This document shows, in pieces, positions 1-64,000 of a stretch of DNA of 64,000 bases (positions are counted from its first letter, which is position 1; each line of letters starts with the position of its first letter). The notes under the pieces were generated by a model. It was not told where the DNA came from. It saw only the letters and a list, made by a program, of their open reading frames with translations, and ran no database searches. Source of the DNA: a virus. Location of the stretch: IMG/VR virus record IMGVR_UViG_3300017917_003637, positions 1 to 64,000 of that record; one strand, 5' to 3'. The position numbers and the translations under genes were made by a program.

Positions 1-468
1 AATTCCGATAACACCATTAGCGTTGAAGTTGGTAGCGACTATTCAAGAAGTCCAAGAAAATCCCAACTATTTGTAAACGAACAAGGGTTAAGCGCCCAAG
101 TCGAGCAGTTTTGGAAATCAATCAAAACCAAGAAGTTATTGGCAATGCGAGTTAACTTTGAGGAAATCGATTGGTACGATGATGAGGTTGATGTTTACGA
201 AACACCAATCATTAAAATTGAACGTGGGTTAAAGCGTGCTAAGGTAACGCACCGCAATCATGGTAGCGTTCCAAAGGATTGGGGTATCACCGCTTATTTC
301 AAGTTTGCCGATACAACAACCAACACGCCAATCCTTGAGGTTGTTGAGAGTTTGTTGGGATATAATTTGTCAACCGATATAAAGGTTGAATTTTGTAAGA
401 AACTTAAACCATTTTTACGCAAGGAAAAATCAGCGTTAAGTTGTTACAATAGCGGTGAAGAAGATTAA
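1..468 (+). CDS. hypothetical early protein, 5' partial
   Basis: Frame of ORF 139..468 is open back to base 1; followed by a terminator hairpin at 501-535. Confidence 0.6.
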   Translation, partial: NSDNTISVEVGSDYSRSPRKSQLFVNEQGLSAQVEQFWKSIKTKKLLAMRVNFEEIDWYDDEVDVYETPIIKIERGLKRAKVTHRNHGSVPKDWGITAYFKFADTTTNTPILEVVESLLGYNLSTDIKVEFCKKLKPFLRKEKSALSCYNSGEED

Positions 469-500
469 ATAATTTAGTTTCTCTCTATTTTTATATTTGG

Positions 501-535
501 AAAGTCCGTACTCGTAATGGGTACGGATTTTTTTT
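501..535 (+). terminator. intrinsic terminator
   Basis: GTCCGTAC/GTACGGAT stem plus T8; near-duplicate at 1388-1423. Confidence 0.8.
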
Positions 536-619
536 AACAAAATTTTAACATTTTATAATTTGGTGGGTTAAAAAATTGTTATAACTTTGCACCATAATAA
601 CCAATTAATTTATTTTATT

Positions 620-1375
620 ATGACAATCGAAATTAAAAATTTAGCAAAAGTAATCGAAGAAAAAAAACAAACACTCGATTATCAAAAGTACAAAACCCTT
701 GAAGGGGTATCAAGAAAAGTAAACGATGCTCACGTTAGGGAAATTATGGAAAGTATGGCAATGTATGGGGCGGAAGCAACTACAATTATCATTCTTGAAA
801 CCACAGCGTTTGGTGGTCGTAAAATCCGATTTAACGCTGACGGAAATCACAGAAGTGTATCGGGAAGTTCGTTAGGTTTACCATTGGATTTAAAAGTGGT
901 TAAACTAACGGAAGACACGCAAGAAAACGTTAAGCATTTTATTTCGTGCTTAAATAACAAGGTTAAGCGTTGGACAAACCCAATGTATTTGGAAATCTAC
1001 GTTGCTGGGGAAATTCGAGAGTATGTGAAGTTCAAACAGCTAATGGAAGAAACCAAACTAACCATTACTGACTTGTTGTTTATCTACACAGGTAGCGGTA
1101 GCACAAAGGATTTTCAGTTGGGTACTCTTACGTTCAAGAACGAAAAAGAGAGCGACAAGAAACTTGAACAAGTTAAACGTATGTTGGGTTATTTGCCAAA
1201 GCACTCGTTCACTCGTCGAGGTGTTTGGGGAATAATGAAAAAGACTGACAACTATAAGAAGTTGGCTACTGAAATTATCAAGTTTGCCAAGGACAAACAA
1301 AACGAATTTTCGGCTGACGAAAAAACGTTCAAAGGTCAGTTGTTGGATATATACAACAACACTTTTTCTGAATAA
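620..1375 (+). CDS. ParB/Srx-like (DGQHR-type) N-terminal domain protein
   Basis: RKVNDAHV and DGNHR motifs; ATG at 620 lies downstream of the promoter, whereas the track's TTG at 587 lies inside the -7 box. Confidence 0.6.
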   Translation: MTIEIKNLAKVIEEKKQTLDYQKYKTLEGVSRKVNDAHVREIMESMAMYGAEATTIIILETTAFGGRKIRFNADGNHRSVSGSSLGLPLDLKVVKLTEDTQENVKHFISCLNNKVKRWTNPMYLEIYVAGEIREYVKFKQLMEETKLTITDLLFIYTGSGSTKDFQLGTLTFKNEKESDKKLEQVKRMLGYLPKHSFTRRGVWGIMKKTDNYKKLATEIIKFAKDKQNEFSADEKTFKGQLLDIYNNTFSE

Positions 1376-1501
1376 ATTTAATTGGTTAAAAATCCGTATC
1401 TGTAATGGGTGCGGATTTTTTTTAAAAAAGTTTGTAAAAAGTTTGGTGGTTTAAAAAATTGTTATATCTTTGCAGTACCAAATCATTAAAACCTACAAGT
1501 T

Positions 1502-1690
1502 ATGACAACAACAGAATTTGAAATCCGTACACTTGAAGATTCAATCAAAAGAATTTTCTACAAAAAAGAACTTACCCAAGATGATGTTACACTTGCCAAT
1601 AAATTTATTGCCAAATGGAAACTACTAACAAATTGGGTTGAACGAACTGAATTTCCAATCGTGTTTCCCGAATGCTATATGTTAAGATAA
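1502..1690 (+). CDS. hypothetical early protein
   Basis: ORF with its own promoter at 1442. Confidence 0.7.
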   Translation: MTTTEFEIRTLEDSIKRIFYKKELTQDDVTLANKFIAKWKLLTNWVERTEFPIVFPECYMLR

Positions 1691-1712
1691 CCAACTAAAT
1701 TATATACCAATT

Positions 1713-2285
1713 ATGAAAAACTTTTTTTTAAAATTATCGTTATTCCTTTGTGGAATTTGTGTTGCACAACCAATGCCACCACAACTATCATTCGTGGAAT
1801 ATACCACAATGAAATATAATGCAAAAGACAAAATTGAACTACCCGCTAAATTTATTCGGGCAGACTTCAACTATGGATTTGAAAACACGCTCGACTTTCA
1901 CGTTGTAAAGGGCAAGAACAAAAACCTTATTGGGGTTGGATTTTCGACCTATATCGGGAATGATGTTAAGGGTAAATCAATCGGTGCTGACTTCGGTTAC
2001 AACTATCTTAATTCTTATGAGGTAAGGGATAAAGCGTATTATATATTGTTGGGTAAACAAATTAAACGACTATCGGTTAGTGCCAAGTTGGGGATATATA
2101 CCGTTGCCGATTATAATAACTATATTCTTTCGGGAAATCCGAATATCTACTATGCCAAAGTCAATACCGATGTTGAGTTTCAGTATGGCGGTCATTTGAG
2201 TTGGTCAGCCAATCGGACAACGGGTATTGCGTTGGGTTGGGATAAATTTAACGGGGTTACCATTGGTGTAACAACGTTATTTTAG
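1713..2285 (+). CDS. putative outer-membrane beta-barrel protein
   Basis: N-terminal signal peptide (MKNFFLKLSLFLCGICVA/Q), alternating Gly/aromatic strands, C-terminal Phe (GVTTLF). Confidence 0.55.
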   Translation: MKNFFLKLSLFLCGICVAQPMPPQLSFVEYTTMKYNAKDKIELPAKFIRADFNYGFENTLDFHVVKGKNKNLIGVGFSTYIGNDVKGKSIGADFGYNYLNSYEVRDKAYYILLGKQIKRLSVSAKLGIYTVADYNNYILSGNPNIYYAKVNTDVEFQYGGHLSWSANRTTGIALGWDKFNGVTIGVTTLF

Positions 2286-2380
2286 GGGAGCTTTTCTTTG
2301 TAGGAAAAAAAGTTGGGTTAACATTTGGTTAACCCAATTTTATTCTATACCTTTGCAATGTTAAACCAATTAAATTATAT

Positions 2381-2779
2381 ATGGAAGCAATAGAAATTAT
2401 AAAGGACTTAGTTATAAAAGAGAGCGGTGTTGATATAACGCAGAAAACAAGATGCCGAAATGTTATCGAGGTAAGGAGTTTGTTTTATAACGTTGCTAAG
2501 ACACTTAAGCCAATGGAAAGCTATTCCGCTATTGGTAGAAGTGTTGGAGTTAATCACGCTACTGTATTGCATTCGTTGGGTATGTATGAAGTTTATAGCA
2601 CATATAACAAAGCATTAAATAATTTAAAGCAATCTATTATAAATCGATATAGAATAGAGCATAAGTACTATGCGGTTCATTCTATTGATGATGAAATAGA
2701 ATTGTTGGAAAAACGAATTGCTGAATTGAGGGAGTTAAAAAATATTTTAGAAAATGAGAAAAAAAATTTGGTAGTTTAA
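2381..2779 (+). CDS. DnaA C-terminal (domain IV)-like HTH protein
   Basis: TRCRNVIEVR...YSAIGRSVGVNHATVLHS matches the DnaA domain IV signature (IG..F..RDHTTV.H); C-terminal coiled coil. Confidence 0.7.
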   Translation: MEAIEIIKDLVIKESGVDITQKTRCRNVIEVRSLFYNVAKTLKPMESYSAIGRSVGVNHATVLHSLGMYEVYSTYNKALNNLKQSIINRYRIEHKYYAVHSIDDEIELLEKRIAELRELKNILENEKKNLVV

Positions 2780-2827
2780 AAAATTGTTATATCTTTGCAT
2801 CGTTAAACCAATTAAAGCATTAGAGTT

Positions 2828-3028
2828 ATGGCAGAATACATTGTATTATCCCCTGATGGCATATCCATTGACCGAGAGGAAACATATCCAACACATGAAA
2901 TTGCCTTGGAAAAAACAAAAGAATGGGCAAAGCAATTTGAAAGACAAGGTTACTATTCAAGTAACAATGGTAGAATACCACTCAATGAATTAATTGACCA
3001 TTGTAGAATTGTAAGAATAACCGCATAA
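2828..3028 (+). CDS. hypothetical early protein
   Basis: ATG follows promoter at 2767 and an AACCAATTAA leader. Confidence 0.7.
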   Translation: MAEYIVLSPDGISIDREETYPTHEIALEKTKEWAKQFERQGYYSSNNGRIPLNELIDHCRIVRITA

Positions 3029-3058
3029 ATTTATTCGGTTACAAAATATTATATCCAG

Positions 3059-3284
3059 TTTTTTTAGTTCCCTTACGAACCTAAGAAATCCTTGCTTGTC
3101 GGCAATGTAGGCCTTACCTTATGCGAAGACAATAGTCTTTGTTAACTAGTGGTTTTAGTGAGGGCAACCTGAGGGTTGATAATAGATATTAGCTAGCAAT
3201 AAGGTAAAAGACTGACTCAGATAATTCTGAAACTTAATGTACATTATGGTGTTGGGGTGGCTTAAACCACCCCATTACTTTTTT
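3059..3284 (+). ncRNA. candidate structured non-coding RNA
   Basis: ORF-free and more GC-rich than its flanks; 9-bp long-range helix 3114-3122/3199-3207, GCAA tetraloop hairpin 3161-3170, further hairpins, ends in terminator 3253-3284. Confidence 0.45.
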
Positions 3285-3366
3285 AACAAAATTTTAACAC
3301 TTTTTTATTTGGTGGGTTAAAAAATTGTTATACATTTGCATCGTTAATCAATTAAATCATTATACA

Positions 3367-3945
3367 ATGGAACAAAACATTTTAAATGCCTTACAAAATC
3401 TTGAGGGTGAAATTAAAGCAACAAACTTAACATCGGGGTTATCTTTTGAGTTCGGTGGAGAAGTTAAAATTGAGCGTGGTGCTTTCAGCATGGAAATTAA
3501 CTTTTACGCAAAACTTTACGAAACCAAACACAAAGGGATAATTTCACTTGATGATTGGGACGTTAATGATACTTATTGCCACAACCTAAACGGATTGCCA
3601 ATCGACAACATTTCAGCTTTCAAACAAAAGTTGAATGAATGGGGATTGGGAAGTGTGAGTAACAAATTAGACTTTTCAACTCAAGAGCAAAGACAAGCTA
3701 TTTGTATGGCAATACAACAAAGCGATGATGTTAAACGAGTGTTTGGCAAAAAAGTCAAAGTATGGGACTTGCTTTCAGTTGACGAACAAAAGTTGTTGGA
3801 CTTGCAATACATTGTTGAAAACTTCAAAAATTGTGGCGACCACTTGAAAAAAGAAGTTGCCAAGCATTATAAGATTGGCGAACAACCTCAAGAAAATCCA
3901 ACGCTTGACCAATTCCAAGAAAAATTGGCAGAGTTAAGCAAATAA
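3367..3945 (+). CDS. hypothetical early protein
   Basis: ATG at 3367 after promoter at 3308. Confidence 0.75.
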   Translation: MEQNILNALQNLEGEIKATNLTSGLSFEFGGEVKIERGAFSMEINFYAKLYETKHKGIISLDDWDVNDTYCHNLNGLPIDNISAFKQKLNEWGLGSVSNKLDFSTQEQRQAICMAIQQSDDVKRVFGKKVKVWDLLSVDEQKLLDLQYIVENFKNCGDHLKKEVAKHYKIGEQPQENPTLDQFQEKLAELSK

Positions 3946-4046
3946 TTCTACTCTCTCTATATACCCAAAAAATCGGCACAATCATTTGGTTGTGTCGATT
4001 TTTATTCTTATCTTTGCATCGTTAAACCAATTAAATTGAATGACCT

Positions 4047-4259
4047 ATGGCAGAACAAACAAACCCACAAGATGAAAAAGTTGAAATTCCAACTGACTTG
4101 TTTTTGGATATGACCTTAACATTTCAAAGACTTGCAAATAAATTTAATTGCAACGATGGGCAATTAGATGAAGTTGATTTGGATTGGGCGTATTTCCACA
4201 AATTAGCACGAAGAAGCAAATTTGTTGCCGAAAAAATGGGTGCGAATTTTGAAAGTTAA
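4047..4259 (+). CDS. hypothetical early protein
   Basis: ORF after promoter at 3985. Confidence 0.7.
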   Translation: MAEQTNPQDEKVEIPTDLFLDMTLTFQRLANKFNCNDGQLDEVDLDWAYFHKLARRSKFVAEKMGANFES

Positions 4260-4304
4260 AAAATTATCCTTATCTTTGCACCACCAATTTAAAATGACAG
4301 AATT

Positions 4305-4526
4305 ATGGCAAGATTTATTCTCGATGTTGCAAACCTTATGCCACATCAAATTAAACAACTACAAGATGAAATTTTCGATAAAACACTTGTAAGGAATTGT
4401 ATTGCAACAATGCACTGCATTGATGAAACCAATAACAATCAATTTCACCAAGATTTTGACGAGGGCGATACCAACGAACTTTCAGCAGAACAAATTGAGA
4501 ACTTTAAAAAAGTGTGTAACCAATAA
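4305..4526 (+). CDS. hypothetical early protein
   Basis: ORF after promoter at 4248. Confidence 0.7.
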   Translation: MARFILDVANLMPHQIKQLQDEIFDKTLVRNCIATMHCIDETNNNQFHQDFDEGDTNELSAEQIENFKKVCNQ

Positions 4527-4538
4527 ATTAAATGACGT

Positions 4539-4841
4539 ATGGAGTTGATACTTGAAGCGATTGAATTAAATCATCCCTCAGCAAATCAAGATAGCACGTA
4601 TGACGTGTTTTTAAAAGATAAAACAGCAGTAAACAAACCCAAGTTTATTGCAGTAGAAAATAATGGTAGCCAACGCTTAATATTTGAGTTGTCGGGCGAC
4701 CCCAAACTTATCGCAAAGAACTTTAGAAAACCCATTTTAAAGTATCGGTTAGCAACCGTTACGGACGAAGATAAAGTTAGTCTTGCAGATATTTTTATGT
4801 ATGGTAAATTTAATTTGTTGGTTGACCATAACCTCGATTAA
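4539..4841 (+). CDS. hypothetical early protein
   Basis: Second cistron; terminator at 4858-4888. Confidence 0.7.
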   Translation: MELILEAIELNHPSANQDSTYDVFLKDKTAVNKPKFIAVENNGSQRLIFELSGDPKLIAKNFRKPILKYRLATVTDEDKVSLADIFMYGKFNLLVDHNLD

Positions 4842-4990
4842 TTTAATTGGTGTGATTATCCCCGCTGAAAAGCGGGGATTTCTTTTTTAAAAAAAGTTGT
4901 TAAATAATTTGGTAGTGTAAAATAATTGTTATACATTTGCAGCGTACACTTTTGTGTCATACGCGTGTAACCAATTAAATTAAATCAGTT

Positions 4991-5314
4991 ATGGACTATA
5001 CTAACGAAAATCTTATTGCATTAGACGATAAATATGGTTTTGAATTTGGTAAGAAGTACAAGGTTGTTTCTGACAATGGCCGTGAATTAGAGTTTGAGAA
5101 CGGACAACGTTTCTTCAAAGATACTATTCATTTGCATTTTGGCAAGGGGTATCCAGAACTATTTGCGAGAGTAAATTATATTGTTGGTCTTAAAGAAATT
5201 GAAAATCATAAAATGTGTATTGAGAATATAAGATTGGATAATAGAATTACCGACAATAAAAAGAAGTTTACCGAAAACGAAAAGTATATTAACCGACTAA
5301 AAAAACTTTTATAA
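4991..5314 (+). CDS. hypothetical early protein
   Basis: ORF after promoter at 4908. Confidence 0.7.
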   Translation: MDYTNENLIALDDKYGFEFGKKYKVVSDNGRELEFENGQRFFKDTIHLHFGKGYPELFARVNYIVGLKEIENHKMCIENIRLDNRITDNKKKFTENEKYINRLKKLL

Positions 5315-5376
5315 AAAAGTTTGGTAGTTTAAAAAATTGTTATACCTTTGCACCAACCAATTAAATTAATACAATT

Positions 5377-5646
5377 ATGGCAAGACAATTTACAGAACGA
5401 ATAGAATACAAAAACACTCGCTTTGAAAACAAAGCGGGAGTTGAGTTTGACCAAGAGAATTGGAACGAACTTTGGAACAAGGGCATTATGAACAGCAACG
5501 ATGTTGATAAGGCTGACGATTGGGAAACCACATTCCCGCCAAACAAATGGGGTACAAAGTATTCAAAGTATATGTATTCCCCAAGCCTTGACCGATTGAG
5601 AGCGTGTACCTTTGGGGAGTTTTATGGTGGTGGTATTGTTGATTAA
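5377..5646 (+). CDS. hypothetical early protein
   Basis: ORF after promoter at 5320. Confidence 0.7.
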   Translation: MARQFTERIEYKNTRFENKAGVEFDQENWNELWNKGIMNSNDVDKADDWETTFPPNKWGTKYSKYMYSPSLDRLRACTFGEFYGGGIVD

Positions 5647-5658
5647 ATCCGATATATT

Positions 5659-5802
5659 ATGAAACTAATTATATTTGCTTTGTTTGGCGCATTGTTTATC
5701 TTTGCGGTGGTTGTTCTTGTCATTATGAATATGGCGTTGAACGTGGATATTTGTGCAAGAGAACACGAAGAAATTTTTTATGACAATGATTTGGATATTT
5801 AA
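5659..5802 (+). CDS. small single-pass membrane protein (47 aa, not in ORF track)
   Basis: MKLIIFALFGALFIFAVVVLVIMNMALNVDICAREHEEIFYDNDLDI; fills the gap between genes and has an AT-rich leader. Confidence 0.55.
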   Translation: MKLIIFALFGALFIFAVVVLVIMNMALNVDICAREHEEIFYDNDLDI

Positions 5803-5849
5803 AAAATTGTTATATCTTTGCACCGTTAAACCAATTAAATTATATCGTT

Positions 5850-6257
5850 ATGGTAACTAAAGAACAGAAAAAAGAATTTGCGCTATCACAATTAGCACCT
5901 TATTTGGCAGACCCAAGCACTTGTGGGTATGATGCAGAAAAGAAAAATTGTGAATACATTACACCCGATGGTCGTATGTGTGTTGCAGGTAAGAATATGT
6001 TAGACCCTACGCAAGAAAACATTTGGGGAAACATTGAAGATATATTGTCAGCAAATAACGAGGAACAAGAGGGGATTTTTAAACCCGAAGTTGTAGGAAT
6101 TTTAAGCAATGAGGATTGGACAGATATGCAAAGTGTTCACGATTGTATTGCGTTAAACCCAACCAATATTGATGAACTTAAAGAACGAATTGACCGATTA
6201 GGTTTATTCAGTTATGAGGAACTTGTTGAACGTGCAGAAAGTCTAAAAAAAGTTTAA
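5850..6257 (+). CDS. hypothetical early protein (C-x-Y...C-VAG motif)
   Basis: ORF after promoter at 5790. Confidence 0.75.
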   Translation: MVTKEQKKEFALSQLAPYLADPSTCGYDAEKKNCEYITPDGRMCVAGKNMLDPTQENIWGNIEDILSANNEEQEGIFKPEVVGILSNEDWTDMQSVHDCIALNPTNIDELKERIDRLGLFSYEELVERAESLKKV

Positions 6258-6321
6258 AATAAATTTGGTGGTGTAAATTATTTGTTATACATTTGCACCA
6301 CCAATTAAAAACACTAGCATT

Positions 6322-6576
6322 ATGAAAAAAATTAAATGGCACAAATTATTTATTGTTGCATTATTTATTTGGGTTGCCAACTCAATAGCAACAATGAAGC
6401 TAAACCGAGTTACAACTATTGGACTTGCAATCCTATTGGCAACCTTGTTTGTGAGTTGCGGTTCAAGTTGTAGAAGTACAAAACGCTATTGGAGAAAACA
6501 CCGTTGCGTGGAAAACCATAGAGTTATCAAAGACAAAATCCCAACGTACAAGTACAATGGGATTGCAATGAAATAA
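6322..6576 (+). CDS. small putative lipoprotein/membrane protein
   Basis: Hydrophobic segments; in-frame ATG at 6394 gives MKLNRVTTIGLAILLATLFVS-C (lipobox-like) and a basic tail. Confidence 0.55.
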   Translation: MKKIKWHKLFIVALFIWVANSIATMKLNRVTTIGLAILLATLFVSCGSSCRSTKRYWRKHRCVENHRVIKDKIPTYKYNGIAMK

Positions 6577-6660
6577 CACAACTATTTCATTAAAGTAAAA
6601 ACAACGTTTCCCCAGTTTTTTGTGGCGGTGCACCGCCGAGGTTTTATAAGGAAGCAATTA

Positions 6661-6744
6661 GGGAGTGCGCCAGAGTTGGAGAGCTGGGGCAGACTGTAAA
6701 TCTGTTGCCTTTGGGCTGAGTAGGTTCGAATCCTACCACTCTCA
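6661..6744 (+). tRNA. tRNA-Tyr (GTA)
   Basis: Acceptor GGGAGTG/CACTCTC, anticodon arm GCAGA-CTGTAAA-TCTGT, long variable arm, T arm GTAGG-TTCGAAT-CCTAC, discriminator A, no encoded CCA. Confidence 0.93.
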
Positions 6745-6810
6745 CAAATTATGTTTATTGTTCCTGCTTTACGATAAATTTAATTGGTTAAACTAAATTT
6801 TGACAAATTT

Positions 6811-6840
6811 TCCCCGTAGCAATACGGGGATTTTTTTTTT
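6811..6840 (+). terminator. intrinsic terminator
   Basis: TCCCCGTA-GCAA-TACGGGGA plus T10. Confidence 0.9.
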
Positions 6841-6911
6841 GCAAAGATATTTGGTAGTGTAAAATAATTGTTATATATTTGCATCAGTTAAACCAATTAA
6901 TTTATTCAGTT

Positions 6912-7175
6912 ATGACACACGAACAATTATTCAACGCATCAGAGCAACAACTTGCAGACTTTTGCCAAGCCAACATCAACAACAAAATGCAGTTGACCCT
7001 CAAAGGGCAAGGCAACTTTCAACACATTTCAGCAGTAGGCTTGAATATCTGTTGTGTGAGTGTTAGAATTATGGGCAAAGATAAGTATTACTACTTTGGT
7101 TGCATCAGAGCGCACATATATAATGAACTATTATATAAGTTCGACCACCGACACAAACGCAGTAGAGCGCAATAA
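6912..7175 (+). CDS. hypothetical early protein
   Basis: ATG at 6912 after promoter at 6850; terminator 7183-7210. Confidence 0.7.
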   Translation: MTHEQLFNASEQQLADFCQANINNKMQLTLKGQGNFQHISAVGLNICCVSVRIMGKDKYYYFGCIRAHIYNELLYKFDHRHKRSRAQ

Positions 7176-7273
7176 ATTAAATAACCCACTTGTAAAAAAG
7201 TGGGTTTTTTATTTGGTAGTTAAAATAATTGTTATATCTTTGCATCAGTTAAACCAATTAAAGAATTTGAGTT

Positions 7274-7705
7274 ATGTTAAACGCTAAAATTAACCTTGAC
7301 GAAGTAGTACACCTTATTCCAATTACAGAAGACTTATTCACAAAGTATCGAATAGTGAATGAATTGGCAGGGATGTCTTTAGAAGTTAACCCTTTGTTAA
7401 ACCCAAAAAAAGAAGAATTAAAAAATATACCAATTATCAATTGGGATAAAGAAGATTTTAAGGATAAAACCCATACAGAAATTGAATTGGTTTTAGCTGA
7501 AAAAGAAAAAGAATTTGAAAATTTACTTCAAATCGAAATCGTTAAGGCATTAAACCTAGATTTAAAAGAGGGTTTTAATATCTTTTTTGGCGATTCTTAC
7601 ATTTGCAAAGATAGTGATAACTTTGTTATTCATTATGATGCCGAACTTTGTGAGTTTGACCGAGATGAATATTATGAAGATGTGATTAATGATATATTAG
7701 AGTAA
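7274..7705 (+). CDS. hypothetical acidic early protein
   Basis: ORF after promoter at 7212. Confidence 0.75.
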   Translation: MLNAKINLDEVVHLIPITEDLFTKYRIVNELAGMSLEVNPLLNPKKEELKNIPIINWDKEDFKDKTHTEIELVLAEKEKEFENLLQIEIVKALNLDLKEGFNIFFGDSYICKDSDNFVIHYDAELCEFDRDEYYEDVINDILE

Positions 7706-7741
7706 ATTATAATTGCACCAACCCAATAAATTAAATCAGTT

Positions 7742-8041
7742 ATGAGTGAATTATCCAAACAAACAGAAATAGACGAAGCCGTATTGGTATGGCGAGTGAA
7801 TACCGCACAATTACTCAAAGAAGTAATGAGCAACAATGAAACCGCAATGCTTTCAAAACCTCTTGTTATATTTGGTAGAATACTGGCAGAAGTGGGAGAG
7901 AGAGCCGCTGAATTAAATGACCCTAAATTAAACGCCCTTATGTGTCGTTTGGCGATATATGAAGTTGCTGACCCATATAGCAAAGAATATGACGAAAAAC
8001 TTACCAACGATACCATTAGAGCCGCTTATAAAAAAAACTGA
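7742..8041 (+). CDS. hypothetical early protein
   Basis: ORF with a degenerate leader/promoter remnant at about 7700-7740. Confidence 0.7.
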   Translation: MSELSKQTEIDEAVLVWRVNTAQLLKEVMSNNETAMLSKPLVIFGRILAEVGERAAELNDPKLNALMCRLAIYEVADPYSKEYDEKLTNDTIRAAYKKN

Positions 8042-8108
8042 AAATAATTTGGTAGATTAAATAATTGTTATACCTTTGCACCAATTAACCAATTAAAGTA
8101 AACGACTT

Positions 8109-8558
8109 ATGTATTTAACACCTGAACTTAAAGCGTATTACCAAAAAGACTTTATGGAAAACGTATTGCCTTGCACCGATGAAGAATGGGCGTTGCACCC
8201 AAGTCTTGTTGATTTGTGTAAACAAATTAATAAAAACCCACACGTTCAAACCATATTTTCACGAAAAGCAAAAAAAGGTGAAGAATGGAGTTATTTGTTT
8301 TTTTCAGCCGATGAAGTTGGAGAGAAATTGCTTGAAAAATTAGCCGATAAATTAAATGATAAAAACCTACTTGAAGCGTATTATGTTAATGAGCCGAGAG
8401 AGTTCATTAGCGGTTCAAATGGTTCTATTGAAATGGGTTGCTTAACCAATGTAAACTATTTCAATGTTAATGTATATTGTTTTGAATTTATTTCCTATGA
8501 TAGATTAAAACAAAAAGAATTTTGGAGAGAAATTAAAAAGTTTGCAAATCAAATATAA
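8109..8558 (+). CDS. hypothetical early protein
   Basis: ORF after promoter at 8048. Confidence 0.75.
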   Translation: MYLTPELKAYYQKDFMENVLPCTDEEWALHPSLVDLCKQINKNPHVQTIFSRKAKKGEEWSYLFFSADEVGEKLLEKLADKLNDKNLLEAYYVNEPREFISGSNGSIEMGCLTNVNYFNVNVYCFEFISYDRLKQKEFWREIKKFANQI

Positions 8559-8636
8559 TTGTTATACCTTGTGGTGTCAGTGTACACATTTGTGTCTAAC
8601 CCCTACACGTATATAACGTAATAAATTATATCAATT

Positions 8637-8897
8637 ATGATAAGAGCAAATATCTGTAAATGCAACAAGTGTGATAACACGCTTATTGATAACAACCCTC
8701 AAATCAACGCACCAATGTTTTCCTTAATCGGAAACGAATTACAAATGGCATGGAGCGAAATTGAACAAGCGTGGGTTTGCCCTAAATGCAAAACCGATGA
8801 GTTTCTGACCGATGTTGATGAAAGACCCAACGACAACGTGAACGTGCAAGGACTAATCGGACAACGAGCCTATCAATACGCACACGCTCACGCGTAG
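8637..8897 (+). CDS. small zinc-ribbon protein
   Basis: CNKC...CPKC pairs. Confidence 0.65.
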   Translation: MIRANICKCNKCDNTLIDNNPQINAPMFSLIGNELQMAWSEIEQAWVCPKCKTDEFLTDVDERPNDNVNVQGLIGQRAYQYAHAHA

Positions 8898-8986
8898 TAA
8901 ATAAATTAAACAACACACGCGCATAGACGTATGCGCGATATGAGTATGCGCATACACACAAGCACACACGCTTACGTATGCGCATA
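8878..8986. repeat. alternating purine-pyrimidine tract with palindromes
   Basis: CACACGC/TATGCGCATA units; hairpin CGCGCATA-GACG-TATGCGCG; palindrome GTATGCGCATAC at 8944-8955. Confidence 0.7.
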
Positions 8987-9173
8987 TCTTAATATTGACA
9001 ATATATACGTTTCTTTGAAATACTGAAATAAATCCGATAAAAGTTATTAACAATTTTATAAGGGCATTGTTAATAATTATATTGCACAATTTTTAATAAT
9101 ATATTTGGTTATTAAATATATCATCGTATATTTGCATCGCAATAATGCAGTAAACCAATTAAATTTTTTAAAA

Positions 9174-10058
9174 ATGAAAGCAGTAAATTTATTCGATTTT
9201 GATTATGTTACAGAAACAATCAAAAACAAAGACAACACAGACAGCCGTTTCGGTATTGTTTATGGGCAAAAAGGTATGGTAATGCATACCAAAAAAGATA
9301 GCTACACTATCGTAGATACTATCGACTTATCAATGTTAGGACAAGCCTTTATTGACAAGGGGTATAGCGTTTCCACTTTCACCCACAGATTTGGCGAGGT
9401 TATTGGTCTTAACATCGCTTTGTCAAAAAACAAATTGACAAAAGTAGGGGATAAAACCTATAACGCAATTATTACCGTACCGAATAATGGTTGTGGTATG
9501 GGGTTTTTGTTAATCTTTGAAAATCGTTTAATTTGCGGTAATGGTGCAACCAAGAAAAACAAATTAGGCTCGTTCAATAGCCTTAAAATCCCGCACAAAA
9601 TTACCTACAAATTGTCGTTGGAATTGATGCAAAAAGCATTGGTGCAATTTGAAAGCATCATCGAGTTAATTGAGAAGCAAGACGAAGCCTTAAACGCTCA
9701 ACAAATCGATGAAATCGAAGCAATGCGTTTGCTTAACGTTTGGTTTTTTGAAAACGAATTTCCCGCAAGTCAAAAGAATGGCTTAACATTAGATGCGTTT
9801 CGCAAAGCACTTGCGGTTAACCCTGACGAAATCAAATGTATTGACCGATACAACGAATTGAAAGTGGCATTTAAACGTGAATTAGGTTTTAATGAGCAAT
9901 TAAACCTTAAACTTTCAAAGTACACGATTTTCGCTACTATCACAAACTATTTGAGTAGACGTGCGGAAAAAACGCAATCCAAAGCACCAACCGAAATCAT
10001 TATGCAACGCCAAGAAGCAAAAATCGACGGAGTGTTAAAATTGTTAGAAGCAATCTAA
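9174..10058 (+). CDS. DUF932/DUF945-like phage protein
   Basis: RLICGNG motif (R.vC.NG), upstream Y.IV motif and C-terminal helical region; ATG at 9174 after promoter at 9104. Confidence 0.6.
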   Translation: MKAVNLFDFDYVTETIKNKDNTDSRFGIVYGQKGMVMHTKKDSYTIVDTIDLSMLGQAFIDKGYSVSTFTHRFGEVIGLNIALSKNKLTKVGDKTYNAIITVPNNGCGMGFLLIFENRLICGNGATKKNKLGSFNSLKIPHKITYKLSLELMQKALVQFESIIELIEKQDEALNAQQIDEIEAMRLLNVWFFENEFPASQKNGLTLDAFRKALAVNPDEIKCIDRYNELKVAFKRELGFNEQLNLKLSKYTIFATITNYLSRRAEKTQSKAPTEIIMQRQEAKIDGVLKLLEAI

Positions 10059-10296
10059 ACCAAAACCCAACACAACCAAGAAACGCCCCACAAGGGCGTT
10101 TTTTTACGTTTATAGCTATCTTTATCCCAAAATGATATATAGATACCAAAATAAAATAAACGTGCCTTAAATCGCCTTAAATCGCCAATGTACACTTTTG
10201 TGTCAGCGCCCCCGCGGGAGAGGTAAAAAAATTTGGTAGTTTAAATAATTGTTATATATCTTTGCCGCAGAATTAACCAATTAAAAATATTATATT

Positions 10297-10635
10297 ATGG
10301 GCGAATGGAAAAAAAACTTATTGAAACGCTATTATTTGTTTAACGTAAACGGAGAATGTATTGGCGAATTTACCAAAAAAGAATTGCTAAATAAATTGAA
10401 TGTTAAAGAATGTACAATAAATTGTGCGATAAAACGAGTTTCCGTTATCTTAAGGAAATATTATATTTCCCATGATAAAAATTTTAAATTACCAAAACCA
10501 AAATCACATAGTCATAACCCATTTCTATCCAAAAAATATTGGGGAATAACAAATCAAGGTTTTAAACAAGCGAATTTAGATTTTTTATTTGAATACGAAA
10601 TCGGTGTTTTTAACCAACAATCTTTTTTGTATTAA
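10297..10635 (+). CDS. NUMOD1-like small DNA-binding protein
   Basis: YLFNVNGECIGEF...ELLNKLNV...INCAIKR resembles the NUMOD1 HTH. Confidence 0.45.
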   Translation: MGEWKKNLLKRYYLFNVNGECIGEFTKKELLNKLNVKECTINCAIKRVSVILRKYYISHDKNFKLPKPKSHSHNPFLSKKYWGITNQGFKQANLDFLFEYEIGVFNQQSFLY

Positions 10636-10773
10636 TATAATAAATTTATCTTAAAAAAAACTTTAACGTTTCTTTAACGTTTCTTTAACACTTTTATCCA
10701 AAAAAATAGGTGTATATTTGCAGTGTTCAAATGAACGAAACGAAATTTAGTTTAACCAAAAATTCTTACAAAA

Positions 10774-11352
10774 ATGGACAAAAATCTTAAATTACTTGTA
10801 ACTGCAAAAACTATCAAAGGCACGTCATTTGTTGGGGTGCGTGATTATCAAAACACACAAGGCGAAGTTTCAAACTACACTATTAACGTTGGTTTTACTT
10901 ACGAAAACGTATTGACACACGATTTTACTAACCTTAAAAACAAACAAAAGGAAGTATTAACTATCCTTAAAAAATCTTACCCTATTGCCGTTATTAAACA
11001 AGCGTATAGCGAGGTTTACAATTCACTTGAAAAACGCCTATCCGATGAACAAACAAAAGCTGAATTAAGAGCCGAAAACGATGAAACTATTGCCCGTAGT
11101 GATGCCCAAATTAACGCCTATATCAATTTAGCCAAAGGTGTTAAATTGCACAAAGATACAATGCAGTTGCACGTTTTCGGTTTAGTAGTTAGAAAAACGA
11201 TTTTACAGCCAATCGAGTATAAGCAAACCAAAAGCCGAGAGCTAACAATCGTAAAGAATAAAATCAAAAAACTTTGCGAGTTTAAGCAAGACAAGTATAG
11301 AACGTTTATCTTTAACAAGTCCGAAATTAAAATGCAAGGTATCGCAATTTAA
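10774..11352 (+). CDS. hypothetical early protein
   Basis: ORF after the -7 box at 10713; terminator 11357-11382. Confidence 0.8.
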   Translation: MDKNLKLLVTAKTIKGTSFVGVRDYQNTQGEVSNYTINVGFTYENVLTHDFTNLKNKQKEVLTILKKSYPIAVIKQAYSEVYNSLEKRLSDEQTKAELRAENDETIARSDAQINAYINLAKGVKLHKDTMQLHVFGLVVRKTILQPIEYKQTKSRELTIVKNKIKKLCEFKQDKYRTFIFNKSEIKMQGIAI

Positions 11353-11532
11353 AAACAAAAGCCCTAACAAGGGCTTTTTTTTATGCCCAGAATTAAAGTG
11401 TTAAAATTATGTTAAAATTTATTATATTATTTGGATATATCAATTATTTGACTTGACCTCAAATAAGACGTTTTAAGCCACTTTGTTATAATATGGATAC
11501 AATATACCTATTTGAAAAGATAATGCCGCATA

Positions 11533-11606
11533 CCCCTCCCTACACCCCTCCTCCCCTCCGTTACCGCCCTCCCCTCCGCCCCCGTATGCCGAGCCAAACC
11601 CCACCC
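11533..11606 (-). other. G-quadruplex-like tract (C-runs on the + strand)
   Basis: Nine runs of three or more C within 75 bp in an otherwise AT-rich genome. Confidence 0.6.
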
Positions 11607-11615
11607 ATGATGATG

Positions 11616-11796
11616 TTCGCAAAATTTTTCTGGGAAATTTTTTTAGGTGAAAAAACAAAGTGGTTTTCGCAAAATTTTTCTGGGAAATTTTTTTAGCTGA
11701 AGTATTAGACCCCTTTTTCAAAAATTTTTTCTGGGAAATTTTTTTAGGTGAAATATTAAGACCCTCTTTTTCAAAAAATTTTTTTGGGAAATTTTT
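11616..11796 (+). repeat. four direct repeats, period 50-53 bp
   Basis: Core CAAAATTTTTCTGGGAAATTTTTTTAG at about 11620, 11670, 11719, 11772. Confidence 0.9.
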
Positions 11797-11853
11797 GGTC
11801 AAAATTATTCGGTCTTATTATTTACGGGTATTTATATTAAAAAAGTAATTAAA

Positions 11854-12825
11854 ATGATAAAATTGTTAGAACTTTACAATGGGTTGTTAGAATCCAAGGC
11901 AACCGAAGCTCAAGGCCTTAACATACTTAAGAAGGCTGGTGTAGAGAATGCTGATGGTGTTATGTCAGAATTTAAATCAGCTGATGCTAGCAACAATCAA
12001 AAGAATCTTCCAATCATGGCTTATTTGTATGCCAATGGGTATAAAGACATTCGCAACATAACTAGTGTTGTTAATGACTATAATCAGTTGGAAAAGATGG
12101 GGAAGGTTAAGACCATACAATTAACCAAACAAGGTATTGTGATGGGTGATACCATTTATAATGACTTTATAAAGTTTTCTGAGTTTATTGATGGCAAGAT
12201 GAATGAATTAAACAGGGCTAACCAAATAAAATCCAATGTTGCTGCTGATTTCAAGGCTGAGAAGAAGCCGATATGGAGTGGCAATGGCATTGACATATAT
12301 GATGGGTTGGGTGTTGGTAAGTGTATTTCATATACTCAAGGTGCGTTGACTGGTAAGGCTTATTCTTTTTGTATTGGTCAACCTGCTAACACGATGTATC
12401 AATCGTATAGGGATACCCAGACATCAACGTTTTATTTTATTGTGGATAGAAATCATTTTGCTGAGGACCCAGATGGTAGTGTTAATTTGGATGACCCTTT
12501 GCATATTGTTGTATTTGACAATACTCAGCATGGTGTTGAATTGACCGATGCTAATAATACAACTGGTATAATAGCTGAGCCGTTTGGTGATGACCCTAAC
12601 AAGTATGTTGAGTATTTGGAATCTAAGGGGGTTCCTGTTAATAAGTTGTTGGTGAATAAGCCTAAGACTGATGATGAGAGAAAAGAGGATGAGATGTTGG
12701 GTCAAAGGAATAGTAGTCTTGAATGGTTTATTAAATTGCCAATGGATTATAAGAGCAAGTATATTGGTAGGGGTCATGTGTTGACCAACGACCAATTTGA
12801 TTATTTAATGAGAGGTGATAAATAA
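11854..12825 (+). CDS. PcfJ-related Cys-motif domain protein, putative virion cargo
   Basis: KCISY...SFCIG...MYQSYR...FYFIVD block shared with 18069 and 26696; N-terminus ends in LLE. Confidence 0.55.
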   Translation: MIKLLELYNGLLESKATEAQGLNILKKAGVENADGVMSEFKSADASNNQKNLPIMAYLYANGYKDIRNITSVVNDYNQLEKMGKVKTIQLTKQGIVMGDTIYNDFIKFSEFIDGKMNELNRANQIKSNVAADFKAEKKPIWSGNGIDIYDGLGVGKCISYTQGALTGKAYSFCIGQPANTMYQSYRDTQTSTFYFIVDRNHFAEDPDGSVNLDDPLHIVVFDNTQHGVELTDANNTTGIIAEPFGDDPNKYVEYLESKGVPVNKLLVNKPKTDDERKEDEMLGQRNSSLEWFIKLPMDYKSKYIGRGHVLTNDQFDYLMRGDK

Positions 12826-12828
12826 AAG

Positions 12829-13443
12829 ATGAACAATAGGGATTTAATTAGACAATATGTTGACACTGGTTTACAGTTACCAAAATATCAAGTCATGCAA
12901 TTATCTGGCGCTGATAAAAAAACTTATATACGTAAACGACTTATTGCAACTAAGGATTCTATTGATATGTTTCGTTTAATGTCTTATGAAATTGATTTGA
13001 TGGATTCTGAAAATAAGGATAAGTATTATGAAAAATTATTTAAAGAAAACCTTAATTCAAACACTATAACGACTTTTAGAGTAATGGATAAATTTTTCTT
13101 TGAATTAAGTGATGAGATTAAATCAAAATTTTTGGATACAGTAATTGATAAAGGTATAATGTTACCTTCACATTATTTTAATGACTTACCGTTTACCGAT
13201 AAACTTAAATATTTAAAATGGAATGCTAGTCTTCCTTTAAGCAAACACACGATTTATGATGTTTTTAAATATTTAATTGAAGAGTTAAAAATATATTATA
13301 TTAAAAATTTAATAAAATATCATGGTGAAAATATATTAAACCACGATAGTATTCGATGGAAAATTGCAAACCACCAAGATACAATATATTTAGATTTTTT
13401 AAACATTATTAAAAAGTACAATTTAATTAAAGATGAACAATAG
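12829..13443 (+). CDS. helical repeat protein, paralog of 13433
   Basis: First ~37 aa nearly identical to the 13433 product (MNNRDLIRQYVDTG..P.YQ..QLS.ADKKTY.RK). Confidence 0.75.
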   Translation: MNNRDLIRQYVDTGLQLPKYQVMQLSGADKKTYIRKRLIATKDSIDMFRLMSYEIDLMDSENKDKYYEKLFKENLNSNTITTFRVMDKFFFELSDEIKSKFLDTVIDKGIMLPSHYFNDLPFTDKLKYLKWNASLPLSKHTIYDVFKYLIEELKIYYIKNLIKYHGENILNHDSIRWKIANHQDTIYLDFLNIIKKYNLIKDEQ

Positions 13444-14245
13444 GGATTTAATAAGACAATATGTTGACACTGGTGTGGGTATCCCTGAATATCAGTTTAA
13501 TCAGTTATCTGCTGCTGATAAGAAGACGTACTTGCGTAAGATAGAGATAGGGATTAAATATAATAGTAGTAAAGTTAAATATTACTATGCTGTTTTACCA
13601 GAAGAGTCTCAATTATATCTTGTTAATCAGGATAATTCAAAAATAGAATACATAAAAGAACCAACTGAGAAAGTTCAGTTAGTAGCAGTTAGAAAATCTG
13701 GTTACGCAATAAAATACATAAAAAATCCAAGTGAAGACGTTAAATTAGCAGCAGTTAGACATTGTGGTAATGCAATAAAGTACATACAAAATCCAAGTGA
13801 AGAAGTTCAGTTAGCAGCAGTTAAAGAATATGGTCTCACAATACAATACATAAAAAATCCAAGTGAAGAAGTTCAGTTAGCAGCATTTAGAGAAAATAGT
13901 CATGCAATAAAATACATACAAAATCCAACTGAGAAAGTTCAGTTAGTAGCAGTTAAAAAATATGGTCTCGCAATACAACACATAAAAGAACCAACTGAGA
14001 GAGTTATGTTAGCAGCAGTTAGAGAAAATAGTGATGCAATAAAATACATAAAAAATCCAAGTGAAGAACTTCAGTTGGAAGCGGTTAGACAAAATGGTTA
14101 CTCAATAAAATACATACAAAATCCAAGTGAAGAAGTTCAGTTAGCAGCTATTAATAACGACATTGATTCATTATTATTCATAAAAAACCCAAGCAAAGAA
14201 GTTAAGGTTTTATATAAAAAATTATATTATAAAAATTTAAGATAA
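13433..14245 (+). CDS. DUF4116-like 22-aa tandem repeat protein
   Basis: About 8.5 copies of IKYIKNPSEEVQLAAVxxxGxA (66-bp DNA repeats). Confidence 0.75.
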   Translation: MNNRDLIRQYVDTGVGIPEYQFNQLSAADKKTYLRKIEIGIKYNSSKVKYYYAVLPEESQLYLVNQDNSKIEYIKEPTEKVQLVAVRKSGYAIKYIKNPSEDVKLAAVRHCGNAIKYIQNPSEEVQLAAVKEYGLTIQYIKNPSEEVQLAAFRENSHAIKYIQNPTEKVQLVAVKKYGLAIQHIKEPTERVMLAAVRENSDAIKYIKNPSEELQLEAVRQNGYSIKYIQNPSEEVQLAAINNDIDSLLFIKNPSKEVKVLYKKLYYKNLR

Positions 14246-15879
14246 TGAATACAAGCATACGCAATATACTTAGAGAGGGTCTAATTCTAGAGGCCTCAAA
14301 GAAACAAATCCTTATAGACAAGTTAGGGTTTGACGAAAACTCAGCTAGCATACTTGATAGACTATGTGGTCCGTTGAGTGTTTGGATGGGCAACAAGATA
14401 CTTGATTATAATAGGTTAATGACAAGTAGACCTAATGATACTAGAACTCCAGAGGAAATAAAGACCAACATTATTGTAATGTCAAGATTATTTGTTAATA
14501 ATAATCGTCAAAACATTACATCTATTATGGACTGGGTTCGTGTTGGTCTTAATGGTAACTTAGGTCCTAACAAGGAATTAAGCTTTGGTAAATTATATGA
14601 AGCTTCTCAAAAGTGGCATGATGAATTGGAAGTTGGGTCAGGAGACGTCAACTATGTTGAGGAGAATCCTGTTATACTTGACTTTAGACAACCTGATGGC
14701 ACAGGATATTATTGGGCTGACTTAGAAACGAACAATTCCAAAGAGGAATGTGAGCGTATGGGTCATTGTGGTCGTAGTGGTGCTGGTATGATTTATTCGC
14801 TTAGACAAGTAATACAATTAAATGATAAGTATAAGCTTAACAAGTCTGTGTTGACTGCTGCTATTGGTACCAACGGTATTATATATCAGATGAAGGGTGG
14901 TAAGAATAGCAAGCCTGAGGCCAAGTATCATCAGTATATTTATCCATTGTTATTCTTAAAGAACGGTGATGATTATTTTATCAAAGGTTTTGGTAGTGAA
15001 TACGATAGTGCTAGTGACTTTAAGTTAACTGATTTTAGTGATGATGTTATTGGTGAGATATTTGCTAAGCGTCCTGAGTTGTTTAACAAAAGAGCTCTTA
15101 AGAAGAAATTATTTAAATTGGGTCTTATTGACAAGTTACCAGAGGAATACATATCGCTTGAGATTGCTCCTGATAGGGTTGATAGATATGTTGATGGTGA
15201 TTACACGGTCAGCAAGCGTACCATAAAGACTCCAGCTGGTGGTGAAAGAACCGTTGATGTTGGTTTATTTGAACTCATATTGGCTGGTGAAACATGGGAC
15301 TTGTGGGATAATTATGATGCGGATTGGAAAGCGGCTTTGCAGTATCATGCTGACAGTGATAGTGAGGCTAGAATTCGTGAGATATTGGTGGCCATGGCTG
15401 CTAAGAATGGTGTTGAGATTGATGAAGATTTATCGTTGGAAGATATGATAGAGGAATATGATGAGAATGAAGAGATTATCGAAGCTTTGAAAAGGGCTAC
15501 TGACGATGCTGAGTCTGATGCTTATGCTGATGATATATACAAGACATTAAAGAGCGCTCTTGAGGAATTGGGTGGTGTTGAGAGAATGGATGACACTGGT
15601 GTCGTATTGAGGGTTAATATGGGTCATTATTTGGATGAATTGGAGGATGATGTTTATGAAGAGATTTCTGACAGATGCGACGATGATTTGCCATGTATGT
15701 TTAATGAGATGATTGGTGAGTGGATTGATAAGCCTGATTTCAGATTTAATGACAGTTATTATTACCCAAATGTTAACGACGAATACTTCAATGAGTTATT
15801 GCAAGAAAGACTTGATGAGATTAGACTTGATGAGGGCAAAGTAATGATTAAGAATATGTTAAGAGAGAGATTTAGATAA
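14245..15879 (+). CDS. PcfJ-like domain protein with acidic C-terminal half, putative virion cargo
   Basis: EECERMGHCG...IYSLR...QMKGGKNSKP; IRNILRE tag at the N-terminus and IKNMLRE at the C-terminus. Confidence 0.6.
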   Translation: MNTSIRNILREGLILEASKKQILIDKLGFDENSASILDRLCGPLSVWMGNKILDYNRLMTSRPNDTRTPEEIKTNIIVMSRLFVNNNRQNITSIMDWVRVGLNGNLGPNKELSFGKLYEASQKWHDELEVGSGDVNYVEENPVILDFRQPDGTGYYWADLETNNSKEECERMGHCGRSGAGMIYSLRQVIQLNDKYKLNKSVLTAAIGTNGIIYQMKGGKNSKPEAKYHQYIYPLLFLKNGDDYFIKGFGSEYDSASDFKLTDFSDDVIGEIFAKRPELFNKRALKKKLFKLGLIDKLPEEYISLEIAPDRVDRYVDGDYTVSKRTIKTPAGGERTVDVGLFELILAGETWDLWDNYDADWKAALQYHADSDSEARIREILVAMAAKNGVEIDEDLSLEDMIEEYDENEEIIEALKRATDDAESDAYADDIYKTLKSALEELGGVERMDDTGVVLRVNMGHYLDELEDDVYEEISDRCDDDLPCMFNEMIGEWIDKPDFRFNDSYYYPNVNDEYFNELLQERLDEIRLDEGKVMIKNMLRERFR

Positions 15880-15882
15880 AAA

Positions 15883-15907
15883 AAAAGGGACCTTTGCGGT
15901 CCCTTTG
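15883..15907. terminator. bidirectional terminator
   Basis: AAAGGGACC-TTTGC-GGTCCCTTT between convergent genes. Confidence 0.8.
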
Positions 15908-15912
15908 TTATT

Positions 15913-17427
15913 TTATAGTATAAATCTTTTTCTAAGTGATTCTTTAATGTCTTCTTTTTGTTGAATTTGTTTAAATTCTTTTTCGATTCCAAGTCTCTTA
16001 GCAATTTCTTCTGGTGTGATGTGTGAGCCGTGAGTTGGTGAACCCATGCTTTCATCCATTTCTTGATGTTTGTTAAGTCTTGTGTTAACGTAATCGATAA
16101 GGAAGTTAACCATTTTAGATACTGTATCAAATACTGTTACCATATTTTCTGGGTTTCCACCCCACATGATTGTGTAGTTAAGACTTGTTGTTTTAAGGTC
16201 AAAGCCAAACGCGTACATAAACATCCATGCTGATATTTCTGCTTGTTGTTCGACGGTTTGGTTTCCATCACCTTCTCTTCCGACGAAGAAATCAATCTTG
16301 CCCTTAGACTTAAGATAGGTTTGGTGTAGGAGTTCGTGAGATATTTCGTGAGCAAATGTTTTGGTTGTACCAACATCGTTTCCTTCGTTTGCAAGCAATG
16401 TGATTTTTCCATTCTTAGAAACACCTCTTGCACCACCTAAGTCATCAGAAAAATCAACATGTATTCCGTGTTCGTCGCAAAATTCTAGAAGTGACATATA
16501 AATTGGTCTAACTGAATCGTCAATCATTCCTTCTTCAAACCATTTAACTTTTTTGATATCATCTTGAGCTCCAGTTATGAAATCTTCTTTGCCTTCCATT
16601 TGAACGGTTTGTGATACGTCGTATGCTGGAACAAGTTCAAATGCTGATGCTAGCATTGGTGGTCTTAATTTTGTTTTAAGTCTTATTTTTTCGTTTGGTG
16701 ACAAAGCGTCAACTGATGATTTTTTCAAAGAAGCCAAAAAGTCTTTGGTTATTTGTTCTTTTTTGTCTTTTGAATAACTATATTGTTTTCCTTTGGGTCT
16801 CCAAACTAGAATTGGCTTCGCGTCTGGTTTGATAGTTCTGTTGTAGTCTTCTCTCCAGATTTCTTTGTTATTTACGATGGTTGCATCTGGCATTTGTATC
16901 CAAATAAGCAATGTATTGGTTGGTGTGTATTTATAACCTAACGCGCCTCTAAATCTAAGAAACTTTGACATTGTATCTTTGAATTGTTCATCGTCTTGAA
17001 TGTTTGTTATTTGTTTTTTGAACAATAACAATTTGGTTTCAATTTCATCCTTTTGAAGTTGTGTTACTTTGACTTCAGGGTCAGAGGTATCAACCTCTGC
17101 TGAGTTTAAGAAATCAAGGATTTTATCTATTTCAAATTCAATCTTAGCAGCAGCTTCATCAGAACTTTGAATGCTTTTGATGAACTCCATGGCTGGTTTT
17201 ATATATTTGTTGATTGTTTTTTGTGGGTCTTCTTTATCAAGCCACCAATAATAATACTTTTCTTTGAAATTGTATTTCATATTGAAAGAATCTTGAAGAC
17301 GTTGTCCTATGCTTTTGTCGATAAAGCCTTTTAGCTTTGCAATTGGGTATTCACCTAAATTAGATTTAACTAATCTAATTTCTACTTCTGATAACATATT
17401 TTTCATTATATTGGTCATTTTACTCAT
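15913..17427 (-). CDS. ArdC-like ssDNA-binding domain plus zincin metallopeptidase (polyvalent-protein type)
   Basis: YTPTNTLLIWIQMPDAT...W...NRTIK...ILVWRP and YDVSQT (ArdC-N); AHEISHELLH...EQQAE (HExxH plus E). Confidence 0.8.
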   Translation of the reverse strand: MSKMTNIMKNMLSEVEIRLVKSNLGEYPIAKLKGFIDKSIGQRLQDSFNMKYNFKEKYYYWWLDKEDPQKTINKYIKPAMEFIKSIQSSDEAAAKIEFEIDKILDFLNSAEVDTSDPEVKVTQLQKDEIETKLLLFKKQITNIQDDEQFKDTMSKFLRFRGALGYKYTPTNTLLIWIQMPDATIVNNKEIWREDYNRTIKPDAKPILVWRPKGKQYSYSKDKKEQITKDFLASLKKSSVDALSPNEKIRLKTKLRPPMLASAFELVPAYDVSQTVQMEGKEDFITGAQDDIKKVKWFEEGMIDDSVRPIYMSLLEFCDEHGIHVDFSDDLGGARGVSKNGKITLLANEGNDVGTTKTFAHEISHELLHQTYLKSKGKIDFFVGREGDGNQTVEQQAEISAWMFMYAFGFDLKTTSLNYTIMWGGNPENMVTVFDTVSKMVNFLIDYVNTRLNKHQEMDESMGSPTHGSHITPEEIAKRLGIEKEFKQIQQKEDIKESLRKRFIL

Positions 17428-17462
17428 AAATATTATATTTATGGTTAAAAGACTTTATAGTT

Positions 17463-18065
17463 ATGAAAAATATCATTAAACAATTGCTTAGAGAGCAATT
17501 TGTAACCGAGGAAACATACACCAATGACATAGAAAAATTCTTGGACCAAGACCCTAAAAAAATGACAACGGGTACTGCGTATTACATTTCATCTATGGAT
17601 AGTTCTATGAACAAATTTATAACTGATGACAACGGAAACAAGATTGAAAATCCTATGTATGGCAAAGTGTTTAAACATACTAGATTTATATTCAAATGGC
17701 ATGACACTTATGAAAGAGCCATGAAGCGTGTTAACCCTAGTTATATCGCTGGTGAAAGACGTGGAGAGTATAAACCAGTTGAGGGTTATGATATGCTTGA
17801 GAGTGGTAAGAGTGGTTTATATTTCCCGATTGTACCAACTGGAAGCGAATATAATTTAGTTTTGTGTGATGGTGGTTGCAAAGTTGTTGATAAGAGCGTT
17901 ATTAGACCTTATTTGAAGCCTTCTACGGGAAGTAATTGGTCAGATGAAGGTAAACAACAATACAGACAATTAATTCTTGACAGAGCAGTCAAAATAACTG
18001 GTGGTGGCAACGAATGGATTAACAATAACCTAAAAGCTCAATGGCTTGGGGTTGGAAATGTTTAA
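17463..18065 (+). CDS. hypothetical protein with IKQLLRE tag
   Basis: ORF with ATATTTAT at 17435. Confidence 0.75.
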   Translation: MKNIIKQLLREQFVTEETYTNDIEKFLDQDPKKMTTGTAYYISSMDSSMNKFITDDNGNKIENPMYGKVFKHTRFIFKWHDTYERAMKRVNPSYIAGERRGEYKPVEGYDMLESGKSGLYFPIVPTGSEYNLVLCDGGCKVVDKSVIRPYLKPSTGSNWSDEGKQQYRQLILDRAVKITGGGNEWINNNLKAQWLGVGNV

Positions 18066-18068
18066 AAT

Positions 18069-20249
18069 ATGAAAGACATAATAAAAAAATTACTTAAAGA
18101 AACCCTTGTGGTTGAATTTTATGGTAAGAGGATTATTGAACCCATAACCAAAAGATTCAACGATTCTTCTGATGACATGATAAACAAATTGGCTATTGCT
18201 TTTTTGTTTAAGTCATTTTTTGGTGACATTATGCAATATCAAACCAAAGAACAATTTGAGCAAATGTTCAACAAATGGTATGAAGGGGTGTTGGGTGAGA
18301 TGGTTAAGACCAAGGATTTTCCAGATAACAAACCGTTGGCCAAAAAATACTTAGATGCTTATATAAACAACATCGTTTCATTAGGCGATGCTGCAAGACC
18401 ATTTTCATTTAAAGACTTAGAGAAAACATTGGTTGATTTAATCAACAACAATCGTTGGATTCCAGATGAGGAAGTTAGTGTTGGTCCTTCAATATACAAG
18501 CCTAATCAAGATGACATAATGTATGAGGATGACGAAGTTTTAATTTTAAATACTGATACCAAGGCTAAGTGTGTGAGATACGGTATGGGTGAAACATGGT
18601 GTATTACAAAAGCTGACCAAAATTATTATAACACATATAGACTTAGCTATGGCGCAACACCTTATTTTGTTTTGCAAAAGAATGTTAATGGTGATGAGCA
18701 CAAATTGGTTATTTTGAATTATGGTGGTCGTGACGCTTATGCTATTGCTGATAGAAGCAACACTGGTGAAAGAAGCGGTAGTCAACATCATGCAATGTCT
18801 TGGTATGAGATAGAGCAGCAGTTACCTAATTTACAAGGTCTTGAAGAATATTTCCCATATAGAGAGATTACTGATGACGAACGTAAATATTCTGAATTGT
18901 TGGATAGGCTTAAAGATATGTTTATTTTTGATGACTTACAAGGACTTATTGATAAATCTGCTGAAAAATTGGTTATAAACGGTTCACCTATTACCTCTGG
19001 TGATTTTATTAGAGATTTAGCAGCAACTAGAATGACATTTAAGTTAGAGCAATTAAAGAGTCTAAGAAAAGAAACAATGGATAGTCTTATTGAGTCTGGA
19101 TATTTTGTGAATTCATATTACGATACTAAATTATATGAAGAAGTGTTATCACCGTCTCAAATAAATCGTATTATAAAACTGAAGATAGATAACAATAAGG
19201 TTCTAGATGACGTTTTTTATCAATTTATGAGTCCAGATGCTCTTAAAAAATACATGATATTAAGAATAAATGGACACAACAATGGGGCCAATGATAGTTG
19301 GAGTAGTGGTATTAATGAAAAACTCTTAGATTACGATGAAATTAAGGTTATTAAGGAAATATTACCAGATGCTAATATAAACGCAAACAGATATGATTTC
19401 TCTAATGAATATTTTTCATATTTAGGTTTATTAATTGACCCTAGCTTGATTAATAACCCAGAAGTTAAAGAAAACTTAAATAAATTATCAAAGTATCAAA
19501 TACAACATTTAATAAAGACCTACCCTGATTTAACTAAATACTTAGTTAGGTTAAAAGGTTTTAATGAAATAGAAGATTGGCAATTGGCTAATATATTAGA
19601 GGATAACCCAAAAATCTATAAACTAGTGTTAAATAGTTTATCAGAAGAAAGAAGGGCAGCGCTTTTAGAAAGGTTAGAATATACTAAACTATTACCTGTA
19701 TTGATTAGAGATAAATACATTTCGATAGACAATGAAGAAGACTTTAAAAGGGTTAGATATATACTTATTTATGATACTAAGGCTAAGGCGTTTGTTTATG
19801 TTCCAGATTTGTTAAGGTTTATCACTAGTAGTTATGACCTTGAAAAACTGTTAGTACAACAACCAATATTGTTTAAATACTTGGGTGATAAAATAAACTC
19901 GATTACTGATTATGATTTAAAAGACATTATTCAAAAAAACCCAAAATCTTTAAACTATATCCCTGACGAGCGTATTGATGCTATGGGTGAATACAGAATA
20001 TACAGTATGATATATAGTAAACCAATTCTTGCCCGTCAGTTATCTCATAAGATTGGTATGAATTATATTATAGATATAATTAAATCAGTTCCTAAGGTTA
20101 TTCAATACTTACCAGATTCTGTGTTTAAACAACTAGATAAATACGATATGGTAAGTATCTTATACAAAAAAGAGTTGTATCCTTATATGGAGCCAATAAT
20201 TGACAAATACATGCCAGATGATAAAGATTATATCTTAGATAGGTTATAA
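18069..20249 (+). CDS. PcfJ-related WC-motif domain plus helical repeats, putative virion cargo
   Basis: KCVRYGMGETWCIT...YYNTYR...PYFV; C-terminal P..I.Y(I/L)PD repeats; IKKLLKE tag. Confidence 0.6.
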   Translation: MKDIIKKLLKETLVVEFYGKRIIEPITKRFNDSSDDMINKLAIAFLFKSFFGDIMQYQTKEQFEQMFNKWYEGVLGEMVKTKDFPDNKPLAKKYLDAYINNIVSLGDAARPFSFKDLEKTLVDLINNNRWIPDEEVSVGPSIYKPNQDDIMYEDDEVLILNTDTKAKCVRYGMGETWCITKADQNYYNTYRLSYGATPYFVLQKNVNGDEHKLVILNYGGRDAYAIADRSNTGERSGSQHHAMSWYEIEQQLPNLQGLEEYFPYREITDDERKYSELLDRLKDMFIFDDLQGLIDKSAEKLVINGSPITSGDFIRDLAATRMTFKLEQLKSLRKETMDSLIESGYFVNSYYDTKLYEEVLSPSQINRIIKLKIDNNKVLDDVFYQFMSPDALKKYMILRINGHNNGANDSWSSGINEKLLDYDEIKVIKEILPDANINANRYDFSNEYFSYLGLLIDPSLINNPEVKENLNKLSKYQIQHLIKTYPDLTKYLVRLKGFNEIEDWQLANILEDNPKIYKLVLNSLSEERRAALLERLEYTKLLPVLIRDKYISIDNEEDFKRVRYILIYDTKAKAFVYVPDLLRFITSSYDLEKLLVQQPILFKYLGDKINSITDYDLKDIIQKNPKSLNYIPDERIDAMGEYRIYSMIYSKPILARQLSHKIGMNYIIDIIKSVPKVIQYLPDSVFKQLDKYDMVSILYKKELYPYMEPIIDKYMPDDKDYILDRL

Positions 20250-20338
20250 ATAAATGCTCACGAAAAAGTGAGCATTTTTATTTGCGTATAAACATATTAG
20301 TTAGTATATTTGCAAATATAACTAAAAAAACATAAATA

Positions 20339-21571
20339 ATGGGAAGACAAATTAACAAAGAAAAAGTCCTTGAAGAAAAGGGTGAGGTTAAACAATACAC
20401 CTTATTTAATGAGCATAAATCTCAAAAATTAAATTGGTTGTTAGATGTGTATAAAAAGGACCCTTACAAAGCGCGAGTTTTATATTTTAACAACATTGGT
20501 TCTTTTTATATTGAGCGAAGTGTTTGTTTTGAAAGAACTGATGGTAGTTTTGAAATCTGCCGTTTTAAAAGAACTTTTGGGATGACAAAAACCAATCGAA
20601 TTTATTCTAGGGAAAAGAAGTTAACTTCTTTGATTTATAAGAATAAAAAGTTTTATTTTAAAAACGGTTCATCTATTAAGCATGCTATGTATCATGATAT
20701 CTTAAATCATTTTAGTTTTGCTAAACATTTTTTACTAGAAAAATTTCCATGGCTTAGAAACATAGCAGAGAATAAATATTGTCACAACGTTTCGTTATCG
20801 TCAATTTTGACTTATAAATTATTCAACGCTGATAAGGTTTTGAAACATTTATATAAAGCACCAACATCGGTTATCAAAACGTTGACTACTGAGTATGAAA
20901 AAAGGACTAGTAGCCATGGTTATATTTCAAAATTTGAGTGGAAAAGAATTAGTCCATATTTAATAAACATTGAAAATTTGAAAATAGAACATTTCACAAA
21001 TTATTTGTTTAGGGATACCATTGAAATGGCTATTAAATTAGATAAGAAGGTTAATTGTTCATGGTCTGAGAAAAGACTTAAACTTGAACACGATACGTGG
21101 GCCAAAGAGCTTAGAAAAATCATGCTTGAGTTCGAACCGTTAATTCAATTAAATCCTCATAAAATATTTGAAGATTTTGAACAATTTACTGGATACAAGA
21201 TGCTAAGAACCAACCATGAATTAATCGAGGAAGGTCATAAACAAGACCATTGTGTTGCTGGTTATGGTGGTTCAATTTCCTCTGGTCGTTCTGGGATTTA
21301 TCAAGTTAGTGGATACACACTTGAGGTTAGTTATAGAGAAGATTATGGTATCGGTACCAACTTAAATAACAAGAAAAGATTACACTATTCTCAACTTAGA
21401 GGTTTCCGTAATTGTTCGGCACCAATGGTATTGGATAACACTGTTAAAAGTTATATCCAAGCATTTAACGATAAGTATGATTTTGATGATTATGAAAAAT
21501 ACTTAAGAGAAAATAAGGTTGGTCTTAAAACTGTAGTTGAAGAGATTAACAGATATGAATTACCATTTTAA
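20339..21571 (+). CDS. PcfJ-like domain protein
   Basis: ELIEEGHKQDHCVAGY...SGIY...TLEV...QLRGFRN; host-type promoter at 20281. Confidence 0.8.
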   Translation: MGRQINKEKVLEEKGEVKQYTLFNEHKSQKLNWLLDVYKKDPYKARVLYFNNIGSFYIERSVCFERTDGSFEICRFKRTFGMTKTNRIYSREKKLTSLIYKNKKFYFKNGSSIKHAMYHDILNHFSFAKHFLLEKFPWLRNIAENKYCHNVSLSSILTYKLFNADKVLKHLYKAPTSVIKTLTTEYEKRTSSHGYISKFEWKRISPYLINIENLKIEHFTNYLFRDTIEMAIKLDKKVNCSWSEKRLKLEHDTWAKELRKIMLEFEPLIQLNPHKIFEDFEQFTGYKMLRTNHELIEEGHKQDHCVAGYGGSISSGRSGIYQVSGYTLEVSYREDYGIGTNLNNKKRLHYSQLRGFRNCSAPMVLDNTVKSYIQAFNDKYDFDDYEKYLRENKVGLKTVVEEINRYELPF

Positions 21572-21611
21572 ATAACAAAGGGGCCTAGGCCCCTTTTTTT
21601 ATGTGTTGACA

Positions 21612-22562
21612 TTATTTTTTAATCTTTACACAATTAGGATATTTTTTCCCAAACATAGTTTTCATGCCTTTTTGTGTGTAACCAGTCCAACACCTTTCGT
21701 TGATTTCTTCTTTGTTTTCTTGTATTGACATTATTTGGTCGTATGACTTAGAATTGATATCGTTAAGTAGTTCCATAAATGGTGTTCTTCTAAGAACCTT
21801 AAATACTAGGTTTTCTAATGAGAACTCACCACCACTTTCAAGGCCGCTCTTACGATACTTTTTAATCTTATCCTTAAGTTCTTGTGATTTGTCAAGAGCC
21901 TTTTGATAATCACCGTCGGCATATATTTTTTTCACGTCTTTAAGTTTATCGATGAACGCTAGCGCTTTTTTCTTAATGACATTTCTATTTAACTTGAATT
22001 TTTCTTTTTCTGGTTTAAGAATCCATTTATTTCTTTTTACAGAGTACACAGCGTTGGCTGAGAGTGTTTCTTTAATGTCTTGCAGATACAATTCAACATC
22101 GTATCCTTTGATGGTTATGTCATGGTTTTTATTCCATAGATTTTTGTATGAGTCAAAGAGTTGTTTTATAAATTCTTCTTTGGTATCTATGGTGTCAAAA
22201 TCAACAATCACATGTAAGTCAATATCTGAGTATTTTGACCAATTGTAGTTGGCAAGGCTGCCAGTGAATATTACATCTTTGATTACAAGGTTTTCTGGGC
22301 TATTTAAGCCATCAAAAAATTCTTCAGCTATCTTCATTAGTTGTTCGCGAATATCGTTGTTTAAAACTTCTCTATCCCAGAATTCTGGGTTAAGTGAAGG
22401 TTTAAGTTGAAAACTATCCAGAACTTCTTTTGGGATTTTTAAATCCTTGGTAATTGTGGTATCCAATGAATTAGCTGCCTCATCCAATTCATCAAGTTTT
22501 TCTGATGCTGGTGTGAGGTTATAATTTTCTATGATGATATTTTTTTTGAAAAATAATTTCAT
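21612..22562 (-). CDS. Pol-beta superfamily nucleotidyltransferase
   Basis: FTGSLANYNWSKYSDIDLH (GS...DxD) and later VELY; C-terminal CWTGY..KG.K....PNCV module after INE. Confidence 0.85.
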   Translation of the reverse strand: MKLFFKKNIIIENYNLTPASEKLDELDEAANSLDTTITKDLKIPKEVLDSFQLKPSLNPEFWDREVLNNDIREQLMKIAEEFFDGLNSPENLVIKDVIFTGSLANYNWSKYSDIDLHVIVDFDTIDTKEEFIKQLFDSYKNLWNKNHDITIKGYDVELYLQDIKETLSANAVYSVKRNKWILKPEKEKFKLNRNVIKKKALAFIDKLKDVKKIYADGDYQKALDKSQELKDKIKKYRKSGLESGGEFSLENLVFKVLRRTPFMELLNDINSKSYDQIMSIQENKEEINERCWTGYTQKGMKTMFGKKYPNCVKIKK

Positions 22563-22613
22563 TTAAAGTGGATTTTATCATAAATATTTCGTATTATAGT
22601 AAAAACGTAAATT

Positions 22614-22955
22614 ATGGTAGAAAAATACATTATCGACGAAAAAAATTATTGTGGTGAGTGTCCAGAATGCAAGGCATCTTGGGACAAGGGTGAAGCCATT
22701 AGTCTTGTATCAGAAAAAACAGCAAGAGAAGCTTATGGTTGGACGCCAGAGAATAAAAAACACATTAGCAAATTAATCAAGATTGAACCCACAGAATCTC
22801 AAGCATGGAATGGGATGAACACACATTTCCAATGTCCTGAGTGTTTTATTGCTTGGGACGCAATAACTGGCGATAGAACAGAGAAATATAAAGTTATGAC
22901 GGTTGATACTGACGTGATGAAAAAGTTTATGGAGCGCTTGAAAAACGACCAATAA
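22614..22955 (+). CDS. zinc-ribbon protein
   Basis: Two CPEC motifs. Confidence 0.7.
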   Translation: MVEKYIIDEKNYCGECPECKASWDKGEAISLVSEKTAREAYGWTPENKKHISKLIKIEPTESQAWNGMNTHFQCPECFIAWDAITGDRTEKYKVMTVDTDVMKKFMERLKNDQ

Positions 22956-23600
22956 TCACTTCTTTGGCGGACGTTTAGATTTTGATTTCTTTGCACCCTT
23001 TAGCACATTATTTATCTTGGCTTTTGGGTGCAATTTTTTCTTTTTGGATTTATCGTCAGTGGTTTTCGTTTTCTTTTTCTTCTTCTTTTTGGGTATAGTG
23101 TTTTCAAAGATTCTTTCTTTGAACCCTGACAAGTCTATGTTGTAGGGTTCTTGTGATAGCATGGATATATCTAATTTCCATTGGTGTTTAGAAAGTACTT
23201 TGTGTTTATCAAATGATTCCACAATGTGATTTTGTATTTGTGTTTGGTTCCACTTGTTGACTTTGGCAAGCTGTCTGTAACATACATTTTCTTGACCTAT
23301 CGCGATTGACCTACCAATGTGTTTAACCATATGGCACTTTGGACATAACGAAATAAGACCAACTAGTTTTTGTGTAAGAGTTTCTTCATCGTAATGCCAA
23401 ATTTCGTGACATTCAACGTTGTGGTTAAAGCCTTGGTTTTTACCAGTATCACCACAAATTTCACATTTATGGTTAGCTTGTTCGTAAGATAGTTTTCTGA
23501 TTTTATCCCAATCAGCTGTTGATACGCATGTCCTTACGTTTGAGAAATGACATGTCTTAGGTACAAGTTCTATGGTTAATTTTGGGTTATTTGATTTCAT
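22956..23600 (-). CDS. HNH-type endonuclease-like protein with Lys-rich tail
   Basis: CEIC...ECHEIW...LCPKCHMVKH. Confidence 0.75.
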   Translation of the reverse strand: MKSNNPKLTIELVPKTCHFSNVRTCVSTADWDKIRKLSYEQANHKCEICGDTGKNQGFNHNVECHEIWHYDEETLTQKLVGLISLCPKCHMVKHIGRSIAIGQENVCYRQLAKVNKWNQTQIQNHIVESFDKHKVLSKHQWKLDISMLSQEPYNIDLSGFKERIFENTIPKKKKKKKTKTTDDKSKKKKLHPKAKINNVLKGAKKSKSKRPPKK

Positions 23601-23603
23601 ATT

Positions 23604-24122
23604 TTAATATGGCCAATCAAAATCAACATCAATAACTTTAAAATGATTTTTGTATTTATTTCTAGGGATTACGTAGCCTTTGGTTTCACTACCTTCATCA
23701 CCCACATTGTCATCTTTAAATTTGAATTGATTTTCAGATATTAGTTTTTTTAATTTCTTGGTTTCTATAATCCAAGCTTTTTTTAAATATACATAATAGT
23801 AAACATAATAATCGGATGTGCTAATGTTTATTCCAGACAATTTTCCTCTACATTCCGTTTCAATAAAAATGTTACCAGAATCACGACCTTTTATATTCAT
23901 AATACCAAAAGGCATTTGTAATTGTCTGTTAGGAAAACAATACTTATCTGATTTTACTTCAATCGTTTTTTCTTGCTCTTTAATCAAACATTTAAAATCG
24001 TGTTTATTATTATGGTTAAACGATATTGTTTTGTATTGGTATTTATCTTCAAATAAATCCGCAATCACTTTTTCAGCCAATTGGCCTTTAGGTAAGTCCT
24101 TTTTAAAATTTGAATCTGTCAT
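23604..24122 (-). CDS. PD-(D/E)XK nuclease-like protein
   Basis: GQLAE...HDF...IEVKSD...SGNIFIE; ATG at 24122 preferred. Confidence 0.7.
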   Translation of the reverse strand: MTDSNFKKDLPKGQLAEKVIADLFEDKYQYKTISFNHNNKHDFKCLIKEQEKTIEVKSDKYCFPNRQLQMPFGIMNIKGRDSGNIFIETECRGKLSGINISTSDYYVYYYVYLKKAWIIETKKLKKLISENQFKFKDDNVGDEGSETKGYVIPRNKYKNHFKVIDVDFDWPY

Positions 24123-24165
24123 AATATTTTTAACCAATGATAGTAAAAAACAACCAATAAGTCAA

Positions 24166-24411
24166 TTAATATTTTAAATACTTGGTGACAAAATTTTTAG
24201 TTTCCTCAGTTTCAAAACCAAATACAGTCTCAATGGCTGTTATCATTTCTTTTTTAAGATATGGTTTATCATTTGGGTTTGAGACTAGATAAGTTCTACC
24301 ATTATCGAAAAGGATGGCACGTTTGAATTTGCCATTGAATTTGAGTCTTTGGATTGGGTAGTTTCGGTTTAAGTATTTTTGGATTAACTCGAAGTCTTTT
24401 TCTGTTACCAT
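24166..24411 (-). CDS. hypothetical protein
   Basis: ORF with ATATTTAT upstream on the minus strand. Confidence 0.65.
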   Translation of the reverse strand: MVTEKDFELIQKYLNRNYPIQRLKFNGKFKRAILFDNGRTYLVSNPNDKPYLKKEMITAIETVFGFETEETKNFVTKYLKY

Positions 24412-24473
24412 ATTTTTTTATTATAAATATTGTTTGAATGGATAATAAGTAGTATATTTGCAAAAAATAAATT

Positions 24474-24794
24474 ATGTCTAAGATTGATAATTACATTCTT
24501 TTATCCATTGCAGAAAAGGCTTATCAAGTTTTTAAACAGACCAATTACATGACGTTTTCTGGGTTTTGTAAAAAACTAAGCTTATCAATAAGCAATAAAG
24601 ACACAACACCAAAAGAGAAATATATGTTGTGTGAAATAATGGATGAATTGAATTTATTATACGGTTTAAATGATAGTCAAGCTTGGAAATACATCAACGC
24701 TTTTTTTAGTTTTGATGTTGAAACGTTTGGTGAATATTTTAGATATATTAAGGCTATGGAATCAACATATCCGTTGTTGTTTATTTATAAATAG
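24474..24794 (+). CDS. hypothetical protein
   Basis: ORF with host-type promoter at 24433-24460. Confidence 0.65.
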   Translation: MSKIDNYILLSIAEKAYQVFKQTNYMTFSGFCKKLSLSISNKDTTPKEKYMLCEIMDELNLLYGLNDSQAWKYINAFFSFDVETFGEYFRYIKAMESTYPLLFIYK

Positions 24795-25035
24795 GGGTAA
24801 CATTAATATTACCCTTTGTATATTCTGATTTCTTGTATTCTAAGAAATTGGTGATAACTTTGACAATAAATTCAGCGGTGTATGGTGGGCAGAATAAATG
24901 AAATACAATTTTACTAGCAACATCTATTGCGGTTTTTTGACTTCTTTTTTGTCCCACACAATACAAGTAAACAGCTGGATGTTCATCTGTTAGTTCATAG
25001 TTTAAAAATTTGTATAAAATTCTTTCGTCTGACAT
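24781..25035 (-). CDS. hypothetical protein
   Basis: ORF filling the gap. Confidence 0.55.
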   Translation of the reverse strand: MSDERILYKFLNYELTDEHPAVYLYCVGQKRSQKTAIDVASKIVFHLFCPPYTAEFIVKVITNFLEYKKSEYTKGNINVTPIYK

Positions 25036-25094
25036 TTATTTTTGCGTATTTAAAATTATATTTATAACTATAACAATTTTTTAAAAATAAGTAA

Positions 25095-25412
25095 ATGGCT
25101 TTAGAATTAAACCAAAGTAACGTTGATGAAGCGTTAAAAGAAAAAAAAGTAACGGTGCTAGATTTTTGGGCGCCATGGTGCGGCCCTTGTAGAATGCTTG
25201 GCCCGATAATTGACGAATTGAGTACAGATAATGCTGGTAAGGATGTTACTATCGCAAAAATCAACGTCGAAGAAAACCAAGAATTAGCTATCAAGTATGG
25301 GGTAAGAGGTATCCCTACAGTTGTAATCTTCAAAGATGGAGAAGAACAAACAAGAAAAGTTGGTGTTGGTTCCAAATCAGAATTCCAAACAATCATTGAC
25401 GGATTGTTGTAA
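25095..25412 (+). CDS. trxA: thioredoxin
   Basis: DFWAPWCGPC, KINVE, GIPT motifs. Confidence 0.95.
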   Translation: MALELNQSNVDEALKEKKVTVLDFWAPWCGPCRMLGPIIDELSTDNAGKDVTIAKINVEENQELAIKYGVRGIPTVVIFKDGEEQTRKVGVGSKSEFQTIIDGLL

Positions 25413-25486
25413 TTTTTTTTAGTTATGTTATTGTAAAAAGGGTTCGGTTTTCCGAACCTTTTTTGTTTTACAAAATATTTATAGAT

Positions 25487-25828
25487 ATGAAAAAGAAATT
25501 AATAATTACAGAATCTCAATTTAAAAACGTTAAGGCTATTTTAGCTGAGAATACCATGCATGCCAGAATGGTAAAAGAGATGAAAGATTTTTTAGATGCA
25601 AACTATACACCCACCGAAAACTACGTTCGCGAGGGTGGAGAGTATTTTGGGAAAACTATGTTTAAGGTTAACGCTGATGAAGAATTGATTTCAGCTAAAC
25701 AGTTGTATGAATACATGCAATACAAATTTGGTCTTGGTGAGGCGTTTACGCAGCAAGTCATCAAGGATTGGGTATCTGGAAAGATTGGTGAAGATTATAT
25801 GTTATCTAAACATGTACCAATGAGATAA
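25487..25828 (+). CDS. hypothetical protein (MKKKLIITESQ N-terminus)
   Basis: ATG at 25487 just after ATATTTAT. Confidence 0.7.
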   Translation: MKKKLIITESQFKNVKAILAENTMHARMVKEMKDFLDANYTPTENYVREGGEYFGKTMFKVNADEELISAKQLYEYMQYKFGLGEAFTQQVIKDWVSGKIGEDYMLSKHVPMR

Positions 25829-25833
25829 ATGTT

Positions 25834-26157
25834 ATGGACCTCAAGCCTAAAATACGACAAATCTTAAGAGAACACTACGGTGAATTCGAGACCTATTTAG
25901 AACATAAATACGAAGAAGTTTTAACCGAAAACCTAATTACTGGTTCTACCAAAGTAAAAGAAGCTTGGGCTACTTACAATCAAGTTGTTTTAGAATTAAA
26001 AAATAGTATAAAAAACACACTTAAACTAAAAGAGTTACAATACAAATTAACAGAAAATTCAAACCCAAAAGACATGTGTATTGAAGTCATATCTGACATA
26101 AAAGACGTGTCTCCTGAACTAAAAAGGCTATACGAAAAAATAAAAACTTTGTATTAA
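25834..26157 (+). CDS. hypothetical protein with IRQILRE tag; paralog of 26300
   Basis: W.TY...LKE..Y..T...NP block shared with the next gene. Confidence 0.7.
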   Translation: MDLKPKIRQILREHYGEFETYLEHKYEEVLTENLITGSTKVKEAWATYNQVVLELKNSIKNTLKLKELQYKLTENSNPKDMCIEVISDIKDVSPELKRLYEKIKTLY

Positions 26158-26299
26158 TTTGGTATTCAAATATTTACATAACTACTTGATTTTCAATACG
26201 TTTATAGTAAAAAAAATTACCATAAAATCTTTCTATAGTTAGGTCTAATTGGTTACTTTAAGATATTTATAGTTAAATAACATTTTTTAAAATTGTGGA

Positions 26300-26641
26300 T
26301 TGATGGGAGTAAATAATTTTTTAGTCACTACTTGTCAAACTAATAAAACTAGGTTAGACAAATTATATTATGAACACGTTAGTTGTTTGTTGAAAGACTT
26401 AAATGAAGAGGAAGAAATAAAGTGGGAAACATATGGGTTAATAATTGATAGTTTACTCAAGCAAGGTCACAAAAATATTTTAAAAGAGGTTAAATATCGA
26501 ATGACAGATGGCGAAAACCCAAATGAAATTATGTTAGACATCATACATAGACATTCGGATACTGTTGATGGGATGATTTGGTTTTTAAAGAGAAGGATTG
26601 AAGAATATTTAGAAGACGATTTTTACAAAAAATTTTTCTAA
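26300..26641 (+). CDS. hypothetical protein; paralog of 25834
   Basis: WETY...LKEVKYRMTDGENP. Confidence 0.7.
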   Translation: MMGVNNFLVTTCQTNKTRLDKLYYEHVSCLLKDLNEEEEIKWETYGLIIDSLLKQGHKNILKEVKYRMTDGENPNEIMLDIIHRHSDTVDGMIWFLKRRIEEYLEDDFYKKFF

Positions 26642-26695
26642 AAAATGTTGCCTTATTCATTTTAAATTCGTATGTTTGCACATTAATAGATTAAT

Positions 26696-28090
26696 ATGAA
26701 AACAGGCTTAACAGACAGGTTAGTATTTTTGGCTGAAACCTTTGACGTATTTGACTGTTCTTCTGAGGAAATTGTTAAAAAGATTTCTGATTTGGAGAAA
26801 GACAATTACGAGGTACAAACCATTCACTACGAGGAAAATATAATTGCATTGGTATCTTCAAAGGTTAACGACAAGGACCGTGTGATAAAAAAAGTTAGCG
26901 TTTGTATGGATGTCTTTGCTGAAATGATTGCAGCTGACCCTACAAACAATAAGATGTATGTTCAGTGGATGCTTAACATGTTTTCTAGATTTATGAAAGA
27001 TGTTAAATCTCAACCATATGGAATACGTTTGGTTGGTGAAGATTTGCCTCAAGCTGAAATGTATTTAACGTTATTTGAAGATAACAAGAGAAAGAAAAAA
27101 TTTAAAGACTTATGTCTTGGTAGTTATTCTTTGAAGGGTATTACAGACCCAACGGATATTAACCAATACAAGTCTTTGTCACAGTTGTTTGACGCTGTTG
27201 ACCCGTTCATTGAAAAAGACCCTAGTGCGATTGAAAGGATTATTATGAGGTATGTTGAGATGGGTAAGGCTATTATTCCTGTAAAGGATAGAAAGTTTAC
27301 CGTTTACATTCCGTTAACGACAGAAGCTTCTGTTGTATTTAGCAAGTATGCCAACTGGTGTACAGCTAGAGAAGGTAACGGTATGTTTAAGAACTATACT
27401 GAGAATTATAAAACACCAGATGGCAAACATTCTAAGTTGTATGTTATTATCAACAACAAATTTTTTGCTGGAGAATCTGATGAAATCTTTCAAGTACACT
27501 TTGAAACTAACCAGTTAAAGGATAGAAAGAACGGACAGAACGTTAGCATTTTTGAGAATGTTATTTCTGAAAGTGAAGGGGTTGCAAACTTTTTCAAGGA
27601 AGAGTTAACATTGTTGGCAAAAAAGAAAAAAACAGTAAAAGGGAATCCTTATTTGGACTATTTGTTAAGATTTGGATTTGCTGATACATTATTTGAGTTG
27701 TTGGAAGAAGACACTCCGATTATTAAATTTATGGATAGAGAAATACCGATGATACCAAACATTTCCAAATTTAAAAATTTGGACCAGATTATTATAACGG
27801 ACGCAAAACTAAAAGAATTGCATCCGTCGATTGGTGATTTGGATAAACTTTGTTTATTGGTATTGGCCAACAATAAATTAACATCTTTGCCAAGTGAGAT
27901 TGGCAAACTAAAAAATTTGGAATTTATGAACATCAAGGGTAATTGTATTCAACATATACCTTCGGAGATTTCAAAATTAGATAGACAAAATGGCGGGTCG
28001 TTATATCGCATAGTGGTTGACCGCGATTCCATAGGGGTAGAAAATTACAATAGACTAAAAGAGTTGTTACCAACAACTAATTTTAGCTAA
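26696..28090 (+). CDS. WC-motif domain plus leucine-rich repeats
   Basis: ASVVFSKYANWCTA...MFKNY; C-terminal LxxLxLxNNxLxxLPxEIGxL repeats; host-type promoter at 26648. Confidence 0.8.
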   Translation: MKTGLTDRLVFLAETFDVFDCSSEEIVKKISDLEKDNYEVQTIHYEENIIALVSSKVNDKDRVIKKVSVCMDVFAEMIAADPTNNKMYVQWMLNMFSRFMKDVKSQPYGIRLVGEDLPQAEMYLTLFEDNKRKKKFKDLCLGSYSLKGITDPTDINQYKSLSQLFDAVDPFIEKDPSAIERIIMRYVEMGKAIIPVKDRKFTVYIPLTTEASVVFSKYANWCTAREGNGMFKNYTENYKTPDGKHSKLYVIINNKFFAGESDEIFQVHFETNQLKDRKNGQNVSIFENVISESEGVANFFKEELTLLAKKKKTVKGNPYLDYLLRFGFADTLFELLEEDTPIIKFMDREIPMIPNISKFKNLDQIIITDAKLKELHPSIGDLDKLCLLVLANNKLTSLPSEIGKLKNLEFMNIKGNCIQHIPSEISKLDRQNGGSLYRIVVDRDSIGVENYNRLKELLPTTNFS

Positions 28091-28150
28091 AGTTATAAGG
28101 GGCCCAATTACGGGCCCCTTTTTTATTATAAACACATAAAAACAAATGTT

Positions 28151-28684
28151 ATGAAATGGATTAGAAACAACAAGCCAATCGAAGAAGATTTAGTAGATTA
28201 CTTGGAAAAATTGTTCGACGAACAAATGGAAAAAAACAGAACACTTAAAGTATCAATCGGTACTGACTCACAAAAAATCAAAGGCACACTTTACAAGTTT
28301 GCTACAGTAATCCTTATTACTGCAACTGAAGATTTGGGTGGTGGTGTTATCTGGGGGCGTGGTGGTATGATTATATCATCAACTTACAACCATGATTTCA
28401 TGAAAAAAGACAGCGGTGATGGTAGAAAAAGAGACAAGGAACTTGTAAATGAAAGAATGGTGTTCGAGGTTGGTAAATCAATCGAGGTGGCTACTGAAAT
28501 TGCTGAATTGCTTGATGTATATGAAATTCCATTGGAGATTCACGCTGATATCAACCCAAACCCAAAATGGGAATCAAACAAAGCGTTGCAATCAGCTGTT
28601 GGTTACATTTTAGGTATGGGTTACGAATTCAAAATTAAACCTGAGGCTTGGGCTGCTTCAACTGCTGCTGACAAAAAATGTTAA
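28151..28684 (+). CDS. YkuK/DUF458 RNase H-like protein
   Basis: IGTDSQ...EVGKS...LEIHADIN...IKPEAWAASTAAD. Confidence 0.85.
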   Translation: MKWIRNNKPIEEDLVDYLEKLFDEQMEKNRTLKVSIGTDSQKIKGTLYKFATVILITATEDLGGGVIWGRGGMIISSTYNHDFMKKDSGDGRKRDKELVNERMVFEVGKSIEVATEIAELLDVYEIPLEIHADINPNPKWESNKALQSAVGYILGMGYEFKIKPEAWAASTAADKKC

Positions 28685-28743
28685 AATTTTACTATCACTT
28701 GTTTTTTTGGTGTAATGTTAGTATATTTACAAAAAAATACACT

Positions 28744-28899
28744 ATGAAACGTTACGCTTTAAAAACAAAAACAGGTGAAGTGATTAACACAATCAATGCT
28801 GTCGATAAAGACCAAGCTGTTGATTTGTTTGCTGAGATTAAAAAATTATCCAAGGAAGATTTACTAGATATCTATTTAGTTGATATTTTTATACGATAA
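28744..28899 (+). CDS. small hypothetical protein
   Basis: ATG at 28744 (MKRYALK). Confidence 0.6.
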   Translation: MKRYALKTKTGEVINTINAVDKDQAVDLFAEIKKLSKEDLLDIYLVDIFIR

Positions 28900-28966
28900 T
28901 TTAGGTTTTTTTATTTTTTTGATATATTTATTAGAAAATAAGATTTTATTTTAAAACTTAATAGAC

Positions 28967-29170
28967 ATGTCAAACGTTAAAAAAACCGTTAAAATCAAAG
29001 AATCTCACCTTGTTGATTTAATCGACAATATTGTTAATGAAGCTGTTGCTGTAAAAAAACAAGAGTGGATTAACGAGCAAGCTAAAAAACAAAGTGAGTC
29101 AAGCAAATTGATGGAGGCTAAAATCGCTAAATTAGAAAAAGCCGTAAGAAGACTTACCGAAGGTAAATAA
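28967..29170 (+). CDS. small coiled-coil protein (KIKESHL...IVNE N-terminus)
   Basis: ORF after ATATTTAT at 28924. Confidence 0.7.
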   Translation: MSNVKKTVKIKESHLVDLIDNIVNEAVAVKKQEWINEQAKKQSESSKLMEAKIAKLEKAVRRLTEGK

Positions 29171-29268
29171 TTTAAGCCAAACAAACTAATACTAAGACTG
29201 GGATAGATTTTTTCTGTCCTAGTCTTTTATTTTTTATACCTTTTGTTATATTTACTATAAAAAGTTTT

Positions 29269-29958
29269 ATGCAAAGGGTTATAGAGAAACTACACATTAG
29301 TGAAATCCCACTAATATCAACTGTTACTAGAGATGAATTTATTACTGCTAGTGAAATAGCATTTGATTGCAAATTCGATGGACATTCATTATTTTATCCA
29401 TGGGTGTTACCAAAATCAATACCTAGTAAATTTAAGATTGGTGTGATTGTTGGTTCCAGCGGTTCTGGTAAATCAACACTTTTAAAAGAATTTGGTGTTG
29501 AAGAAACACCAATATGGGATTCAAATAAATCAATCATTTCACATTTTGAAACACCTGAAGATGGTATTAACAAGTTAAGTTCAGTTGGGCTTAATTCAGT
29601 ACCTTCATGGTATAAACCATATCACGTTTTATCCAACGGTGAAAAGTTCAGAGCTGATTTGGCCAGAAAGATAAGGTCCAATGCTGTTATAGATGAATAC
29701 ACCAGTGTTGTGGATAGAAACGTAGCCAAAGCGGCCAGTGTGTCGTTATCAAGGTATGTAAAGAATAATGATATTCATAACATTGTATTATCAACATGTC
29801 ATAGAGATATATTGGATTGGCTTGAACCTGATTGGGTAATAGATACAGATAGTGGTGAGCTAATCGACGGTTTTTTTTTGTCCGACCAGAAATCAAACTT
29901 GACGTATATCGCACAAGCCATGATTGTTGGAGAATGTTTAGCCAGCATCACTATTTAG
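29269..29958 (+). CDS. ABC-type ATPase (N-terminal part of a probable frameshift fusion with GNAT)
   Basis: GSSGSGKS, LSNGE, IDEYTS.VDR, STCH motifs. Confidence 0.85.
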   Translation: MQRVIEKLHISEIPLISTVTRDEFITASEIAFDCKFDGHSLFYPWVLPKSIPSKFKIGVIVGSSGSGKSTLLKEFGVEETPIWDSNKSIISHFETPEDGINKLSSVGLNSVPSWYKPYHVLSNGEKFRADLARKIRSNAVIDEYTSVVDRNVAKAASVSLSRYVKNNDIHNIVLSTCHRDILDWLEPDWVIDTDSGELIDGFFLSDQKSNLTYIAQAMIVGECLASITI

Positions 29959-30359
29959 ATGCTAAAGTGAATAAAGCTGCAAGATTTTATGTTGGGATAT
30001 GGGATGGGAACGTTGTTGCGTTTGGTGCTGCTATAACAATGCCAAATGGAGCTGTTAAAAACGCATGGAGGGGTCATAGGACCGTTGTGTTGCCAGATTT
30101 TCAAGGAATGGGTATAGGTGTTAGGTTTTCAGATATAATCGCGCAAATCCACTTAAATGAAGGTCACAGATATTTTTCAAGAACCGCACACCCGCGCATG
30201 GGGGAATATAGGGAGAAATCACAGTTGTGGAAACCAACCAGCAAAAATAAAAAATTAAGAACTGATGTTAAACATGAGAATGTTTATAACAATCATTTTG
30301 CGGATAATAAAAGGGTGTGTTATAGTCATGAATACATAGGCATAAAAAAAGAGGGATAA
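29880..30359 (+). CDS. GNAT/Mom-like acyltransferase (C-terminal part, -1 frame)
   Basis: VRPEIKLDVYR...W..F..HHYL...RTVVLPDFQGMGIG; the frame is open upstream of ATG 29934 back to the T9 run. Confidence 0.8.
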   Translation, partial: VRPEIKLDVYRTSHDCWRMFSQHHYLDAKVNKAARFYVGIWDGNVVAFGAAITMPNGAVKNAWRGHRTVVLPDFQGMGIGVRFSDIIAQIHLNEGHRYFSRTAHPRMGEYREKSQLWKPTSKNKKLRTDVKHENVYNNHFADNKRVCYSHEYIGIKKEG

Positions 30360-30369
30360 ACCCTCTTTT

Positions 30370-31011
30370 TTATTTTATTCTTTTAGCGATTATTTGTACA
30401 GTACAAATTACGTTATTTTTACCCTTGTCGAATTTAACATCAACCACATCAAATTCAAACTCTATTGAATCTAAATTAAGAGCTGAAGCTATTTGTACTT
30501 TGGCTTTATTTATAGCTAAGTCTTTTGCCATTTCTTTGGTTGGACCATCTGTTTTAGCAATTGATGTAAATGACCCGTCAGCGTTTTTGGTTACACCAAT
30601 TTTATGTAATTTTTCAATCTTATATGGGTTTTTATTCATAGCATGCATATTTGGGGATGCCAATGTTGAAGCAGCCATGCCCAATGTACCGAGTGTTCTA
30701 GCAAGACTACCCTCTTCAATTTCCTCTCTAAGAAGTCTTTGGATTAATTGTCTTTGAGATTCTTTTACGGTTTCAAATTCTTTTTCAGCATCTTTTTCCA
30801 TTTTAATGAGTCTGTCGTAGTAATCTGGAAATTCTGTAATATGGTCCATAGCGATTTCAGTGGCTCTTTCTTTGTCATCAGTATGTTCCAATTCAATCTT
30901 AACCCCTTTTTTTATTTGAGCTTCTATTTTATCAACAGACACTTTGAATTTATCTGCTATGTCTTTTACCGTCATTTTGTCGGCTTTTCCGCCTTTGATT
31001 GTGTTTTTCAT
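30370..31011 (-). CDS. DUF5661-like domain protein with internal IQRLLRE tag
   Basis: KGVKIELEHTDD...EIAMDHITEFPDYYDRL; ATG at 31011 preferred. Confidence 0.7.
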   Translation of the reverse strand: MKNTIKGGKADKMTVKDIADKFKVSVDKIEAQIKKGVKIELEHTDDKERATEIAMDHITEFPDYYDRLIKMEKDAEKEFETVKESQRQLIQRLLREEIEEGSLARTLGTLGMAASTLASPNMHAMNKNPYKIEKLHKIGVTKNADGSFTSIAKTDGPTKEMAKDLAINKAKVQIASALNLDSIEFEFDVVDVKFDKGKNNVICTVQIIAKRIK

Positions 31012-31013
31012 AA

Positions 31014-31421
31014 TTATATGTAATCTTCTGGGTGTAGTCTTCCCCATTTTCTCATTATTACCCCAGCCAATGCATTGGCTTCGTTTTCTATTGGACTACC
31101 GTCAGCACCATCTTTTTCTGGGTCTGTTAGTTTTCCAATTATATTTTGTTTGTGATGTACAAGCTCATGAGCAATTGAACGCATAACGTCAATCTTCGCT
31201 CTATCCTTTACATATACTTTAACTCTATGGTCACTGTTGTGATAATACGCTGTTGTTCTTAAGTCTGGTGTTTTTTCAAACGCCAATTCAACTTTTACAT
31301 CATCATCTATAGCTAACAATTTCTTAGCAAAGTTTACAAAATCAGACACATCCAAGACATCTTCTTTGTCTTTGGTCATGATTGCTTCTCTAAGTAATTG
31401 TTTTATAAATCCTTTTGACAT
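31014..31421 (-). CDS. small zincin metallopeptidase-like protein with IKQLLRE tag
   Basis: RSIAHELVHHKQ...ENEANA; ATG at 31421 follows ATATTTAT. Confidence 0.75.
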   Translation of the reverse strand: MSKGFIKQLLREAIMTKDKEDVLDVSDFVNFAKKLLAIDDDVKVELAFEKTPDLRTTAYYHNSDHRVKVYVKDRAKIDVMRSIAHELVHHKQNIIGKLTDPEKDGADGSPIENEANALAGVIMRKWGRLHPEDYI

Positions 31422-31484
31422 TATTATAGTTTTACTATAAATATTGTTTAAAATAAAAAAACCCACTTTCGTGGGCTTTTTATG

Positions 31485-33989
31485 TTATGCTTTTTTCTTT
31501 GAAGTAGTTTTTTCTATTACTAGAGTTTCCTCATCCTTAGAATATACAATTTTAATCGTATCCCCTTCTTCAAAGGCTTCTGTTAGAATTTCGTCAGCCA
31601 CTAAGTCTTCAACGTAATGTTGGATGGCTCTGTTGAGTGGTCTGGCACCGTATTCTTCATCGTAACCTTGTGTTGCAATAAAATCCAAGGCTTCCTCTGT
31701 AATATCCAAATTAAATTTCAACTCAGCAAGTCTGCTTTCCAAGTGTTTGATTTCGATATCGATAATCTCTCTGATGTTTTCTTTTGAAAGAGAATTGAAC
31801 ACGATGGCTTCATCAATACGGTTAAGGAATTCTGGTTTGAATTTTTTCTTAAGAGCTTTGTCAATAATCGCTCTTGTTTTGGCTTGTTCGTTGAATGCGC
31901 TAACACCAGTTTCAAATCCCATGTTTTTACCAAATGAGTTTGCTTCTTTAACACCAATGTTAGAGGTCATAATGATAAGAGCGTTTTTAAAGTTAACCTT
32001 ACGGCCAAGACCATCGGTTAAATGACCCTCATCAAGCAATTGCAATAGCATATTGAATACATCATCATGAGCTTTTTCAATCTCATCAAACAAGATTACA
32101 CAGTGTGGTTTACGTCTAACTTTTTCAGTTAACTGACCACCTTGGTCGTAACCAACGTAACCTGGTGGTGGACCAACCAATCGAGATACAGAATGTTTTT
32201 CCATGTATTCAGACATGTCAACTCTAACAAGAGCTTCAGCGTCACCATATACATGTTCAGCTAGCAATTTAGCCAAGAGTGTTTTACCAACACCTGTTGG
32301 TCCTAAGAAGATAAATGAACCAACTGGTTTATTTTTATCCTTGATACCGATTCTGTTACGTTTAATTGCTTTAACAACCTTAACAACAGCATCTTCTTGT
32401 CCAATAACTTTTCCGCTCAACTCTTTGTCCATGTTCATAAGACGTTTGCTTTCTTGAGTTGAAATTTTGTTAAGAGGAATACCAGTCATCATTGAAACAA
32501 CTTCAGAGATTAACTCAACACCAACTTCAGTTACTTTATCATCTAAGTTTGTCTGCCAATCGTGGATGGCTTTTTCTAAGTTGTCAGTGATTTCTCTTTC
32601 TTTATCACGAAGTTTAGCAGCTTCTTCGTATTGTTGTTTTTTTACAACTTCAGTCTTTTTATCAAGGATTTCTTTGATTTGTTCTTCAAGTTCTTTTATA
32701 TTCTCTGGTTTTTCAACAGATACGTTTGTTGTGGCACCAGCTTCATCCAACACATCGATAGCCTTGTCTGGCATCGCTCGGTCCATAATGTATCTTGCGG
32801 ATAGCTTAACACATTCTTCAATGGCTTCTTCGGTGTATTTTACTCTGTGGTGTTTTTCGTATTTTTCTTTGATGTTCATCAAAATAACTTTGGTTTGCTC
32901 TAAAGTAGGTTCTTCAACAAGCACTTGTTGAAAACGTCTTGTAAGAGCACCGTCTTTTTCGATGTTTTCACGGTATTCGTCGAGTGTTGTTGCACCAATG
33001 ATTTGAATCTCACCTCTAGCCAAGGCTGGTTTAAAGATATTTGAAGCGTCCAGTGAACCGCTTGAATTACCAGCACCAACAATGGTGTGTAACTCGTCTA
33101 TGAACAATACGATATCTGGGTTGGATTTACACTCTTCAAGAATGGCTTTCATTCTTTCTTCAAATTGACCACGGTATTTAGTACCTGCAACAATTGACGC
33201 TAAGTCTAGCATGTAGATTTTTTTACCAGTAAGTGTTCTTGGTGCGTTGCCTTCAAAGATAAGTTGAGCAAGCCCTTCAACGATTGCTGTTTTACCAACA
33301 CCAGGTTCACCAATCAAAACTGGGTTGTTTTTCTTTCTTCTTGATAGAATTTGAGAAACTCTTTTGATTTCAACTTCTCTACCTACAACTGGGTCTATTT
33401 GACCTTTTTCAACAGCCTTGGAAATGTCTCGACAAAAATTGTCCAACACTGGTGTTTTTGTTTTGCTGTCTTTGTTCTTGGGTTTTCTGAATGAATCGTT
33501 TTCATCGTGGTCTTCATTGCTAAAAGCACTGTTTTTGTGTTCTAATTTGTCCATATTTGTAACGGTTTTAAAAAATTTGTTGTAGGTTATACCCATTTCA
33601 GCTAGTAAACTAACCAAGGGTGTTTTTGAATCTAGGATACTAAGCATGACGTGAGTAGTATCAATAATATTGTCTTTTAATTTTTCACAGTGTTTGTCTA
33701 AATTTTTGATAATCACTTTCATTTCATCTGAAAAAGGCAAATTATTTCTTCCGTGGTATCCAGTTCTTGGGGTTAAGTCACTTTTTCTTGTAAAGTCTGA
33801 AACCTTATCATATAAGTCAAATGTGTCTATACCCATTATACTTAAGGCTCTAGCACACTCATTTTCATTATCAATCATCATAGACAGCACAACGTGTTCA
33901 GGCTTAATTCTATTGTCATCATGGCCCTTGGCTTCTTTTGTTGCAATAGTCATAATGATTTTAACTTTTGGGTCTATTTTTCTGTCCAT
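31485..33989 (-). CDS. clpC: ClpC-type AAA+ chaperone/unfoldase
   Basis: Clp N-domain, GEPGVGKT and GPTGVGKT Walker A motifs, UVR-like QQYEEAAKLRD, MGF loop. Confidence 0.92.
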   Translation of the reverse strand: MDRKIDPKVKIIMTIATKEAKGHDDNRIKPEHVVLSMMIDNENECARALSIMGIDTFDLYDKVSDFTRKSDLTPRTGYHGRNNLPFSDEMKVIIKNLDKHCEKLKDNIIDTTHVMLSILDSKTPLVSLLAEMGITYNKFFKTVTNMDKLEHKNSAFSNEDHDENDSFRKPKNKDSKTKTPVLDNFCRDISKAVEKGQIDPVVGREVEIKRVSQILSRRKKNNPVLIGEPGVGKTAIVEGLAQLIFEGNAPRTLTGKKIYMLDLASIVAGTKYRGQFEERMKAILEECKSNPDIVLFIDELHTIVGAGNSSGSLDASNIFKPALARGEIQIIGATTLDEYRENIEKDGALTRRFQQVLVEEPTLEQTKVILMNIKEKYEKHHRVKYTEEAIEECVKLSARYIMDRAMPDKAIDVLDEAGATTNVSVEKPENIKELEEQIKEILDKKTEVVKKQQYEEAAKLRDKEREITDNLEKAIHDWQTNLDDKVTEVGVELISEVVSMMTGIPLNKISTQESKRLMNMDKELSGKVIGQEDAVVKVVKAIKRNRIGIKDKNKPVGSFIFLGPTGVGKTLLAKLLAEHVYGDAEALVRVDMSEYMEKHSVSRLVGPPPGYVGYDQGGQLTEKVRRKPHCVILFDEIEKAHDDVFNMLLQLLDEGHLTDGLGRKVNFKNALIIMTSNIGVKEANSFGKNMGFETGVSAFNEQAKTRAIIDKALKKKFKPEFLNRIDEAIVFNSLSKENIREIIDIEIKHLESRLAELKFNLDITEEALDFIATQGYDEEYGARPLNRAIQHYVEDLVADEILTEAFEEGDTIKIVYSKDEETLVIEKTTSKKKA

Positions 33990-34081
33990 ACTTGGTTTAT
34001 TTTTTGCAAATATACTAAATTATTTTTAAAAAGCAATATTGATTTTTACAATAATTATTCGTATATTTGTATAAAAACAAT

Positions 34082-34300
34082 ATGATACCTACTGTACCTA
34101 AATTTGGAAAAGTTGAATTATTGGTAAACACTGGCACTGCTAGAACCAATTTAAGCTTTGATGACTGTGGTCTTATGATTACTGGTGATTATATTATCGT
34201 AATCTTAGACGAAAAGGATGAAATGAACCATACACTTACTAGTACTGGTAAGATTTTTCATTTAAGAGATGTTGACTCTTATAAAACACACGCAAAATAA
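34082..34300 (+). CDS. hypothetical protein
   Basis: ATG at 34082 after a host-type promoter. Confidence 0.65.
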   Translation: MIPTVPKFGKVELLVNTGTARTNLSFDDCGLMITGDYIIVILDEKDEMNHTLTSTGKIFHLRDVDSYKTHAK

Positions 34301-34322
34301 CAATTACCTAATAAAAACATTT

Positions 34323-34790
34323 ATGCTTTTAAAAAAACAAGAAAACAACAATGTAACTAAGGCTATCTACGCCTCTTCTAATGTCTGCGCATCAACGTAT
34401 GATAGAACAACTAGAGACTTAACCATTATCTTTAACAATGGTGGTCAATACAAGTACCCTAACGTTTCTGAAACTGACTACACTCGTTTTGAGCTTGCCG
34501 ATAGTCAAGGTGTGGTTTTAAACTCACATATCAAAAAATATGCGTTTGAAAAATTAGATAAAGTTGACCCTAGCGCTATTTTGGCTGAGGTTACTGAATT
34601 AAAAGACGCTGAGAAAAAAGCAAGAATTCAACAAGTAACTAAATCTATGGTTGCTGCTATTAACGCTGTTAGTGTTTATTATGAATCAACTGAAACTGTT
34701 GACCCAGCGTTGTATACTAAAATGAAGTCAGCGATGGAAGAATATGAAAAAATAACATCTTCAGCTGCCGCTACAGTAGTTAACGACTAA
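34323..34790 (+). CDS. KTSC domain protein
   Basis: SSNV....YD.....L.IIFNNG.QYKY.NV....Y..F..ADSQG..LN..IK. Confidence 0.8.
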   Translation: MLLKKQENNNVTKAIYASSNVCASTYDRTTRDLTIIFNNGGQYKYPNVSETDYTRFELADSQGVVLNSHIKKYAFEKLDKVDPSAILAEVTELKDAEKKARIQQVTKSMVAAINAVSVYYESTETVDPALYTKMKSAMEEYEKITSSAAATVVND

Positions 34791-34792
34791 TT

Positions 34793-35227
34793 ATGGTTGA
34801 GGAATATGAAAATAAATGCACGGATTGGGTGTTCTTAAAAGAGCACCCATTAGTGCGTTTTACGGATTATCCATTATCAATGGTTCATATTACTGATGGC
34901 ATAAATGTTAGAAGTAGAACTGTTGATGTTAAAAGTTGTCAAATAGATTTGGTTGGTAGACTTAAAAAAGAAGAAAAAATTCGTAATAGAATGTTTGTTG
35001 TATATCCGTTTAATAAAGATAAAGAACAAATTTATAGTATAACATATAACCCTATGAATTTTTCAGAAGTTAAAACAATAAGATTTGCTGAGATTGAAAT
35101 AACCAAGGAAGAGTGGAATTTTATGATGAAACAAAAACTTAGAGAGCGAGAAGAAAATTACAAAAAATCACTAGAAAAAGAAAGAAGAGCAAACACAAAT
35201 TACAAATACCTTTTAATTAGAAGATAA
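34793..35227 (+). CDS. hypothetical protein
   Basis: Coupled ORF in an operon. Confidence 0.7.
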   Translation: MVEEYENKCTDWVFLKEHPLVRFTDYPLSMVHITDGINVRSRTVDVKSCQIDLVGRLKKEEKIRNRMFVVYPFNKDKEQIYSITYNPMNFSEVKTIRFAEIEITKEEWNFMMKQKLREREENYKKSLEKERRANTNYKYLLIRR

Positions 35228-35505
35228 TGAAAAATAAAGATTACAAAAAACTTAGTTTATTAAACTATGAAGGTGATGTACTTAAAGCATATCATATCCC
35301 ACTAGCCAAAACTTTTCTTGTTGTTGATGACCATGGTCATATTGTTGAGTCATGTTCTAAAAAAGAGTTGATTGATTTCCTAGAGGGTAGGAAAGAAATA
35401 ACTACCAGCTATGGTAAAACATATAACTTTACCAAAGAACATGAAGGTGCAAAAAGAAGCCCAGAAGAAATTAACGAATTTTTAAAATTGCAAAAAGATG
35501 AGTAA
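35227..35505 (+). CDS. hypothetical protein
   Basis: Coupled ORF. Confidence 0.7.
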   Translation: MKNKDYKKLSLLNYEGDVLKAYHIPLAKTFLVVDDHGHIVESCSKKELIDFLEGRKEITTSYGKTYNFTKEHEGAKRSPEEINEFLKLQKDE

Positions 35506-35683
35506 TGTAACTATAAGTAAAGAAAAATTACAAAAATTGTTAGACAATTTTTATGAAGTTTGCAACTTATGTGATGAAATGGATATCTATGAGTTTGAAG
35601 AAGGTGATGAATCTATGCAAGAGATGAAAAAATGGGCTAAAGATACTTTTGGTAGAAAAATTGATAAGGACAATTATGAATAA
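35498..35683 (+). CDS. hypothetical protein
   Basis: Coupled ORF. Confidence 0.6.
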   Translation: MSNVTISKEKLQKLLDNFYEVCNLCDEMDIYEFEEGDESMQEMKKWAKDTFGRKIDKDNYE

Positions 35684-35834
35684 TTTAGATGGTTCAGAAT
35701 TTATAGATGATGATTTATGGGACCATTATAGTGGTTTACCTAGCCCAGCGTGGTATCAACACATAAAAGAACAAAATGAAAAAGATAATCATGATAATAG
35801 CATTCCTAGCGGAAATGCTGATAAACAAATTTAA
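35676..35834 (+). CDS. small hypothetical protein (WDHYSGLPSP motif)
   Basis: ATG at 35676 overlaps the upstream gene's end. Confidence 0.55.
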   Translation: MNNLDGSEFIDDDLWDHYSGLPSPAWYQHIKEQNEKDNHDNSIPSGNADKQI

Positions 35835-35852
35835 ACGTAAAAGAAAAAGTAT

Positions 35853-37118
35853 ATGGGATTTGTAAACAACCTAGATAAACAATACACAGACCTACTCAGA
35901 GATATCCTAGAAAACGGTACACGTAAGGGTGACCGTACTGGGACTGGAACAATTTCACTATTTGGAAGACAAATCAGACACAAAATGTCAGAAGGATTTC
36001 CACTTCTAACTACAAAGAAAATGCCATTCAAAACAATCGTAACAGAACTTCTTTGGTTCTTACGAGGTGATACAAACATCAAATACCTTGTTGATAATAA
36101 TTGTCATATTTGGGATGGAGATGCTTATAAGAATTTTATCAACCACCCTGATTATAAAGCCGAGTCTGTCGCTGATTTAATGAGGTCACAAGCTGGTCAA
36201 TTGGCAAAATGCTCAACACAAGAAGAATTCATAAACAGAATCAAAACTGATGATAAATTTGCTAAGAAGTGGGGTGAATTAGGTCCAATTTATGGTAAGC
36301 AATGGAGAAAATGGAGTGTTTTACCTGATAAGTATGGTGCTTACAATCGTAACCCCATTGACCAAATCCAAAATCTAATCAACGACCTTAAAACAAATCC
36401 TGACTCAAGACGATTAATGGTCAACGCTTGGAATGTTGGTGAATTAGACCAAATGGTTCTTCCACCTTGTCATTATGGATTTCAAGTTTATACAAGAGAG
36501 TTGAGTTTGGATGAAAGAAATGATTTGCTTTACAAAAAAATAGGTGGTGAACATAAAAGAGAAAATTGTTTTAGTGATGAAGAGTTTGAAAGAGAGACAT
36601 TACAAGATTGTAAAGCTTTTAACATTCCAACCAGAGCAATCTCTTTAATGTGGAATCAACGTTCAGTAGATACTTTCTTAGGTTTACCATTCAACATTGC
36701 TTCTTATGGATTGTTATTGGAGATAATTGCAAAAGAAGTTAATATGGTACCCGATGAATTGATAGGTAACTTGGCTGATGTACATTTGTATTCAAACCAT
36801 GTGGACCAAGCCATGGAACAAATTGGTAGAGATTTAACCGATGAGGAAAGATACAACATTTGGTTCAACAACAATTATGAAACTGGTATGGAGAGATATT
36901 TTGACCCTAACAATTTACCAGATTTTGACAATGAGTATTATGAACCAACACCTAAACGAACAAGAGAACCTTTTCCATTACCTAAATTAACATTTAACCC
37001 TATATTCTTAGCCAACCTAGAACATAAAGGGTTTGATGAAGCTATAAATGGTGAAGTTAATTTTCAATTAGAAAACTATCAATCACATTCAATAATTAAA
37101 GCACCACTTTCAAACTAG
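35853..37118 (+). CDS. thyA: thymidylate synthase
   Basis: DRTGTGT, ELLWFLRG, LPPCH, QRSVDTFLGLPFNIASY, HLYSNH. Confidence 0.96.
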   Translation: MGFVNNLDKQYTDLLRDILENGTRKGDRTGTGTISLFGRQIRHKMSEGFPLLTTKKMPFKTIVTELLWFLRGDTNIKYLVDNNCHIWDGDAYKNFINHPDYKAESVADLMRSQAGQLAKCSTQEEFINRIKTDDKFAKKWGELGPIYGKQWRKWSVLPDKYGAYNRNPIDQIQNLINDLKTNPDSRRLMVNAWNVGELDQMVLPPCHYGFQVYTRELSLDERNDLLYKKIGGEHKRENCFSDEEFERETLQDCKAFNIPTRAISLMWNQRSVDTFLGLPFNIASYGLLLEIIAKEVNMVPDELIGNLADVHLYSNHVDQAMEQIGRDLTDEERYNIWFNNNYETGMERYFDPNNLPDFDNEYYEPTPKRTREPFPLPKLTFNPIFLANLEHKGFDEAINGEVNFQLENYQSHSIIKAPLSN

Positions 37119-37145
37119 TATGATATTTATTTATAAAATATCATT

Positions 37146-37646
37146 ATGTTTGAAGCAATTAAAAATCTTAAACCAGCACATAGATTTCAAGCCTTTTTGG
37201 TTGTTGTAATCTTATCAACATTATCATCAGTTACAACAGCTTACTTGTCAACAGATGATTGTAGTGGATTAGCTAACCAATACAATGTATTGATTAAAAA
37301 CTACACTGAGACATTGTCATTAAACAATCAGTTGGTTTCTGACAACAATCAGAAACAAAAAGATTTTATGTTGATAAAGAAAATGTTGGATAGTTTAAAC
37401 ATGGTTGAACCTGAAATTGTTAAAAAAACAACAATAAAAAATAAAACAGATAGGCCTATTGTTCATCACACTGTTAGAGATAATCATTTAGTTGATAGTG
37501 TTATGGTGGCAACATCGCCATTAGAAGTTGAAACTAGAAGTAGTAAAACTATAACGACTGAAACAACAGTAAGCAAAATAGGTGATAAACACAAATCAAT
37601 TTTAGGTAATGTTTATGACGTATTAAAAAAACACGAAAAACAATAA
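37146..37646 (+). CDS. membrane-anchored coiled-coil protein
   Basis: N-terminal hydrophobic segment then heptads; ATATTTAT upstream. Confidence 0.6.
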   Translation: MFEAIKNLKPAHRFQAFLVVVILSTLSSVTTAYLSTDDCSGLANQYNVLIKNYTETLSLNNQLVSDNNQKQKDFMLIKKMLDSLNMVEPEIVKKTTIKNKTDRPIVHHTVRDNHLVDSVMVATSPLEVETRSSKTITTETTVSKIGDKHKSILGNVYDVLKKHEKQ

Positions 37647-37704
37647 AAAACACCCAAAAGGGTGTTTTTTTATTTTAAAGAATATTTATAGTTAAAAACT
37701 TAAT

Positions 37705-40125
37705 ATGCCAACTACAAATAATCTTAACCAATTTTTGGTACCAGCTCAAGACGCTTTTTTATATCAATTAGTCTATAACAAAGTATATGGTGGTAGAACA
37801 GGTTGTACTGTCAACATTAACGGCACGACAGTTCAAATGGGTGCAAATTCTTCAATCGATATATTAGTGGAAACTATAAGTGGTGGTACTGGATGTTTGG
37901 TATCTGGTGACAAACCAAATGTGTATGGTGATAGTCCTCAATACAAATATGTTCCACAAACTTTTGTTTCCGTATGGGATACCAGAAGAACAAGTACTGG
38001 TAGTAGCACCGCAACACAAGTTAGATTGCCTTTAATTTCAACAGGTACGTATAATTTTATTGTTGATTGGGGTGATGGGAGTACAGATAGAATAACTGTA
38101 TGGAATCAAGCTCAAACTACTCACACATATACTAGAGCTGGTGTTTATCAATTAACAATAACTGGAACATTGTATGGTTTTACATTTTACAATGGGAGCA
38201 CTGGTGTTGGAGATAGACTTAAATTGTTAACAATTTTTAAATGGGGGACTGGTTTTAGATTAGGAAACAATGCTGGTTATTTTTGGGGATGTGAAAATCT
38301 TCAATTAAGTGAAGTTGAAGATGTGTTAGATTTAACCAACACAACGCATTTTGGTAGTATTTTTAGAGATTGTTTTAATCTTACAACCGTAAACAGGATA
38401 AATGAGTGGAACACGTCAAACATTACCCTTATGGGTGGTGTTTTCTTAAACTGTGTTAGATTTAACCAAGATATTAGTAATTGGGATACATCTAATGTAA
38501 CTGACATGGTCCTTATGTTTTCTTGTGCTGGAAGCCTTAGAGGTGTGTTTAATCAAAATATTGGAAATTGGAATACAAGTAAGGTTACAAATATGCAGCA
38601 AATGTTTTCTAACCAACCTAACTTTAATCAAGATATATCAACAAAAGTTGTTACTAGAGCAAATGGTTCATCGTATGTTGCTTGGGATACATCTAATGTG
38701 ACTACCATGAATTTTATGTTTGGGTGTGGTGCTGGTATTAGAGGTATGTTTAATCAAAATATTGGAAACTGGAATACTAGTAAAGTTACAAATATGGCTT
38801 CTATGTTCCAAAACCAAGTTGAGTTTAATCAAGATTTATCAACAAAAGTTGTTACCGTTGGTAATTCAACATATATCGCATGGAGTACGACCAATGTAAC
38901 AAACATGACGTTTATATTTGGTGGTGGTGAAAGAAATGGTAAATTTAATGGAAATGTAACTAATTGGGATATTAGTAAAATTACTAGTATGCAAGCTTTA
39001 TTTGCGAATAAAATTGATTTCAATCAAGATATATCAACAAAAGTTGTTACCGTTAGTGGTTCATCTTATATTGCTTGGAACACAACGAACGTAACTATTT
39101 TAACCTCATTATTTTCGTGTTCAGTTAATTCTGGTAATTTTAACCAAAATATTGGAAATTGGGATACTAGTAGAGTTACATCTATGTCCTTTATGTTTAA
39201 TGGTCAACCTAAATTTAATCAAGATATATCAACAAAAGTTGTTACCGTTAGTGGTTCATCGTATATTGCTTGGAACACAGCTAGTGTGACTACTATGGAT
39301 TCAATGTTTAATTCTGTAGTTGTTGACGGTGAGTTTAATCAAAATATTGGAAATTGGAATACTGGTAGGGTAACAAGTATGAATCAATTGTTTACTGGAC
39401 AGCCTAATTTTAATCAAGATATATCAACAAAAGTTGTTACCGTTAGTGGTTCATCATATGTAGCTTGGAACACGTTGAGTGCTACTAGTATGAGTTTCAT
39501 GTTTTTTACTTATGGACCAACATTTAATAGATTGTCTGGTACTTTTAATCAAAATATTGGAAACTGGAACACTAGTAGAGTAACAACCATGGCCTCTATG
39601 TTTGTTAATCAAGCTAATTTTAATCAAAACATAGGAACAAAACAAGTTACAGTTAGTGCGTCGACTTATTCTGCTTGGACTGTTTCTGCTGTTACTAGTA
39701 TGTTTGATATGTTTTATATTCACAATCCTACCACAACTGGTGGGCTTGCTGGCTCATTCAATAACAGTGGTTCTACATCAATAAACAATTGGGACGTTAG
39801 AAGATTAAGTGCTGCTACAGATATGTTTAACTATCAAATAGGTTTTAATCAACCCATAGGGAATTGGAATATAAGTGGTGTTACTAATTTTAGTTCTACT
39901 GGTAGCACTATAGGAACTGAAGGTTTCATGTTTGGTAAAACTAGCAACGATTATTCTAGTGCAAATTATGACGCATTGTTGATTGGATGGGCAACAAGAA
40001 ATGTAAGACCAAACCAATTATTAAACATGGGTACAATAAAATATTCTAGTGCAGCCGTTTCAGCTAGAAGTGTATTAACATCGGCACCTAACAATTGGAC
40101 AATAATAGATGGAGGGTTAGTATAA
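37705..40125 (+). CDS. DUF285/BspA-like repeat protein with PKD-like domain, probable virion surface protein
   Basis: VDWGDG (PKD-like); many FNQ.I.NW.TS.VT.M..MF repeats; near-identical DNA repeats with ~195-bp period. Confidence 0.85.
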
Positions 40126-40352
40126 TGACATATTTTTTAGCACATAATTCAATAGACGTGTTTCACCATGGTGAACTTAATGAAGACCAAGTTATATCTA
40201 CTGGTCAGCCAAACTTGGAATATTTTGATAATTTAAAAGCGTTAGAGGAAAGGCTGGCCGAATTTGGTATTATTTGTAATGAAAACGAAACACCAATATT
40301 ACCTCAGATTAATAATTGTGAGGATGAAATGGAAGTACCAGACCCAAGTTAA
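40125..40352 (+). CDS. hypothetical protein
   Basis: TAATG-coupled ATG at 40125. Confidence 0.6.
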   Translation: MTYFLAHNSIDVFHHGELNEDQVISTGQPNLEYFDNLKALEERLAEFGIICNENETPILPQINNCEDEMEVPDPS

Positions 40353-40420
40353 TATGCATTTTTTTAATGTATTTATAAAACAAATGAAAAAATAACTATA
40401 TTTATAAGAAAAGAAAAATT

Positions 40421-40663
40421 ATGCCAAAAAATAATGATGTATATAGCGTAATTGTACCAGCTCAAACTCCAAATTTGACAGCACACACTTACTCTACCAT
40501 TTATGGTGGTTCTTCTGGTTGCACCGCTGTAATTAATGGTGTAACTGTTAGTGTTGGCGCGGCTTCTTCTTTTGATTTGACAATCAGAAGTATAAGTGGT
40601 GCTACAGGATGTTATTTACTAGGTGACAATAAAAACGTATATTTAGGTTCACCTAATTTATAG
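40421..40663 (+). CDS. small beta-rich protein homologous to the N-terminus of the 37705 product
   Basis: YGG..GCT..ING.TV..GA.SS.D.....ISG.TGC...GD shared. Confidence 0.75.
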   Translation: MPKNNDVYSVIVPAQTPNLTAHTYSTIYGGSSGCTAVINGVTVSVGAASSFDLTIRSISGATGCYLLGDNKNVYLGSPNL

Positions 40664-40696
40664 TAATCAATAAGATATTAAACAAAAAATAAAACT

Positions 40697-41914
40697 ATGG
40701 AAAGAAATTTTAGAATCAACCCAGTTGGTCTTAAAGGAAATGAAATCAACGAGCGTATGAAACAACTTATGGGTGTAACACCTATAAACGAAGGTTTATC
40801 TCGTTCAACAGTTGAATTAACCAAAATTGGTCCAGATGGTAAAGCATATGGTATTGTAAGAGAAAATCATGAATATTACATAAAAGTATCTGACAAGACC
40901 GAAAACCTTACTGTTGAGGACTTTAAATACATTGGTGGTCTTCAAAATAAAAAATCAGAAGCGTATCCATCATATGCTAAAGCTACTAAACACTTAAACT
41001 TAAAATTTAACTCTATTTGCGAATCATTTGATATTGTGAATACATTCAACGTATTTGTTGATGATAACTTGTTATCTGAAGGTGCTGCTAAAGAAGCTAC
41101 TAAACACATTACAGATGCTAAGGGTAAAGAGTTAGGTGGTAAAGTAAAAGAAGAAGGTGGTGATAACTTGGCTGAGAAAAAAGTCATGGATGAATTAGAA
41201 GAAGTTACTCTTACTGAAGATGAGTTAGCTATTGACGCTATGCTTAACGAAAGTGATGAAGAAGACTTGGATGAGTCAGCTCAAGGTGAAGTTGGTGCAT
41301 ATGCTCATGAAAAATCTAAGAAAAAAGACAAAGAAAAAGATGAAGATGAAAAAGACTTAGACGAAGCTGAATCTAAAAACAACCCATGGGCTATCTGTAC
41401 CGCTAGTGTTGGTCGTGAAGACAAAGAAAAATACGAAGCGTGTGTTAGAGACGTTAAAAAACAAAAAGGTGTTAAAGAAGAATTAAAAGGTGGTCAACAC
41501 AAAATCGATGCTAATAAAAATGGTAAGATTGATGGTGAGGATTTTAAACTTCTTAAAAAAGGTAAAACCAATGAAAACATTGATGACCAGATGTCTACTG
41601 ACGAATTAATGGATAAACTAGATAATATGTCAGCTAAAGAATTGTTACAATTGTTAGGTGATGCTGGTAGAGACTTGAAAAATGTAATTGCTAGAAAATT
41701 ATCTACAGGTATGGATAAAGCTAGAGATTTTTTTGATAAGCAATATCCAGATGTTAACGAAGAAATGACTGACAAACAAAAGAAATTTGCTGCTTTGGCC
41801 GAACCTAAAGATAAAATCACATATGCTGATAAAATTGCTGGTGCTACCAAAGATGAAGCTATGACACTTGAAGAAATTCAAGAGGCGATTGCTGATTTAA
41901 AAAAAAAACTTTAA
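40697..41914 (+). CDS. modular head/core protein, part 1
   Basis: Acidic linkers with repeated L/I-x-E sites; EF-hand-like DANKNGKIDGEDF module; ends at an A10 run. Confidence 0.7.
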   Translation: MERNFRINPVGLKGNEINERMKQLMGVTPINEGLSRSTVELTKIGPDGKAYGIVRENHEYYIKVSDKTENLTVEDFKYIGGLQNKKSEAYPSYAKATKHLNLKFNSICESFDIVNTFNVFVDDNLLSEGAAKEATKHITDAKGKELGGKVKEEGGDNLAEKKVMDELEEVTLTEDELAIDAMLNESDEEDLDESAQGEVGAYAHEKSKKKDKEKDEDEKDLDEAESKNNPWAICTASVGREDKEKYEACVRDVKKQKGVKEELKGGQHKIDANKNGKIDGEDFKLLKKGKTNENIDDQMSTDELMDKLDNMSAKELLQLLGDAGRDLKNVIARKLSTGMDKARDFFDKQYPDVNEEMTDKQKKFAALAEPKDKITYADKIAGATKDEAMTLEEIQEAIADLKKKL

Positions 41915-43392
41915 GCGAAGCTAAAAAATATAAATTGAAGTTGGATAAACCAGCGTCAGAGGCTCCTATTGCCCCTGCCCCTGCTCCAGCTGAACCTACA
42001 ACCGAACCAGCTGATGAAGCTGGTTTTGGTGATTTTGGGGGTGAGGAAATGCCAGCAGAACAACCAACTGGGGATGAAGCACCAGCAAACGATATGCCTG
42101 ATTTTGAAAAAGAACCATTTGACGCTGGAGTTGATGCTGATGAGGAAACTGACCCTAAAAAATTTATTGAGCAATTAAGTGGTAAATTAGGTCAGTCATT
42201 AAGACAGTATACCAAAGACCAAGGTCAACCAGATTTTGAATTGGAAAAATTCGCAATTAATTCAGTTATTTCAGCAACAAACACTGCTGATATGGATGAA
42301 GAAGATAGAAATGATATTATCAAAAAAATAGAAAAATCTGGTGAAGATGAAACACAAGACTTTGGAGATGATAATCAAGCTGGCGCCGACGCTGGAGATG
42401 ATTCTTTCGGTGGACCCGATAACGGGGCTGGTAATGCTGATGAGTTTGATTTTTCATCTGATGAAGAACCAGTTCAAGAAGGTAAATTTATGCTTGACAA
42501 AACAAAAAAACTAAGCATCTTTGCACCTGAGGGCAGTGAAGAAGCAAAATTTAAACACATAAATGAAATGAAAGAAGGTTCAAACAATTACATGTTCTGG
42601 CAAAATTTAAAAACTATTGTACATGCCGCATCTGAATTATTAAAAATGGATTGTGACCAAGTTGATACATTGTTATCAGATGGTCATGGTTGGGCTCTTG
42701 ACCACATGGCTACATCCGCTGATGACGTTGAAGAAGTGTATCACTTTGTTGAAGGTCGTTTAAACGATACCCATGAGGATTCTGGTGAAGAAATGGATTA
42801 TTCAAAATGGGCTCAACCAATGAAATTAAACCAACCAGTTACTGTGTCTAAAGACTTAGCTTATCACTTAACTAACGAAATCGCGTTGGGCGAATCTATT
42901 TTCAGATATGGTTCTGAAAAATTCCAAAACCTTGTTAAAGAAGTAAGACAATTAAAAGCTAAGGGTCTTATTGATTTGAATGAAAATGACCAATTTATCG
43001 TTGAAGATTATGACAACGGTTTTGTTGTGATTGGTGAAAACAAAGTTAAATTAAATACAATCTTTGAAGAATTTGATGCTGAGACAATCAACGAAGCTGA
43101 GTATCAAGGTAAAAAAGTACAGTTAGGTAAGCCTAAACGTGGTGGTTCTAAAAAATTCTACGTTTATGTGAGAAATCCTAAGACTGGTAAAGTTAAAAAA
43201 GTATCATTTGGAGCTCAAGGTGGTGGTGGTAACTTAGCGGTTAAATTAAAAGACCCTAAGGCTAGAAAAGCATTTGCTGACAGACACAACTGTAAGGCTA
43301 AAAACGATAAAACAAAAGCTGGGTATTGGGCATGTAGATTGCCTAGATATGCTAAATTATTAGGTTTATCAGGTGGTGGTACTTGGTGGTAA
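41908..43392 (+). CDS. modular head/core protein, part 2 (-1 frame continuation)
   Basis: Only a TTG start is available near the 5' end; the frame is open back through the A10 run (TLSEAKKYKLK); C-terminal basic EAEYQG...RHNC...YWAC module. Confidence 0.7.
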   Translation, partial: TLSEAKKYKLKLDKPASEAPIAPAPAPAEPTTEPADEAGFGDFGGEEMPAEQPTGDEAPANDMPDFEKEPFDAGVDADEETDPKKFIEQLSGKLGQSLRQYTKDQGQPDFELEKFAINSVISATNTADMDEEDRNDIIKKIEKSGEDETQDFGDDNQAGADAGDDSFGGPDNGAGNADEFDFSSDEEPVQEGKFMLDKTKKLSIFAPEGSEEAKFKHINEMKEGSNNYMFWQNLKTIVHAASELLKMDCDQVDTLLSDGHGWALDHMATSADDVEEVYHFVEGRLNDTHEDSGEEMDYSKWAQPMKLNQPVTVSKDLAYHLTNEIALGESIFRYGSEKFQNLVKEVRQLKAKGLIDLNENDQFIVEDYDNGFVVIGENKVKLNTIFEEFDAETINEAEYQGKKVQLGKPKRGGSKKFYVYVRNPKTGKVKKVSFGAQGGGGNLAVKLKDPKARKAFADRHNCKAKNDKTKAGYWACRLPRYAKLLGLSGGGTWW

Positions 43393-43404
43393 AATTTATA
43401 AACC

Positions 43405-43857
43405 ATGGGAAGAATAGAAAAAAATAAAAAGTTATTAATTGAGCGTAAAAACCGTCAAGTTCTAGGCAAACCAGAAATGGATTGTCCAGAACCAACTCAA
43501 AATTTAGAATTAAATACTGAAAACAGAGACGCCGCTATCAAAGAAGACCATATTCAATATGGTCCTTTGAATGTTGACGAACCAGCTGATTTCTGGGAAA
43601 AGATTGCTGACCATTGGAATACCAGTGTTGAAGCGGCTCAGAAGTCTAAATGTGGTAATTGCGTGGCATTTGATATTTCACCTAGAATGGACGATTGTAT
43701 GCCAGGTCCTATTTCTGACGATGATGGTAGATTAGGATATTGTTGGATGCACCATTTTAAATGTCACTCAGCAAGAACATGTAGAACATGGGCTAAGGGT
43801 GGTCCGATAGAAGAAGACTCAGTGTCATATAAATGGCAAGAAAAAAACAAAAAGTAA
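43405..43857 (+). CDS. Cys-rich protein (CGNC..F...YC...C....C..W)
   Basis: Cys spacing suggests a small metal or Fe-S binding module. Confidence 0.65.
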   Translation: MGRIEKNKKLLIERKNRQVLGKPEMDCPEPTQNLELNTENRDAAIKEDHIQYGPLNVDEPADFWEKIADHWNTSVEAAQKSKCGNCVAFDISPRMDDCMPGPISDDDGRLGYCWMHHFKCHSARTCRTWAKGGPIEEDSVSYKWQEKNKK

Positions 43858-43858
43858 T

Positions 43859-44941
43859 ATGAAACCATATAGCGAAATAGAAAAAGGGAACATAGTAAGA
43901 CGCACATTTTCAGACAACGTACCTGAGAGTGAGTTGGTGTGGCATAGAGACCATGAGGATAGGGTTGTTTTACCATTAAACGAGAATGATTGGATGGTTC
44001 AATTTGATAATGAATTACCACGAAAACTTGTTGTTGGTGAAGAATACTTTATACCTAAAAATACTTTTCATAGAGTTATAAAGGGGTCTGGTGAATTGCA
44101 AGTTGAAATCATAAAAACTGATTTTAACGAAGTTATTGAAGAAGGTGATAAGAAAGCTAAAAGAGACGCTTGTTATCACAAGGTAAGAGCTAGATATGAT
44201 GTATGGCCATCTGCTTATGCTTCTGGTGCTCTTGTTAAGTGTCGTAAGGTTGGTGCTTCTAACTGGGGTAACAAATCAAACGAGACTGAAGACATAGGTA
44301 AAAGCGGTAAAAAACAGTTTAAAAAAGACTTACAAAAAGACCCAGATTACTTAAAATATAAAGACAGCGATAATGAGTTTGGTGTACCAAATGTAACAAC
44401 AGATGACCCATTTATCAAAAAAGGAAGATACACTAGAGTTGGTAAAGAAGACTTAGATGAATTAACAGTTTATGAAGCTAAAAAAACTGATTTCTCAAAA
44501 GAAAAATCGCAAGGTCTTCATGGATGGTTTTCTAGAAAAGGTGGTGAAGGTTCTAGCGGTTGGGTTGATTGCAACACATGTAGAAAAGACCCAGATACTG
44601 GTAGAAAGAAATGTAAACCATGTGGAAGACAAGAGGGTGAGAAAAGAAAATACCCAGCATGTCGTCCAACACCGTCTGCATGCGGTACAAGAGGCAAGGG
44701 TAAAAAATGGGGTAAAAAAAGTACCTCAGAGGGCTTGAATATCTCAGAAAATTTTAGTATATTTGATAAAGACTATTTAAAAATGAGATTACAAGAAACA
44801 TTTAACCACGAAGAACCGTTGGTATTACCAGCTGAACCTAAAACTAAACCTAAGGAATCTCCAATGGTTCAACCATCAAGACGCAATAAGCCTTTCTTAC
44901 CTGAAAGAGAAACGCAACCAGACCCAAAAGCTGAAAACTAA
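43859..44941 (+). CDS. cupin-like domain plus basic Cys-rich modules
   Basis: WHRD.EDR...FIPK.TFHRVIKG (cupin); DACYHKV...WPSAYASG; GWVDC...PCGR...YPACRP. Confidence 0.7.
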   Translation: MKPYSEIEKGNIVRRTFSDNVPESELVWHRDHEDRVVLPLNENDWMVQFDNELPRKLVVGEEYFIPKNTFHRVIKGSGELQVEIIKTDFNEVIEEGDKKAKRDACYHKVRARYDVWPSAYASGALVKCRKVGASNWGNKSNETEDIGKSGKKQFKKDLQKDPDYLKYKDSDNEFGVPNVTTDDPFIKKGRYTRVGKEDLDELTVYEAKKTDFSKEKSQGLHGWFSRKGGEGSSGWVDCNTCRKDPDTGRKKCKPCGRQEGEKRKYPACRPTPSACGTRGKGKKWGKKSTSEGLNISENFSIFDKDYLKMRLQETFNHEEPLVLPAEPKTKPKESPMVQPSRRNKPFLPERETQPDPKAEN

Positions 44942-45354
44942 TGGATAAATTGTATTTGATATATGTGAATTATGTTGGAAAGGATTATAAGGGTGATTAC
45001 CTTTATGAGTTTATTTTTTCTGATACAACAGAAGATATAGACGGCGATGAATGGGATACGTATCCAGCGTCTGGTAGACCTCAACCACCACATGAATCAT
45101 TTATAAAAAAAGTTGGTAGACTTGAGTCTGAGTTAATGTTAGATGTGATTCAAAATAGTGATACATTTGCTGTTTGGGATGCAATAGACGGGGTAATCGC
45201 TTTGGCTTGGGAAAACATTGACGATTATGAAACATACCCTGAAAAAAGAATTTGTTTTAAATTTGGTGAACCTATTTCTAGTGTTGAAGATAAGTTATAC
45301 GAAAAAGACCTAATATTGAATTATAATATAAGCAAACATGAGCACAAAAAATAA
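44941..45354 (+). CDS. hypothetical protein
   Basis: Coupled ORF. Confidence 0.75.
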   Translation: MDKLYLIYVNYVGKDYKGDYLYEFIFSDTTEDIDGDEWDTYPASGRPQPPHESFIKKVGRLESELMLDVIQNSDTFAVWDAIDGVIALAWENIDDYETYPEKRICFKFGEPISSVEDKLYEKDLILNYNISKHEHKK

Positions 45355-46309
45355 AATTAACGAAGAAGAAAAATTTAAAATCCATGTTGATAAAAAAACG
45401 TTGGGTGATGCTAACAAAACAAAAGAGTTAGCTATGCTTAAAAAGAAAAATCCAAACATAGAATTTGATTTAGAACCACCTACTTCACAAAGTAGTGTTA
45501 TTAGTTCTAGTTCTATGATGGAACAACCAGAAGCTATCATTCAACCACAAGACAAAGCCACTATTAAATATCTTTCAAATGTTAAACACCCTGAGACTGG
45601 TGAAATAGCACAACCATTTAACATTTCAGATAAAAAATATCAGATGGTAAGAGGAATGACACCTGATAAAAATGTTGTGTTGGGTGTTTATTGTTTTGAT
45701 GAATTAAACGAAGATGGTAGCAATAAAATCTACCATGTTGATGAATTTGAAAATAAAGTAGCAAAACCAATGCTTGAAAGAGAAAAGTTAACAACTGAAA
45801 GTGAAAACAAATCTTCACAACCTGAGAGTCTTAATCTTGGTGAATACAAACACTTCATTGTAAATGAAAAAAGTGGTAAGTTTAAGAAATTTAAAACTAT
45901 CCCAGAATTAGCCGCTACTACTATGCTTGAAGATGAGAGATATATGGGGTTACAAGAATTTAAAAAATTCTTTGAAACTAGAGTATTTGGTGCGCCTAAG
46001 AAAAAAGAATTGACTGAAGTTGGTATGACTGGTCAAGAAGGTGAAGAAGAAATGACAATTAAAGCTCAGAAACTTATGGGCCTTATTCAAAAAAGAATCC
46101 CATCAAATATTATCGATACCATTAAAACAAACAAAATTGCTCAAAGAGAAGTAATTGCTGCATTTGCCGAGTTAATCGGTGTACCTAGAAATGGTCTTAC
46201 TGGTCTTGTTCAAGGTATTAAAGATTTAGCTAAGACTGGTACTCAACCTCAACAACAAGTTGCTGAAAGTAGAGTGGTAAAAACAATAAAGAAAAAAGAC
46301 ATAAAATAA
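45338..46309 (+). CDS. hypothetical protein (head region)
   Basis: Long ORF. Confidence 0.75.
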   Translation: MSTKNKINEEEKFKIHVDKKTLGDANKTKELAMLKKKNPNIEFDLEPPTSQSSVISSSSMMEQPEAIIQPQDKATIKYLSNVKHPETGEIAQPFNISDKKYQMVRGMTPDKNVVLGVYCFDELNEDGSNKIYHVDEFENKVAKPMLEREKLTTESENKSSQPESLNLGEYKHFIVNEKSGKFKKFKTIPELAATTMLEDERYMGLQEFKKFFETRVFGAPKKKELTEVGMTGQEGEEEMTIKAQKLMGLIQKRIPSNIIDTIKTNKIAQREVIAAFAELIGVPRNGLTGLVQGIKDLAKTGTQPQQQVAESRVVKTIKKKDIK

Positions 46310-46312
46310 TTT

Positions 46313-47581
46313 ATGAGTAATTATAGAAAAATAGCTGAACAAGCATTATTAAAATCACTTAACAGAAACAAACCCACATTAAATGAGGGTGTTGTTTATG
46401 GTGATAATATATCTGAAAGAATGCATCCTCAGTTAGAAAAAGAATTAGCTGAAAGAAAACACTCGTTGGGGAAACACCCAGCAATACCTGAGGGTGATGA
46501 AAATAACTTTGAACAAAAGATAATGGGTAAACGCTTTAGTGAAGTTGTTAACCGTTATAAACGCGCATTTGATGTTGACGAAATTAATAATGAGCAATTA
46601 TTGAGTCAAATGATGCCTATGGTACATGAAACCATGGCCTTAGAAACAAAACACAAAAAAGCCTTGGAAGAATTGGCTGAAAGAATGATTAGAGAAGAAT
46701 ATGACATGGCTGAAGATGTTGTTGAAATTAAAGCAAAATTATCACCAACCGTTGTATTAGAGGGCACCAAAAAACACCCAACACCTAAAGCCAACGATTA
46801 TCAATTTGAAAGCCATGAAGATATGGTAAACGCTAAAGAAGAGGTTTACAAAAGACGTTTTTTAAACGCAATGATTCAAGGTGCTGCAAAGAAAACAAAC
46901 CACATGTTCCACATGGTAGACGAAGAGTTAACCAATATGGACCCTCGTTTGTTGAATAGGTATTCTAAAGTTATGTCAGCGGCTGATTATATGTACTACG
47001 TAATCCCTAAAATGGATAATGGTACCAGTGGCGGTGTGGTTAAAGTTACATTCCCAACACCTGAAAACCCTAAGGCTGTTATTGAAGCTGAAGCCATGGT
47101 ATTTCCAGTTCTTATTCATGAATTGGTAAAAGGGGTAATGGAATTATTGTCAGCTCACGGTTTGCCTAAAGATAAAAAATTAGGTGATTATGTTGTTGAT
47201 AAAGCGGATTTCTTAGCCGCAGAACCATGGGATATGAGAATAGGTCCAGCTTTGTGGGATAGGTTTACTGATTGTATTGATGGTGATGATTTCCATTTAA
47301 AACATCATTTGTATATGGAGTTAGCTTCAATGCCAGTAAAAGAATTCAACGATAACATGAGAGAAATTTTAGCTGGTACCAACAAGGGTAAAAAAATTGT
47401 AAAAGAAATACTAGATAACGTTAAAAATGAACTACAAGAAGAAGAATTTGAAAGTGCCATTAATGAGTTAAACACAACTGAAGAAAAAAATTATTTTACG
47501 TTAGATGAAATAATGTTTGGTAATGATTTTGAGATTGATGAAGATGACGATGACACTTATGATATTGACGATTTACTATAA
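46313..47581 (+). CDS. hypothetical protein (head region)
   Basis: Long ORF upstream of terminase; terminator 47585-47610. Confidence 0.8.
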   Translation: MSNYRKIAEQALLKSLNRNKPTLNEGVVYGDNISERMHPQLEKELAERKHSLGKHPAIPEGDENNFEQKIMGKRFSEVVNRYKRAFDVDEINNEQLLSQMMPMVHETMALETKHKKALEELAERMIREEYDMAEDVVEIKAKLSPTVVLEGTKKHPTPKANDYQFESHEDMVNAKEEVYKRRFLNAMIQGAAKKTNHMFHMVDEELTNMDPRLLNRYSKVMSAADYMYYVIPKMDNGTSGGVVKVTFPTPENPKAVIEAEAMVFPVLIHELVKGVMELLSAHGLPKDKKLGDYVVDKADFLAAEPWDMRIGPALWDRFTDCIDGDDFHLKHHLYMELASMPVKEFNDNMREILAGTNKGKKIVKEILDNVKNELQEEEFESAINELNTTEEKNYFTLDEIMFGNDFEIDEDDDDTYDIDDLL

Positions 47582-47666
47582 GATAAGGGGCTAACAAGCC
47601 CCTTATTTATTTTAAAACCTTTATTTTACTGGATTTCAGCATATTTATTATAAAAAAGAAATAGAT

Positions 47667-49433
47667 ATGCTAACAGCACAAGAAATATTTAAAGAATATT
47701 CTAAGTGTCTCATGAATCCAATTTATGCGATTGAGACATACTTGGAAACGTTCGATAAGACGCAAGAAGGGTTTGTTCCCTTTAAACTATTTCCTAGACA
47801 AAAGGAGATTATAAACGCATACGAAAAGAACAGATTTAACTTGGTGACAAAACCAAGACAAGCTGGGGTTTCTACCACAACAGCAGCATATATGGCGATA
47901 AAAGTTGGATGGGCCGACGAGGATAACCCAGAAGCGGTTCTTATCATCGCCAACAAACAAGAATTGGCCTTCGAGTTCTTGGCCAAGATTAAAGACTTTT
48001 TATCTCAGTTACCTAGATGGGTTTGGGGTCATGAATATTATGGTAACCCTAAAAACGAGGGTAAATCAATTTTCCTTACCGATTCTAAAAAAGAAATTAA
48101 GTTACCTAACGGTAGTCGTGTTAAAGCAGTTGCAACATCTAAGGATGCTTTGCGTGGTTTTACACCAACCTTCCTTATCATGGATGAGGCTGCGTATATT
48201 GACAACGGAGCTGAGGTATTTGGTGCCGCTCTTACCGCATTAGGTACTGGGGGTAGAGCTACACTTATTTCTACACCTAACGGTATGGACCCATTATACT
48301 ACAAAACATATGACCAAGCAAGAACCAAAAAGAACAATTTCAACATTATTGAAATGAAATGGTATGAAGACTTGCGTTACAACAAAGACTTGAGATGGGT
48401 TAAGGGTGATGATATTGAAAAAGAAATATATTTTACTTTTGAATCCTATCAAAGAAGAATTGCAGATGGTTGGAAACCCACATCAAGCTGGTACGAAGAG
48501 ATGTGTATGGGTATGAACAACGATGCCCGTATGATTGCCCAAGAGCTTGATGTATCGTTTATTGGTTCTGGGGGTAATGTGATTAGTGAAGAATTTATCG
48601 AATACCACGAGAAAAACAATGTGTTGGAACCTAAGATAACCATGGGTCTTGAAAATGAGATATGGATATGGGAAGAACCACAGGAAGGACACCAATACAT
48701 TATGGGTGTTGACGTTTCTAGAGGTGATGGTGAGGATAGTTCTACGATTGTAATAATTGATTTTACGACCATGGAACAAGTAATGGAGTATCAAGGTAAG
48801 ATTCAACCAGACTTATTGGCTCAAATCGTTGAGGAATACGGTGAATTGTATGAGGCCTATACTGTTGTCGATGTTACTGGTGGTATGGGTGTGTCAACAG
48901 TTCTTAAATTACTTGAATTTAATTATAAGAGATTGCACTACGATGACGCAACTGGTAAAATTTTATCGGCTAGACAAAGAGAATTAAATAGCCATTTGAA
49001 GAAGGATAAAATCCCAGGATTTCACGCAACAAATGTTCGTGTACCGATGATTTCAAATTTGGAATATAAAATTAGAACCAATGCTATCAAGATACGTTCT
49101 AGTCGCTTGACTTCAGAAATGAAAACATTTATTTATAAGAATGGTAGACCTGACCACATGGAAGGTTATCATGATGACTTACTTATGTCATTGGCAATGT
49201 GTCTTTGGGTTATGGAACACTCATTTAAAAAACTTGAAAGACTAGAGAAACAAAATAAAGCGATATTAAATAGTTGGCTTAGTGGTGCGAATGTTTCGTC
49301 AACACCAACGATTAGAGATAAAGACCCAAATACTGGGAATATTACACAGAAAATAAACCCCACACATACTGCATATAAAAATGTTCAAGACCCTAGAGGT
49401 CAGTATTCGTGGTTATTTGCTAAACCAAGATAA
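47667..49433 (+). CDS. terL: terminase large subunit (T4 gp17-like)
   Basis: KPRQAGVST, LIMDEAA, STPNG, GVDVSRGDGEDSS, HDDLLMS. Confidence 0.95.
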   Translation: MLTAQEIFKEYSKCLMNPIYAIETYLETFDKTQEGFVPFKLFPRQKEIINAYEKNRFNLVTKPRQAGVSTTTAAYMAIKVGWADEDNPEAVLIIANKQELAFEFLAKIKDFLSQLPRWVWGHEYYGNPKNEGKSIFLTDSKKEIKLPNGSRVKAVATSKDALRGFTPTFLIMDEAAYIDNGAEVFGAALTALGTGGRATLISTPNGMDPLYYKTYDQARTKKNNFNIIEMKWYEDLRYNKDLRWVKGDDIEKEIYFTFESYQRRIADGWKPTSSWYEEMCMGMNNDARMIAQELDVSFIGSGGNVISEEFIEYHEKNNVLEPKITMGLENEIWIWEEPQEGHQYIMGVDVSRGDGEDSSTIVIIDFTTMEQVMEYQGKIQPDLLAQIVEEYGELYEAYTVVDVTGGMGVSTVLKLLEFNYKRLHYDDATGKILSARQRELNSHLKKDKIPGFHATNVRVPMISNLEYKIRTNAIKIRSSRLTSEMKTFIYKNGRPDHMEGYHDDLLMSLAMCLWVMEHSFKKLERLEKQNKAILNSWLSGANVSSTPTIRDKDPNTGNITQKINPTHTAYKNVQDPRGQYSWLFAKPR

Positions 49434-49434
49434 A

Positions 49435-49701
49435 ATGGCAATAGATAGAAGAACTGTAGGTAACACAGCACCTAAAAAAAATGTGTTTGTTAGAAAAACA
49501 GGTGGTTTTGATGTATATAAATGGTCACCACAACCAAATAATTTTCAAAGGAAAGTACAAGTACCAAAACCAGTATATTTTTGCACAGCAAAAGCTGGTA
49601 CACAAGGTGAAGATAGCGTAACAACTTACGTTTATAATGTAATTATAGTTGACGGGGCTATTAATAAGATAGCTTATGTTGCTTGTAATTATGTTGTCTA
49701 A
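49435..49701 (+). CDS. hypothetical protein
   Basis: ATG at 49435 immediately after the terL stop. Confidence 0.6.
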   Translation: MAIDRRTVGNTAPKKNVFVRKTGGFDVYKWSPQPNNFQRKVQVPKPVYFCTAKAGTQGEDSVTTYVYNVIIVDGAINKIAYVACNYVV

Positions 49702-49746
49702 GTATTTAATTTCCAAGAAAAAACACTATATTAAAGATAAAAAATT

Positions 49747-51807
49747 ATGGCAAAAGAAAATTTAACAATATTTCAAAGGTTAAACAGAGTTGTTAACCCT
49801 AATTACAATCCACCACAAAAACAAACCACACAACGTTTTAATTTGGGTGGTGGTGAGTTGCTTAAGACTACAAGCAAAGCTGAATATGAATCGGCTAAAT
49901 TACAAGCACAACAAAATAAATACTTACAAAGCACATGGAAACGAGTTGAAAACGGTTTGTTTCAACAATCAATAAATTATGAAACAACTCGTGTTGGTTC
50001 TTATTCTGATTTTGAAGCCATGGAGTTTTACCCGACAATTGCTGCTGCGTTGGATGTGATGATGGAGGAATCTACCACGGTAAACGATAGAGGTAGAGTG
50101 CTTAATATTTATTCAGATAGCAAGCGTGTTAAGGGTATTCTTGAGGATTTATTTTTTAACAGACTAGATTTACACACTACGTTACCAATGTGGGTTAGAA
50201 ACACATGTAAATATGGTGATAATTTTGTCTACTTAAATATCAATGATAGACAAGGTATTGTATCCGCAAAACAAATGCCTAACTATGAAATGGAGCGTAG
50301 AGAAGCTGGGTTATATGATTTGGTTAGTGGTAGAGAATATTCTGATAACCAAGATGAAAATAAAGACAGAGTAAAATTCTATTGGAGAGGTCGTGATATT
50401 GAATTTAACTCATGGCAAATCGCCCATTTCCGTTTGTTAGGCGATGATAGACGTTTACCATACGGTACCTCGGTGTTAGAAAAAGCAAGACGTATTTGGA
50501 AACAACTTATCTTATCTGAAGACTCTATGCTTGTATATCGTGTAACTAGAGCACCAGAAAGACGTGTATATAAAATATATGTTGGTAACATTGATGATGC
50601 TGACGTTGAACAATACGTGAACGCGATTGCTGATAGATTTAAGCGTATGCCAATTATTGACCCTCAAACTGGACAAATTGACTTGAGATATAACCAATTA
50701 TCAAACGACCAAGATTTCTTTATCCCAGTTAGAGATGAGAGCGCTCCGAATCCAATTGATACGTTACCAGGTGCTGCCAATTTGGACCAAATTGCAGATA
50801 TTCAATACTTACAAGGTAACTTATTTACTGCTTTGCGTGTTCCTAAACCATTCTTAGGTTTTGAAGAAGCAACTGGTGAAGGGAAAAATCTTGCTTTGCA
50901 AGATATACGTTTTTCTAGAACCATAAACCGTATTCAACAATCTATGCTTCAAGAGTTAAACAAGATAGCAATTATTCATTTGTTTATTCTTGGATTTGAA
51001 GAAGATTTAGATAATTTTACGCTTACACTTAATAATCCATCAACACAAGCGGAAATGCTTAAAGTTGAACACATGCAAACCAAAGTTACTCTTGTTAAAG
51101 ATTCTGTTACTGATATCGGAAATGGTTTTGGTGTTATGTCTTGGACCAGAGCTCACAGAGAAATATTGGGTTGGTCTGACGATGAAATCAAACAAGACTT
51201 ACTTGAACAACGTATGGAGAAAGCCGCTGCTGCTGAATTACAAAATACAGCCGCAGTTATTAAACATACTGGTATGTTTGATGCCGTTGATAAAATATAC
51301 GGTGATTACCAAGCCGCTCTTAAAGGCGCTGAAGGTGGTGAAGCCGCTGGCGGAGAAGCTGGTGGCGGAGGCGGAGGCTTCGGCGGTGGTGGTCTAGGTG
51401 GTGAAGATTTAGACTTTGGAGCTGAGGGTGGTGCTGAAGGTGGTGAAGAAGCTGCTGGTGGTGAAGAAGCTGCTGGTTTTGGAGGTGAAGCTGGTGCCGC
51501 TCCTGAGGCTGGTGCCGCTCCTGAGGCTGGTGCAACACCTGAAGCTGGTGGTGAAACACCAGAAGGTTTAGCTGAATCACTTAAAAAAACTGAAAAAGTC
51601 TTAACAGAAAGAAAAGAATACTTGGCTAAAAAGTTAAATGAAAGGAACCAAAAATATCAAAAAAGATTTGTTGATGTATTGGTGGAATCTGTTAAGGAAA
51701 AAAACGGAAATGAAGATGTTAGTGTTAAAATATATGACAAGAACGTTAAAATTAACGAAGACGTTAACAATATGATAAATGACATAAATAAAATGTTGGA
51801 TGAATAA
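49747..51807 (+). CDS. gp20: portal protein (T4 gp20-like)
   Basis: EDSMLVYRVTRAPERRVYKIYVGN, DFFIPVR, IDTLPG, ALRVPK. Confidence 0.93.
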   Translation: MAKENLTIFQRLNRVVNPNYNPPQKQTTQRFNLGGGELLKTTSKAEYESAKLQAQQNKYLQSTWKRVENGLFQQSINYETTRVGSYSDFEAMEFYPTIAAALDVMMEESTTVNDRGRVLNIYSDSKRVKGILEDLFFNRLDLHTTLPMWVRNTCKYGDNFVYLNINDRQGIVSAKQMPNYEMERREAGLYDLVSGREYSDNQDENKDRVKFYWRGRDIEFNSWQIAHFRLLGDDRRLPYGTSVLEKARRIWKQLILSEDSMLVYRVTRAPERRVYKIYVGNIDDADVEQYVNAIADRFKRMPIIDPQTGQIDLRYNQLSNDQDFFIPVRDESAPNPIDTLPGAANLDQIADIQYLQGNLFTALRVPKPFLGFEEATGEGKNLALQDIRFSRTINRIQQSMLQELNKIAIIHLFILGFEEDLDNFTLTLNNPSTQAEMLKVEHMQTKVTLVKDSVTDIGNGFGVMSWTRAHREILGWSDDEIKQDLLEQRMEKAAAAELQNTAAVIKHTGMFDAVDKIYGDYQAALKGAEGGEAAGGEAGGGGGGFGGGGLGGEDLDFGAEGGAEGGEEAAGGEEAAGFGGEAGAAPEAGAAPEAGATPEAGGETPEGLAESLKKTEKVLTERKEYLAKKLNERNQKYQKRFVDVLVESVKEKNGNEDVSVKIYDKNVKINEDVNNMINDINKMLDE

Positions 51808-51850
51808 GTATTTTGCTTTAAAACTTCATATTTATTAATAAAAATTAGTT

Positions 51851-52636
51851 ATGCAAAATTTTGGAAAAATAAAAAACGCTTTTAGTGAAATTTTGGCCGA
51901 GGGAATAGCTTCAAACGATGTAGCAAAAAAGAACTTGTTCAAAAAATATGTTAAGACACTTAAAGAAAGCGAAATATTAAAAACACAATTTTTGGTTTAC
52001 GAAAATATTGAAAACGTGGTAGAAAATGACCAGTTTTCAGCTAACTTGATTGTTAATGAAAATTTATCATTATTAAACAAGTTCAAGAAAAAAGACATCT
52101 TAAAAGAAAACCAAAAATTAATTGAACTGTCTGATGAAGTTAAAGCTAAATTAGATGAGTCATATGAAGAAAGAATATCAAATTTACATGAGTCATTAAG
52201 TAGTTTATTGTTTTTAGATAAATCAGCTAAGACTGTAAATGAAATCGCTAAGAATACAAAGAATGTTTTGGATTACATCACAACTAATAAAGTTAAAACA
52301 GTTGATGAGTCTTACGACGTCCCTAATAGTATGCTTAGCTCAATTCTTGTTGAGAAATACAACGAAAGATATTCTGATTTAACAGAATCAGAAAAAGAAG
52401 TAATCAAAATTTTAATTGAATCAACGGATGAACAAAAAATTGAGTTGTATTCAAAAATTTCAAACGAATGTATCGATTTAATTGATTCTAAACTAAATGA
52501 ATCTGATTTGGAGACAAAAGACAGATTATTAAGAGTTAAGGATAAATTGTTGAGAACAAGAGTTAAAATTGATGAGGATTTTTCTAAAAACATATCAAAA
52601 TTAGTTGATTTAAAAAAAACCTTAGATAACGAATAA
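51851..52636 (+). CDS. hypothetical helical protein (head module)
   Basis: Between portal and protease; ATATTTAT upstream. Confidence 0.75.
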   Translation: MQNFGKIKNAFSEILAEGIASNDVAKKNLFKKYVKTLKESEILKTQFLVYENIENVVENDQFSANLIVNENLSLLNKFKKKDILKENQKLIELSDEVKAKLDESYEERISNLHESLSSLLFLDKSAKTVNEIAKNTKNVLDYITTNKVKTVDESYDVPNSMLSSILVEKYNERYSDLTESEKEVIKILIESTDEQKIELYSKISNECIDLIDSKLNESDLETKDRLLRVKDKLLRTRVKIDEDFSKNISKLVDLKKTLDNE

Positions 52637-52651
52637 AAAAACCAATAGTTT

Positions 52652-52873
52652 ATGGACAAGTTTCAAAATATAGCGCCTAGCGAAAATATCTTAAAATTAA
52701 GAAAACTAACAGAGCAAATTTGTTCTGTTGAACCAAAGGATGAGTGTCTGATGAATGAATTAAAATTGATTATTGATAAAGGGACTGAAGCTATATTATC
52801 GTCTAAAACTGAAAGAACAAAATTGAAATATTACGAAAATATGTTTTTAGAAATAAAAAAACTTATAGATTAA
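52652..52873 (+). CDS. hypothetical protein
   Basis: ORF in operon. Confidence 0.6.
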   Translation: MDKFQNIAPSENILKLRKLTEQICSVEPKDECLMNELKLIIDKGTEAILSSKTERTKLKYYENMFLEIKKLID

Positions 52874-52885
52874 AATTTATAAACA

Positions 52886-53221
52886 ATGGCAGAAAATAAA
52901 GACACTTGGGCTGATTACAGTAAATTAGTATTGAAAGAGTTGGAACGTTTAAACGAGAATCATGAAAAAATGCGTTCAGATTTTGATTCTAGACTTAATG
53001 AAATGAATCTTAAATTAAATGATGTTAAGGGTATAGAAAAAAGTGTAAATCAAAATAGTGAGTGGATTCAAAAGGTAAATGATATTTGGTCACCAGTACA
53101 AATGAAAGAAGCTAAAGACGAACTTTATAGACAAAAAAATCGTTGGGTAGCGGTTATCGCTATCATGAGTTTCATTCAAGTAATAATGGGTGTTATATTA
53201 TCACTTTGGGGTAAAATTTAA
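52886..53221 (+). CDS. coiled-coil protein with C-terminal transmembrane helix
   Basis: Heptads followed by WVAVIAIMSFIQVIMGVILSLW. Confidence 0.65.
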   Translation: MAENKDTWADYSKLVLKELERLNENHEKMRSDFDSRLNEMNLKLNDVKGIEKSVNQNSEWIQKVNDIWSPVQMKEAKDELYRQKNRWVAVIAIMSFIQVIMGVILSLWGKI

Positions 53222-53269
53222 TTTGACTTTTACCAGGTAATTTCTTATATTTGTATAAAATACAAACAT

Positions 53270-53713
53270 ATGAAATCAGGAAAACAAATTAAGATGGAAA
53301 ATTACAAAAATTACAATATAACCTACGGTTGTGTTGACAACAAGAACCCTAAATCTGTCTTTATAAACATCACAGCATGGGTAGAACCATTATCAGAAGA
53401 AGAAGAGGATTATAATAAAATTATAAAATCTCTTAACAAAAAAATTAGACAATCAGTTTATAACTTTTTGTCAACCAATAACACAACTTCTTTTGTTAAA
53501 GATAAAACAATAGTTGATTTGGACCTTAGGGAATCTGGAATCAAATTTGGAAAAAGAAGTTTTATGAGTTGTGAGGTTACTCTATTTCAAAATGAGGATA
53601 ATAGTATCAACTCAGACATTGTTAAAAAAGGATTAAATTTAATATCAAATCTTGTAATAGATGAGATATTTGAAAACGATGAAGATTTTAAATATCATAA
53701 AAGAAAACAGTAA
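53270..53713 (+). CDS. hypothetical protein
   Basis: Host-type promoter at 53222; terminator 53720-53748. Confidence 0.75.
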   Translation: MKSGKQIKMENYKNYNITYGCVDNKNPKSVFINITAWVEPLSEEEEDYNKIIKSLNKKIRQSVYNFLSTNNTTSFVKDKTIVDLDLRESGIKFGKRSFMSCEVTLFQNEDNSINSDIVKKGLNLISNLVIDEIFENDEDFKYHKRKQ

Positions 53714-53787
53714 AAATTAAACCCAGCCCTTAAAAGCTGGGTTTTTTTATTTGATGAACATATTTATATCTATAAGAGTTTAATATT

Positions 53788-54513
53788 ATGGATATAAATT
53801 ATAAAGACTTTAGAATACTTAAGAGAGGTGAATCTGGTTGGGGTGGCCTTATTGAGCACGATGCTGGGTATATTAGCCCAGATGAACCTAGAAACCAACC
53901 ATTCATCAACGAAATCAAAAAACTAGACGGTGGCAGCAAATTAGCCATAGTCGAGCCGTTAATCGTATATGTAGTACTTCAAAAATACGGAATCCTTAAT
54001 CGTAACGGTAGGGTATATCCAGAATCAGTATTAAAAAAACAAGTTAATCTTTATCAAGAAGCAATTCGTGAGCGTAGAGCGGTTGGTGAATTAGACCACC
54101 CAGAATCTTCAATTATTGCTGGTGATAGAATTTCACATAATATTATTGAAACTTGGTGGGAAGGACAAACCCTTATGGGTAAGATGGAAATCCTTATGAC
54201 TCCAGGTTTTATAAACTATGGTATTGTATCAACTAAGGGTGATGAGGTTGCAAACTTATTGAGAAACAGAATCAAGATTGGAGTTTCTTCTAGAGGTGTT
54301 GGTTCGCTTAAAGAAGGTAAAAACGGAGAACAAATAGTACAAGATGATTTTGAAATTATTTGTTGGGATGTGGTTACAGCACCTTCAACTCCAGATGCTT
54401 GGATTGGCCGTAGCGCTGAAGAAATGAAGCCATATGTTGAAAACACTGAAGTTAAAAAACCAATTATCAAAGAAACACTTAAGGATAACTTAGATAAATT
54501 TTTAGCTGATTAA
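53788..54513 (+). CDS. gp21: prohead core protease (T4 gp21-like)
   Basis: NRNGRVYP, GELDHP, GVSSRGVGS, WDVVTAPSTPDA. Confidence 0.93.
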   Translation: MDINYKDFRILKRGESGWGGLIEHDAGYISPDEPRNQPFINEIKKLDGGSKLAIVEPLIVYVVLQKYGILNRNGRVYPESVLKKQVNLYQEAIRERRAVGELDHPESSIIAGDRISHNIIETWWEGQTLMGKMEILMTPGFINYGIVSTKGDEVANLLRNRIKIGVSSRGVGSLKEGKNGEQIVQDDFEIICWDVVTAPSTPDAWIGRSAEEMKPYVENTEVKKPIIKETLKDNLDKFLAD

Positions 54514-54633
54514 CACAAAATAATTAATTTTTTTAGCTAAAAAGTGATTTTTGCTAAAAACACACATATTTATTAACAAATGAGTTAACACTCACTATTT
54601 ATCTAATAAAAAAATTATCTTAATTAAAAAGAA

Positions 54634-55890
54634 ATGGCAGATAAAAAATCAATACTTGAAGAAGCCCTTTTGGATATCAATCATATTCAAAATGCTCTTA
54701 ATGCTAATACCAAAGAAATACTTCGTTCGGTAGCGAAAGAAGAAATTAACGGTGTTGTGAAAGAGTCTCTAGAAGAAGAGATTTACGAAGAAGAAGAAGT
54801 AGAGGAAACTATGGATGAAGCTACTGAAGAAGTAGAAGAAACTATGGATGAATCTATGGAAGAAATTGAAGAAGGTTATATGGAAGAAGAAGGTGACCTT
54901 GAAGAAGGCGACCTTGAAGAAGAAAGCATGGATGAAGACATGGATGAACTTGATATGACTGACGCATCAGATGATGAAGTTATTGCTATCTACAAAAAAA
55001 TGAGTGGTGATGATGAAATCGAAATTGTAGGCGATGAATTACGCTTAAACATTTCAGAACCAGGTGAATACGTTGTTAAACTTAACGGCGCTGACGAAAT
55101 GGGTGACGAAGACATGGAAGATGAATTAGAATTGGAACCAGCTGACGATATTATGGGTGGTGACGATGAAGAAGACATGGACATGGATATTGAAGATACC
55201 GATGAAGAAGGTGACGAAGAAGATTTTGACTACGAAATCGAAATGGATGACGAGGAAGACATGGGCGACGAAGAAGACGACATGGAAGATGAAGAATCTA
55301 TGGATGACGAAGAAATGGGTGACGAAGAAGAGGAAGAAGAAATTGAAGAATCTTTGGGATACACAAGAGGTTATGCTGGTAGACAAGGCGCTAGAAAAAA
55401 TGGTGCTGCTCACTTACCAAAACCTAAATCTGAAAGTGTAAATGAAACAATCGCTGCAAAAAAATTAGTTTCTGAAACAGCTAAAAAATATAATGCTTTA
55501 TTAACTGAAGCAACTAAACTTAAAGCTGAGAATAATGAATTCAGAGCAGCTCTTAAAGAGTTTAGAACAAAATTGGTAGAAACTGTAGTTTTCAATAGCA
55601 ATTTAACTTACGTAACTAAATTGTTTATGGAACACTCAACAACCAAAGGTGAAAAAGATTCAATCCTTAAAAGATTTGATGATGTAACTAGCCTTAAAGA
55701 ATCAAAAAAACTTTATAAAACTATTGCTAACGAATTGGAGTCTAGAAAACCAATTTCAGAATCAGTAGAAAATAAAATCATTAAAGAAGCTACTAGTGGT
55801 GTATCAAAACAAATTGTAGAAAGCACCGCTTATGTAGACCCTTCAACAAAGAGAATCATGGATTTGATTAACAGAGTTGAAAGAAGATAA
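54634..55890 (+). CDS. prohead scaffold/core protein (gp22-like)
   Basis: Very acidic, many L/I/M-x-E sites, lies between protease and capsid genes. Confidence 0.8.
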   Translation: MADKKSILEEALLDINHIQNALNANTKEILRSVAKEEINGVVKESLEEEIYEEEEVEETMDEATEEVEETMDESMEEIEEGYMEEEGDLEEGDLEEESMDEDMDELDMTDASDDEVIAIYKKMSGDDEIEIVGDELRLNISEPGEYVVKLNGADEMGDEDMEDELELEPADDIMGGDDEEDMDMDIEDTDEEGDEEDFDYEIEMDDEEDMGDEEDDMEDEESMDDEEMGDEEEEEEIEESLGYTRGYAGRQGARKNGAAHLPKPKSESVNETIAAKKLVSETAKKYNALLTEATKLKAENNEFRAALKEFRTKLVETVVFNSNLTYVTKLFMEHSTTKGEKDSILKRFDDVTSLKESKKLYKTIANELESRKPISESVENKIIKEATSGVSKQIVESTAYVDPSTKRIMDLINRVERR

Positions 55891-55925
55891 TAATAACAAC
55901 CCAAAAAATAAAAACTTAAAAAACT

Positions 55926-57785
55926 ATGTCACATTTATTGACTTCAGGACAAGTTGGTAACATCGGATTAAACCACATGAAGGCTATCCGTTTGGAAACC
56001 CAACAAAAATGGGACTCTTTAGGATTCTTAGATGGTCTTAAAGGTCACGTTAAAGAAAATATTGCTCAGTTATATGAAAACCAAGCTTCAAACTTGTTAA
56101 CTGAGGCAACTAACGCTACATCATCTGGTTCTTTCGAGACTGTAGTATTCCCAATCGTAAGAAGAGTTTTCTCAAAATTATTAGCTAACGACGTAGTATC
56201 TGTACAAGCTATGAACATGCCAATTGGTAAATTGTTCTACTTTGTGCCTCTTACTTCAGAGCGTGTAAACGCTGCTGGTCAAGGTGGTGACCCATATGCT
56301 ACAACTGCATCTAGTGATGTTTGGTCTACTAACCCAGTATACTCTGCTCACACTTCAATGGGTAACGAAGGTATTCCATCATGTGTTAAAGCTGCTGGTA
56401 GTACTTGTACTGTAACTCCATTTGCTGCTAAAAACTTGTACGATATATTCTACAACGATGGTTTATTCGATAACTCAAAAGGTACTCTTACAATTAAGAC
56501 TGCTAGCCCACTAGGTGTTTACACTTTAGGTACTGACGGTGCTTTCAGTATTGTAACTGGTACTGGTACTACTTTACCTACAGCTGCTGACGGTTCTGTT
56601 AGAAGCGTAATTGTTGCTCTTTCTGGTTTCTCAGGTGGTGCAGGTTCTAACGGTAGAGAAGTGTTGACAGGTCCTGATGGAAACAACATGGATACTGAAT
56701 CATTCTTAGCGTCTCTTCACGTAATCGCTGGTTCTACATTGTTAGACGCAGATGGTAACGCTGTTGTTGCTATCAACAAAGAAGTTCCATTCCGTCTTGT
56801 TACTCAAAGATACGGTGTTGGTATCGTTTCTGGTCCTAACGTTGTAACTGATGGTAACGGTGTATGTTGGTTAGAGTTAGATTTGACTCACCCAGTTGGT
56901 ACTTCTGCTACTGCTGGTGCATCTTACCCAGGTACTGCAACTTATGATGGTTATGTAGGTGTTTCTGCAACAACATTCCCTTCATTCTCAGGTTTCAGTG
57001 CTGCATGGGCTGAATACGCAACATTAGAGTTCGAAACAGAAATGGGTGAAGTATCATTCAGACTTGATGAAGTTGTTGTTTCTGTAGAAGAAAGAAAATT
57101 AAGAGCTACTTGGTCTCCAGAGTTAGCACAAGACGTTAGTGCATTCCACAACATCGATGCTGAAGCTGAGTTGACAGCTATGTTGTCAGAACAAGTTGCT
57201 GCTGAGATTGACCGTGAAATCCTTAGAGATTTACGTAAAGCTGCTGCATGGCAATTGCGTTGGGACTACAACGGATGGAGAAAAACTTCAACTGCTGCTC
57301 AACCATATACTCAAAAAGAGTGGAACCAAACTTTAATTACTAAAGTTAACCAAATTTCTGCTCAAATCCATAAATCTACACTTAGAGGTGGTGCTAACTT
57401 CATCGTTGTATCTTCAGAGATTTCTGCAATCTTCGACGACTTAGAATACTTCCACGTGTCAGACGCTAACCCTGAGCAAGACCAATACAACATGGGTATT
57501 GAGAGAATCGGTTCATTAGGTGGTAGATATCAAGTATATCGTGACCCATATGCACCAGCATACTCAATCATCATCGGTCACAAAGGTAAATCATTATTGG
57601 ACACTGGTTACATCTACGCTCCGTATGTACCATTACAGTTGACTCCAACAATGTATAACCCATTCAACTTTGCTCCAGTGAAAGGTATCATGACTCGTTA
57701 CGCTAAAAAAGTGGTTAACAACAGATTCTATGGTCACTTGAGAGTTGATGGTGTACAAACCTTCAACATCAATGAATTAAGATAA
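55926..57785 (+). CDS. gp23: major capsid protein (T4 gp23-like)
   Basis: VQAMNMPIG, RKLRATWSPELAQD, AEIDREI, YAPYVPL, GIMTRYA. Confidence 0.95.
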   Translation: MSHLLTSGQVGNIGLNHMKAIRLETQQKWDSLGFLDGLKGHVKENIAQLYENQASNLLTEATNATSSGSFETVVFPIVRRVFSKLLANDVVSVQAMNMPIGKLFYFVPLTSERVNAAGQGGDPYATTASSDVWSTNPVYSAHTSMGNEGIPSCVKAAGSTCTVTPFAAKNLYDIFYNDGLFDNSKGTLTIKTASPLGVYTLGTDGAFSIVTGTGTTLPTAADGSVRSVIVALSGFSGGAGSNGREVLTGPDGNNMDTESFLASLHVIAGSTLLDADGNAVVAINKEVPFRLVTQRYGVGIVSGPNVVTDGNGVCWLELDLTHPVGTSATAGASYPGTATYDGYVGVSATTFPSFSGFSAAWAEYATLEFETEMGEVSFRLDEVVVSVEERKLRATWSPELAQDVSAFHNIDAEAELTAMLSEQVAAEIDREILRDLRKAAAWQLRWDYNGWRKTSTAAQPYTQKEWNQTLITKVNQISAQIHKSTLRGGANFIVVSSEISAIFDDLEYFHVSDANPEQDQYNMGIERIGSLGGRYQVYRDPYAPAYSIIIGHKGKSLLDTGYIYAPYVPLQLTPTMYNPFNFAPVKGIMTRYAKKVVNNRFYGHLRVDGVQTFNINELR

Positions 57786-57807
57786 TCTAATCTTATATAA
57801 ACTTAAA

Positions 57808-57834
57808 AAAGGCTACCAAACGGTGGCCTTTTTT
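57808..57834 (+). terminator. intrinsic terminator after capsid gene
   Basis: AAAGGCTACC-AAAC-GGTGGCCTTT plus T run. Confidence 0.8.
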
Positions 57835-57856
57835 ATTTTATGAAATATTTATAGAT

Positions 57857-58636
57857 ATGAAAGAATTTATAAAAAAACTACTTAGAGAAGGGTTAGAAGA
57901 ATTAACACCTGAGGAATTGGAACAAATAAATGTGATAGTTAATAGGGAAATGATTCAAGCCAAAGAACGAATAGAAGAATTAAAACACGAGTTAGATACA
58001 ACTCATAAGGTGTTGGATTCAATATTAACAGCCATGGCTAGTGGTAAACTTGAAGGTGTTCCTACTGATTATGTTTTAAATATGAAAAAAGAAAAAGAGA
58101 ATAGAATTCATCAATTAGAAACATACATAAACAATTGGGAAAAAACCGATAGACAAGAAATCTTTAATAGAGTTTCCACTCAGTACTTAGCTAACAAAAA
58201 ATACGAACAAGAAAGACGTAAGGCTAGAGAGTCTAGAACATTTGGTAAAGAAGACATCATAAATTTATTTGTAGACGCTTTAGAGGGTGGTTCTAACTAT
58301 TGGTATGAAATACGTCATTTACCTAAAGAAGTTCGATATAAAGCAAACGAAATGGGTGAATCGGTATCTGAAGCCATAGGTGAATATATTCTTCAAGGTG
58401 GTTATGTTCAATTTTATGATGCTGAGGAAGAATATGACGACGATGATTATCAAGAAAAATATTCTGATAAAGGATTATTGGGTACAGTTGATATGAACTC
58501 AATACTGGAAGCAATAACAATAATAAAAAAAGATTACCCAGAAGTTTGGGAAAATATACTTGATGAGCAATATGATGCTAACGATGCTGATATATTTTTA
58601 CAGTTGTGTGTAATGGGTGAAGTGGTATTTGGATAA
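57857..58636 (+). CDS. hypothetical protein with IKKLLRE tag
   Basis: ATATTTAT at 57845; coiled coil then an ALEGGSNYW domain. Confidence 0.75.
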   Translation: MKEFIKKLLREGLEELTPEELEQINVIVNREMIQAKERIEELKHELDTTHKVLDSILTAMASGKLEGVPTDYVLNMKKEKENRIHQLETYINNWEKTDRQEIFNRVSTQYLANKKYEQERRKARESRTFGKEDIINLFVDALEGGSNYWYEIRHLPKEVRYKANEMGESVSEAIGEYILQGGYVQFYDAEEEYDDDDYQEKYSDKGLLGTVDMNSILEAITIIKKDYPEVWENILDEQYDANDADIFLQLCVMGEVVFG

Positions 58637-58641
58637 ATAAT

Positions 58642-58666
58642 AAAAGGGCCTAAGTTAGGCCCTTTT
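58642..58666. terminator. bidirectional terminator
   Basis: AAAAGGGCCTAA-G-TTAGGCCCTTTT. Confidence 0.8.
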
Positions 58667-58695
58667 AATTTATATACGTTAACATGTTTAATTAT

Positions 58696-59655
58696 TTATG
58701 CTTTTGTGCCGCAGTGACCGCAAAATTTGTGGTCTTTATGTAGTTTGGCACCACAGTTAGTACAATATACTTTAACTTTGATATCTTCGGCTGTGTTTAT
58801 TTTTTGAGATACTGGAAGCAATTTAGCTTCTACAGTATGAAACGCAAACCATTCAAAGTCTTTGTTTACTGTTTTGAATTTTTGGTCAGAATGTGAACCT
58901 TCTTCAACTCTACCAGTTTCTATGGATTTAGACCTCTTAGCTTTTAGGTTTTTAGTTGGTTCTGGGATTGAAAGACTATCAAAAGTAACTTCACCAGATA
59001 CGTTGCTAATAGTTGCCGATGCATTATAAAACGCGCTGGTAGAAATATCATTAGAAAAACTACTTCCTAATAAACCAGTTGTTGAATAAGTATCACCAAT
59101 TGATGCTGTGCTAGTTGTAAATGTATCACACAATGGTGTGTTAGGTGCTGTACTTGAATTGTTAACATAACCACCAGAAATTGGGCTATCGTAACGGATA
59201 ATACCTTGGTCACGATTTGGACCACCCCAAACATCTCTACCTCTAGTTAAACTACCAAATGTTAAAATTGGGTTTCTTGGTCTTGGTTTTGATTCTCGAT
59301 AGAATTGAACCTTGAAGTCACCGTTGTTAGCTATTGCTTCGCGAACTTCTTGAGTATTAGAAACTTCATAGGTGTCAAACATAAATTTTTTGGCAACATC
59401 TAAGTATCTGTCTAGAAACACACGTTGACCTGGGTTCAATACAAGACCGCCTTGTGAAATTTCGTTTCCGTTTAGTGTGATTTTAGCGAGAATAGTGTCC
59501 GTAGTTGGATTGAAAAGCTCAATCTGGAACTCTTGCCCTTTTTGTAAGTAATAAGTCGGCATATCGCCTTTTTTGTTGTAAACTTTAAGTCTACTCTTGT
59601 TCACAGCAATGTTTGCTGTTGGCGCCTTTGGCGCCACATAGTTTAATTGTTTCAT
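58696..59655 (-). CDS. beta-sandwich-like protein with Ser/Thr linker and C-terminal zinc ribbon
   Basis: C-terminal CTNCG...FCGHCG; long structured 5' leader. Confidence 0.75.
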   Translation of the reverse strand: MKQLNYVAPKAPTANIAVNKSRLKVYNKKGDMPTYYLQKGQEFQIELFNPTTDTILAKITLNGNEISQGGLVLNPGQRVFLDRYLDVAKKFMFDTYEVSNTQEVREAIANNGDFKVQFYRESKPRPRNPILTFGSLTRGRDVWGGPNRDQGIIRYDSPISGGYVNNSSTAPNTPLCDTFTTSTASIGDTYSTTGLLGSSFSNDISTSAFYNASATISNVSGEVTFDSLSIPEPTKNLKAKRSKSIETGRVEEGSHSDQKFKTVNKDFEWFAFHTVEAKLLPVSQKINTAEDIKVKVYCTNCGAKLHKDHKFCGHCGTKA

Positions 59656-59686
59656 TTTAATTAACTTTTTAATTCTTGTTATTAAT

Positions 59687-59762
59687 GTACCAATTTCTTT
59701 GTTGCCTAGACAACTCTAAAGCCTTATAAGACTCGAAACCAATACGGAGTTAACGTATATAA
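59687..59762 (-). promoter_or_regulatory. candidate structured 5' leader (three-way junction)
   Basis: On the sense strand GUAUUGGUUUC pairs with GAAAUUGGUAC and encloses two hairpins. Confidence 0.5.
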
Positions 59763-59801
59763 TATAAATATAGTAAAACTAATTTTATTTGTCAAGTGTT
59801 T

Positions 59802-60140
59802 TTATTGAAAATCTGAACCCAATTCACACAACGTTGATTGAATCTGATGCCAATAGGTGTCAGCTTGGTCTGGCATTGAATCTCCAGACATTTTTGATTT
59901 TTTAATTTGACCACTTATTTGATTCTGTTGGTGTCTTAAATTTTCTAACGGGGTGTGGATAACTTTCATTACTTTGTGTACTGTTTGTTCATCCATTCCT
60001 TTTAAAGCACCATTGACATACATCATAGCTTCTTCATAACTATCAATAGTCATTTTATTACACAATGTTTCCATTGTTTGATTCATTTCTTGACCATCAA
60101 TAAGTTGTTCTCTAAGCAATTTTTTTATAAAACTTTTCAT
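59802..60140 (-). CDS. hypothetical protein with IKKLLRE tag
   Basis: Coupled to the upstream structural gene. Confidence 0.7.
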   Translation of the reverse strand: MKSFIKKLLREQLIDGQEMNQTMETLCNKMTIDSYEEAMMYVNGALKGMDEQTVHKVMKVIHTPLENLRHQQNQISGQIKKSKMSGDSMPDQADTYWHQIQSTLCELGSDFQ

Positions 60141-61543
60141 TATTGTCCTTGTCTTAATTCTACTTGGTTTACGATATTAAATTGACAAACATTTTTAAGT
60201 GTTGTTACCTCTAAATTAGATGTTGCCAATACATCCAAGTAATAAGTGTTAGGTATAAGGCTAGCGGTATCCAATAAAAAGTAATAATAGTTGTTGGCCA
60301 TTTCAATTGGTTGGAAATCTATTACAGTTAATTCAGCGTTACCTTCTTTTACGTATAATCTATACTGTAAATCATCAATGTATTGTGTTTGTTCAACGGT
60401 GTAAGGTATTCTAGCTGAAACTATTACTCTTCTAGTGTCTCCACGTTTAATATTTTCTTGATTTCTAATACCAGATATATTTACAGCTACTTTTTTAGGT
60501 AACATATCATTGGTACCGATATTGTAATATTCCATAGAATCCTTTACAACAAAATCCAATGATATGTCTGGTCTAGTAACACCGTTAATAAGAATGTCTG
60601 TCCATACATCGTTGTACATTGTTTCTATATTGTTATCTGTAGGAACAATAATATCGATACTGTAAACACCCTTGGTTACATGAGTGACATCTGAAGAGGT
60701 ATAAGCGCTAAAGAAATCACCATTGTAATCATATACATTTACTGATGGTATTTGGTCCAAATTAGCTGGATTTCCAGCAAGATTTACGTAAAGGTATAGT
60801 TTGTTATTCTTATCTAAGAAAAAGTTGTTCCTATCGTCTTTAATGTGGTTTTCGTACACGGTTTCAACATATGGTTCGTAGAATGTTTGAGTATTGTTTG
60901 TAAAGAACCCAACATATTGTAATGCAGTTGTGTTAATCAACTCGTAACCTCTGGCAAAAGCGATACCAAGACCATAGTTTGTATCTCCAGTAAGGACACC
61001 GTTAACATAATCGGTAATATCCATTTCAATGTTTTCGTTACCTTTGTCAAAATGTTGTGTTGTTACAGTAATACTTGATGGTGAACCAGAATAAACACCA
61101 GTCCCACCTGACCAATTAAAACCAGTTCTTGGATTAACCCAGTTTGATGGTTGAGTTGAATACAGATAATCACCGCTGGCAAGTATTGGAACTTCATAAT
61201 CATAACCAACACCATTATCCCAATCTTGATTTACTTTGAAAAGAATTAAATCAAACGATGAAGCTCTGTCTTTGGCTTCCATTGTGCCATTTAAAAGCCC
61301 AGTATCAAACGATGCTGTATTGGTTAGTCTAAGGGTATGTTTTAATTTTGAAAGGTCTGTAAATGTACCGCCAGTGTACATTTCTTTTAATTTAGTTTCA
61401 TCAAAATGGAAAATAAATCTACTGTATTTTTCAATACCGTCAAAACCACCATAAAATAACTCAGCAACTGGATTTAATCCAGTGTTAACGATTGAGTTAC
61501 TAACTATAGTGTTATTTTTATCGAAATATGTACGTATTACCAT
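60140..61543 (-). CDS. putative virion structural protein (beta-rich)
   Basis: Composition and location in a minus-strand structural operon; ATATTTAT upstream. Confidence 0.6.
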   Translation of the reverse strand: MVIRTYFDKNNTIVSNSIVNTGLNPVAELFYGGFDGIEKYSRFIFHFDETKLKEMYTGGTFTDLSKLKHTLRLTNTASFDTGLLNGTMEAKDRASSFDLILFKVNQDWDNGVGYDYEVPILASGDYLYSTQPSNWVNPRTGFNWSGGTGVYSGSPSSITVTTQHFDKGNENIEMDITDYVNGVLTGDTNYGLGIAFARGYELINTTALQYVGFFTNNTQTFYEPYVETVYENHIKDDRNNFFLDKNNKLYLYVNLAGNPANLDQIPSVNVYDYNGDFFSAYTSSDVTHVTKGVYSIDIIVPTDNNIETMYNDVWTDILINGVTRPDISLDFVVKDSMEYYNIGTNDMLPKKVAVNISGIRNQENIKRGDTRRVIVSARIPYTVEQTQYIDDLQYRLYVKEGNAELTVIDFQPIEMANNYYYFLLDTASLIPNTYYLDVLATSNLEVTTLKNVCQFNIVNQVELRQGQ

Positions 61544-61583
61544 GGTTTTGTTTTATTTATAAATATCACAAAACTTAATAAAA

Positions 61584-62576
61584 TTAGTTAATACGAACGT
61601 TTTTAGATAACATAGTTTGTTCTAATTGAGCAGCTTGTTTAGCGAAGGTCGAAACTGAAGTCTTAGGTGACAAGTCTGTTGCCACATTTCCATTACCGTT
61701 ATGCACATGTGATAAGAACGCTTCTTTAAGTAAAATAAGATAACGCAACAAAATATCACCAAACGGTACTTGATGAGCGTTTTTTAAAATATTTTCAATT
61801 TCATCATCAGAAATAGTTACATCAGCTTTTGGTACATTGAATACTGGCGACCCACCATATGTGATAAGGTTAATCTTGTTTGAAACAATGTTTGTAACAC
61901 TACCATACTTTGGTTTAGTTTGTGTTGTAGATTCTATTGGCAGTCTTACGTTGTTTCTAATTTGAATTATACCTTGAGTTTGGTTATTGAATTTTATGGC
62001 ATATGGGTTTTCATTAATGTCGTTGTTGGCTTTTTCGATAAATTTTCCAGCTCTTAGTATAATTTCATTTTTTTTCTGAGTGATATCAGTATTAAAACGA
62101 CCTTGAATCGATACGTCTTCTTTATTTGGGAACACACCTTTTAAATCTGGTATGTTAGCTACGTTAACTGGTGCTTGAAACGGTCCATAAGTAAACCCAG
62201 CCAAGGCTGTAGTCTTAGCATCATCATAGTCTAATTTTATAGGTGAAGAAATAAGAGGTCCAATGTAAAGTCTGTCAGCATTTTCTTTTTCTCTACTGAA
62301 TACAAACACAAAAACACCTTCACCAACTTTAGGTGTTATTTGAAGATGTTTTGGTAAGATAGGAATACACCATGGCAAAGCATCAACCCCTTTAGTAGTT
62401 AGCGTTTCATCATCACCACCAGTAGTGTTTGACCCTTTAACCCAAACTTTTATTCTACCGAGACCTAACGGGTCTTCAATAGATTTAACTTCACCGTACT
62501 TTAAATAATTAAACTCGGCTTTATCATCATACATTGTGGTTATACCACGGTTTAATTTATTTGACCCTGTTATCAT
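61584..62576 (-). CDS. baseplate hub/spike protein, gp5/VgrG-type OB-fold N-terminus
   Basis: GEVKSIEDPLGLGRIKV...LPWC.P...PKVGE.V; C-terminal H-x-H (SHVH). Confidence 0.7.
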   Translation of the reverse strand: MITGSNKLNRGITTMYDDKAEFNYLKYGEVKSIEDPLGLGRIKVWVKGSNTTGGDDETLTTKGVDALPWCIPILPKHLQITPKVGEGVFVFVFSREKENADRLYIGPLISSPIKLDYDDAKTTALAGFTYGPFQAPVNVANIPDLKGVFPNKEDVSIQGRFNTDITQKKNEIILRAGKFIEKANNDINENPYAIKFNNQTQGIIQIRNNVRLPIESTTQTKPKYGSVTNIVSNKINLITYGGSPVFNVPKADVTISDDEIENILKNAHQVPFGDILLRYLILLKEAFLSHVHNGNGNVATDLSPKTSVSTFAKQAAQLEQTMLSKNVRIN

Positions 62577-62755
62577 TTTTCCCCTTTAAGTCTTTTTAAT
62601 ATAATACTGTTGGCTACAGCAAATCTTTTTTCTATTTCAACCATTTTATCATAATCTTGAAGCATTTTAAGTTTAATTGCTTCATAGTCGGCTTCCATTT
62701 GTTTTATTTCAAATAGAATTTCGTTGTTTGATTTTTCTTCTAATTCTTCGTTCAT
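62573..62755 (-). CDS. small coiled-coil protein
   Basis: Coupled ORF. Confidence 0.65.
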   Translation of the reverse strand: MNEELEEKSNNEILFEIKQMEADYEAIKLKMLQDYDKMVEIEKRFAVANSIILKRLKGEK

Positions 62756-62758
62756 ATT

Positions 62759-63214
62759 TTATCTAATTATACCGTCACCGATGGCAAATGATGTTGTCAC
62801 ACCCATTGATACTACTGGAAACCCTAAGTTACCTGTTCCTACAGTAAGTACTGGTACACCTGGTGGAATTGAAACATTTACCACTGACTCTGTTAGTATT
62901 GCATTTACGATTTCTTCAATCTGGATTAACAACATGGCTTCAGATGTATTTGGACCATCACCAAATAAATTACCAACTGGAAGACCAGCTTCAGATTGTC
63001 TAGACATAATTCTAGCCGCAATTTCCTTGGCCGAAACACCAGGTCTTAATTTAGCACCAACAGTTATAAGTGGTGGTGGTAATGGTTCGACTGGTGGGTT
63101 TGGAGTTTTAAAAGCAGATAAAATTACGTTTAACACACCGCTAATAGATGAAAGATTAAAATTAGAGTCTTTGCTAGTATTGCTATCTGTAAATGTTTGT
63201 TTAATATCACTCAT
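62759..63214 (-). CDS. hypothetical structural-region protein
   Basis: Coupled ORF. Confidence 0.7.
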   Translation of the reverse strand: MSDIKQTFTDSNTSKDSNFNLSSISGVLNVILSAFKTPNPPVEPLPPPLITVGAKLRPGVSAKEIAARIMSRQSEAGLPVGNLFGDGPNTSEAMLLIQIEEIVNAILTESVVNVSIPPGVPVLTVGTGNLGFPVVSMGVTTSFAIGDGIIR

Positions 63215-64000
63215 TATAAAAACCCTTTAATCATTCTTAAGACATCTTGAGGAATACCTATAAGGCTCAACAATTGTTGTTTTTTATTTTCAAGTCTGTC
63301 AGTTATTTTAACTAGCGCGGCTTCGCCAGCTAGTTTTGTTATTTCTTTCATAGCCATTGACATCAAAAATGTAACGACTAACGTAGTTACTTCTTTAAAT
63401 AGACCAACAAATAACGCTTTATTTTGTTTTATAAAATCAACTGGTCCATTGTAATTAGCGTTTAAACCATATAGTATCTTATAATTCAATAAAAATATAA
63501 CAACCACTTTAGGTGATAATATTGCATTAGAAACAGCCTTGATTAGCGATTTGACTAACTCTGTTAAAAAACCAGCTTTTATTGTTTGCTTGTCTTGAAC
63601 GTTTGGGGTTTGGTCCGCTAGGTTATCCCCCATATTGTTTAAGCTTTCTTCTAAGGCATTTGCTTGGTCTGTAATGGTTTGTGACGTGTTTAGAGTCGCT
63701 GTTAAGTTTTCTAAATATTGAATTGGCATATTGGCATCAACAGTCGTTGATGTTCTAATTTTTATAATACCTTTTTTCCTATCATCAACTTGTGTTTGTA
63801 TTTTTGCAATTTCTTCATTTGAAAATTCAAAATAGAAATTATCTAATTCGTTGTTAACAGCAGCATTTGTTAATTTATCTATAATCGCATTAACTTCAGC
63901 TTCTTTTTGTAATTGTTTTCTAGTTTTATTAAGTGAAAACGATATCGAACCAAAAATAGTATCGATAATTCTGTTAACAATATCTTTAGCGTTTAATATC
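63214..64000 (-). CDS. hypothetical protein, 5' partial
   Basis: Frame stays open upstream of 63729 to the window edge. Confidence 0.7.
   Translation of the reverse strand, partial: ILNAKDIVNRIIDTIFGSISFSLNKTRKQLQKEAEVNAIIDKLTNAAVNNELDNFYFEFSNEEIAKIQTQVDDRKKGIIKIRTSTTVDANMPIQYLENLTATLNTSQTITDQANALEESLNNMGDNLADQTPNVQDKQTIKAGFLTELVKSLIKAVSNAILSPKVVVIFLLNYKILYGLNANYNGPVDFIKQNKALFVGLFKEVTTLVVTFLMSMAMKEITKLAGEAALVKITDRLENKKQQLLSLIGIPQDVLRMIKGFL

Follow-up and report, generated by a model that had tools for sequence, protein, structure and literature searches.

A shared N-terminal peptide on otherwise unrelated proteins of an uncultured giant T4-like phage as a candidate capsid-targeting propeptide

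Tagged genes and head genes in the window

We analysed a window of 64,000 nucleotides (positions 1 to 64,000 of IMG/VR record IMGVR_UViG_3300017917_003637), which is part of an 86.8-kb contig of an uncultured giant T4-like phage of Bacteroidota. We detected an 11-residue N-terminal peptide of the type MKx[FIL]IKKLLRE, hereafter the tag, that is common to at least seven otherwise unrelated proteins (Table 1). The N-termini quoted in an earlier note for the genes starting at 14245, 17463, 18069, 25834, 31421(-), 57857, 60140(-) and 17427(-) were all found where it had placed them.

Table 1. Tagged genes, other leader genes and head genes of the window. A slash marks a known or putative cut.
Feature	Position	Strand	Details
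Third leader type gene	11854..12825	+	13-residue leader MIKLLELYNGLLE/SKATE
Tagged putative cargo gene, 544 aa	14245..15879	+	MNTSIRNILRE at 14245-14277
ArdC/IrrE-like zincin, 504 aa, HEISH at 360	15913..17427	-	weak leader MSKMTNIMKNMLSE
Tagged putative cargo gene, 200 aa	17463..18065	+	MKNIIKQLLRE; directly after ATATTTAT (17435-17442)
Tagged putative cargo gene, 726 aa	18069..20249	+	MKDIIKKLLKE; second in 17463 unit
Second leader type gene	25487..25828	+	MKKKLIITESQFKNVKAILAE; ATATTTAT ends 4 nt before ATG
Tagged putative cargo gene, 107 aa	25834..26157	+	MDLKPKIRQILRE; second in 25487 unit
Internal IQRLLRE in DUF5661 protein 30370-31047(-)	30724..30744	-	downstream of Pfam domain
Tagged minimal zincin, 135 aa, HELVH at 85	31014..31421	-	MSKGFIKQLLRE; after ATATTTAT (31437-31444)
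T4-type portal, gp20-like	49747..51807	+	Pfam Portal_T4, 5.9e-74
Prohead protease, gp21-like, Peptidase_S77	53788..54513	+	Pfam 3.6e-26, PHROG 2.5e-42
Acidic scaffold-like protein, 418 aa	54634..55890	+	N-terminus MADKKSILEE/ALL; conserved LLTE/A at 55498-55509
Major capsid protein, gp23-like	55926..57785	+	conserved LLTE/A at 56094-56105 (residues 57-60)
Tagged putative cargo gene, 259 aa	57857..58636	+	MKEFIKKLLRE; first gene past capsid gene
Tagged small helical protein, 112 aa	59802..60140	-	MKSFIKKLLRE

Both the gp21 homologue and the LLTE/A at capsid residue 60, which the same note had named, were recovered. The protease aligned to T4 gp21 (5JBL) at 1.3e-16 and carried the motifs GELDHP and GVSSRG. 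In the scaffold-like protein LLTE/A falls at residue 292, and its context KKYNxLLTE/A was kept in relatives. Among 31 distinct capsid proteins, LL[TSN]E (LIAE in one) was kept at residues 57–60 with a variable P1', though the conservation of LLTE alone is no proof of a cut site, because the capsid N-terminal region is conserved throughout. At the sequence level, the L-L-R-E at the end of the tag matches the L-L-x-E of the capsid and scaffold sites. Tag positions M1, K2, hydrophobic 4, I5, K6 and K7 were also conserved and are lacking in both of those sites; the tag therefore has more to it than a cut site.

Pfam and PDB sequence searches with the putative cargo proteins of the window gave almost no matches. 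The 18069 product had viral DUF4116-type clusters as Atlas neighbours. PcfJ-like proteins had been listed among the tagged cargo, but the sole Pfam match to PcfJ was the untagged gene 20339-21571, and the 14245 product gave a weak Atlas lead to PcfJ. The ArdC-metallopeptidase of that list is a doubtful tagged protein. Read from Met4, its leader is the 11-residue MTNIMKNMLSE, which keeps the register of the tag; it is degenerate and was missing from the homologues in two related loci (L222 and L223). ArdC proper pairs an ssDNA-binding domain at its N-terminus with a metalloprotease domain at its C-terminus. The ArdC assignment comes from PHROG (phrog_87, 1.8e-6; phrog_7245, 1.7e-5), the product having no Pfam match below 0.02 and no PDB sequence match. 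The 25487/25834 pair was kept as a homologous pair (245685 and 246013) in a complete relative, G003. Finally, the start of 59802-60140(-) overlaps the stop of a 467-aa gene, 60140-61543(-), and the tagged family of its product was present in most related loci.

We also found a late-promoter-like motif, ATATTTAT, with 20 of its 28 sites lying up to 61 nt upstream of genes in the sense orientation, including terL, the protease and the scaffold. It was directly linked to 17463/18069, 25487/25834, 31421, 57857 (site at 57845-57852, ending 4 nt before the ATG) and 61543/60140. The claim that it heads all tagged units stood for these five; of the other two, 14245 is only loosely linked, the head of its unit at 11854 having GTATTTAT, and at 17427(-) the motif overlaps ATG1. 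In relatives, 65 of 124 tagged ORFs had the motif within 60 nt. With this promoter-like motif in common, the tagged genes may be expressed late, together with the head genes. The tag was absent from all 22 plus-strand ORFs at 145-11352, which lie mostly behind Bacteroidota-type TTTGCA promoters, as had been said of the early genes.

Occurrence, conservation and portability of the tag

We scanned the whole contig, 116 ORFs with 26,856 aa in all, for a strict form of the tag, [IL][KR][KQN][LMI]L[RK]E, and obtained 8 matches, 7 of which began at residue 5–7 of the ORF (binomial P 1.8e-10). In an unbiased all-against-all comparison of N-terminal 14-mers the tag was the dominant cluster, with 18 pairs scoring at least 26 versus 1 for an internal control segment. 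The N-terminal enrichment of the tag is real and far above chance. Beyond the tag, enrichment of N-terminal hydrophobic-hydrophobic-x-E was mild (2 of 22 early genes and 22 of 94 others, 8 of these being tags; expected 9.5%), and the excess of L-L-x-E across the proteome was not significant (22 observed versus 15.3 ± 3.9 in shuffles). The 33 nt that code for the tag occurred in 111 distinct DNA versions, with codon usage near the genome's own. Since these codons vary synonymously, selection acts on the peptide, and a nucleotide-level signal is ruled out.

The relatives, none of them in culture, are jumbo phages that reach 362 kb. Megablast gave no match to close named relatives, the best capsid match among named phages being 38–40% identical, and a literature search with the tag string found no paper. 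In four related records a degenerate DNA pattern of the tag gave 22 matches versus 0 for a reversed control, and 19 of the 20 matches examined lay at residue 2–9 from the nearest in-frame ATG; the terminal enrichment that the earlier note proposed to look for was seen in the proteome and in relatives alike. The consensus in relatives was M-K-x-[FIL]-I-K-K-L-L-R-E, the tag being mostly exactly 11 residues from the initiator Met.

BLAST of the protein bodies without the tag put the tagged proteins, drawn from the contig and from 80 related loci, into 23 unrelated clusters. A pattern scan of IMG/VR brought the distinct complete tagged ORFs of related loci to 124; these fell into at least 44 unrelated clusters, which rules out paralogy. 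HMMER, queried with the zincin body minus its tag, recovered 2,492 relatives, of which the stand-alone ones start at the domain or bear the tag or variants of it; the domain also occurred within multidomain proteins as long as 1,427 aa. The tag was still present at 45–50% body identity and missing from distant homologues, so that it is an add-on module. In two AlphaFold models it was predicted as a detached helix, tag and linker having pLDDT near or below 50 and being joined to a confident body; in these models the tag is an independent module, separate from the cargo fold.

The stretch that separates the capsid gene from the conserved 467-aa gene was hypervariable, and 27 of 53 loci had a tagged gene there. 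Pfam searches of ten long tagged proteins from relatives returned one GNAT only. The S77 protease was found in two of four further tag-bearing contigs; both contigs without it are fragments about 53% complete, and its absence there is therefore uninformative.

Copies of the tag were not confined to N-termini. The 14245 product carries a second tag-like motif, IKNMLRE, at residues 535–541 of 544 (15847-15867), three codons before the stop; this copy and the internal IQRLLRE had both been reported earlier and are both present. Homologues of 14245 in L222 and L223 kept the N- and the C-terminal motif. In L220 and L221 the C-terminal motif forms an in-frame junction to a further module, and in L220 a 17463 homologue is fused behind the 14245-like module. 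Another C-terminal copy occurred in G003 (241037-241345). A cut at the C-terminal copies would take off only 3–4 residues, and these copies may be recombination remnants. IQRLLRE is a possible internal cut site; the part of the protein downstream of it had no stand-alone homologue in a local search.

The leaders of 25487 and 11854, which had been taken for looser versions of the tag, turned out to be a second and a third leader type. The second follows the pattern M-x-KK-L-I-I-T-E-x-Q-Y...L-x-E, and in G003 it had 5 N-terminal copies and at most one internal copy. The third was kept in one relative, the L220 homologue beginning with MIKIFEIYQRLLE/SKATE behind ATATTTAT. In the distant relative Flavobacterium phage immuto, three or four genes share a different leader, MENFDLKKFLVE/N..., and three of them lie beside or within the head module; the immuto capsid protein has IVSE/A.

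Proposed role of the tag and alternative readings

Judged from the sequences, the tag is probably a T4-type capsid-targeting propeptide that is removed by the prohead protease. It would work like the T4 capsid-targeting sequence (CTS); we do not claim descent, because the tag and the T4 CTS are too short for homology to be inferred. The tagged proteins would be made late, and the basic amphipathic tag helix would dock the cargo on the acidic scaffolding core during prohead formation. Once the shell is closed, the S77 protease would cut after the tag Glu (L-L-x-E/), as it presumably does at LLTE/A in the capsid (residue 60) and the scaffold (292). The freed cargo would remain in the head and exit with the DNA at the next infection, and a motif inside a protein, at a module junction, would be a cut site splitting a polyprotein. 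The portable signal proposed in the earlier note is borne out in its occurrence on at least 44 unrelated clusters, its add-on nature and its peptide-level selection, and its position and conservation are plain; we infer core binding, tag cleavage, packaging and ejection and, by analogy, the specificity of the protease.

It is unlikely that the motif is a substrate site and nothing more, for the prohead or another protease (zymogen activation, polyprotein cutting), with the proteins reaching the head otherwise or never. Such a site would account for internal and C-terminal copies at module junctions and for the L-L-x-E common to tag, capsid and scaffold. It would not account for seven positions of the tag, upstream of P4, that are conserved there and missing from the capsid and scaffold sites, nor for the mostly exact distance from the initiator Met, and in T4 the sorting is done by the N-terminal part of the CTS (PMC9026906). 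We also regard as quite improbable an address other than the capsid, be it an amphipathic helix that binds membranes, a degron or handle used by the ClpB-like AAA+ protein (31485-33989), or the leader of a modifying enzyme. The tag is basic and amphipathic, and the clade conserves the ClpB-like gene, which adjoins the tagged zincin gene, although this linkage is one gene pair. A radical-SAM maturase leader is ruled out, since PF04055 was absent from the contig and its four relatives (G000-G004, including a 100%-complete 362-kb genome) and all 14 control genomes were positive. A non-capsid address would moreover leave the L-L-x-E match, the late-promoter context and the capsid-adjacent hot spot unexplained.

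Two further readings place the function in the DNA or RNA. The shared 5' coding sequence might be a recombination joint or cassette boundary (promoter plus first codons) spread by gene shuffling, the peptide having no function. The hypervariable island past the capsid gene, the tag remnants at gene 3' ends and the fusions exactly at tags agree with this. Across the 111 DNA versions with ordinary synonymous codon use, however, it is the amino acids that are kept, and the tag persists in the zincin family as the bodies diverge to 45–50% identity; as a full explanation we hold the joint to be very unlikely, and such a mechanism may well act alongside a targeting function. Least credible of all is that the tag-coding region enhances translation initiation on mRNAs without a Shine-Dalgarno sequence or leader. 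Shine-Dalgarno sequences are indeed absent, the first codons are A-rich, and the ATG of 25487 and that of 57857 each follow the end of ATATTTAT at 4 nt. Yet tagged genes inside operons bear the tag too, structural genes under like promoters do without it, and amino acids rather than nucleotides are kept through the Leu-Leu-Arg-Glu codons.

If the tag is a capsid-targeting propeptide, one short motif identifies, from sequence alone, the proteins injected by a large group of uncultured freshwater and environmental jumbo phages. First-wave proteins, T4 IPI, IPIII and Alt among them, typically serve counter-defence or host takeover. Nearly every tagged family in our set is an orphan, with one GNAT and two zincins the only recognisable enzymes. 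We tentatively extend this reading, with more doubt than confidence, to a clade-wide programmable loading code: any MKxFIKKLLRE protein would be packed and injected, the tag DNA would be a joint for swapping, fusing and splitting modules, and the tag would list the whole injected proteome, mostly orphans likely to be new counter-defence factors. The tag could also be a handle for loading foreign proteins into the heads of Bacteroidota phages.

Comparison with known targeting and packaging systems

The targeting principle has been known from T4 since the 1990s, and Mullaney and Black are said to have treated the CTS borne by T4's internal proteins in 1996. The role of the CTS is established for the T4 internal proteins IPI, IPII and IPIII and for Alt, and gp21 removes it (PMC9026906, PMC3012670, PMC5694885). 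The earlier note had judged the cargo broader than the small internal proteins of T4, which overlooks that Alt, an enzyme, is packaged by T4 as well, by way of a propeptide that is cleaved (PMC5694885, PMC9026906). T4 reviews already suggest that the CTS principle is general among T4-like phages.

In T4 as in our phage, a short N-terminal peptide (10–19 aa) is the sole common part of unrelated proteins. T4 IPII and IPIII start with MKTYQEFIAE/A, and both peptides begin with MK, have a bulky hydrophobic side chain at position 4, end in hydrophobic-hydrophobic-x-E and are followed by a small residue. Both systems have head genes of the gp20, gp21 and gp23 type, and their cargo genes are polymorphic between relatives, as are the T4 ip loci. 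There is, however, no demonstrable sequence homology (MKxFIKKLLRE versus MKTYQEFIAE), and the phages studied here are jumbo phages of Bacteroidota, uncultured and known from sequence. The tag also differs from the T4 CTS in its at least 44 unrelated families, which include two zincins and proteins as long as 726 aa, in its copies at internal module junctions, and in the coexistence of two or more further leader types.

In the giant phages phiKZ, 201phi2-1 and SPN3US a gp21-related prohead protease cuts after Glu, and their ejection and inner-body proteins have long N-terminal propeptides whose supposed task is sorting into the head (PMC5694885, PMC7411985); gp53 and gp54 of SPN3US, which are diverged paralogues, have identical N-termini (PMC5694885, PMC7411985). 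Those propeptides are mostly longer than 100 residues, have an A/S/G-x-E motif and belong to largely paralogous families, in contrast to our fixed 11-mer, whose bearers are unrelated. The polyvalent proteins that phages and conjugative elements encode (Iyer et al. 2017, PMC5512222) also comprise zincin, ArdC-like and GNAT effector modules that are thought to enter with the DNA, but their modules are fused into one giant protein, whereas here they are mostly separate tagged genes with occasional fusions at the tags. Encapsulin cargo-loading peptides, too, are short and portable and bring unrelated enzymes into an HK97-fold shell, as the tag would; they differ in being usually C-terminal, in binding to the shell protein itself and in staying on the cargo, and no protease or DNA is involved.

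Genomic setting and head module

The viral contig to which the window belongs is 86.8 kb long (completeness ~26% according to CheckV; G+C ~33%); the window is its first 64 kb and contains a T4-type head module. We found no close named phage; the top capsid identities among the matches were only 38–40% (an uncultured 484-kb phage, a Microcystis phage and Flavobacterium phage immuto). Many IMG/VR relatives had a protease 81–96% identical on contigs that reach 368 kb, and one 362-kb relative (G003) was rated 100% complete. The contig therefore belongs to a clade of uncultured T4-like jumbo phages, and the host phylum is most likely Bacteroidota.

Head-module genes and the modelled zincin cargo in the window
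Feature	Position	Strand	Remarks
Terminase	47667-49433		head module, T4 type
Portal_T4	49747-51807		5.9e-74
Peptidase_S77	53788-54513		3.6e-26; alignment to T4 gp21 (5JBL) at 1.3e-16
Acidic scaffold-like protein	54634-55890
Gp23-type capsid protein	55926-57785
Zincin cargo	31014-31421	(-)	135 aa, HELVH at residue 85

Occurrence, spread and expression context of the tag

Otherwise unrelated proteins share an 11-residue N-terminal tag with the consensus M-K-x-[FIL]-I-K-K-L-L-R-E, then [GNQES]-[LIM]-[IL]. The strict motif [IL][KR][KQN][LMI]L[RK]E had 8 matches in the contig (116 ORFs, 26,856 aa), and 7 of them begin at residue 5–7 (such positions make up 3.0% of the total; P = 1.8e-10); the eighth lies three residues from the C-terminus of the 14245 product (bare numbers are gene starts), as the earlier note had described. 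Every peptide that it quoted was found at the coordinate given, including the internal IQRLLRE of the 30370-31047 product, and its claim that early genes lack the tag held for the 22 early-region ORFs (0 tagged). An unbiased all-pairs comparison of N-terminal 14-mers gave the tag as the main cluster, with 18 pairs scoring ≥26 against 1 pair in the control segment at residues 32–45.

Terminal enrichment, which had been proposed as a check, was seen in related phages: a relaxed motif had 40 N-terminal and 12 internal matches in 80 loci around the relatives' protease gene, and a degenerate DNA pattern encoding the tag gave 4–8 matches per related record (reversed control, 0), 19 of the 20 examined lying at residue 2–9 counted from the nearest in-frame ATG. 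With the tag removed, tagged proteins from these 80 loci and the window contig fell into 23 unrelated BLAST clusters. Scanning IMG/VR for ATG-K-x-x-I-K-x-L-L-R-E returned at least 118 stretches, and the loci gathered up to that point held at least 124 distinct complete tagged ORFs in at least 44 unrelated clusters; among the 124 listed, 110 had no in-frame ATG upstream and 65 had the late-promoter-like motif ATATTTAT within 60 nt. The tag family (14 members) was also the largest N-terminal cluster among the 504 ORFs of the complete relative. Tag codons vary synonymously from gene to gene in the contig, and the 33-nt tag DNA occurs in 111 distinct versions among the 124 listed ORFs of relatives, and their codon usage is close to the genome average; it is therefore the peptide that is conserved, not DNA or RNA. 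The tag is real, portable and maintained by peptide-level selection.

ATATTTAT is present in 28 copies in the contig, 20 of them ≤61 nt upstream of a sense-oriented gene. Genes behind it include terL, 51851, the protease, the scaffold, 37705 and 40421; tagged 17463, 31421 and 57857 follow it directly, and tagged 18069, 25834 and 60140 are second genes of such units. At 25475-25489 and 57845-57859 the motif ends only 4 nt from the ATG (ATATTTATAGAT-ATG), so these two putative late mRNAs may have little or no 5' untranslated leader. The ~20 plus-strand early genes at 600-10,300 have a Bacteroidota-type promoter, TAnnTTTGCA, then a near-identical AACCAATTAAAT leader shortly ahead of the ATG, and no Shine-Dalgarno sequences were found at them. 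The putatively late gene 37705-40125 encodes an 806-aa protein with seven DUF285 repeats and a weak PKD match, probably a fibre or surface-binding protein.

The stretch from the capsid gene to a conserved 467-aa gene varies between relatives, much as the polymorphic ip loci of T-even phages do; 27 of 53 loci had one or more tagged genes in it, and further variants occur there (MKSFIKKRIRE; MKLSEIFDELLE/A, the slash following the glutamate here and below). This hypervariable island (e.g. loci L004, L005, L011) also holds lipoprotein- or signal-peptide-like N-termini (MKKIFLLITLF...SQT) and a conserved ~300-aa family with the motif VPTANIAVNKSR, whose window member (58696-59655) has a C-terminal zinc ribbon. 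A ClpB/ClpA-like double-AAA+ protein (31485-33989, minus strand; Clp_N, AAA, AAA_2, ClpB_D2-small) has an early-type promoter upstream; its gene is conserved in five relatives, with an adjoining tag match in at least three, and is split into two pieces ~2.8 kb apart in the complete relative.

Tagged cargo, junction copies and other leaders

The AlphaFold model of the zincin (pLDDT 83) resembles minigluzincins, IrrE, Wss1 and ArdC protease domains, with weak Foldseek E-values (2e-3 and worse). Its tag was retained in 112 of 120 close homologues, spanning exactly 11 residues from the Met in 92. When the tag-less body was the query, a full HMMER search recovered 2,492 relatives, in which the domain stands alone or is part of proteins as long as 1,427 aa. 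One group of distant stand-alone zincins begins with the domain itself (e.g. P0170, P0172, P0242); a second has the canonical tag (P0131, P0146) or the variants MKEIIKALLTE and MRTEIRKILKE. Judged from the distant zincins that start without it, the tag is an add-on to the cargo. Two predicted models show the tag as a helix whose pLDDT is close to or under 50, and an ill-defined linker connects it to a confident body; despite this low pLDDT it is the most conserved stretch in both alignments, a combination that would fit binding to a partner in trans.

Homologues of 14245 in two relatives (L222, L223) retain both the N-terminal tag and a C-terminal FIKNMLRE/NFK. In the relative L220 (6001-8202) a 14245-like ORF continues in frame via RVKNMLRE/NFVTEE into a homologue of the 17463 protein; the oppositely oriented ArdC-like gene between 14245 and 17463 in the window is absent there. 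In L221 (2077-4200) the continuation runs via IKNILRE/NF into a different module. The complete relative has an internal copy, FLIKTLLRE/NLLPE, at residue 124 of 310 (33067-33999) and a C-terminal copy, ILIKRLIKE/NLNK-stop (241037-241345); C-terminal copies leave 3–4 residues after the tag. The in-frame fusions and internal copies therefore indicate that the tag also marks module junctions, and the sequences suggest that cargo cassettes recombine there.

Some cargo assignments of the earlier note had to be revised. The ArdC-like 15913-17427 has a leader, but a degenerate one, missing in L222 and L223 (which begin MANEIKLF...) and reading ...VNIMKKTLNE/VEI in L221; ATATTTAT overlaps its first ATG and, speculatively, a start at Met4 would give MTNIMKNMLSE, an 11-mer that lines up with the tag. 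The ArdC label itself comes solely from PHROG hits and an HExxH motif. The sole Pfam PcfJ hit fell on the untagged 20339-21571; for 14245, Atlas gave a weak link to a cluster with PcfJ in 26% of members. Other untagged genes amid the tagged ones are a nucleotidyltransferase with a weak SidM-N match (21612-22562, minus strand) and a leucine-rich-repeat protein (26696-28090). Two supposed looser tags proved to be separate leaders, and the third, 28967, is at most a candidate. The leader of 25487-25828 is M-x-KK-L-I-I-T-E-x-Q-[YF]...L-x-E, with five N-terminal copies (72141, 140375, 145125, 147946, 246013) and at most one internal in the complete relative by regex; it spans ~21 aa with two hydrophobic-hydrophobic-x-E sites, on proteins of 112–833 aa there. 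That of 11854 is MIK[LI][LF]E[LI]Y..LLE/SKATE. The adjacent paralogues 12829-13443 and 13433-14245, one with DUF4116, have identical first 14 residues (MNNRDLIRQYVDTG), and L220 has three tandem copies of this type.

Relation to the head protease and to known systems

The gp21 homologue and the capsid LLTE/A sequence noted earlier were both confirmed to be present. The capsid protein reads ...NQASNLLTE/ATNAT..., 12 residues ahead of the segment aligning with mature T4 gp23; residues 57–60 are LL[TSN]E (LIAE in one) in 31 distinct relatives' capsid proteins, followed by a variable residue (A, S, G, T, N). In the scaffold, KKYNxLLTE/A is conserved and the N-terminus, MA[DE]KKSILEE/ALL, is similar to the tag. 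The tag thus shares its L-L-x-E ending with the capsid LL[TSN]E and the scaffold LLTE.

We consider it probable, by analogy, that the tag works as a capsid-targeting propeptide of the T4 type, which the gp21-like protease would remove. It is unlikely to be a pure cut site without a sorting role: the junction copies would fit cutting of polyproteins, but M1, K2, the hydrophobic residue 4, I5, K6 and K7 are conserved in the tag and missing from the capsid and scaffold sites, which points to a function besides cutting. Fusions exactly at the tag suggest recombination there, yet a functionless recombination joint is improbable given that the peptide, not the DNA, is conserved; some other address function also has low odds. 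Synonymous codon variation rules out a translation or RNA signal, and the unrelated BLAST clusters of tag-less bodies rule out simple paralogy. A radical-SAM leader was rejected since PF04055 was missing from the contig and from four relatives, one of them the complete genome; 14 of 14 control genomes were positive.

Flavobacterium phage immuto (MW353176; loci L102-L104) has a different leader, MENFDLKKFLVE/NKLT..LLKE, on genes 1803, 117587 and 118588, and gene 125197 has a looser form of it; three of these four genes lie beside or inside the head module, and its capsid protein has QIVSE/A. This agrees with lineage-specific tags that would follow the same logic, and immuto, a cultured distant relative, could be an experimental model for them. 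None of the papers searched contained the tag string.

In T4, the N-termini of IPII and IPIII are MKTYQEFIAE/A and that of IPI is MKTFKEFTSTTTPVSTITE/A. Within this capsid targeting sequence (CTS), the N-terminal part is responsible for sorting into the core, and gp21 cleavage is directed by residues 8 and 10 (PMC9026906); the CTS is the sole shared part of the internal proteins (PMC3012670), and the enzyme Alt is likewise processed, at both ends (PMC5694885, PMC9026906). The principle is thus known from T4, and what is new here is the probable use of such a tag by an uncultured, most likely Bacteroidota, jumbo-phage clade. Unlike the T4 CTS, the tag is attached to a larger, mostly orphan cargo set and also occurs at module junctions.

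Follow-up and report, generated by a model that had tools for sequence, protein, structure and literature searches.

A probable two-product recoding site at a conserved A10 run in a late gene of giant T4-like phages

In an uncultured giant T4-like phage, one late gene is divided between two overlapping reading frames that meet at a run of ten adenines, which raises the question of whether the locus holds two genes, a damaged gene or a single gene read in two ways. The window, by which we mean the whole 64,000-nt stretch of DNA analysed (33% GC), carries an upstream frame, ORF1 (40697..41914, + strand), whose product, computed from the sequence, is a 405-aa zero-frame protein with a conserved N-terminal domain (aa 1-130), a variable acidic linker and a C-terminal tail that ends ...DLKKKL*. 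ORF2 (41896..43392, +) is the –1 reading frame, open from just 5' of the run, and its first start-like codon is a TTG at 41935. The putative slip site, A10 at 41899..41908 (+), stands in the zero-frame phase xxA AAA AAA AAA and takes up the 16-nt interval between the TGA stop of the –1 frame (41893..41895, +) and the TAA zero-frame stop (41912..41914, +), these two codons being the 5' and 3' limits within which a shift could occur. At the junction the zero frame reads GCT GAT TTA AAA AAA AAA CTT TAA; past the TGA the –1 frame reads F K K K T L S E A K K Y K L K L and stays open to 43392, and a T_TTA_AAA heptamer lies in phase at 41896-41902. The trans-frame part of ORF2 starts from 41908 (T L S E A K K Y K L K L ...) and comprises 494 aa, so that a computed –1 shift inside A10 gives an 898-aa fusion. 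The position of the run, the –1 relation of the frames and the fusion of about 898 aa that the original prediction had proposed were all re-derived from the sequence.

Conservation of the split, the offset and the run

We compared the junction among 76 distinct IMG/VR loci, which formed the first set, and about 25 further viral and metagenome loci, the whole coming from many metagenome datasets. In every one of these roughly 100 distinct relatives the downstream frame is –1 and an A9-A11 run lies inside the overlap, while ORF1 identity falls to about 40% and the flanks vary freely; both frames are intact at protein divergence of up to 60%. Run length among the 76 loci is A10 in 64, A9 in nine and A11 in three, and the phase of the run differs (A9 in phase 0, A10 in phase 2, A11 in phases 0-2), with every combination requiring a –1 shift. 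Conservation of the split and of the A run in homologs, a check that the original prediction had called for, extends to about 100 relatives, always in the –1 direction. The same prediction took T-TTA-AAA for the signal, and here it did not hold: TTT precedes the run in only 19 of the 76 loci, against an A9-A11 run in all of them, and we dropped this heptamer as a conserved signal. By this comparison the conserved signal is the A run and not T-TTA-AAA.

The composition of the run argues that it is maintained by selection. Lys codons of the junction genes are 80% AAA. At the junction every one of the 76 loci spells its three Lys codons AAA AAA AAA; elsewhere in the same genes this is true of only 2 of 61 KKK tripeptides, so that long A runs are shunned outside the junction. 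The A10 at the junction is also the sole run of A≥10 in the 64-kb window, where a first-order Markov estimate gives about six, which makes long A runs scarcer than expected in this DNA. In the zero-frame tail that follows the run (the VYTLK* type, 22 loci) conservation is 0.67 versus 0.45 for the overlapping –1 frame, and nucleotide changes concentrate at zero-frame third positions (671 versus 339 and 214), which indicates that the short product is selected and that its short tail and stop are under purifying selection. Coding constraint is present in the –1 continuation as well. On this comparative evidence selection acts on the site, on the –1 offset and on both coding frames; we consider it very probable that A10 is a selected two-product recoding site. 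The core of the original prediction, a –1 recoding event with a short and a long product, is thus borne out by conservation of the split, the offset and the run, and by the lack of a conserved ORF2 start among the loci compared.

Other readings of the split have to be set against these data. Were ORF1 and ORF2 two genes, ORF2 would initiate by itself, at the TTG at 41935 or by termination-reinitiation, and the A run would do no more than encode a Lys-rich tail; the presence of that TTG and the occurrence of ORF2 domains as small stand-alone proteins in other phages agree with this. However, independent genes would fall into the three frame relations in thirds, whereas about 100 of 100 loci show –1; the all-AAA codon choice would be left without explanation, and homologs fused in frame exist. 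A conserved ORF2 start was sought near the junction in the 76 loci and none was found, ATG being absent from 61 and ATG, GTG and TTG all being absent from 31, and conservation in the –1 frame (KKK-S/T-L-x-E...KYKLKL) begins directly at the run, 5' of any start. We reject an independent ORF2 start on this absence of a conserved start codon across 76 loci, and regard two separate genes as very unlikely. Even less credence can be given to an assembly or sequencing error or a decaying pseudogene, with a true gene that has A11 and is in frame. Homopolymers are error-prone and relatives with A11 are in frame, but the same fault would be needed in about 100 assemblies from many datasets, in varied phases and lengths and always as –1, and it would have to coexist with purifying selection on the zero-frame tail and stop and with two frames that are intact in such diverged proteins. 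We conclude from these comparisons that the split is no assembly error.

Relatives in which the two parts are fused bear on the same issue. In-frame fusions are rare and occur either with A11 or in distant clades without any run; the 150 best representatives of the N-domain clusters include 22 that are fused, 15 of them lacking KKK at the junction. Such relatives imply that the long protein is real. The original prediction had counted homologs plainly fused without an A run against recoding; some homologs are indeed fused, through A11 or with no run, but this attests the long product and does not make the split an error. A small A11 clade that is in frame (L240-L242, two genomes about 96% identical from three samples) has A10 in its nearest relatives, as would be expected if replication slippage toggled A10 and A11 in the DNA and switched the long protein on and off between genomes. 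A quick N-domain tree, which is poorly resolved and unrooted and from which we read no direction of change, likewise needs at least six changes between split and fused. Against such phase variation, the close relatives of the window (L003-L013, 55-78% ORF1 identity) all have A10, the consensus A10 occupies one common phase in 59 of 76 loci, and A11 is inherited inside its clade and not scattered, so that we find this explanation highly improbable.

Polymerase slippage and ribosomal shifting at the run

A two-product site at A10 could work as follows. Transcripts or ribosomes that keep register would yield the 405-aa ORF1 protein ending ...DLKKKL, and a –1 shift within the run would yield the 898-aa fusion, ...DLKKK-TLSEAKKYKLKL..., which would carry three more conserved modules. 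Where a homopolymer matches the 9-10 bp RNA:DNA hybrid in length, the transcript being made could realign and gain one extra A in some of the mRNAs, and standard translation of these mRNAs would carry on into ORF2; slippage of the ribosome to –1 at A_AAA_AAA may add to the product. From the sequence comparisons we favour RNA polymerase slippage over ribosomal –1 slippage as the probable mechanism at A10, and we infer from the same material this mechanism, the product ratio and the roles for both isoforms.

Alternatively, the shift could be ribosomal, two Lys-tRNAs re-pairing one base back on a faithful A10 mRNA. An in-phase A_AAA_AAA heptamer is found in every locus, with T_TTA_AAA in addition in the window, and a long conserved ORF exists in the –1 frame alone, the +1 frame closing after 2-42 codons. 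Since every run of at least nine also holds the in-phase heptamer, the comparison is compatible with a purely ribosomal shift, and the trans-frame peptide would be identical under the polymerase and the ribosomal mechanisms. Heptamers of the A_AAA_AAN type are known bacterial –1 sites (PMC4066793). For a ribosomal site, however, the heptamer would be enough, yet a run shorter than nine occurs in 0 of 76 loci and a heptamer of the A_AAA_AAG type replaces the run in 0 of 76. Between the run and the zero-frame stop lie anywhere from 1 to 24 nt. Structure in the flanking RNA is not enriched (mean z over 60 nt of –0.48 upstream and –0.73 downstream, compared with –0.52 in the control), folding energies over 30 nt at the junctions equal those of controls with no hairpin excess in the junction family, and no common upstream Shine-Dalgarno-like motif was visible when the junction sequences were inspected by eye, uncounted. 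A stimulator is not obligatory for low-level ribosomal shifting. The same genome also has a second conserved –1 junction, a T9 run at 29871-29879 joining an ATPase-like ORF and a GNAT ORF, which again is exactly hybrid length and which fits a polymerase that slips on A and T runs alike. The ribosomal shift seems to us the less likely of the two, if still to be reckoned with.

Polymerase slippage agrees with the features by which Baranov et al. 2005 recognised slippage sites: a run of at least nine A or T in an ORF overlap, here A10; ORF organisation and run kept in non-identical homologs, here about 100 loci; and slippage-prone runs counter-selected elsewhere, here 2 of 61 KKK tripeptides and one A10 versus about six. 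Slippage by bacterial RNA polymerase becomes efficient at a run of nine, the length at which counter-selection of runs also starts to show (PMC5009743, PMC1088944). Slippage on 9-mers is suppressed in some AT-rich organisms (PMC1088944), and the host of the A10 phage may be of either kind.

Protein modules and a plausible head role

The N-terminal domain (40697..41086, +) is the best-conserved part of the whole protein, with 58% mean column identity and 28 invariant columns among 60 relatives, and its family comprises 755 clusters at 50% identity (E≤1e-10). At the other end, a basic beta-rich C-terminal domain (43087..43338, +) matches phrog_7595, which also occurs in marine myo- and podophages, small and stand-alone or appended. 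This PHROG, of unknown function, is the only match of either ORF in the PHROG search; in Pfam neither ORF has a match above cut-off, including in a permissive single-module search, and for both ORFs no head-family match in Pfam or PHROGs and no structural match was obtained. AlphaFold models have a pLDDT of 75.8 for the N-domain and 58.8 for ORF2, the latter with a confident core at about 225-385. Foldseek/VIA-align gave no convincing PDB fold, the best Z scores (5.3 for the N-domain, 6.5 for ORF2) falling within the noise range of the tool. The ESM Atlas returned unnamed viral clusters and only weak DUF6321 and DUF5824 leads, and BFVD matches were confined to uncharacterised phage proteins, of which two bear an XkdF or ChaB label over some 85 residues. 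ORF1 had no tblastn match in 50,697 GenBank phage records, and an incomplete literature search found no published account of this site in jumbo phages.

A head-protein role for ORF1 and the fusion is plausible from the gene context and motifs. A conserved block upstream of terL contains the gene, and the genome encodes a T4 gp21-type prohead serine protease (Peptidase_S77, 53788..54513, +; E 3.6e-26, 92 bits, cut-off 27), with a gene for a gp20-like portal on one side and one for a gp23-like capsid protein on the other; a gp21-family prohead protease is one feature of phages with T4-type processed heads. Right after the junction the –1 frame has L-S-E (41911..41919, +), a candidate prohead-protease site, followed by the conserved K-Y-K-L-K-L. 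A [LIVM]-x-E motif within 14 aa past KKK is present in 71 of 74 relatives compared with 42% of background windows, and conserved [LIVM]-x-E motifs, all of them putative cleavage sites, stand at fusion positions 30, 126, 172, 406, 593 and 798. The head reading is drawn from the protease, the conserved [LIV]-x-E at module borders and the conserved position upstream of terL. It was proposed originally that the site lies outside the tail-chaperone context, and this agrees with products of 405 and 898 aa in a block upstream of terL that match no chaperone family. Large ORFs, the terL-upstream position and chaperone families unmatched in Pfam and PHROGs all separate the gene from the G/GT tail assembly chaperones.

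These elements can be joined, tentatively and with more doubt than confidence, into a reading in which homopolymer slippage is routine in a clade of giant aquatic T4-like phages and the A10 gene works in a Gag/Gag-Pol-like manner. The short protein would be abundant and the long fusion a minority, the two having a common N-terminal assembly domain; the fusion would take cargo modules into the prohead in a set proportion, and the gp21-type protease would cut at the L-x-E past the slip site and at module borders. If this protease-release idea is true, it would be a phage parallel of the retroviral dosing of Gag-Pol.

Slippage recoding is a known device, which a large, undescribed phage gene family appears to use at an A run. 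Gene callers split the A10-run gene in every assembly, so the long protein is absent from phage protein catalogues; annotation pipelines could model slippage at hybrid-length runs. The family is also a well-sampled natural experiment, in which hundreds of lineages keep A10, a few have an in-frame A11 and distant ones a plain fusion. The presence of A10 and T9 in one genome suggests that slippage at hybrid-length runs is a regular part of expression in these phages.

Comparison with known recoding systems

The retroviral likeness is one of function only. Gag-Pol is a minority –1 fusion that co-assembles through a common N-terminus and is cut near the junction by a particle protease, and we draw the analogy, as a hypothesis, from the conserved L-x-E after the run and the gp21-type protease. 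Retroviruses belong to another virus realm and use another shift mechanism, and packaging and cleavage in the phage are hypothetical. Nearer in setting are the lambda G/GT tail-chaperone and T7 10A/10B capsid genes, late genes which from one start give a short and a C-terminally extended protein. These use –1 ribosomal shifting on heptamers, usually with a stimulator, and a modest extension (PMC5009743, in part). The phage A10 gene, unlike them, has a 9-11-nt homopolymer, no conserved structure and a 494-aa extension, and it lies upstream of terL, whereas a lambda-type chaperone pair lies between the tube and tape-measure genes.

Closer likenesses in mechanism are found among homopolymer sites. 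The IS-element and Shigella spa13/mxiE 9A/9T sites also combine conserved overlapping ORFs with a conserved 9A-type run in the overlap (PMC1088944, PMC5009743); the phage family belongs to another gene class and has a far wider phylogenetic breadth (755 clusters, 50% identity). Thermus thermophilus dnaX, which makes tau and gamma (PMC5009743), is similar in its 9-nt homopolymer of hybrid length, the lack of a stimulator and products with a common N-terminus, but there slippage gives the shorter product, whereas in the phage gene the genomic frame is the short one and slippage would give the long one. The A11 phage clade would act like dnaX. Poly-A transcriptional frameshifting is also described in tssM1 of Citrobacter rodentium and tssM of Yersinia pseudotuberculosis (PMC4256274), where a long A run likewise stands just 5' of the stop codon that truncates an ORF, mRNAs with additional A's regain the frame so that one gene yields a short and a full-length protein, and related genes are single ORFs in other species (PMC4256274). 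The tssM run is an A11 in a bacterial secretion gene, verified at the RNA and protein levels, whereas the phage site is a putative one, an A10 in a late gene, and the phage family differs further in being very large and, as a rule, split rather than fused.

The A10 junction and its relatives

In the window, ORF1 (40697–41914, 405 aa) ends in the 0 frame with GCT GAT TTA AAA AAA AAA CTT TAA, which includes an A10 run at 41899–41908. The –1 frame is closed by a TGA at 41893–41895, beyond which its translation is F-K-K-K-T-L-S-E-A-K-K-Y-K-L-K-L and it remains open as far as 43392, this continuation being ORF2. A –1 shift can join the two frames solely within a 16-nt gap, which the A10 run fills, and the computed product of a shift inside the run is 898 aa, so the window sequence bears out the coordinates, frame offset and fusion length of the original prediction. 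This is the one A run of at least 10 in the window (33% GC), against about six expected from a Markov estimate.

With ORF1 and ORF2 as queries, IMG/VR yielded 124 loci, and wherever one of these holds both parts, the ORF2 homolog is offset by –1 from the ORF1 homolog. The overlap contains an A run in all 76 distinct junctions, window included (A10 in 64, A9 in nine, A11 in three), confirming that both the split and the run are conserved. The flanks are variable, just 19 of the 76 having TTT immediately ahead of the run, and the heptamer T_TTA_AAA, which had been proposed as the signal, is therefore not the conserved element. Additional loci, found in viral and metagenome collections with a fused homolog as query, are all –1 with A10; one apparent exception among them, L226, is a contig that begins at the run.

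The conserved N-terminal part of ORF1 (N-domain, 40697–41086) belongs to a family of 755 clusters (50% identity, E<=1e-10), and we surveyed the best 150 of the 755 cluster representatives. Among these 150, 105 are of the split type, with KKK at most 14 residues from the C-terminus, and 22 carry the ORF2 part in frame. The original prediction had named homologs fused without the A run as evidence against recoding; such homologs exist, since KKK is present at the junction in seven fused representatives and absent in 15, but the split with its run holds throughout the 76 junctions. These 15 are mostly weaker-scoring and 11 of them fall in one clade of a quick tree, unrooted and poorly resolved, in which split and fused states cluster yet have switched several times. 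Three further IMG/VR contigs have A11, with the N- and C-terminal parts read as a single frame; they come from three samples and stand for two genomes sharing about 96% identity. The nearest split relatives of these contigs have A10. Judged from these homologs, the predicted long product is real.

Selection on the run and the mechanism of frame change

AAA makes up 80% of the lysine codons in these genes, and KKK is encoded entirely by AAA in 76/76 junctions compared with 2/61 KKK tripeptides elsewhere in the same genes, so long stretches of A are avoided everywhere but at the junction. Near the junction, 61 of 76 loci lack a –1-frame ATG, and 31 of 76 lack all three of ATG, GTG and TTG. Amino-acid conservation in the –1 frame begins directly after the run (K-K-K-[ST]-L-x-E...K-Y-K-L-K-L). 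In 22 loci the 0 frame continues for five codons, mostly as V-Y-T-L-K-stop. There, conservation is higher for the 0-frame peptide than for the –1 peptide that overlaps it (0.67 vs 0.45), and nucleotide changes fall most often at third positions of the 0 frame (671 vs 339 and 214), so the short product is no accident. On comparative grounds, the recoding site is genuine and under selection.

Insertion of one A during transcription is the favoured mechanism: RNA polymerase would add one extra A at the A10 run. Four observations point this way. There is no fold-energy excess upstream or downstream of the run relative to same-gene controls in 60-nt and 30-nt windows (–2.7 and –0.6 kcal/mol for the flanks of the window's own run), relatives differ in the spacing between the run and the 0-frame stop (1 to 24 nt), and the run is never shorter than nine. 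Finally, this length matches the RNA:DNA hybrid: published work gives 9–10 as the hybrid length, and describes both efficient in vivo slippage of bacterial RNA polymerase and the appearance of selection against runs at that length (PMC5009743; PMC1088944). Any run of at least nine also holds an in-phase A_AAA_AAA, on which a ribosomal –1 shift, the less likely route, may occur and add to the yield. The transcriptional and ribosomal routes give the identical peptide, so RNA data alone would tell them apart.

A T9 run at 29871–29879 occurs where an ABC-ATPase-like ORF (29269–29958) overlaps a GNAT acetyltransferase ORF in the –1 frame (29934–30359). The –1 arrangement occurs in 50 of 59 distinct relatives of this site, 47 of these 50 with T9. 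Two relatives are in frame with T10, and about six others, all distant, are plain fusions without a run. The T9 site mirrors the A10 site in this pattern, which supports a general slippage habit. The other homopolymers of at least nine in the record are T9 runs at record positions 65280–65288 and 76984–76992, beyond the window, a T10 at window 6831–6840 that looks intergenic or terminator-like, and an A9 at window 15878–15886, at the stop of ORF 14245–15879.

Protein architecture and late-block neighbours

At an estimated completeness of 26%, the 86.8-kb viral contig of this record implies a phage of about 330 kb. A ClpB-like AAA+ chaperone or protease (31485–33989, minus strand; phrog_4871, E 4e-254) and a 421-aa thymidylate synthase with an insertion (35853–37118) lie near the late block. 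Just upstream of ORF1, an 80-aa ORF (40421–40663) that adjoins it in 69/75 loci has a module in common with the C-terminus of a DUF285 (BspA-like) protein (37705–40125), as tblastn matches at identical coordinates indicate. The next gene, 43859–44941 (360 aa), matches phrog_727, phrog_38880 and phrog_3477, all PHROGs without known function; its modules occur within the ORF2 homolog of other phages (L113:4580–5212), which means that modules move among neighbouring 'beads-on-a-string' genes.

The fusion is itself modular, comprising the N-domain, an acidic linker and three conserved blocks. ORF1 had no match in GenBank phages; searches of Pfam and PHROG gave no family with a known function, and no solved fold matched. 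A Cys-containing segment, N-P-W-A-I-C-T-A-S-V-G ... Y-E-A-C-V (window 41381–41446, ORF1 aa 229–250), differs in position among relatives, lying in the ORF2 part of locus L226 and at aa 164–190 of the fused homolog P0002, and looks like a shuffled mini-domain.

[LIVM]-x-E motifs are conserved at module borders and directly after the junction, and synteny is conserved as far as terL. Positions 47667–57785 form a T4-type head module, with terL (47667–49433), a gp20-like portal gene (49747–51807), a gp21-type prohead protease (Peptidase_S77, 53788–54513) and a gp23-like capsid gene (55926–57785) whose 619-aa product has a long N-terminal extension. The motifs, the protease and the synteny are compatible with a putative virion protein processed in the prohead, in line with the head role of the original prediction. 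The last block of the fusion (phrog_7595) is also found in marine phages, either by itself or as an appendage; in one case, Roseobacter phage CRP-6, the gene that carries it has tail genes on its upstream side and sits three genes ahead of the capsid gene.
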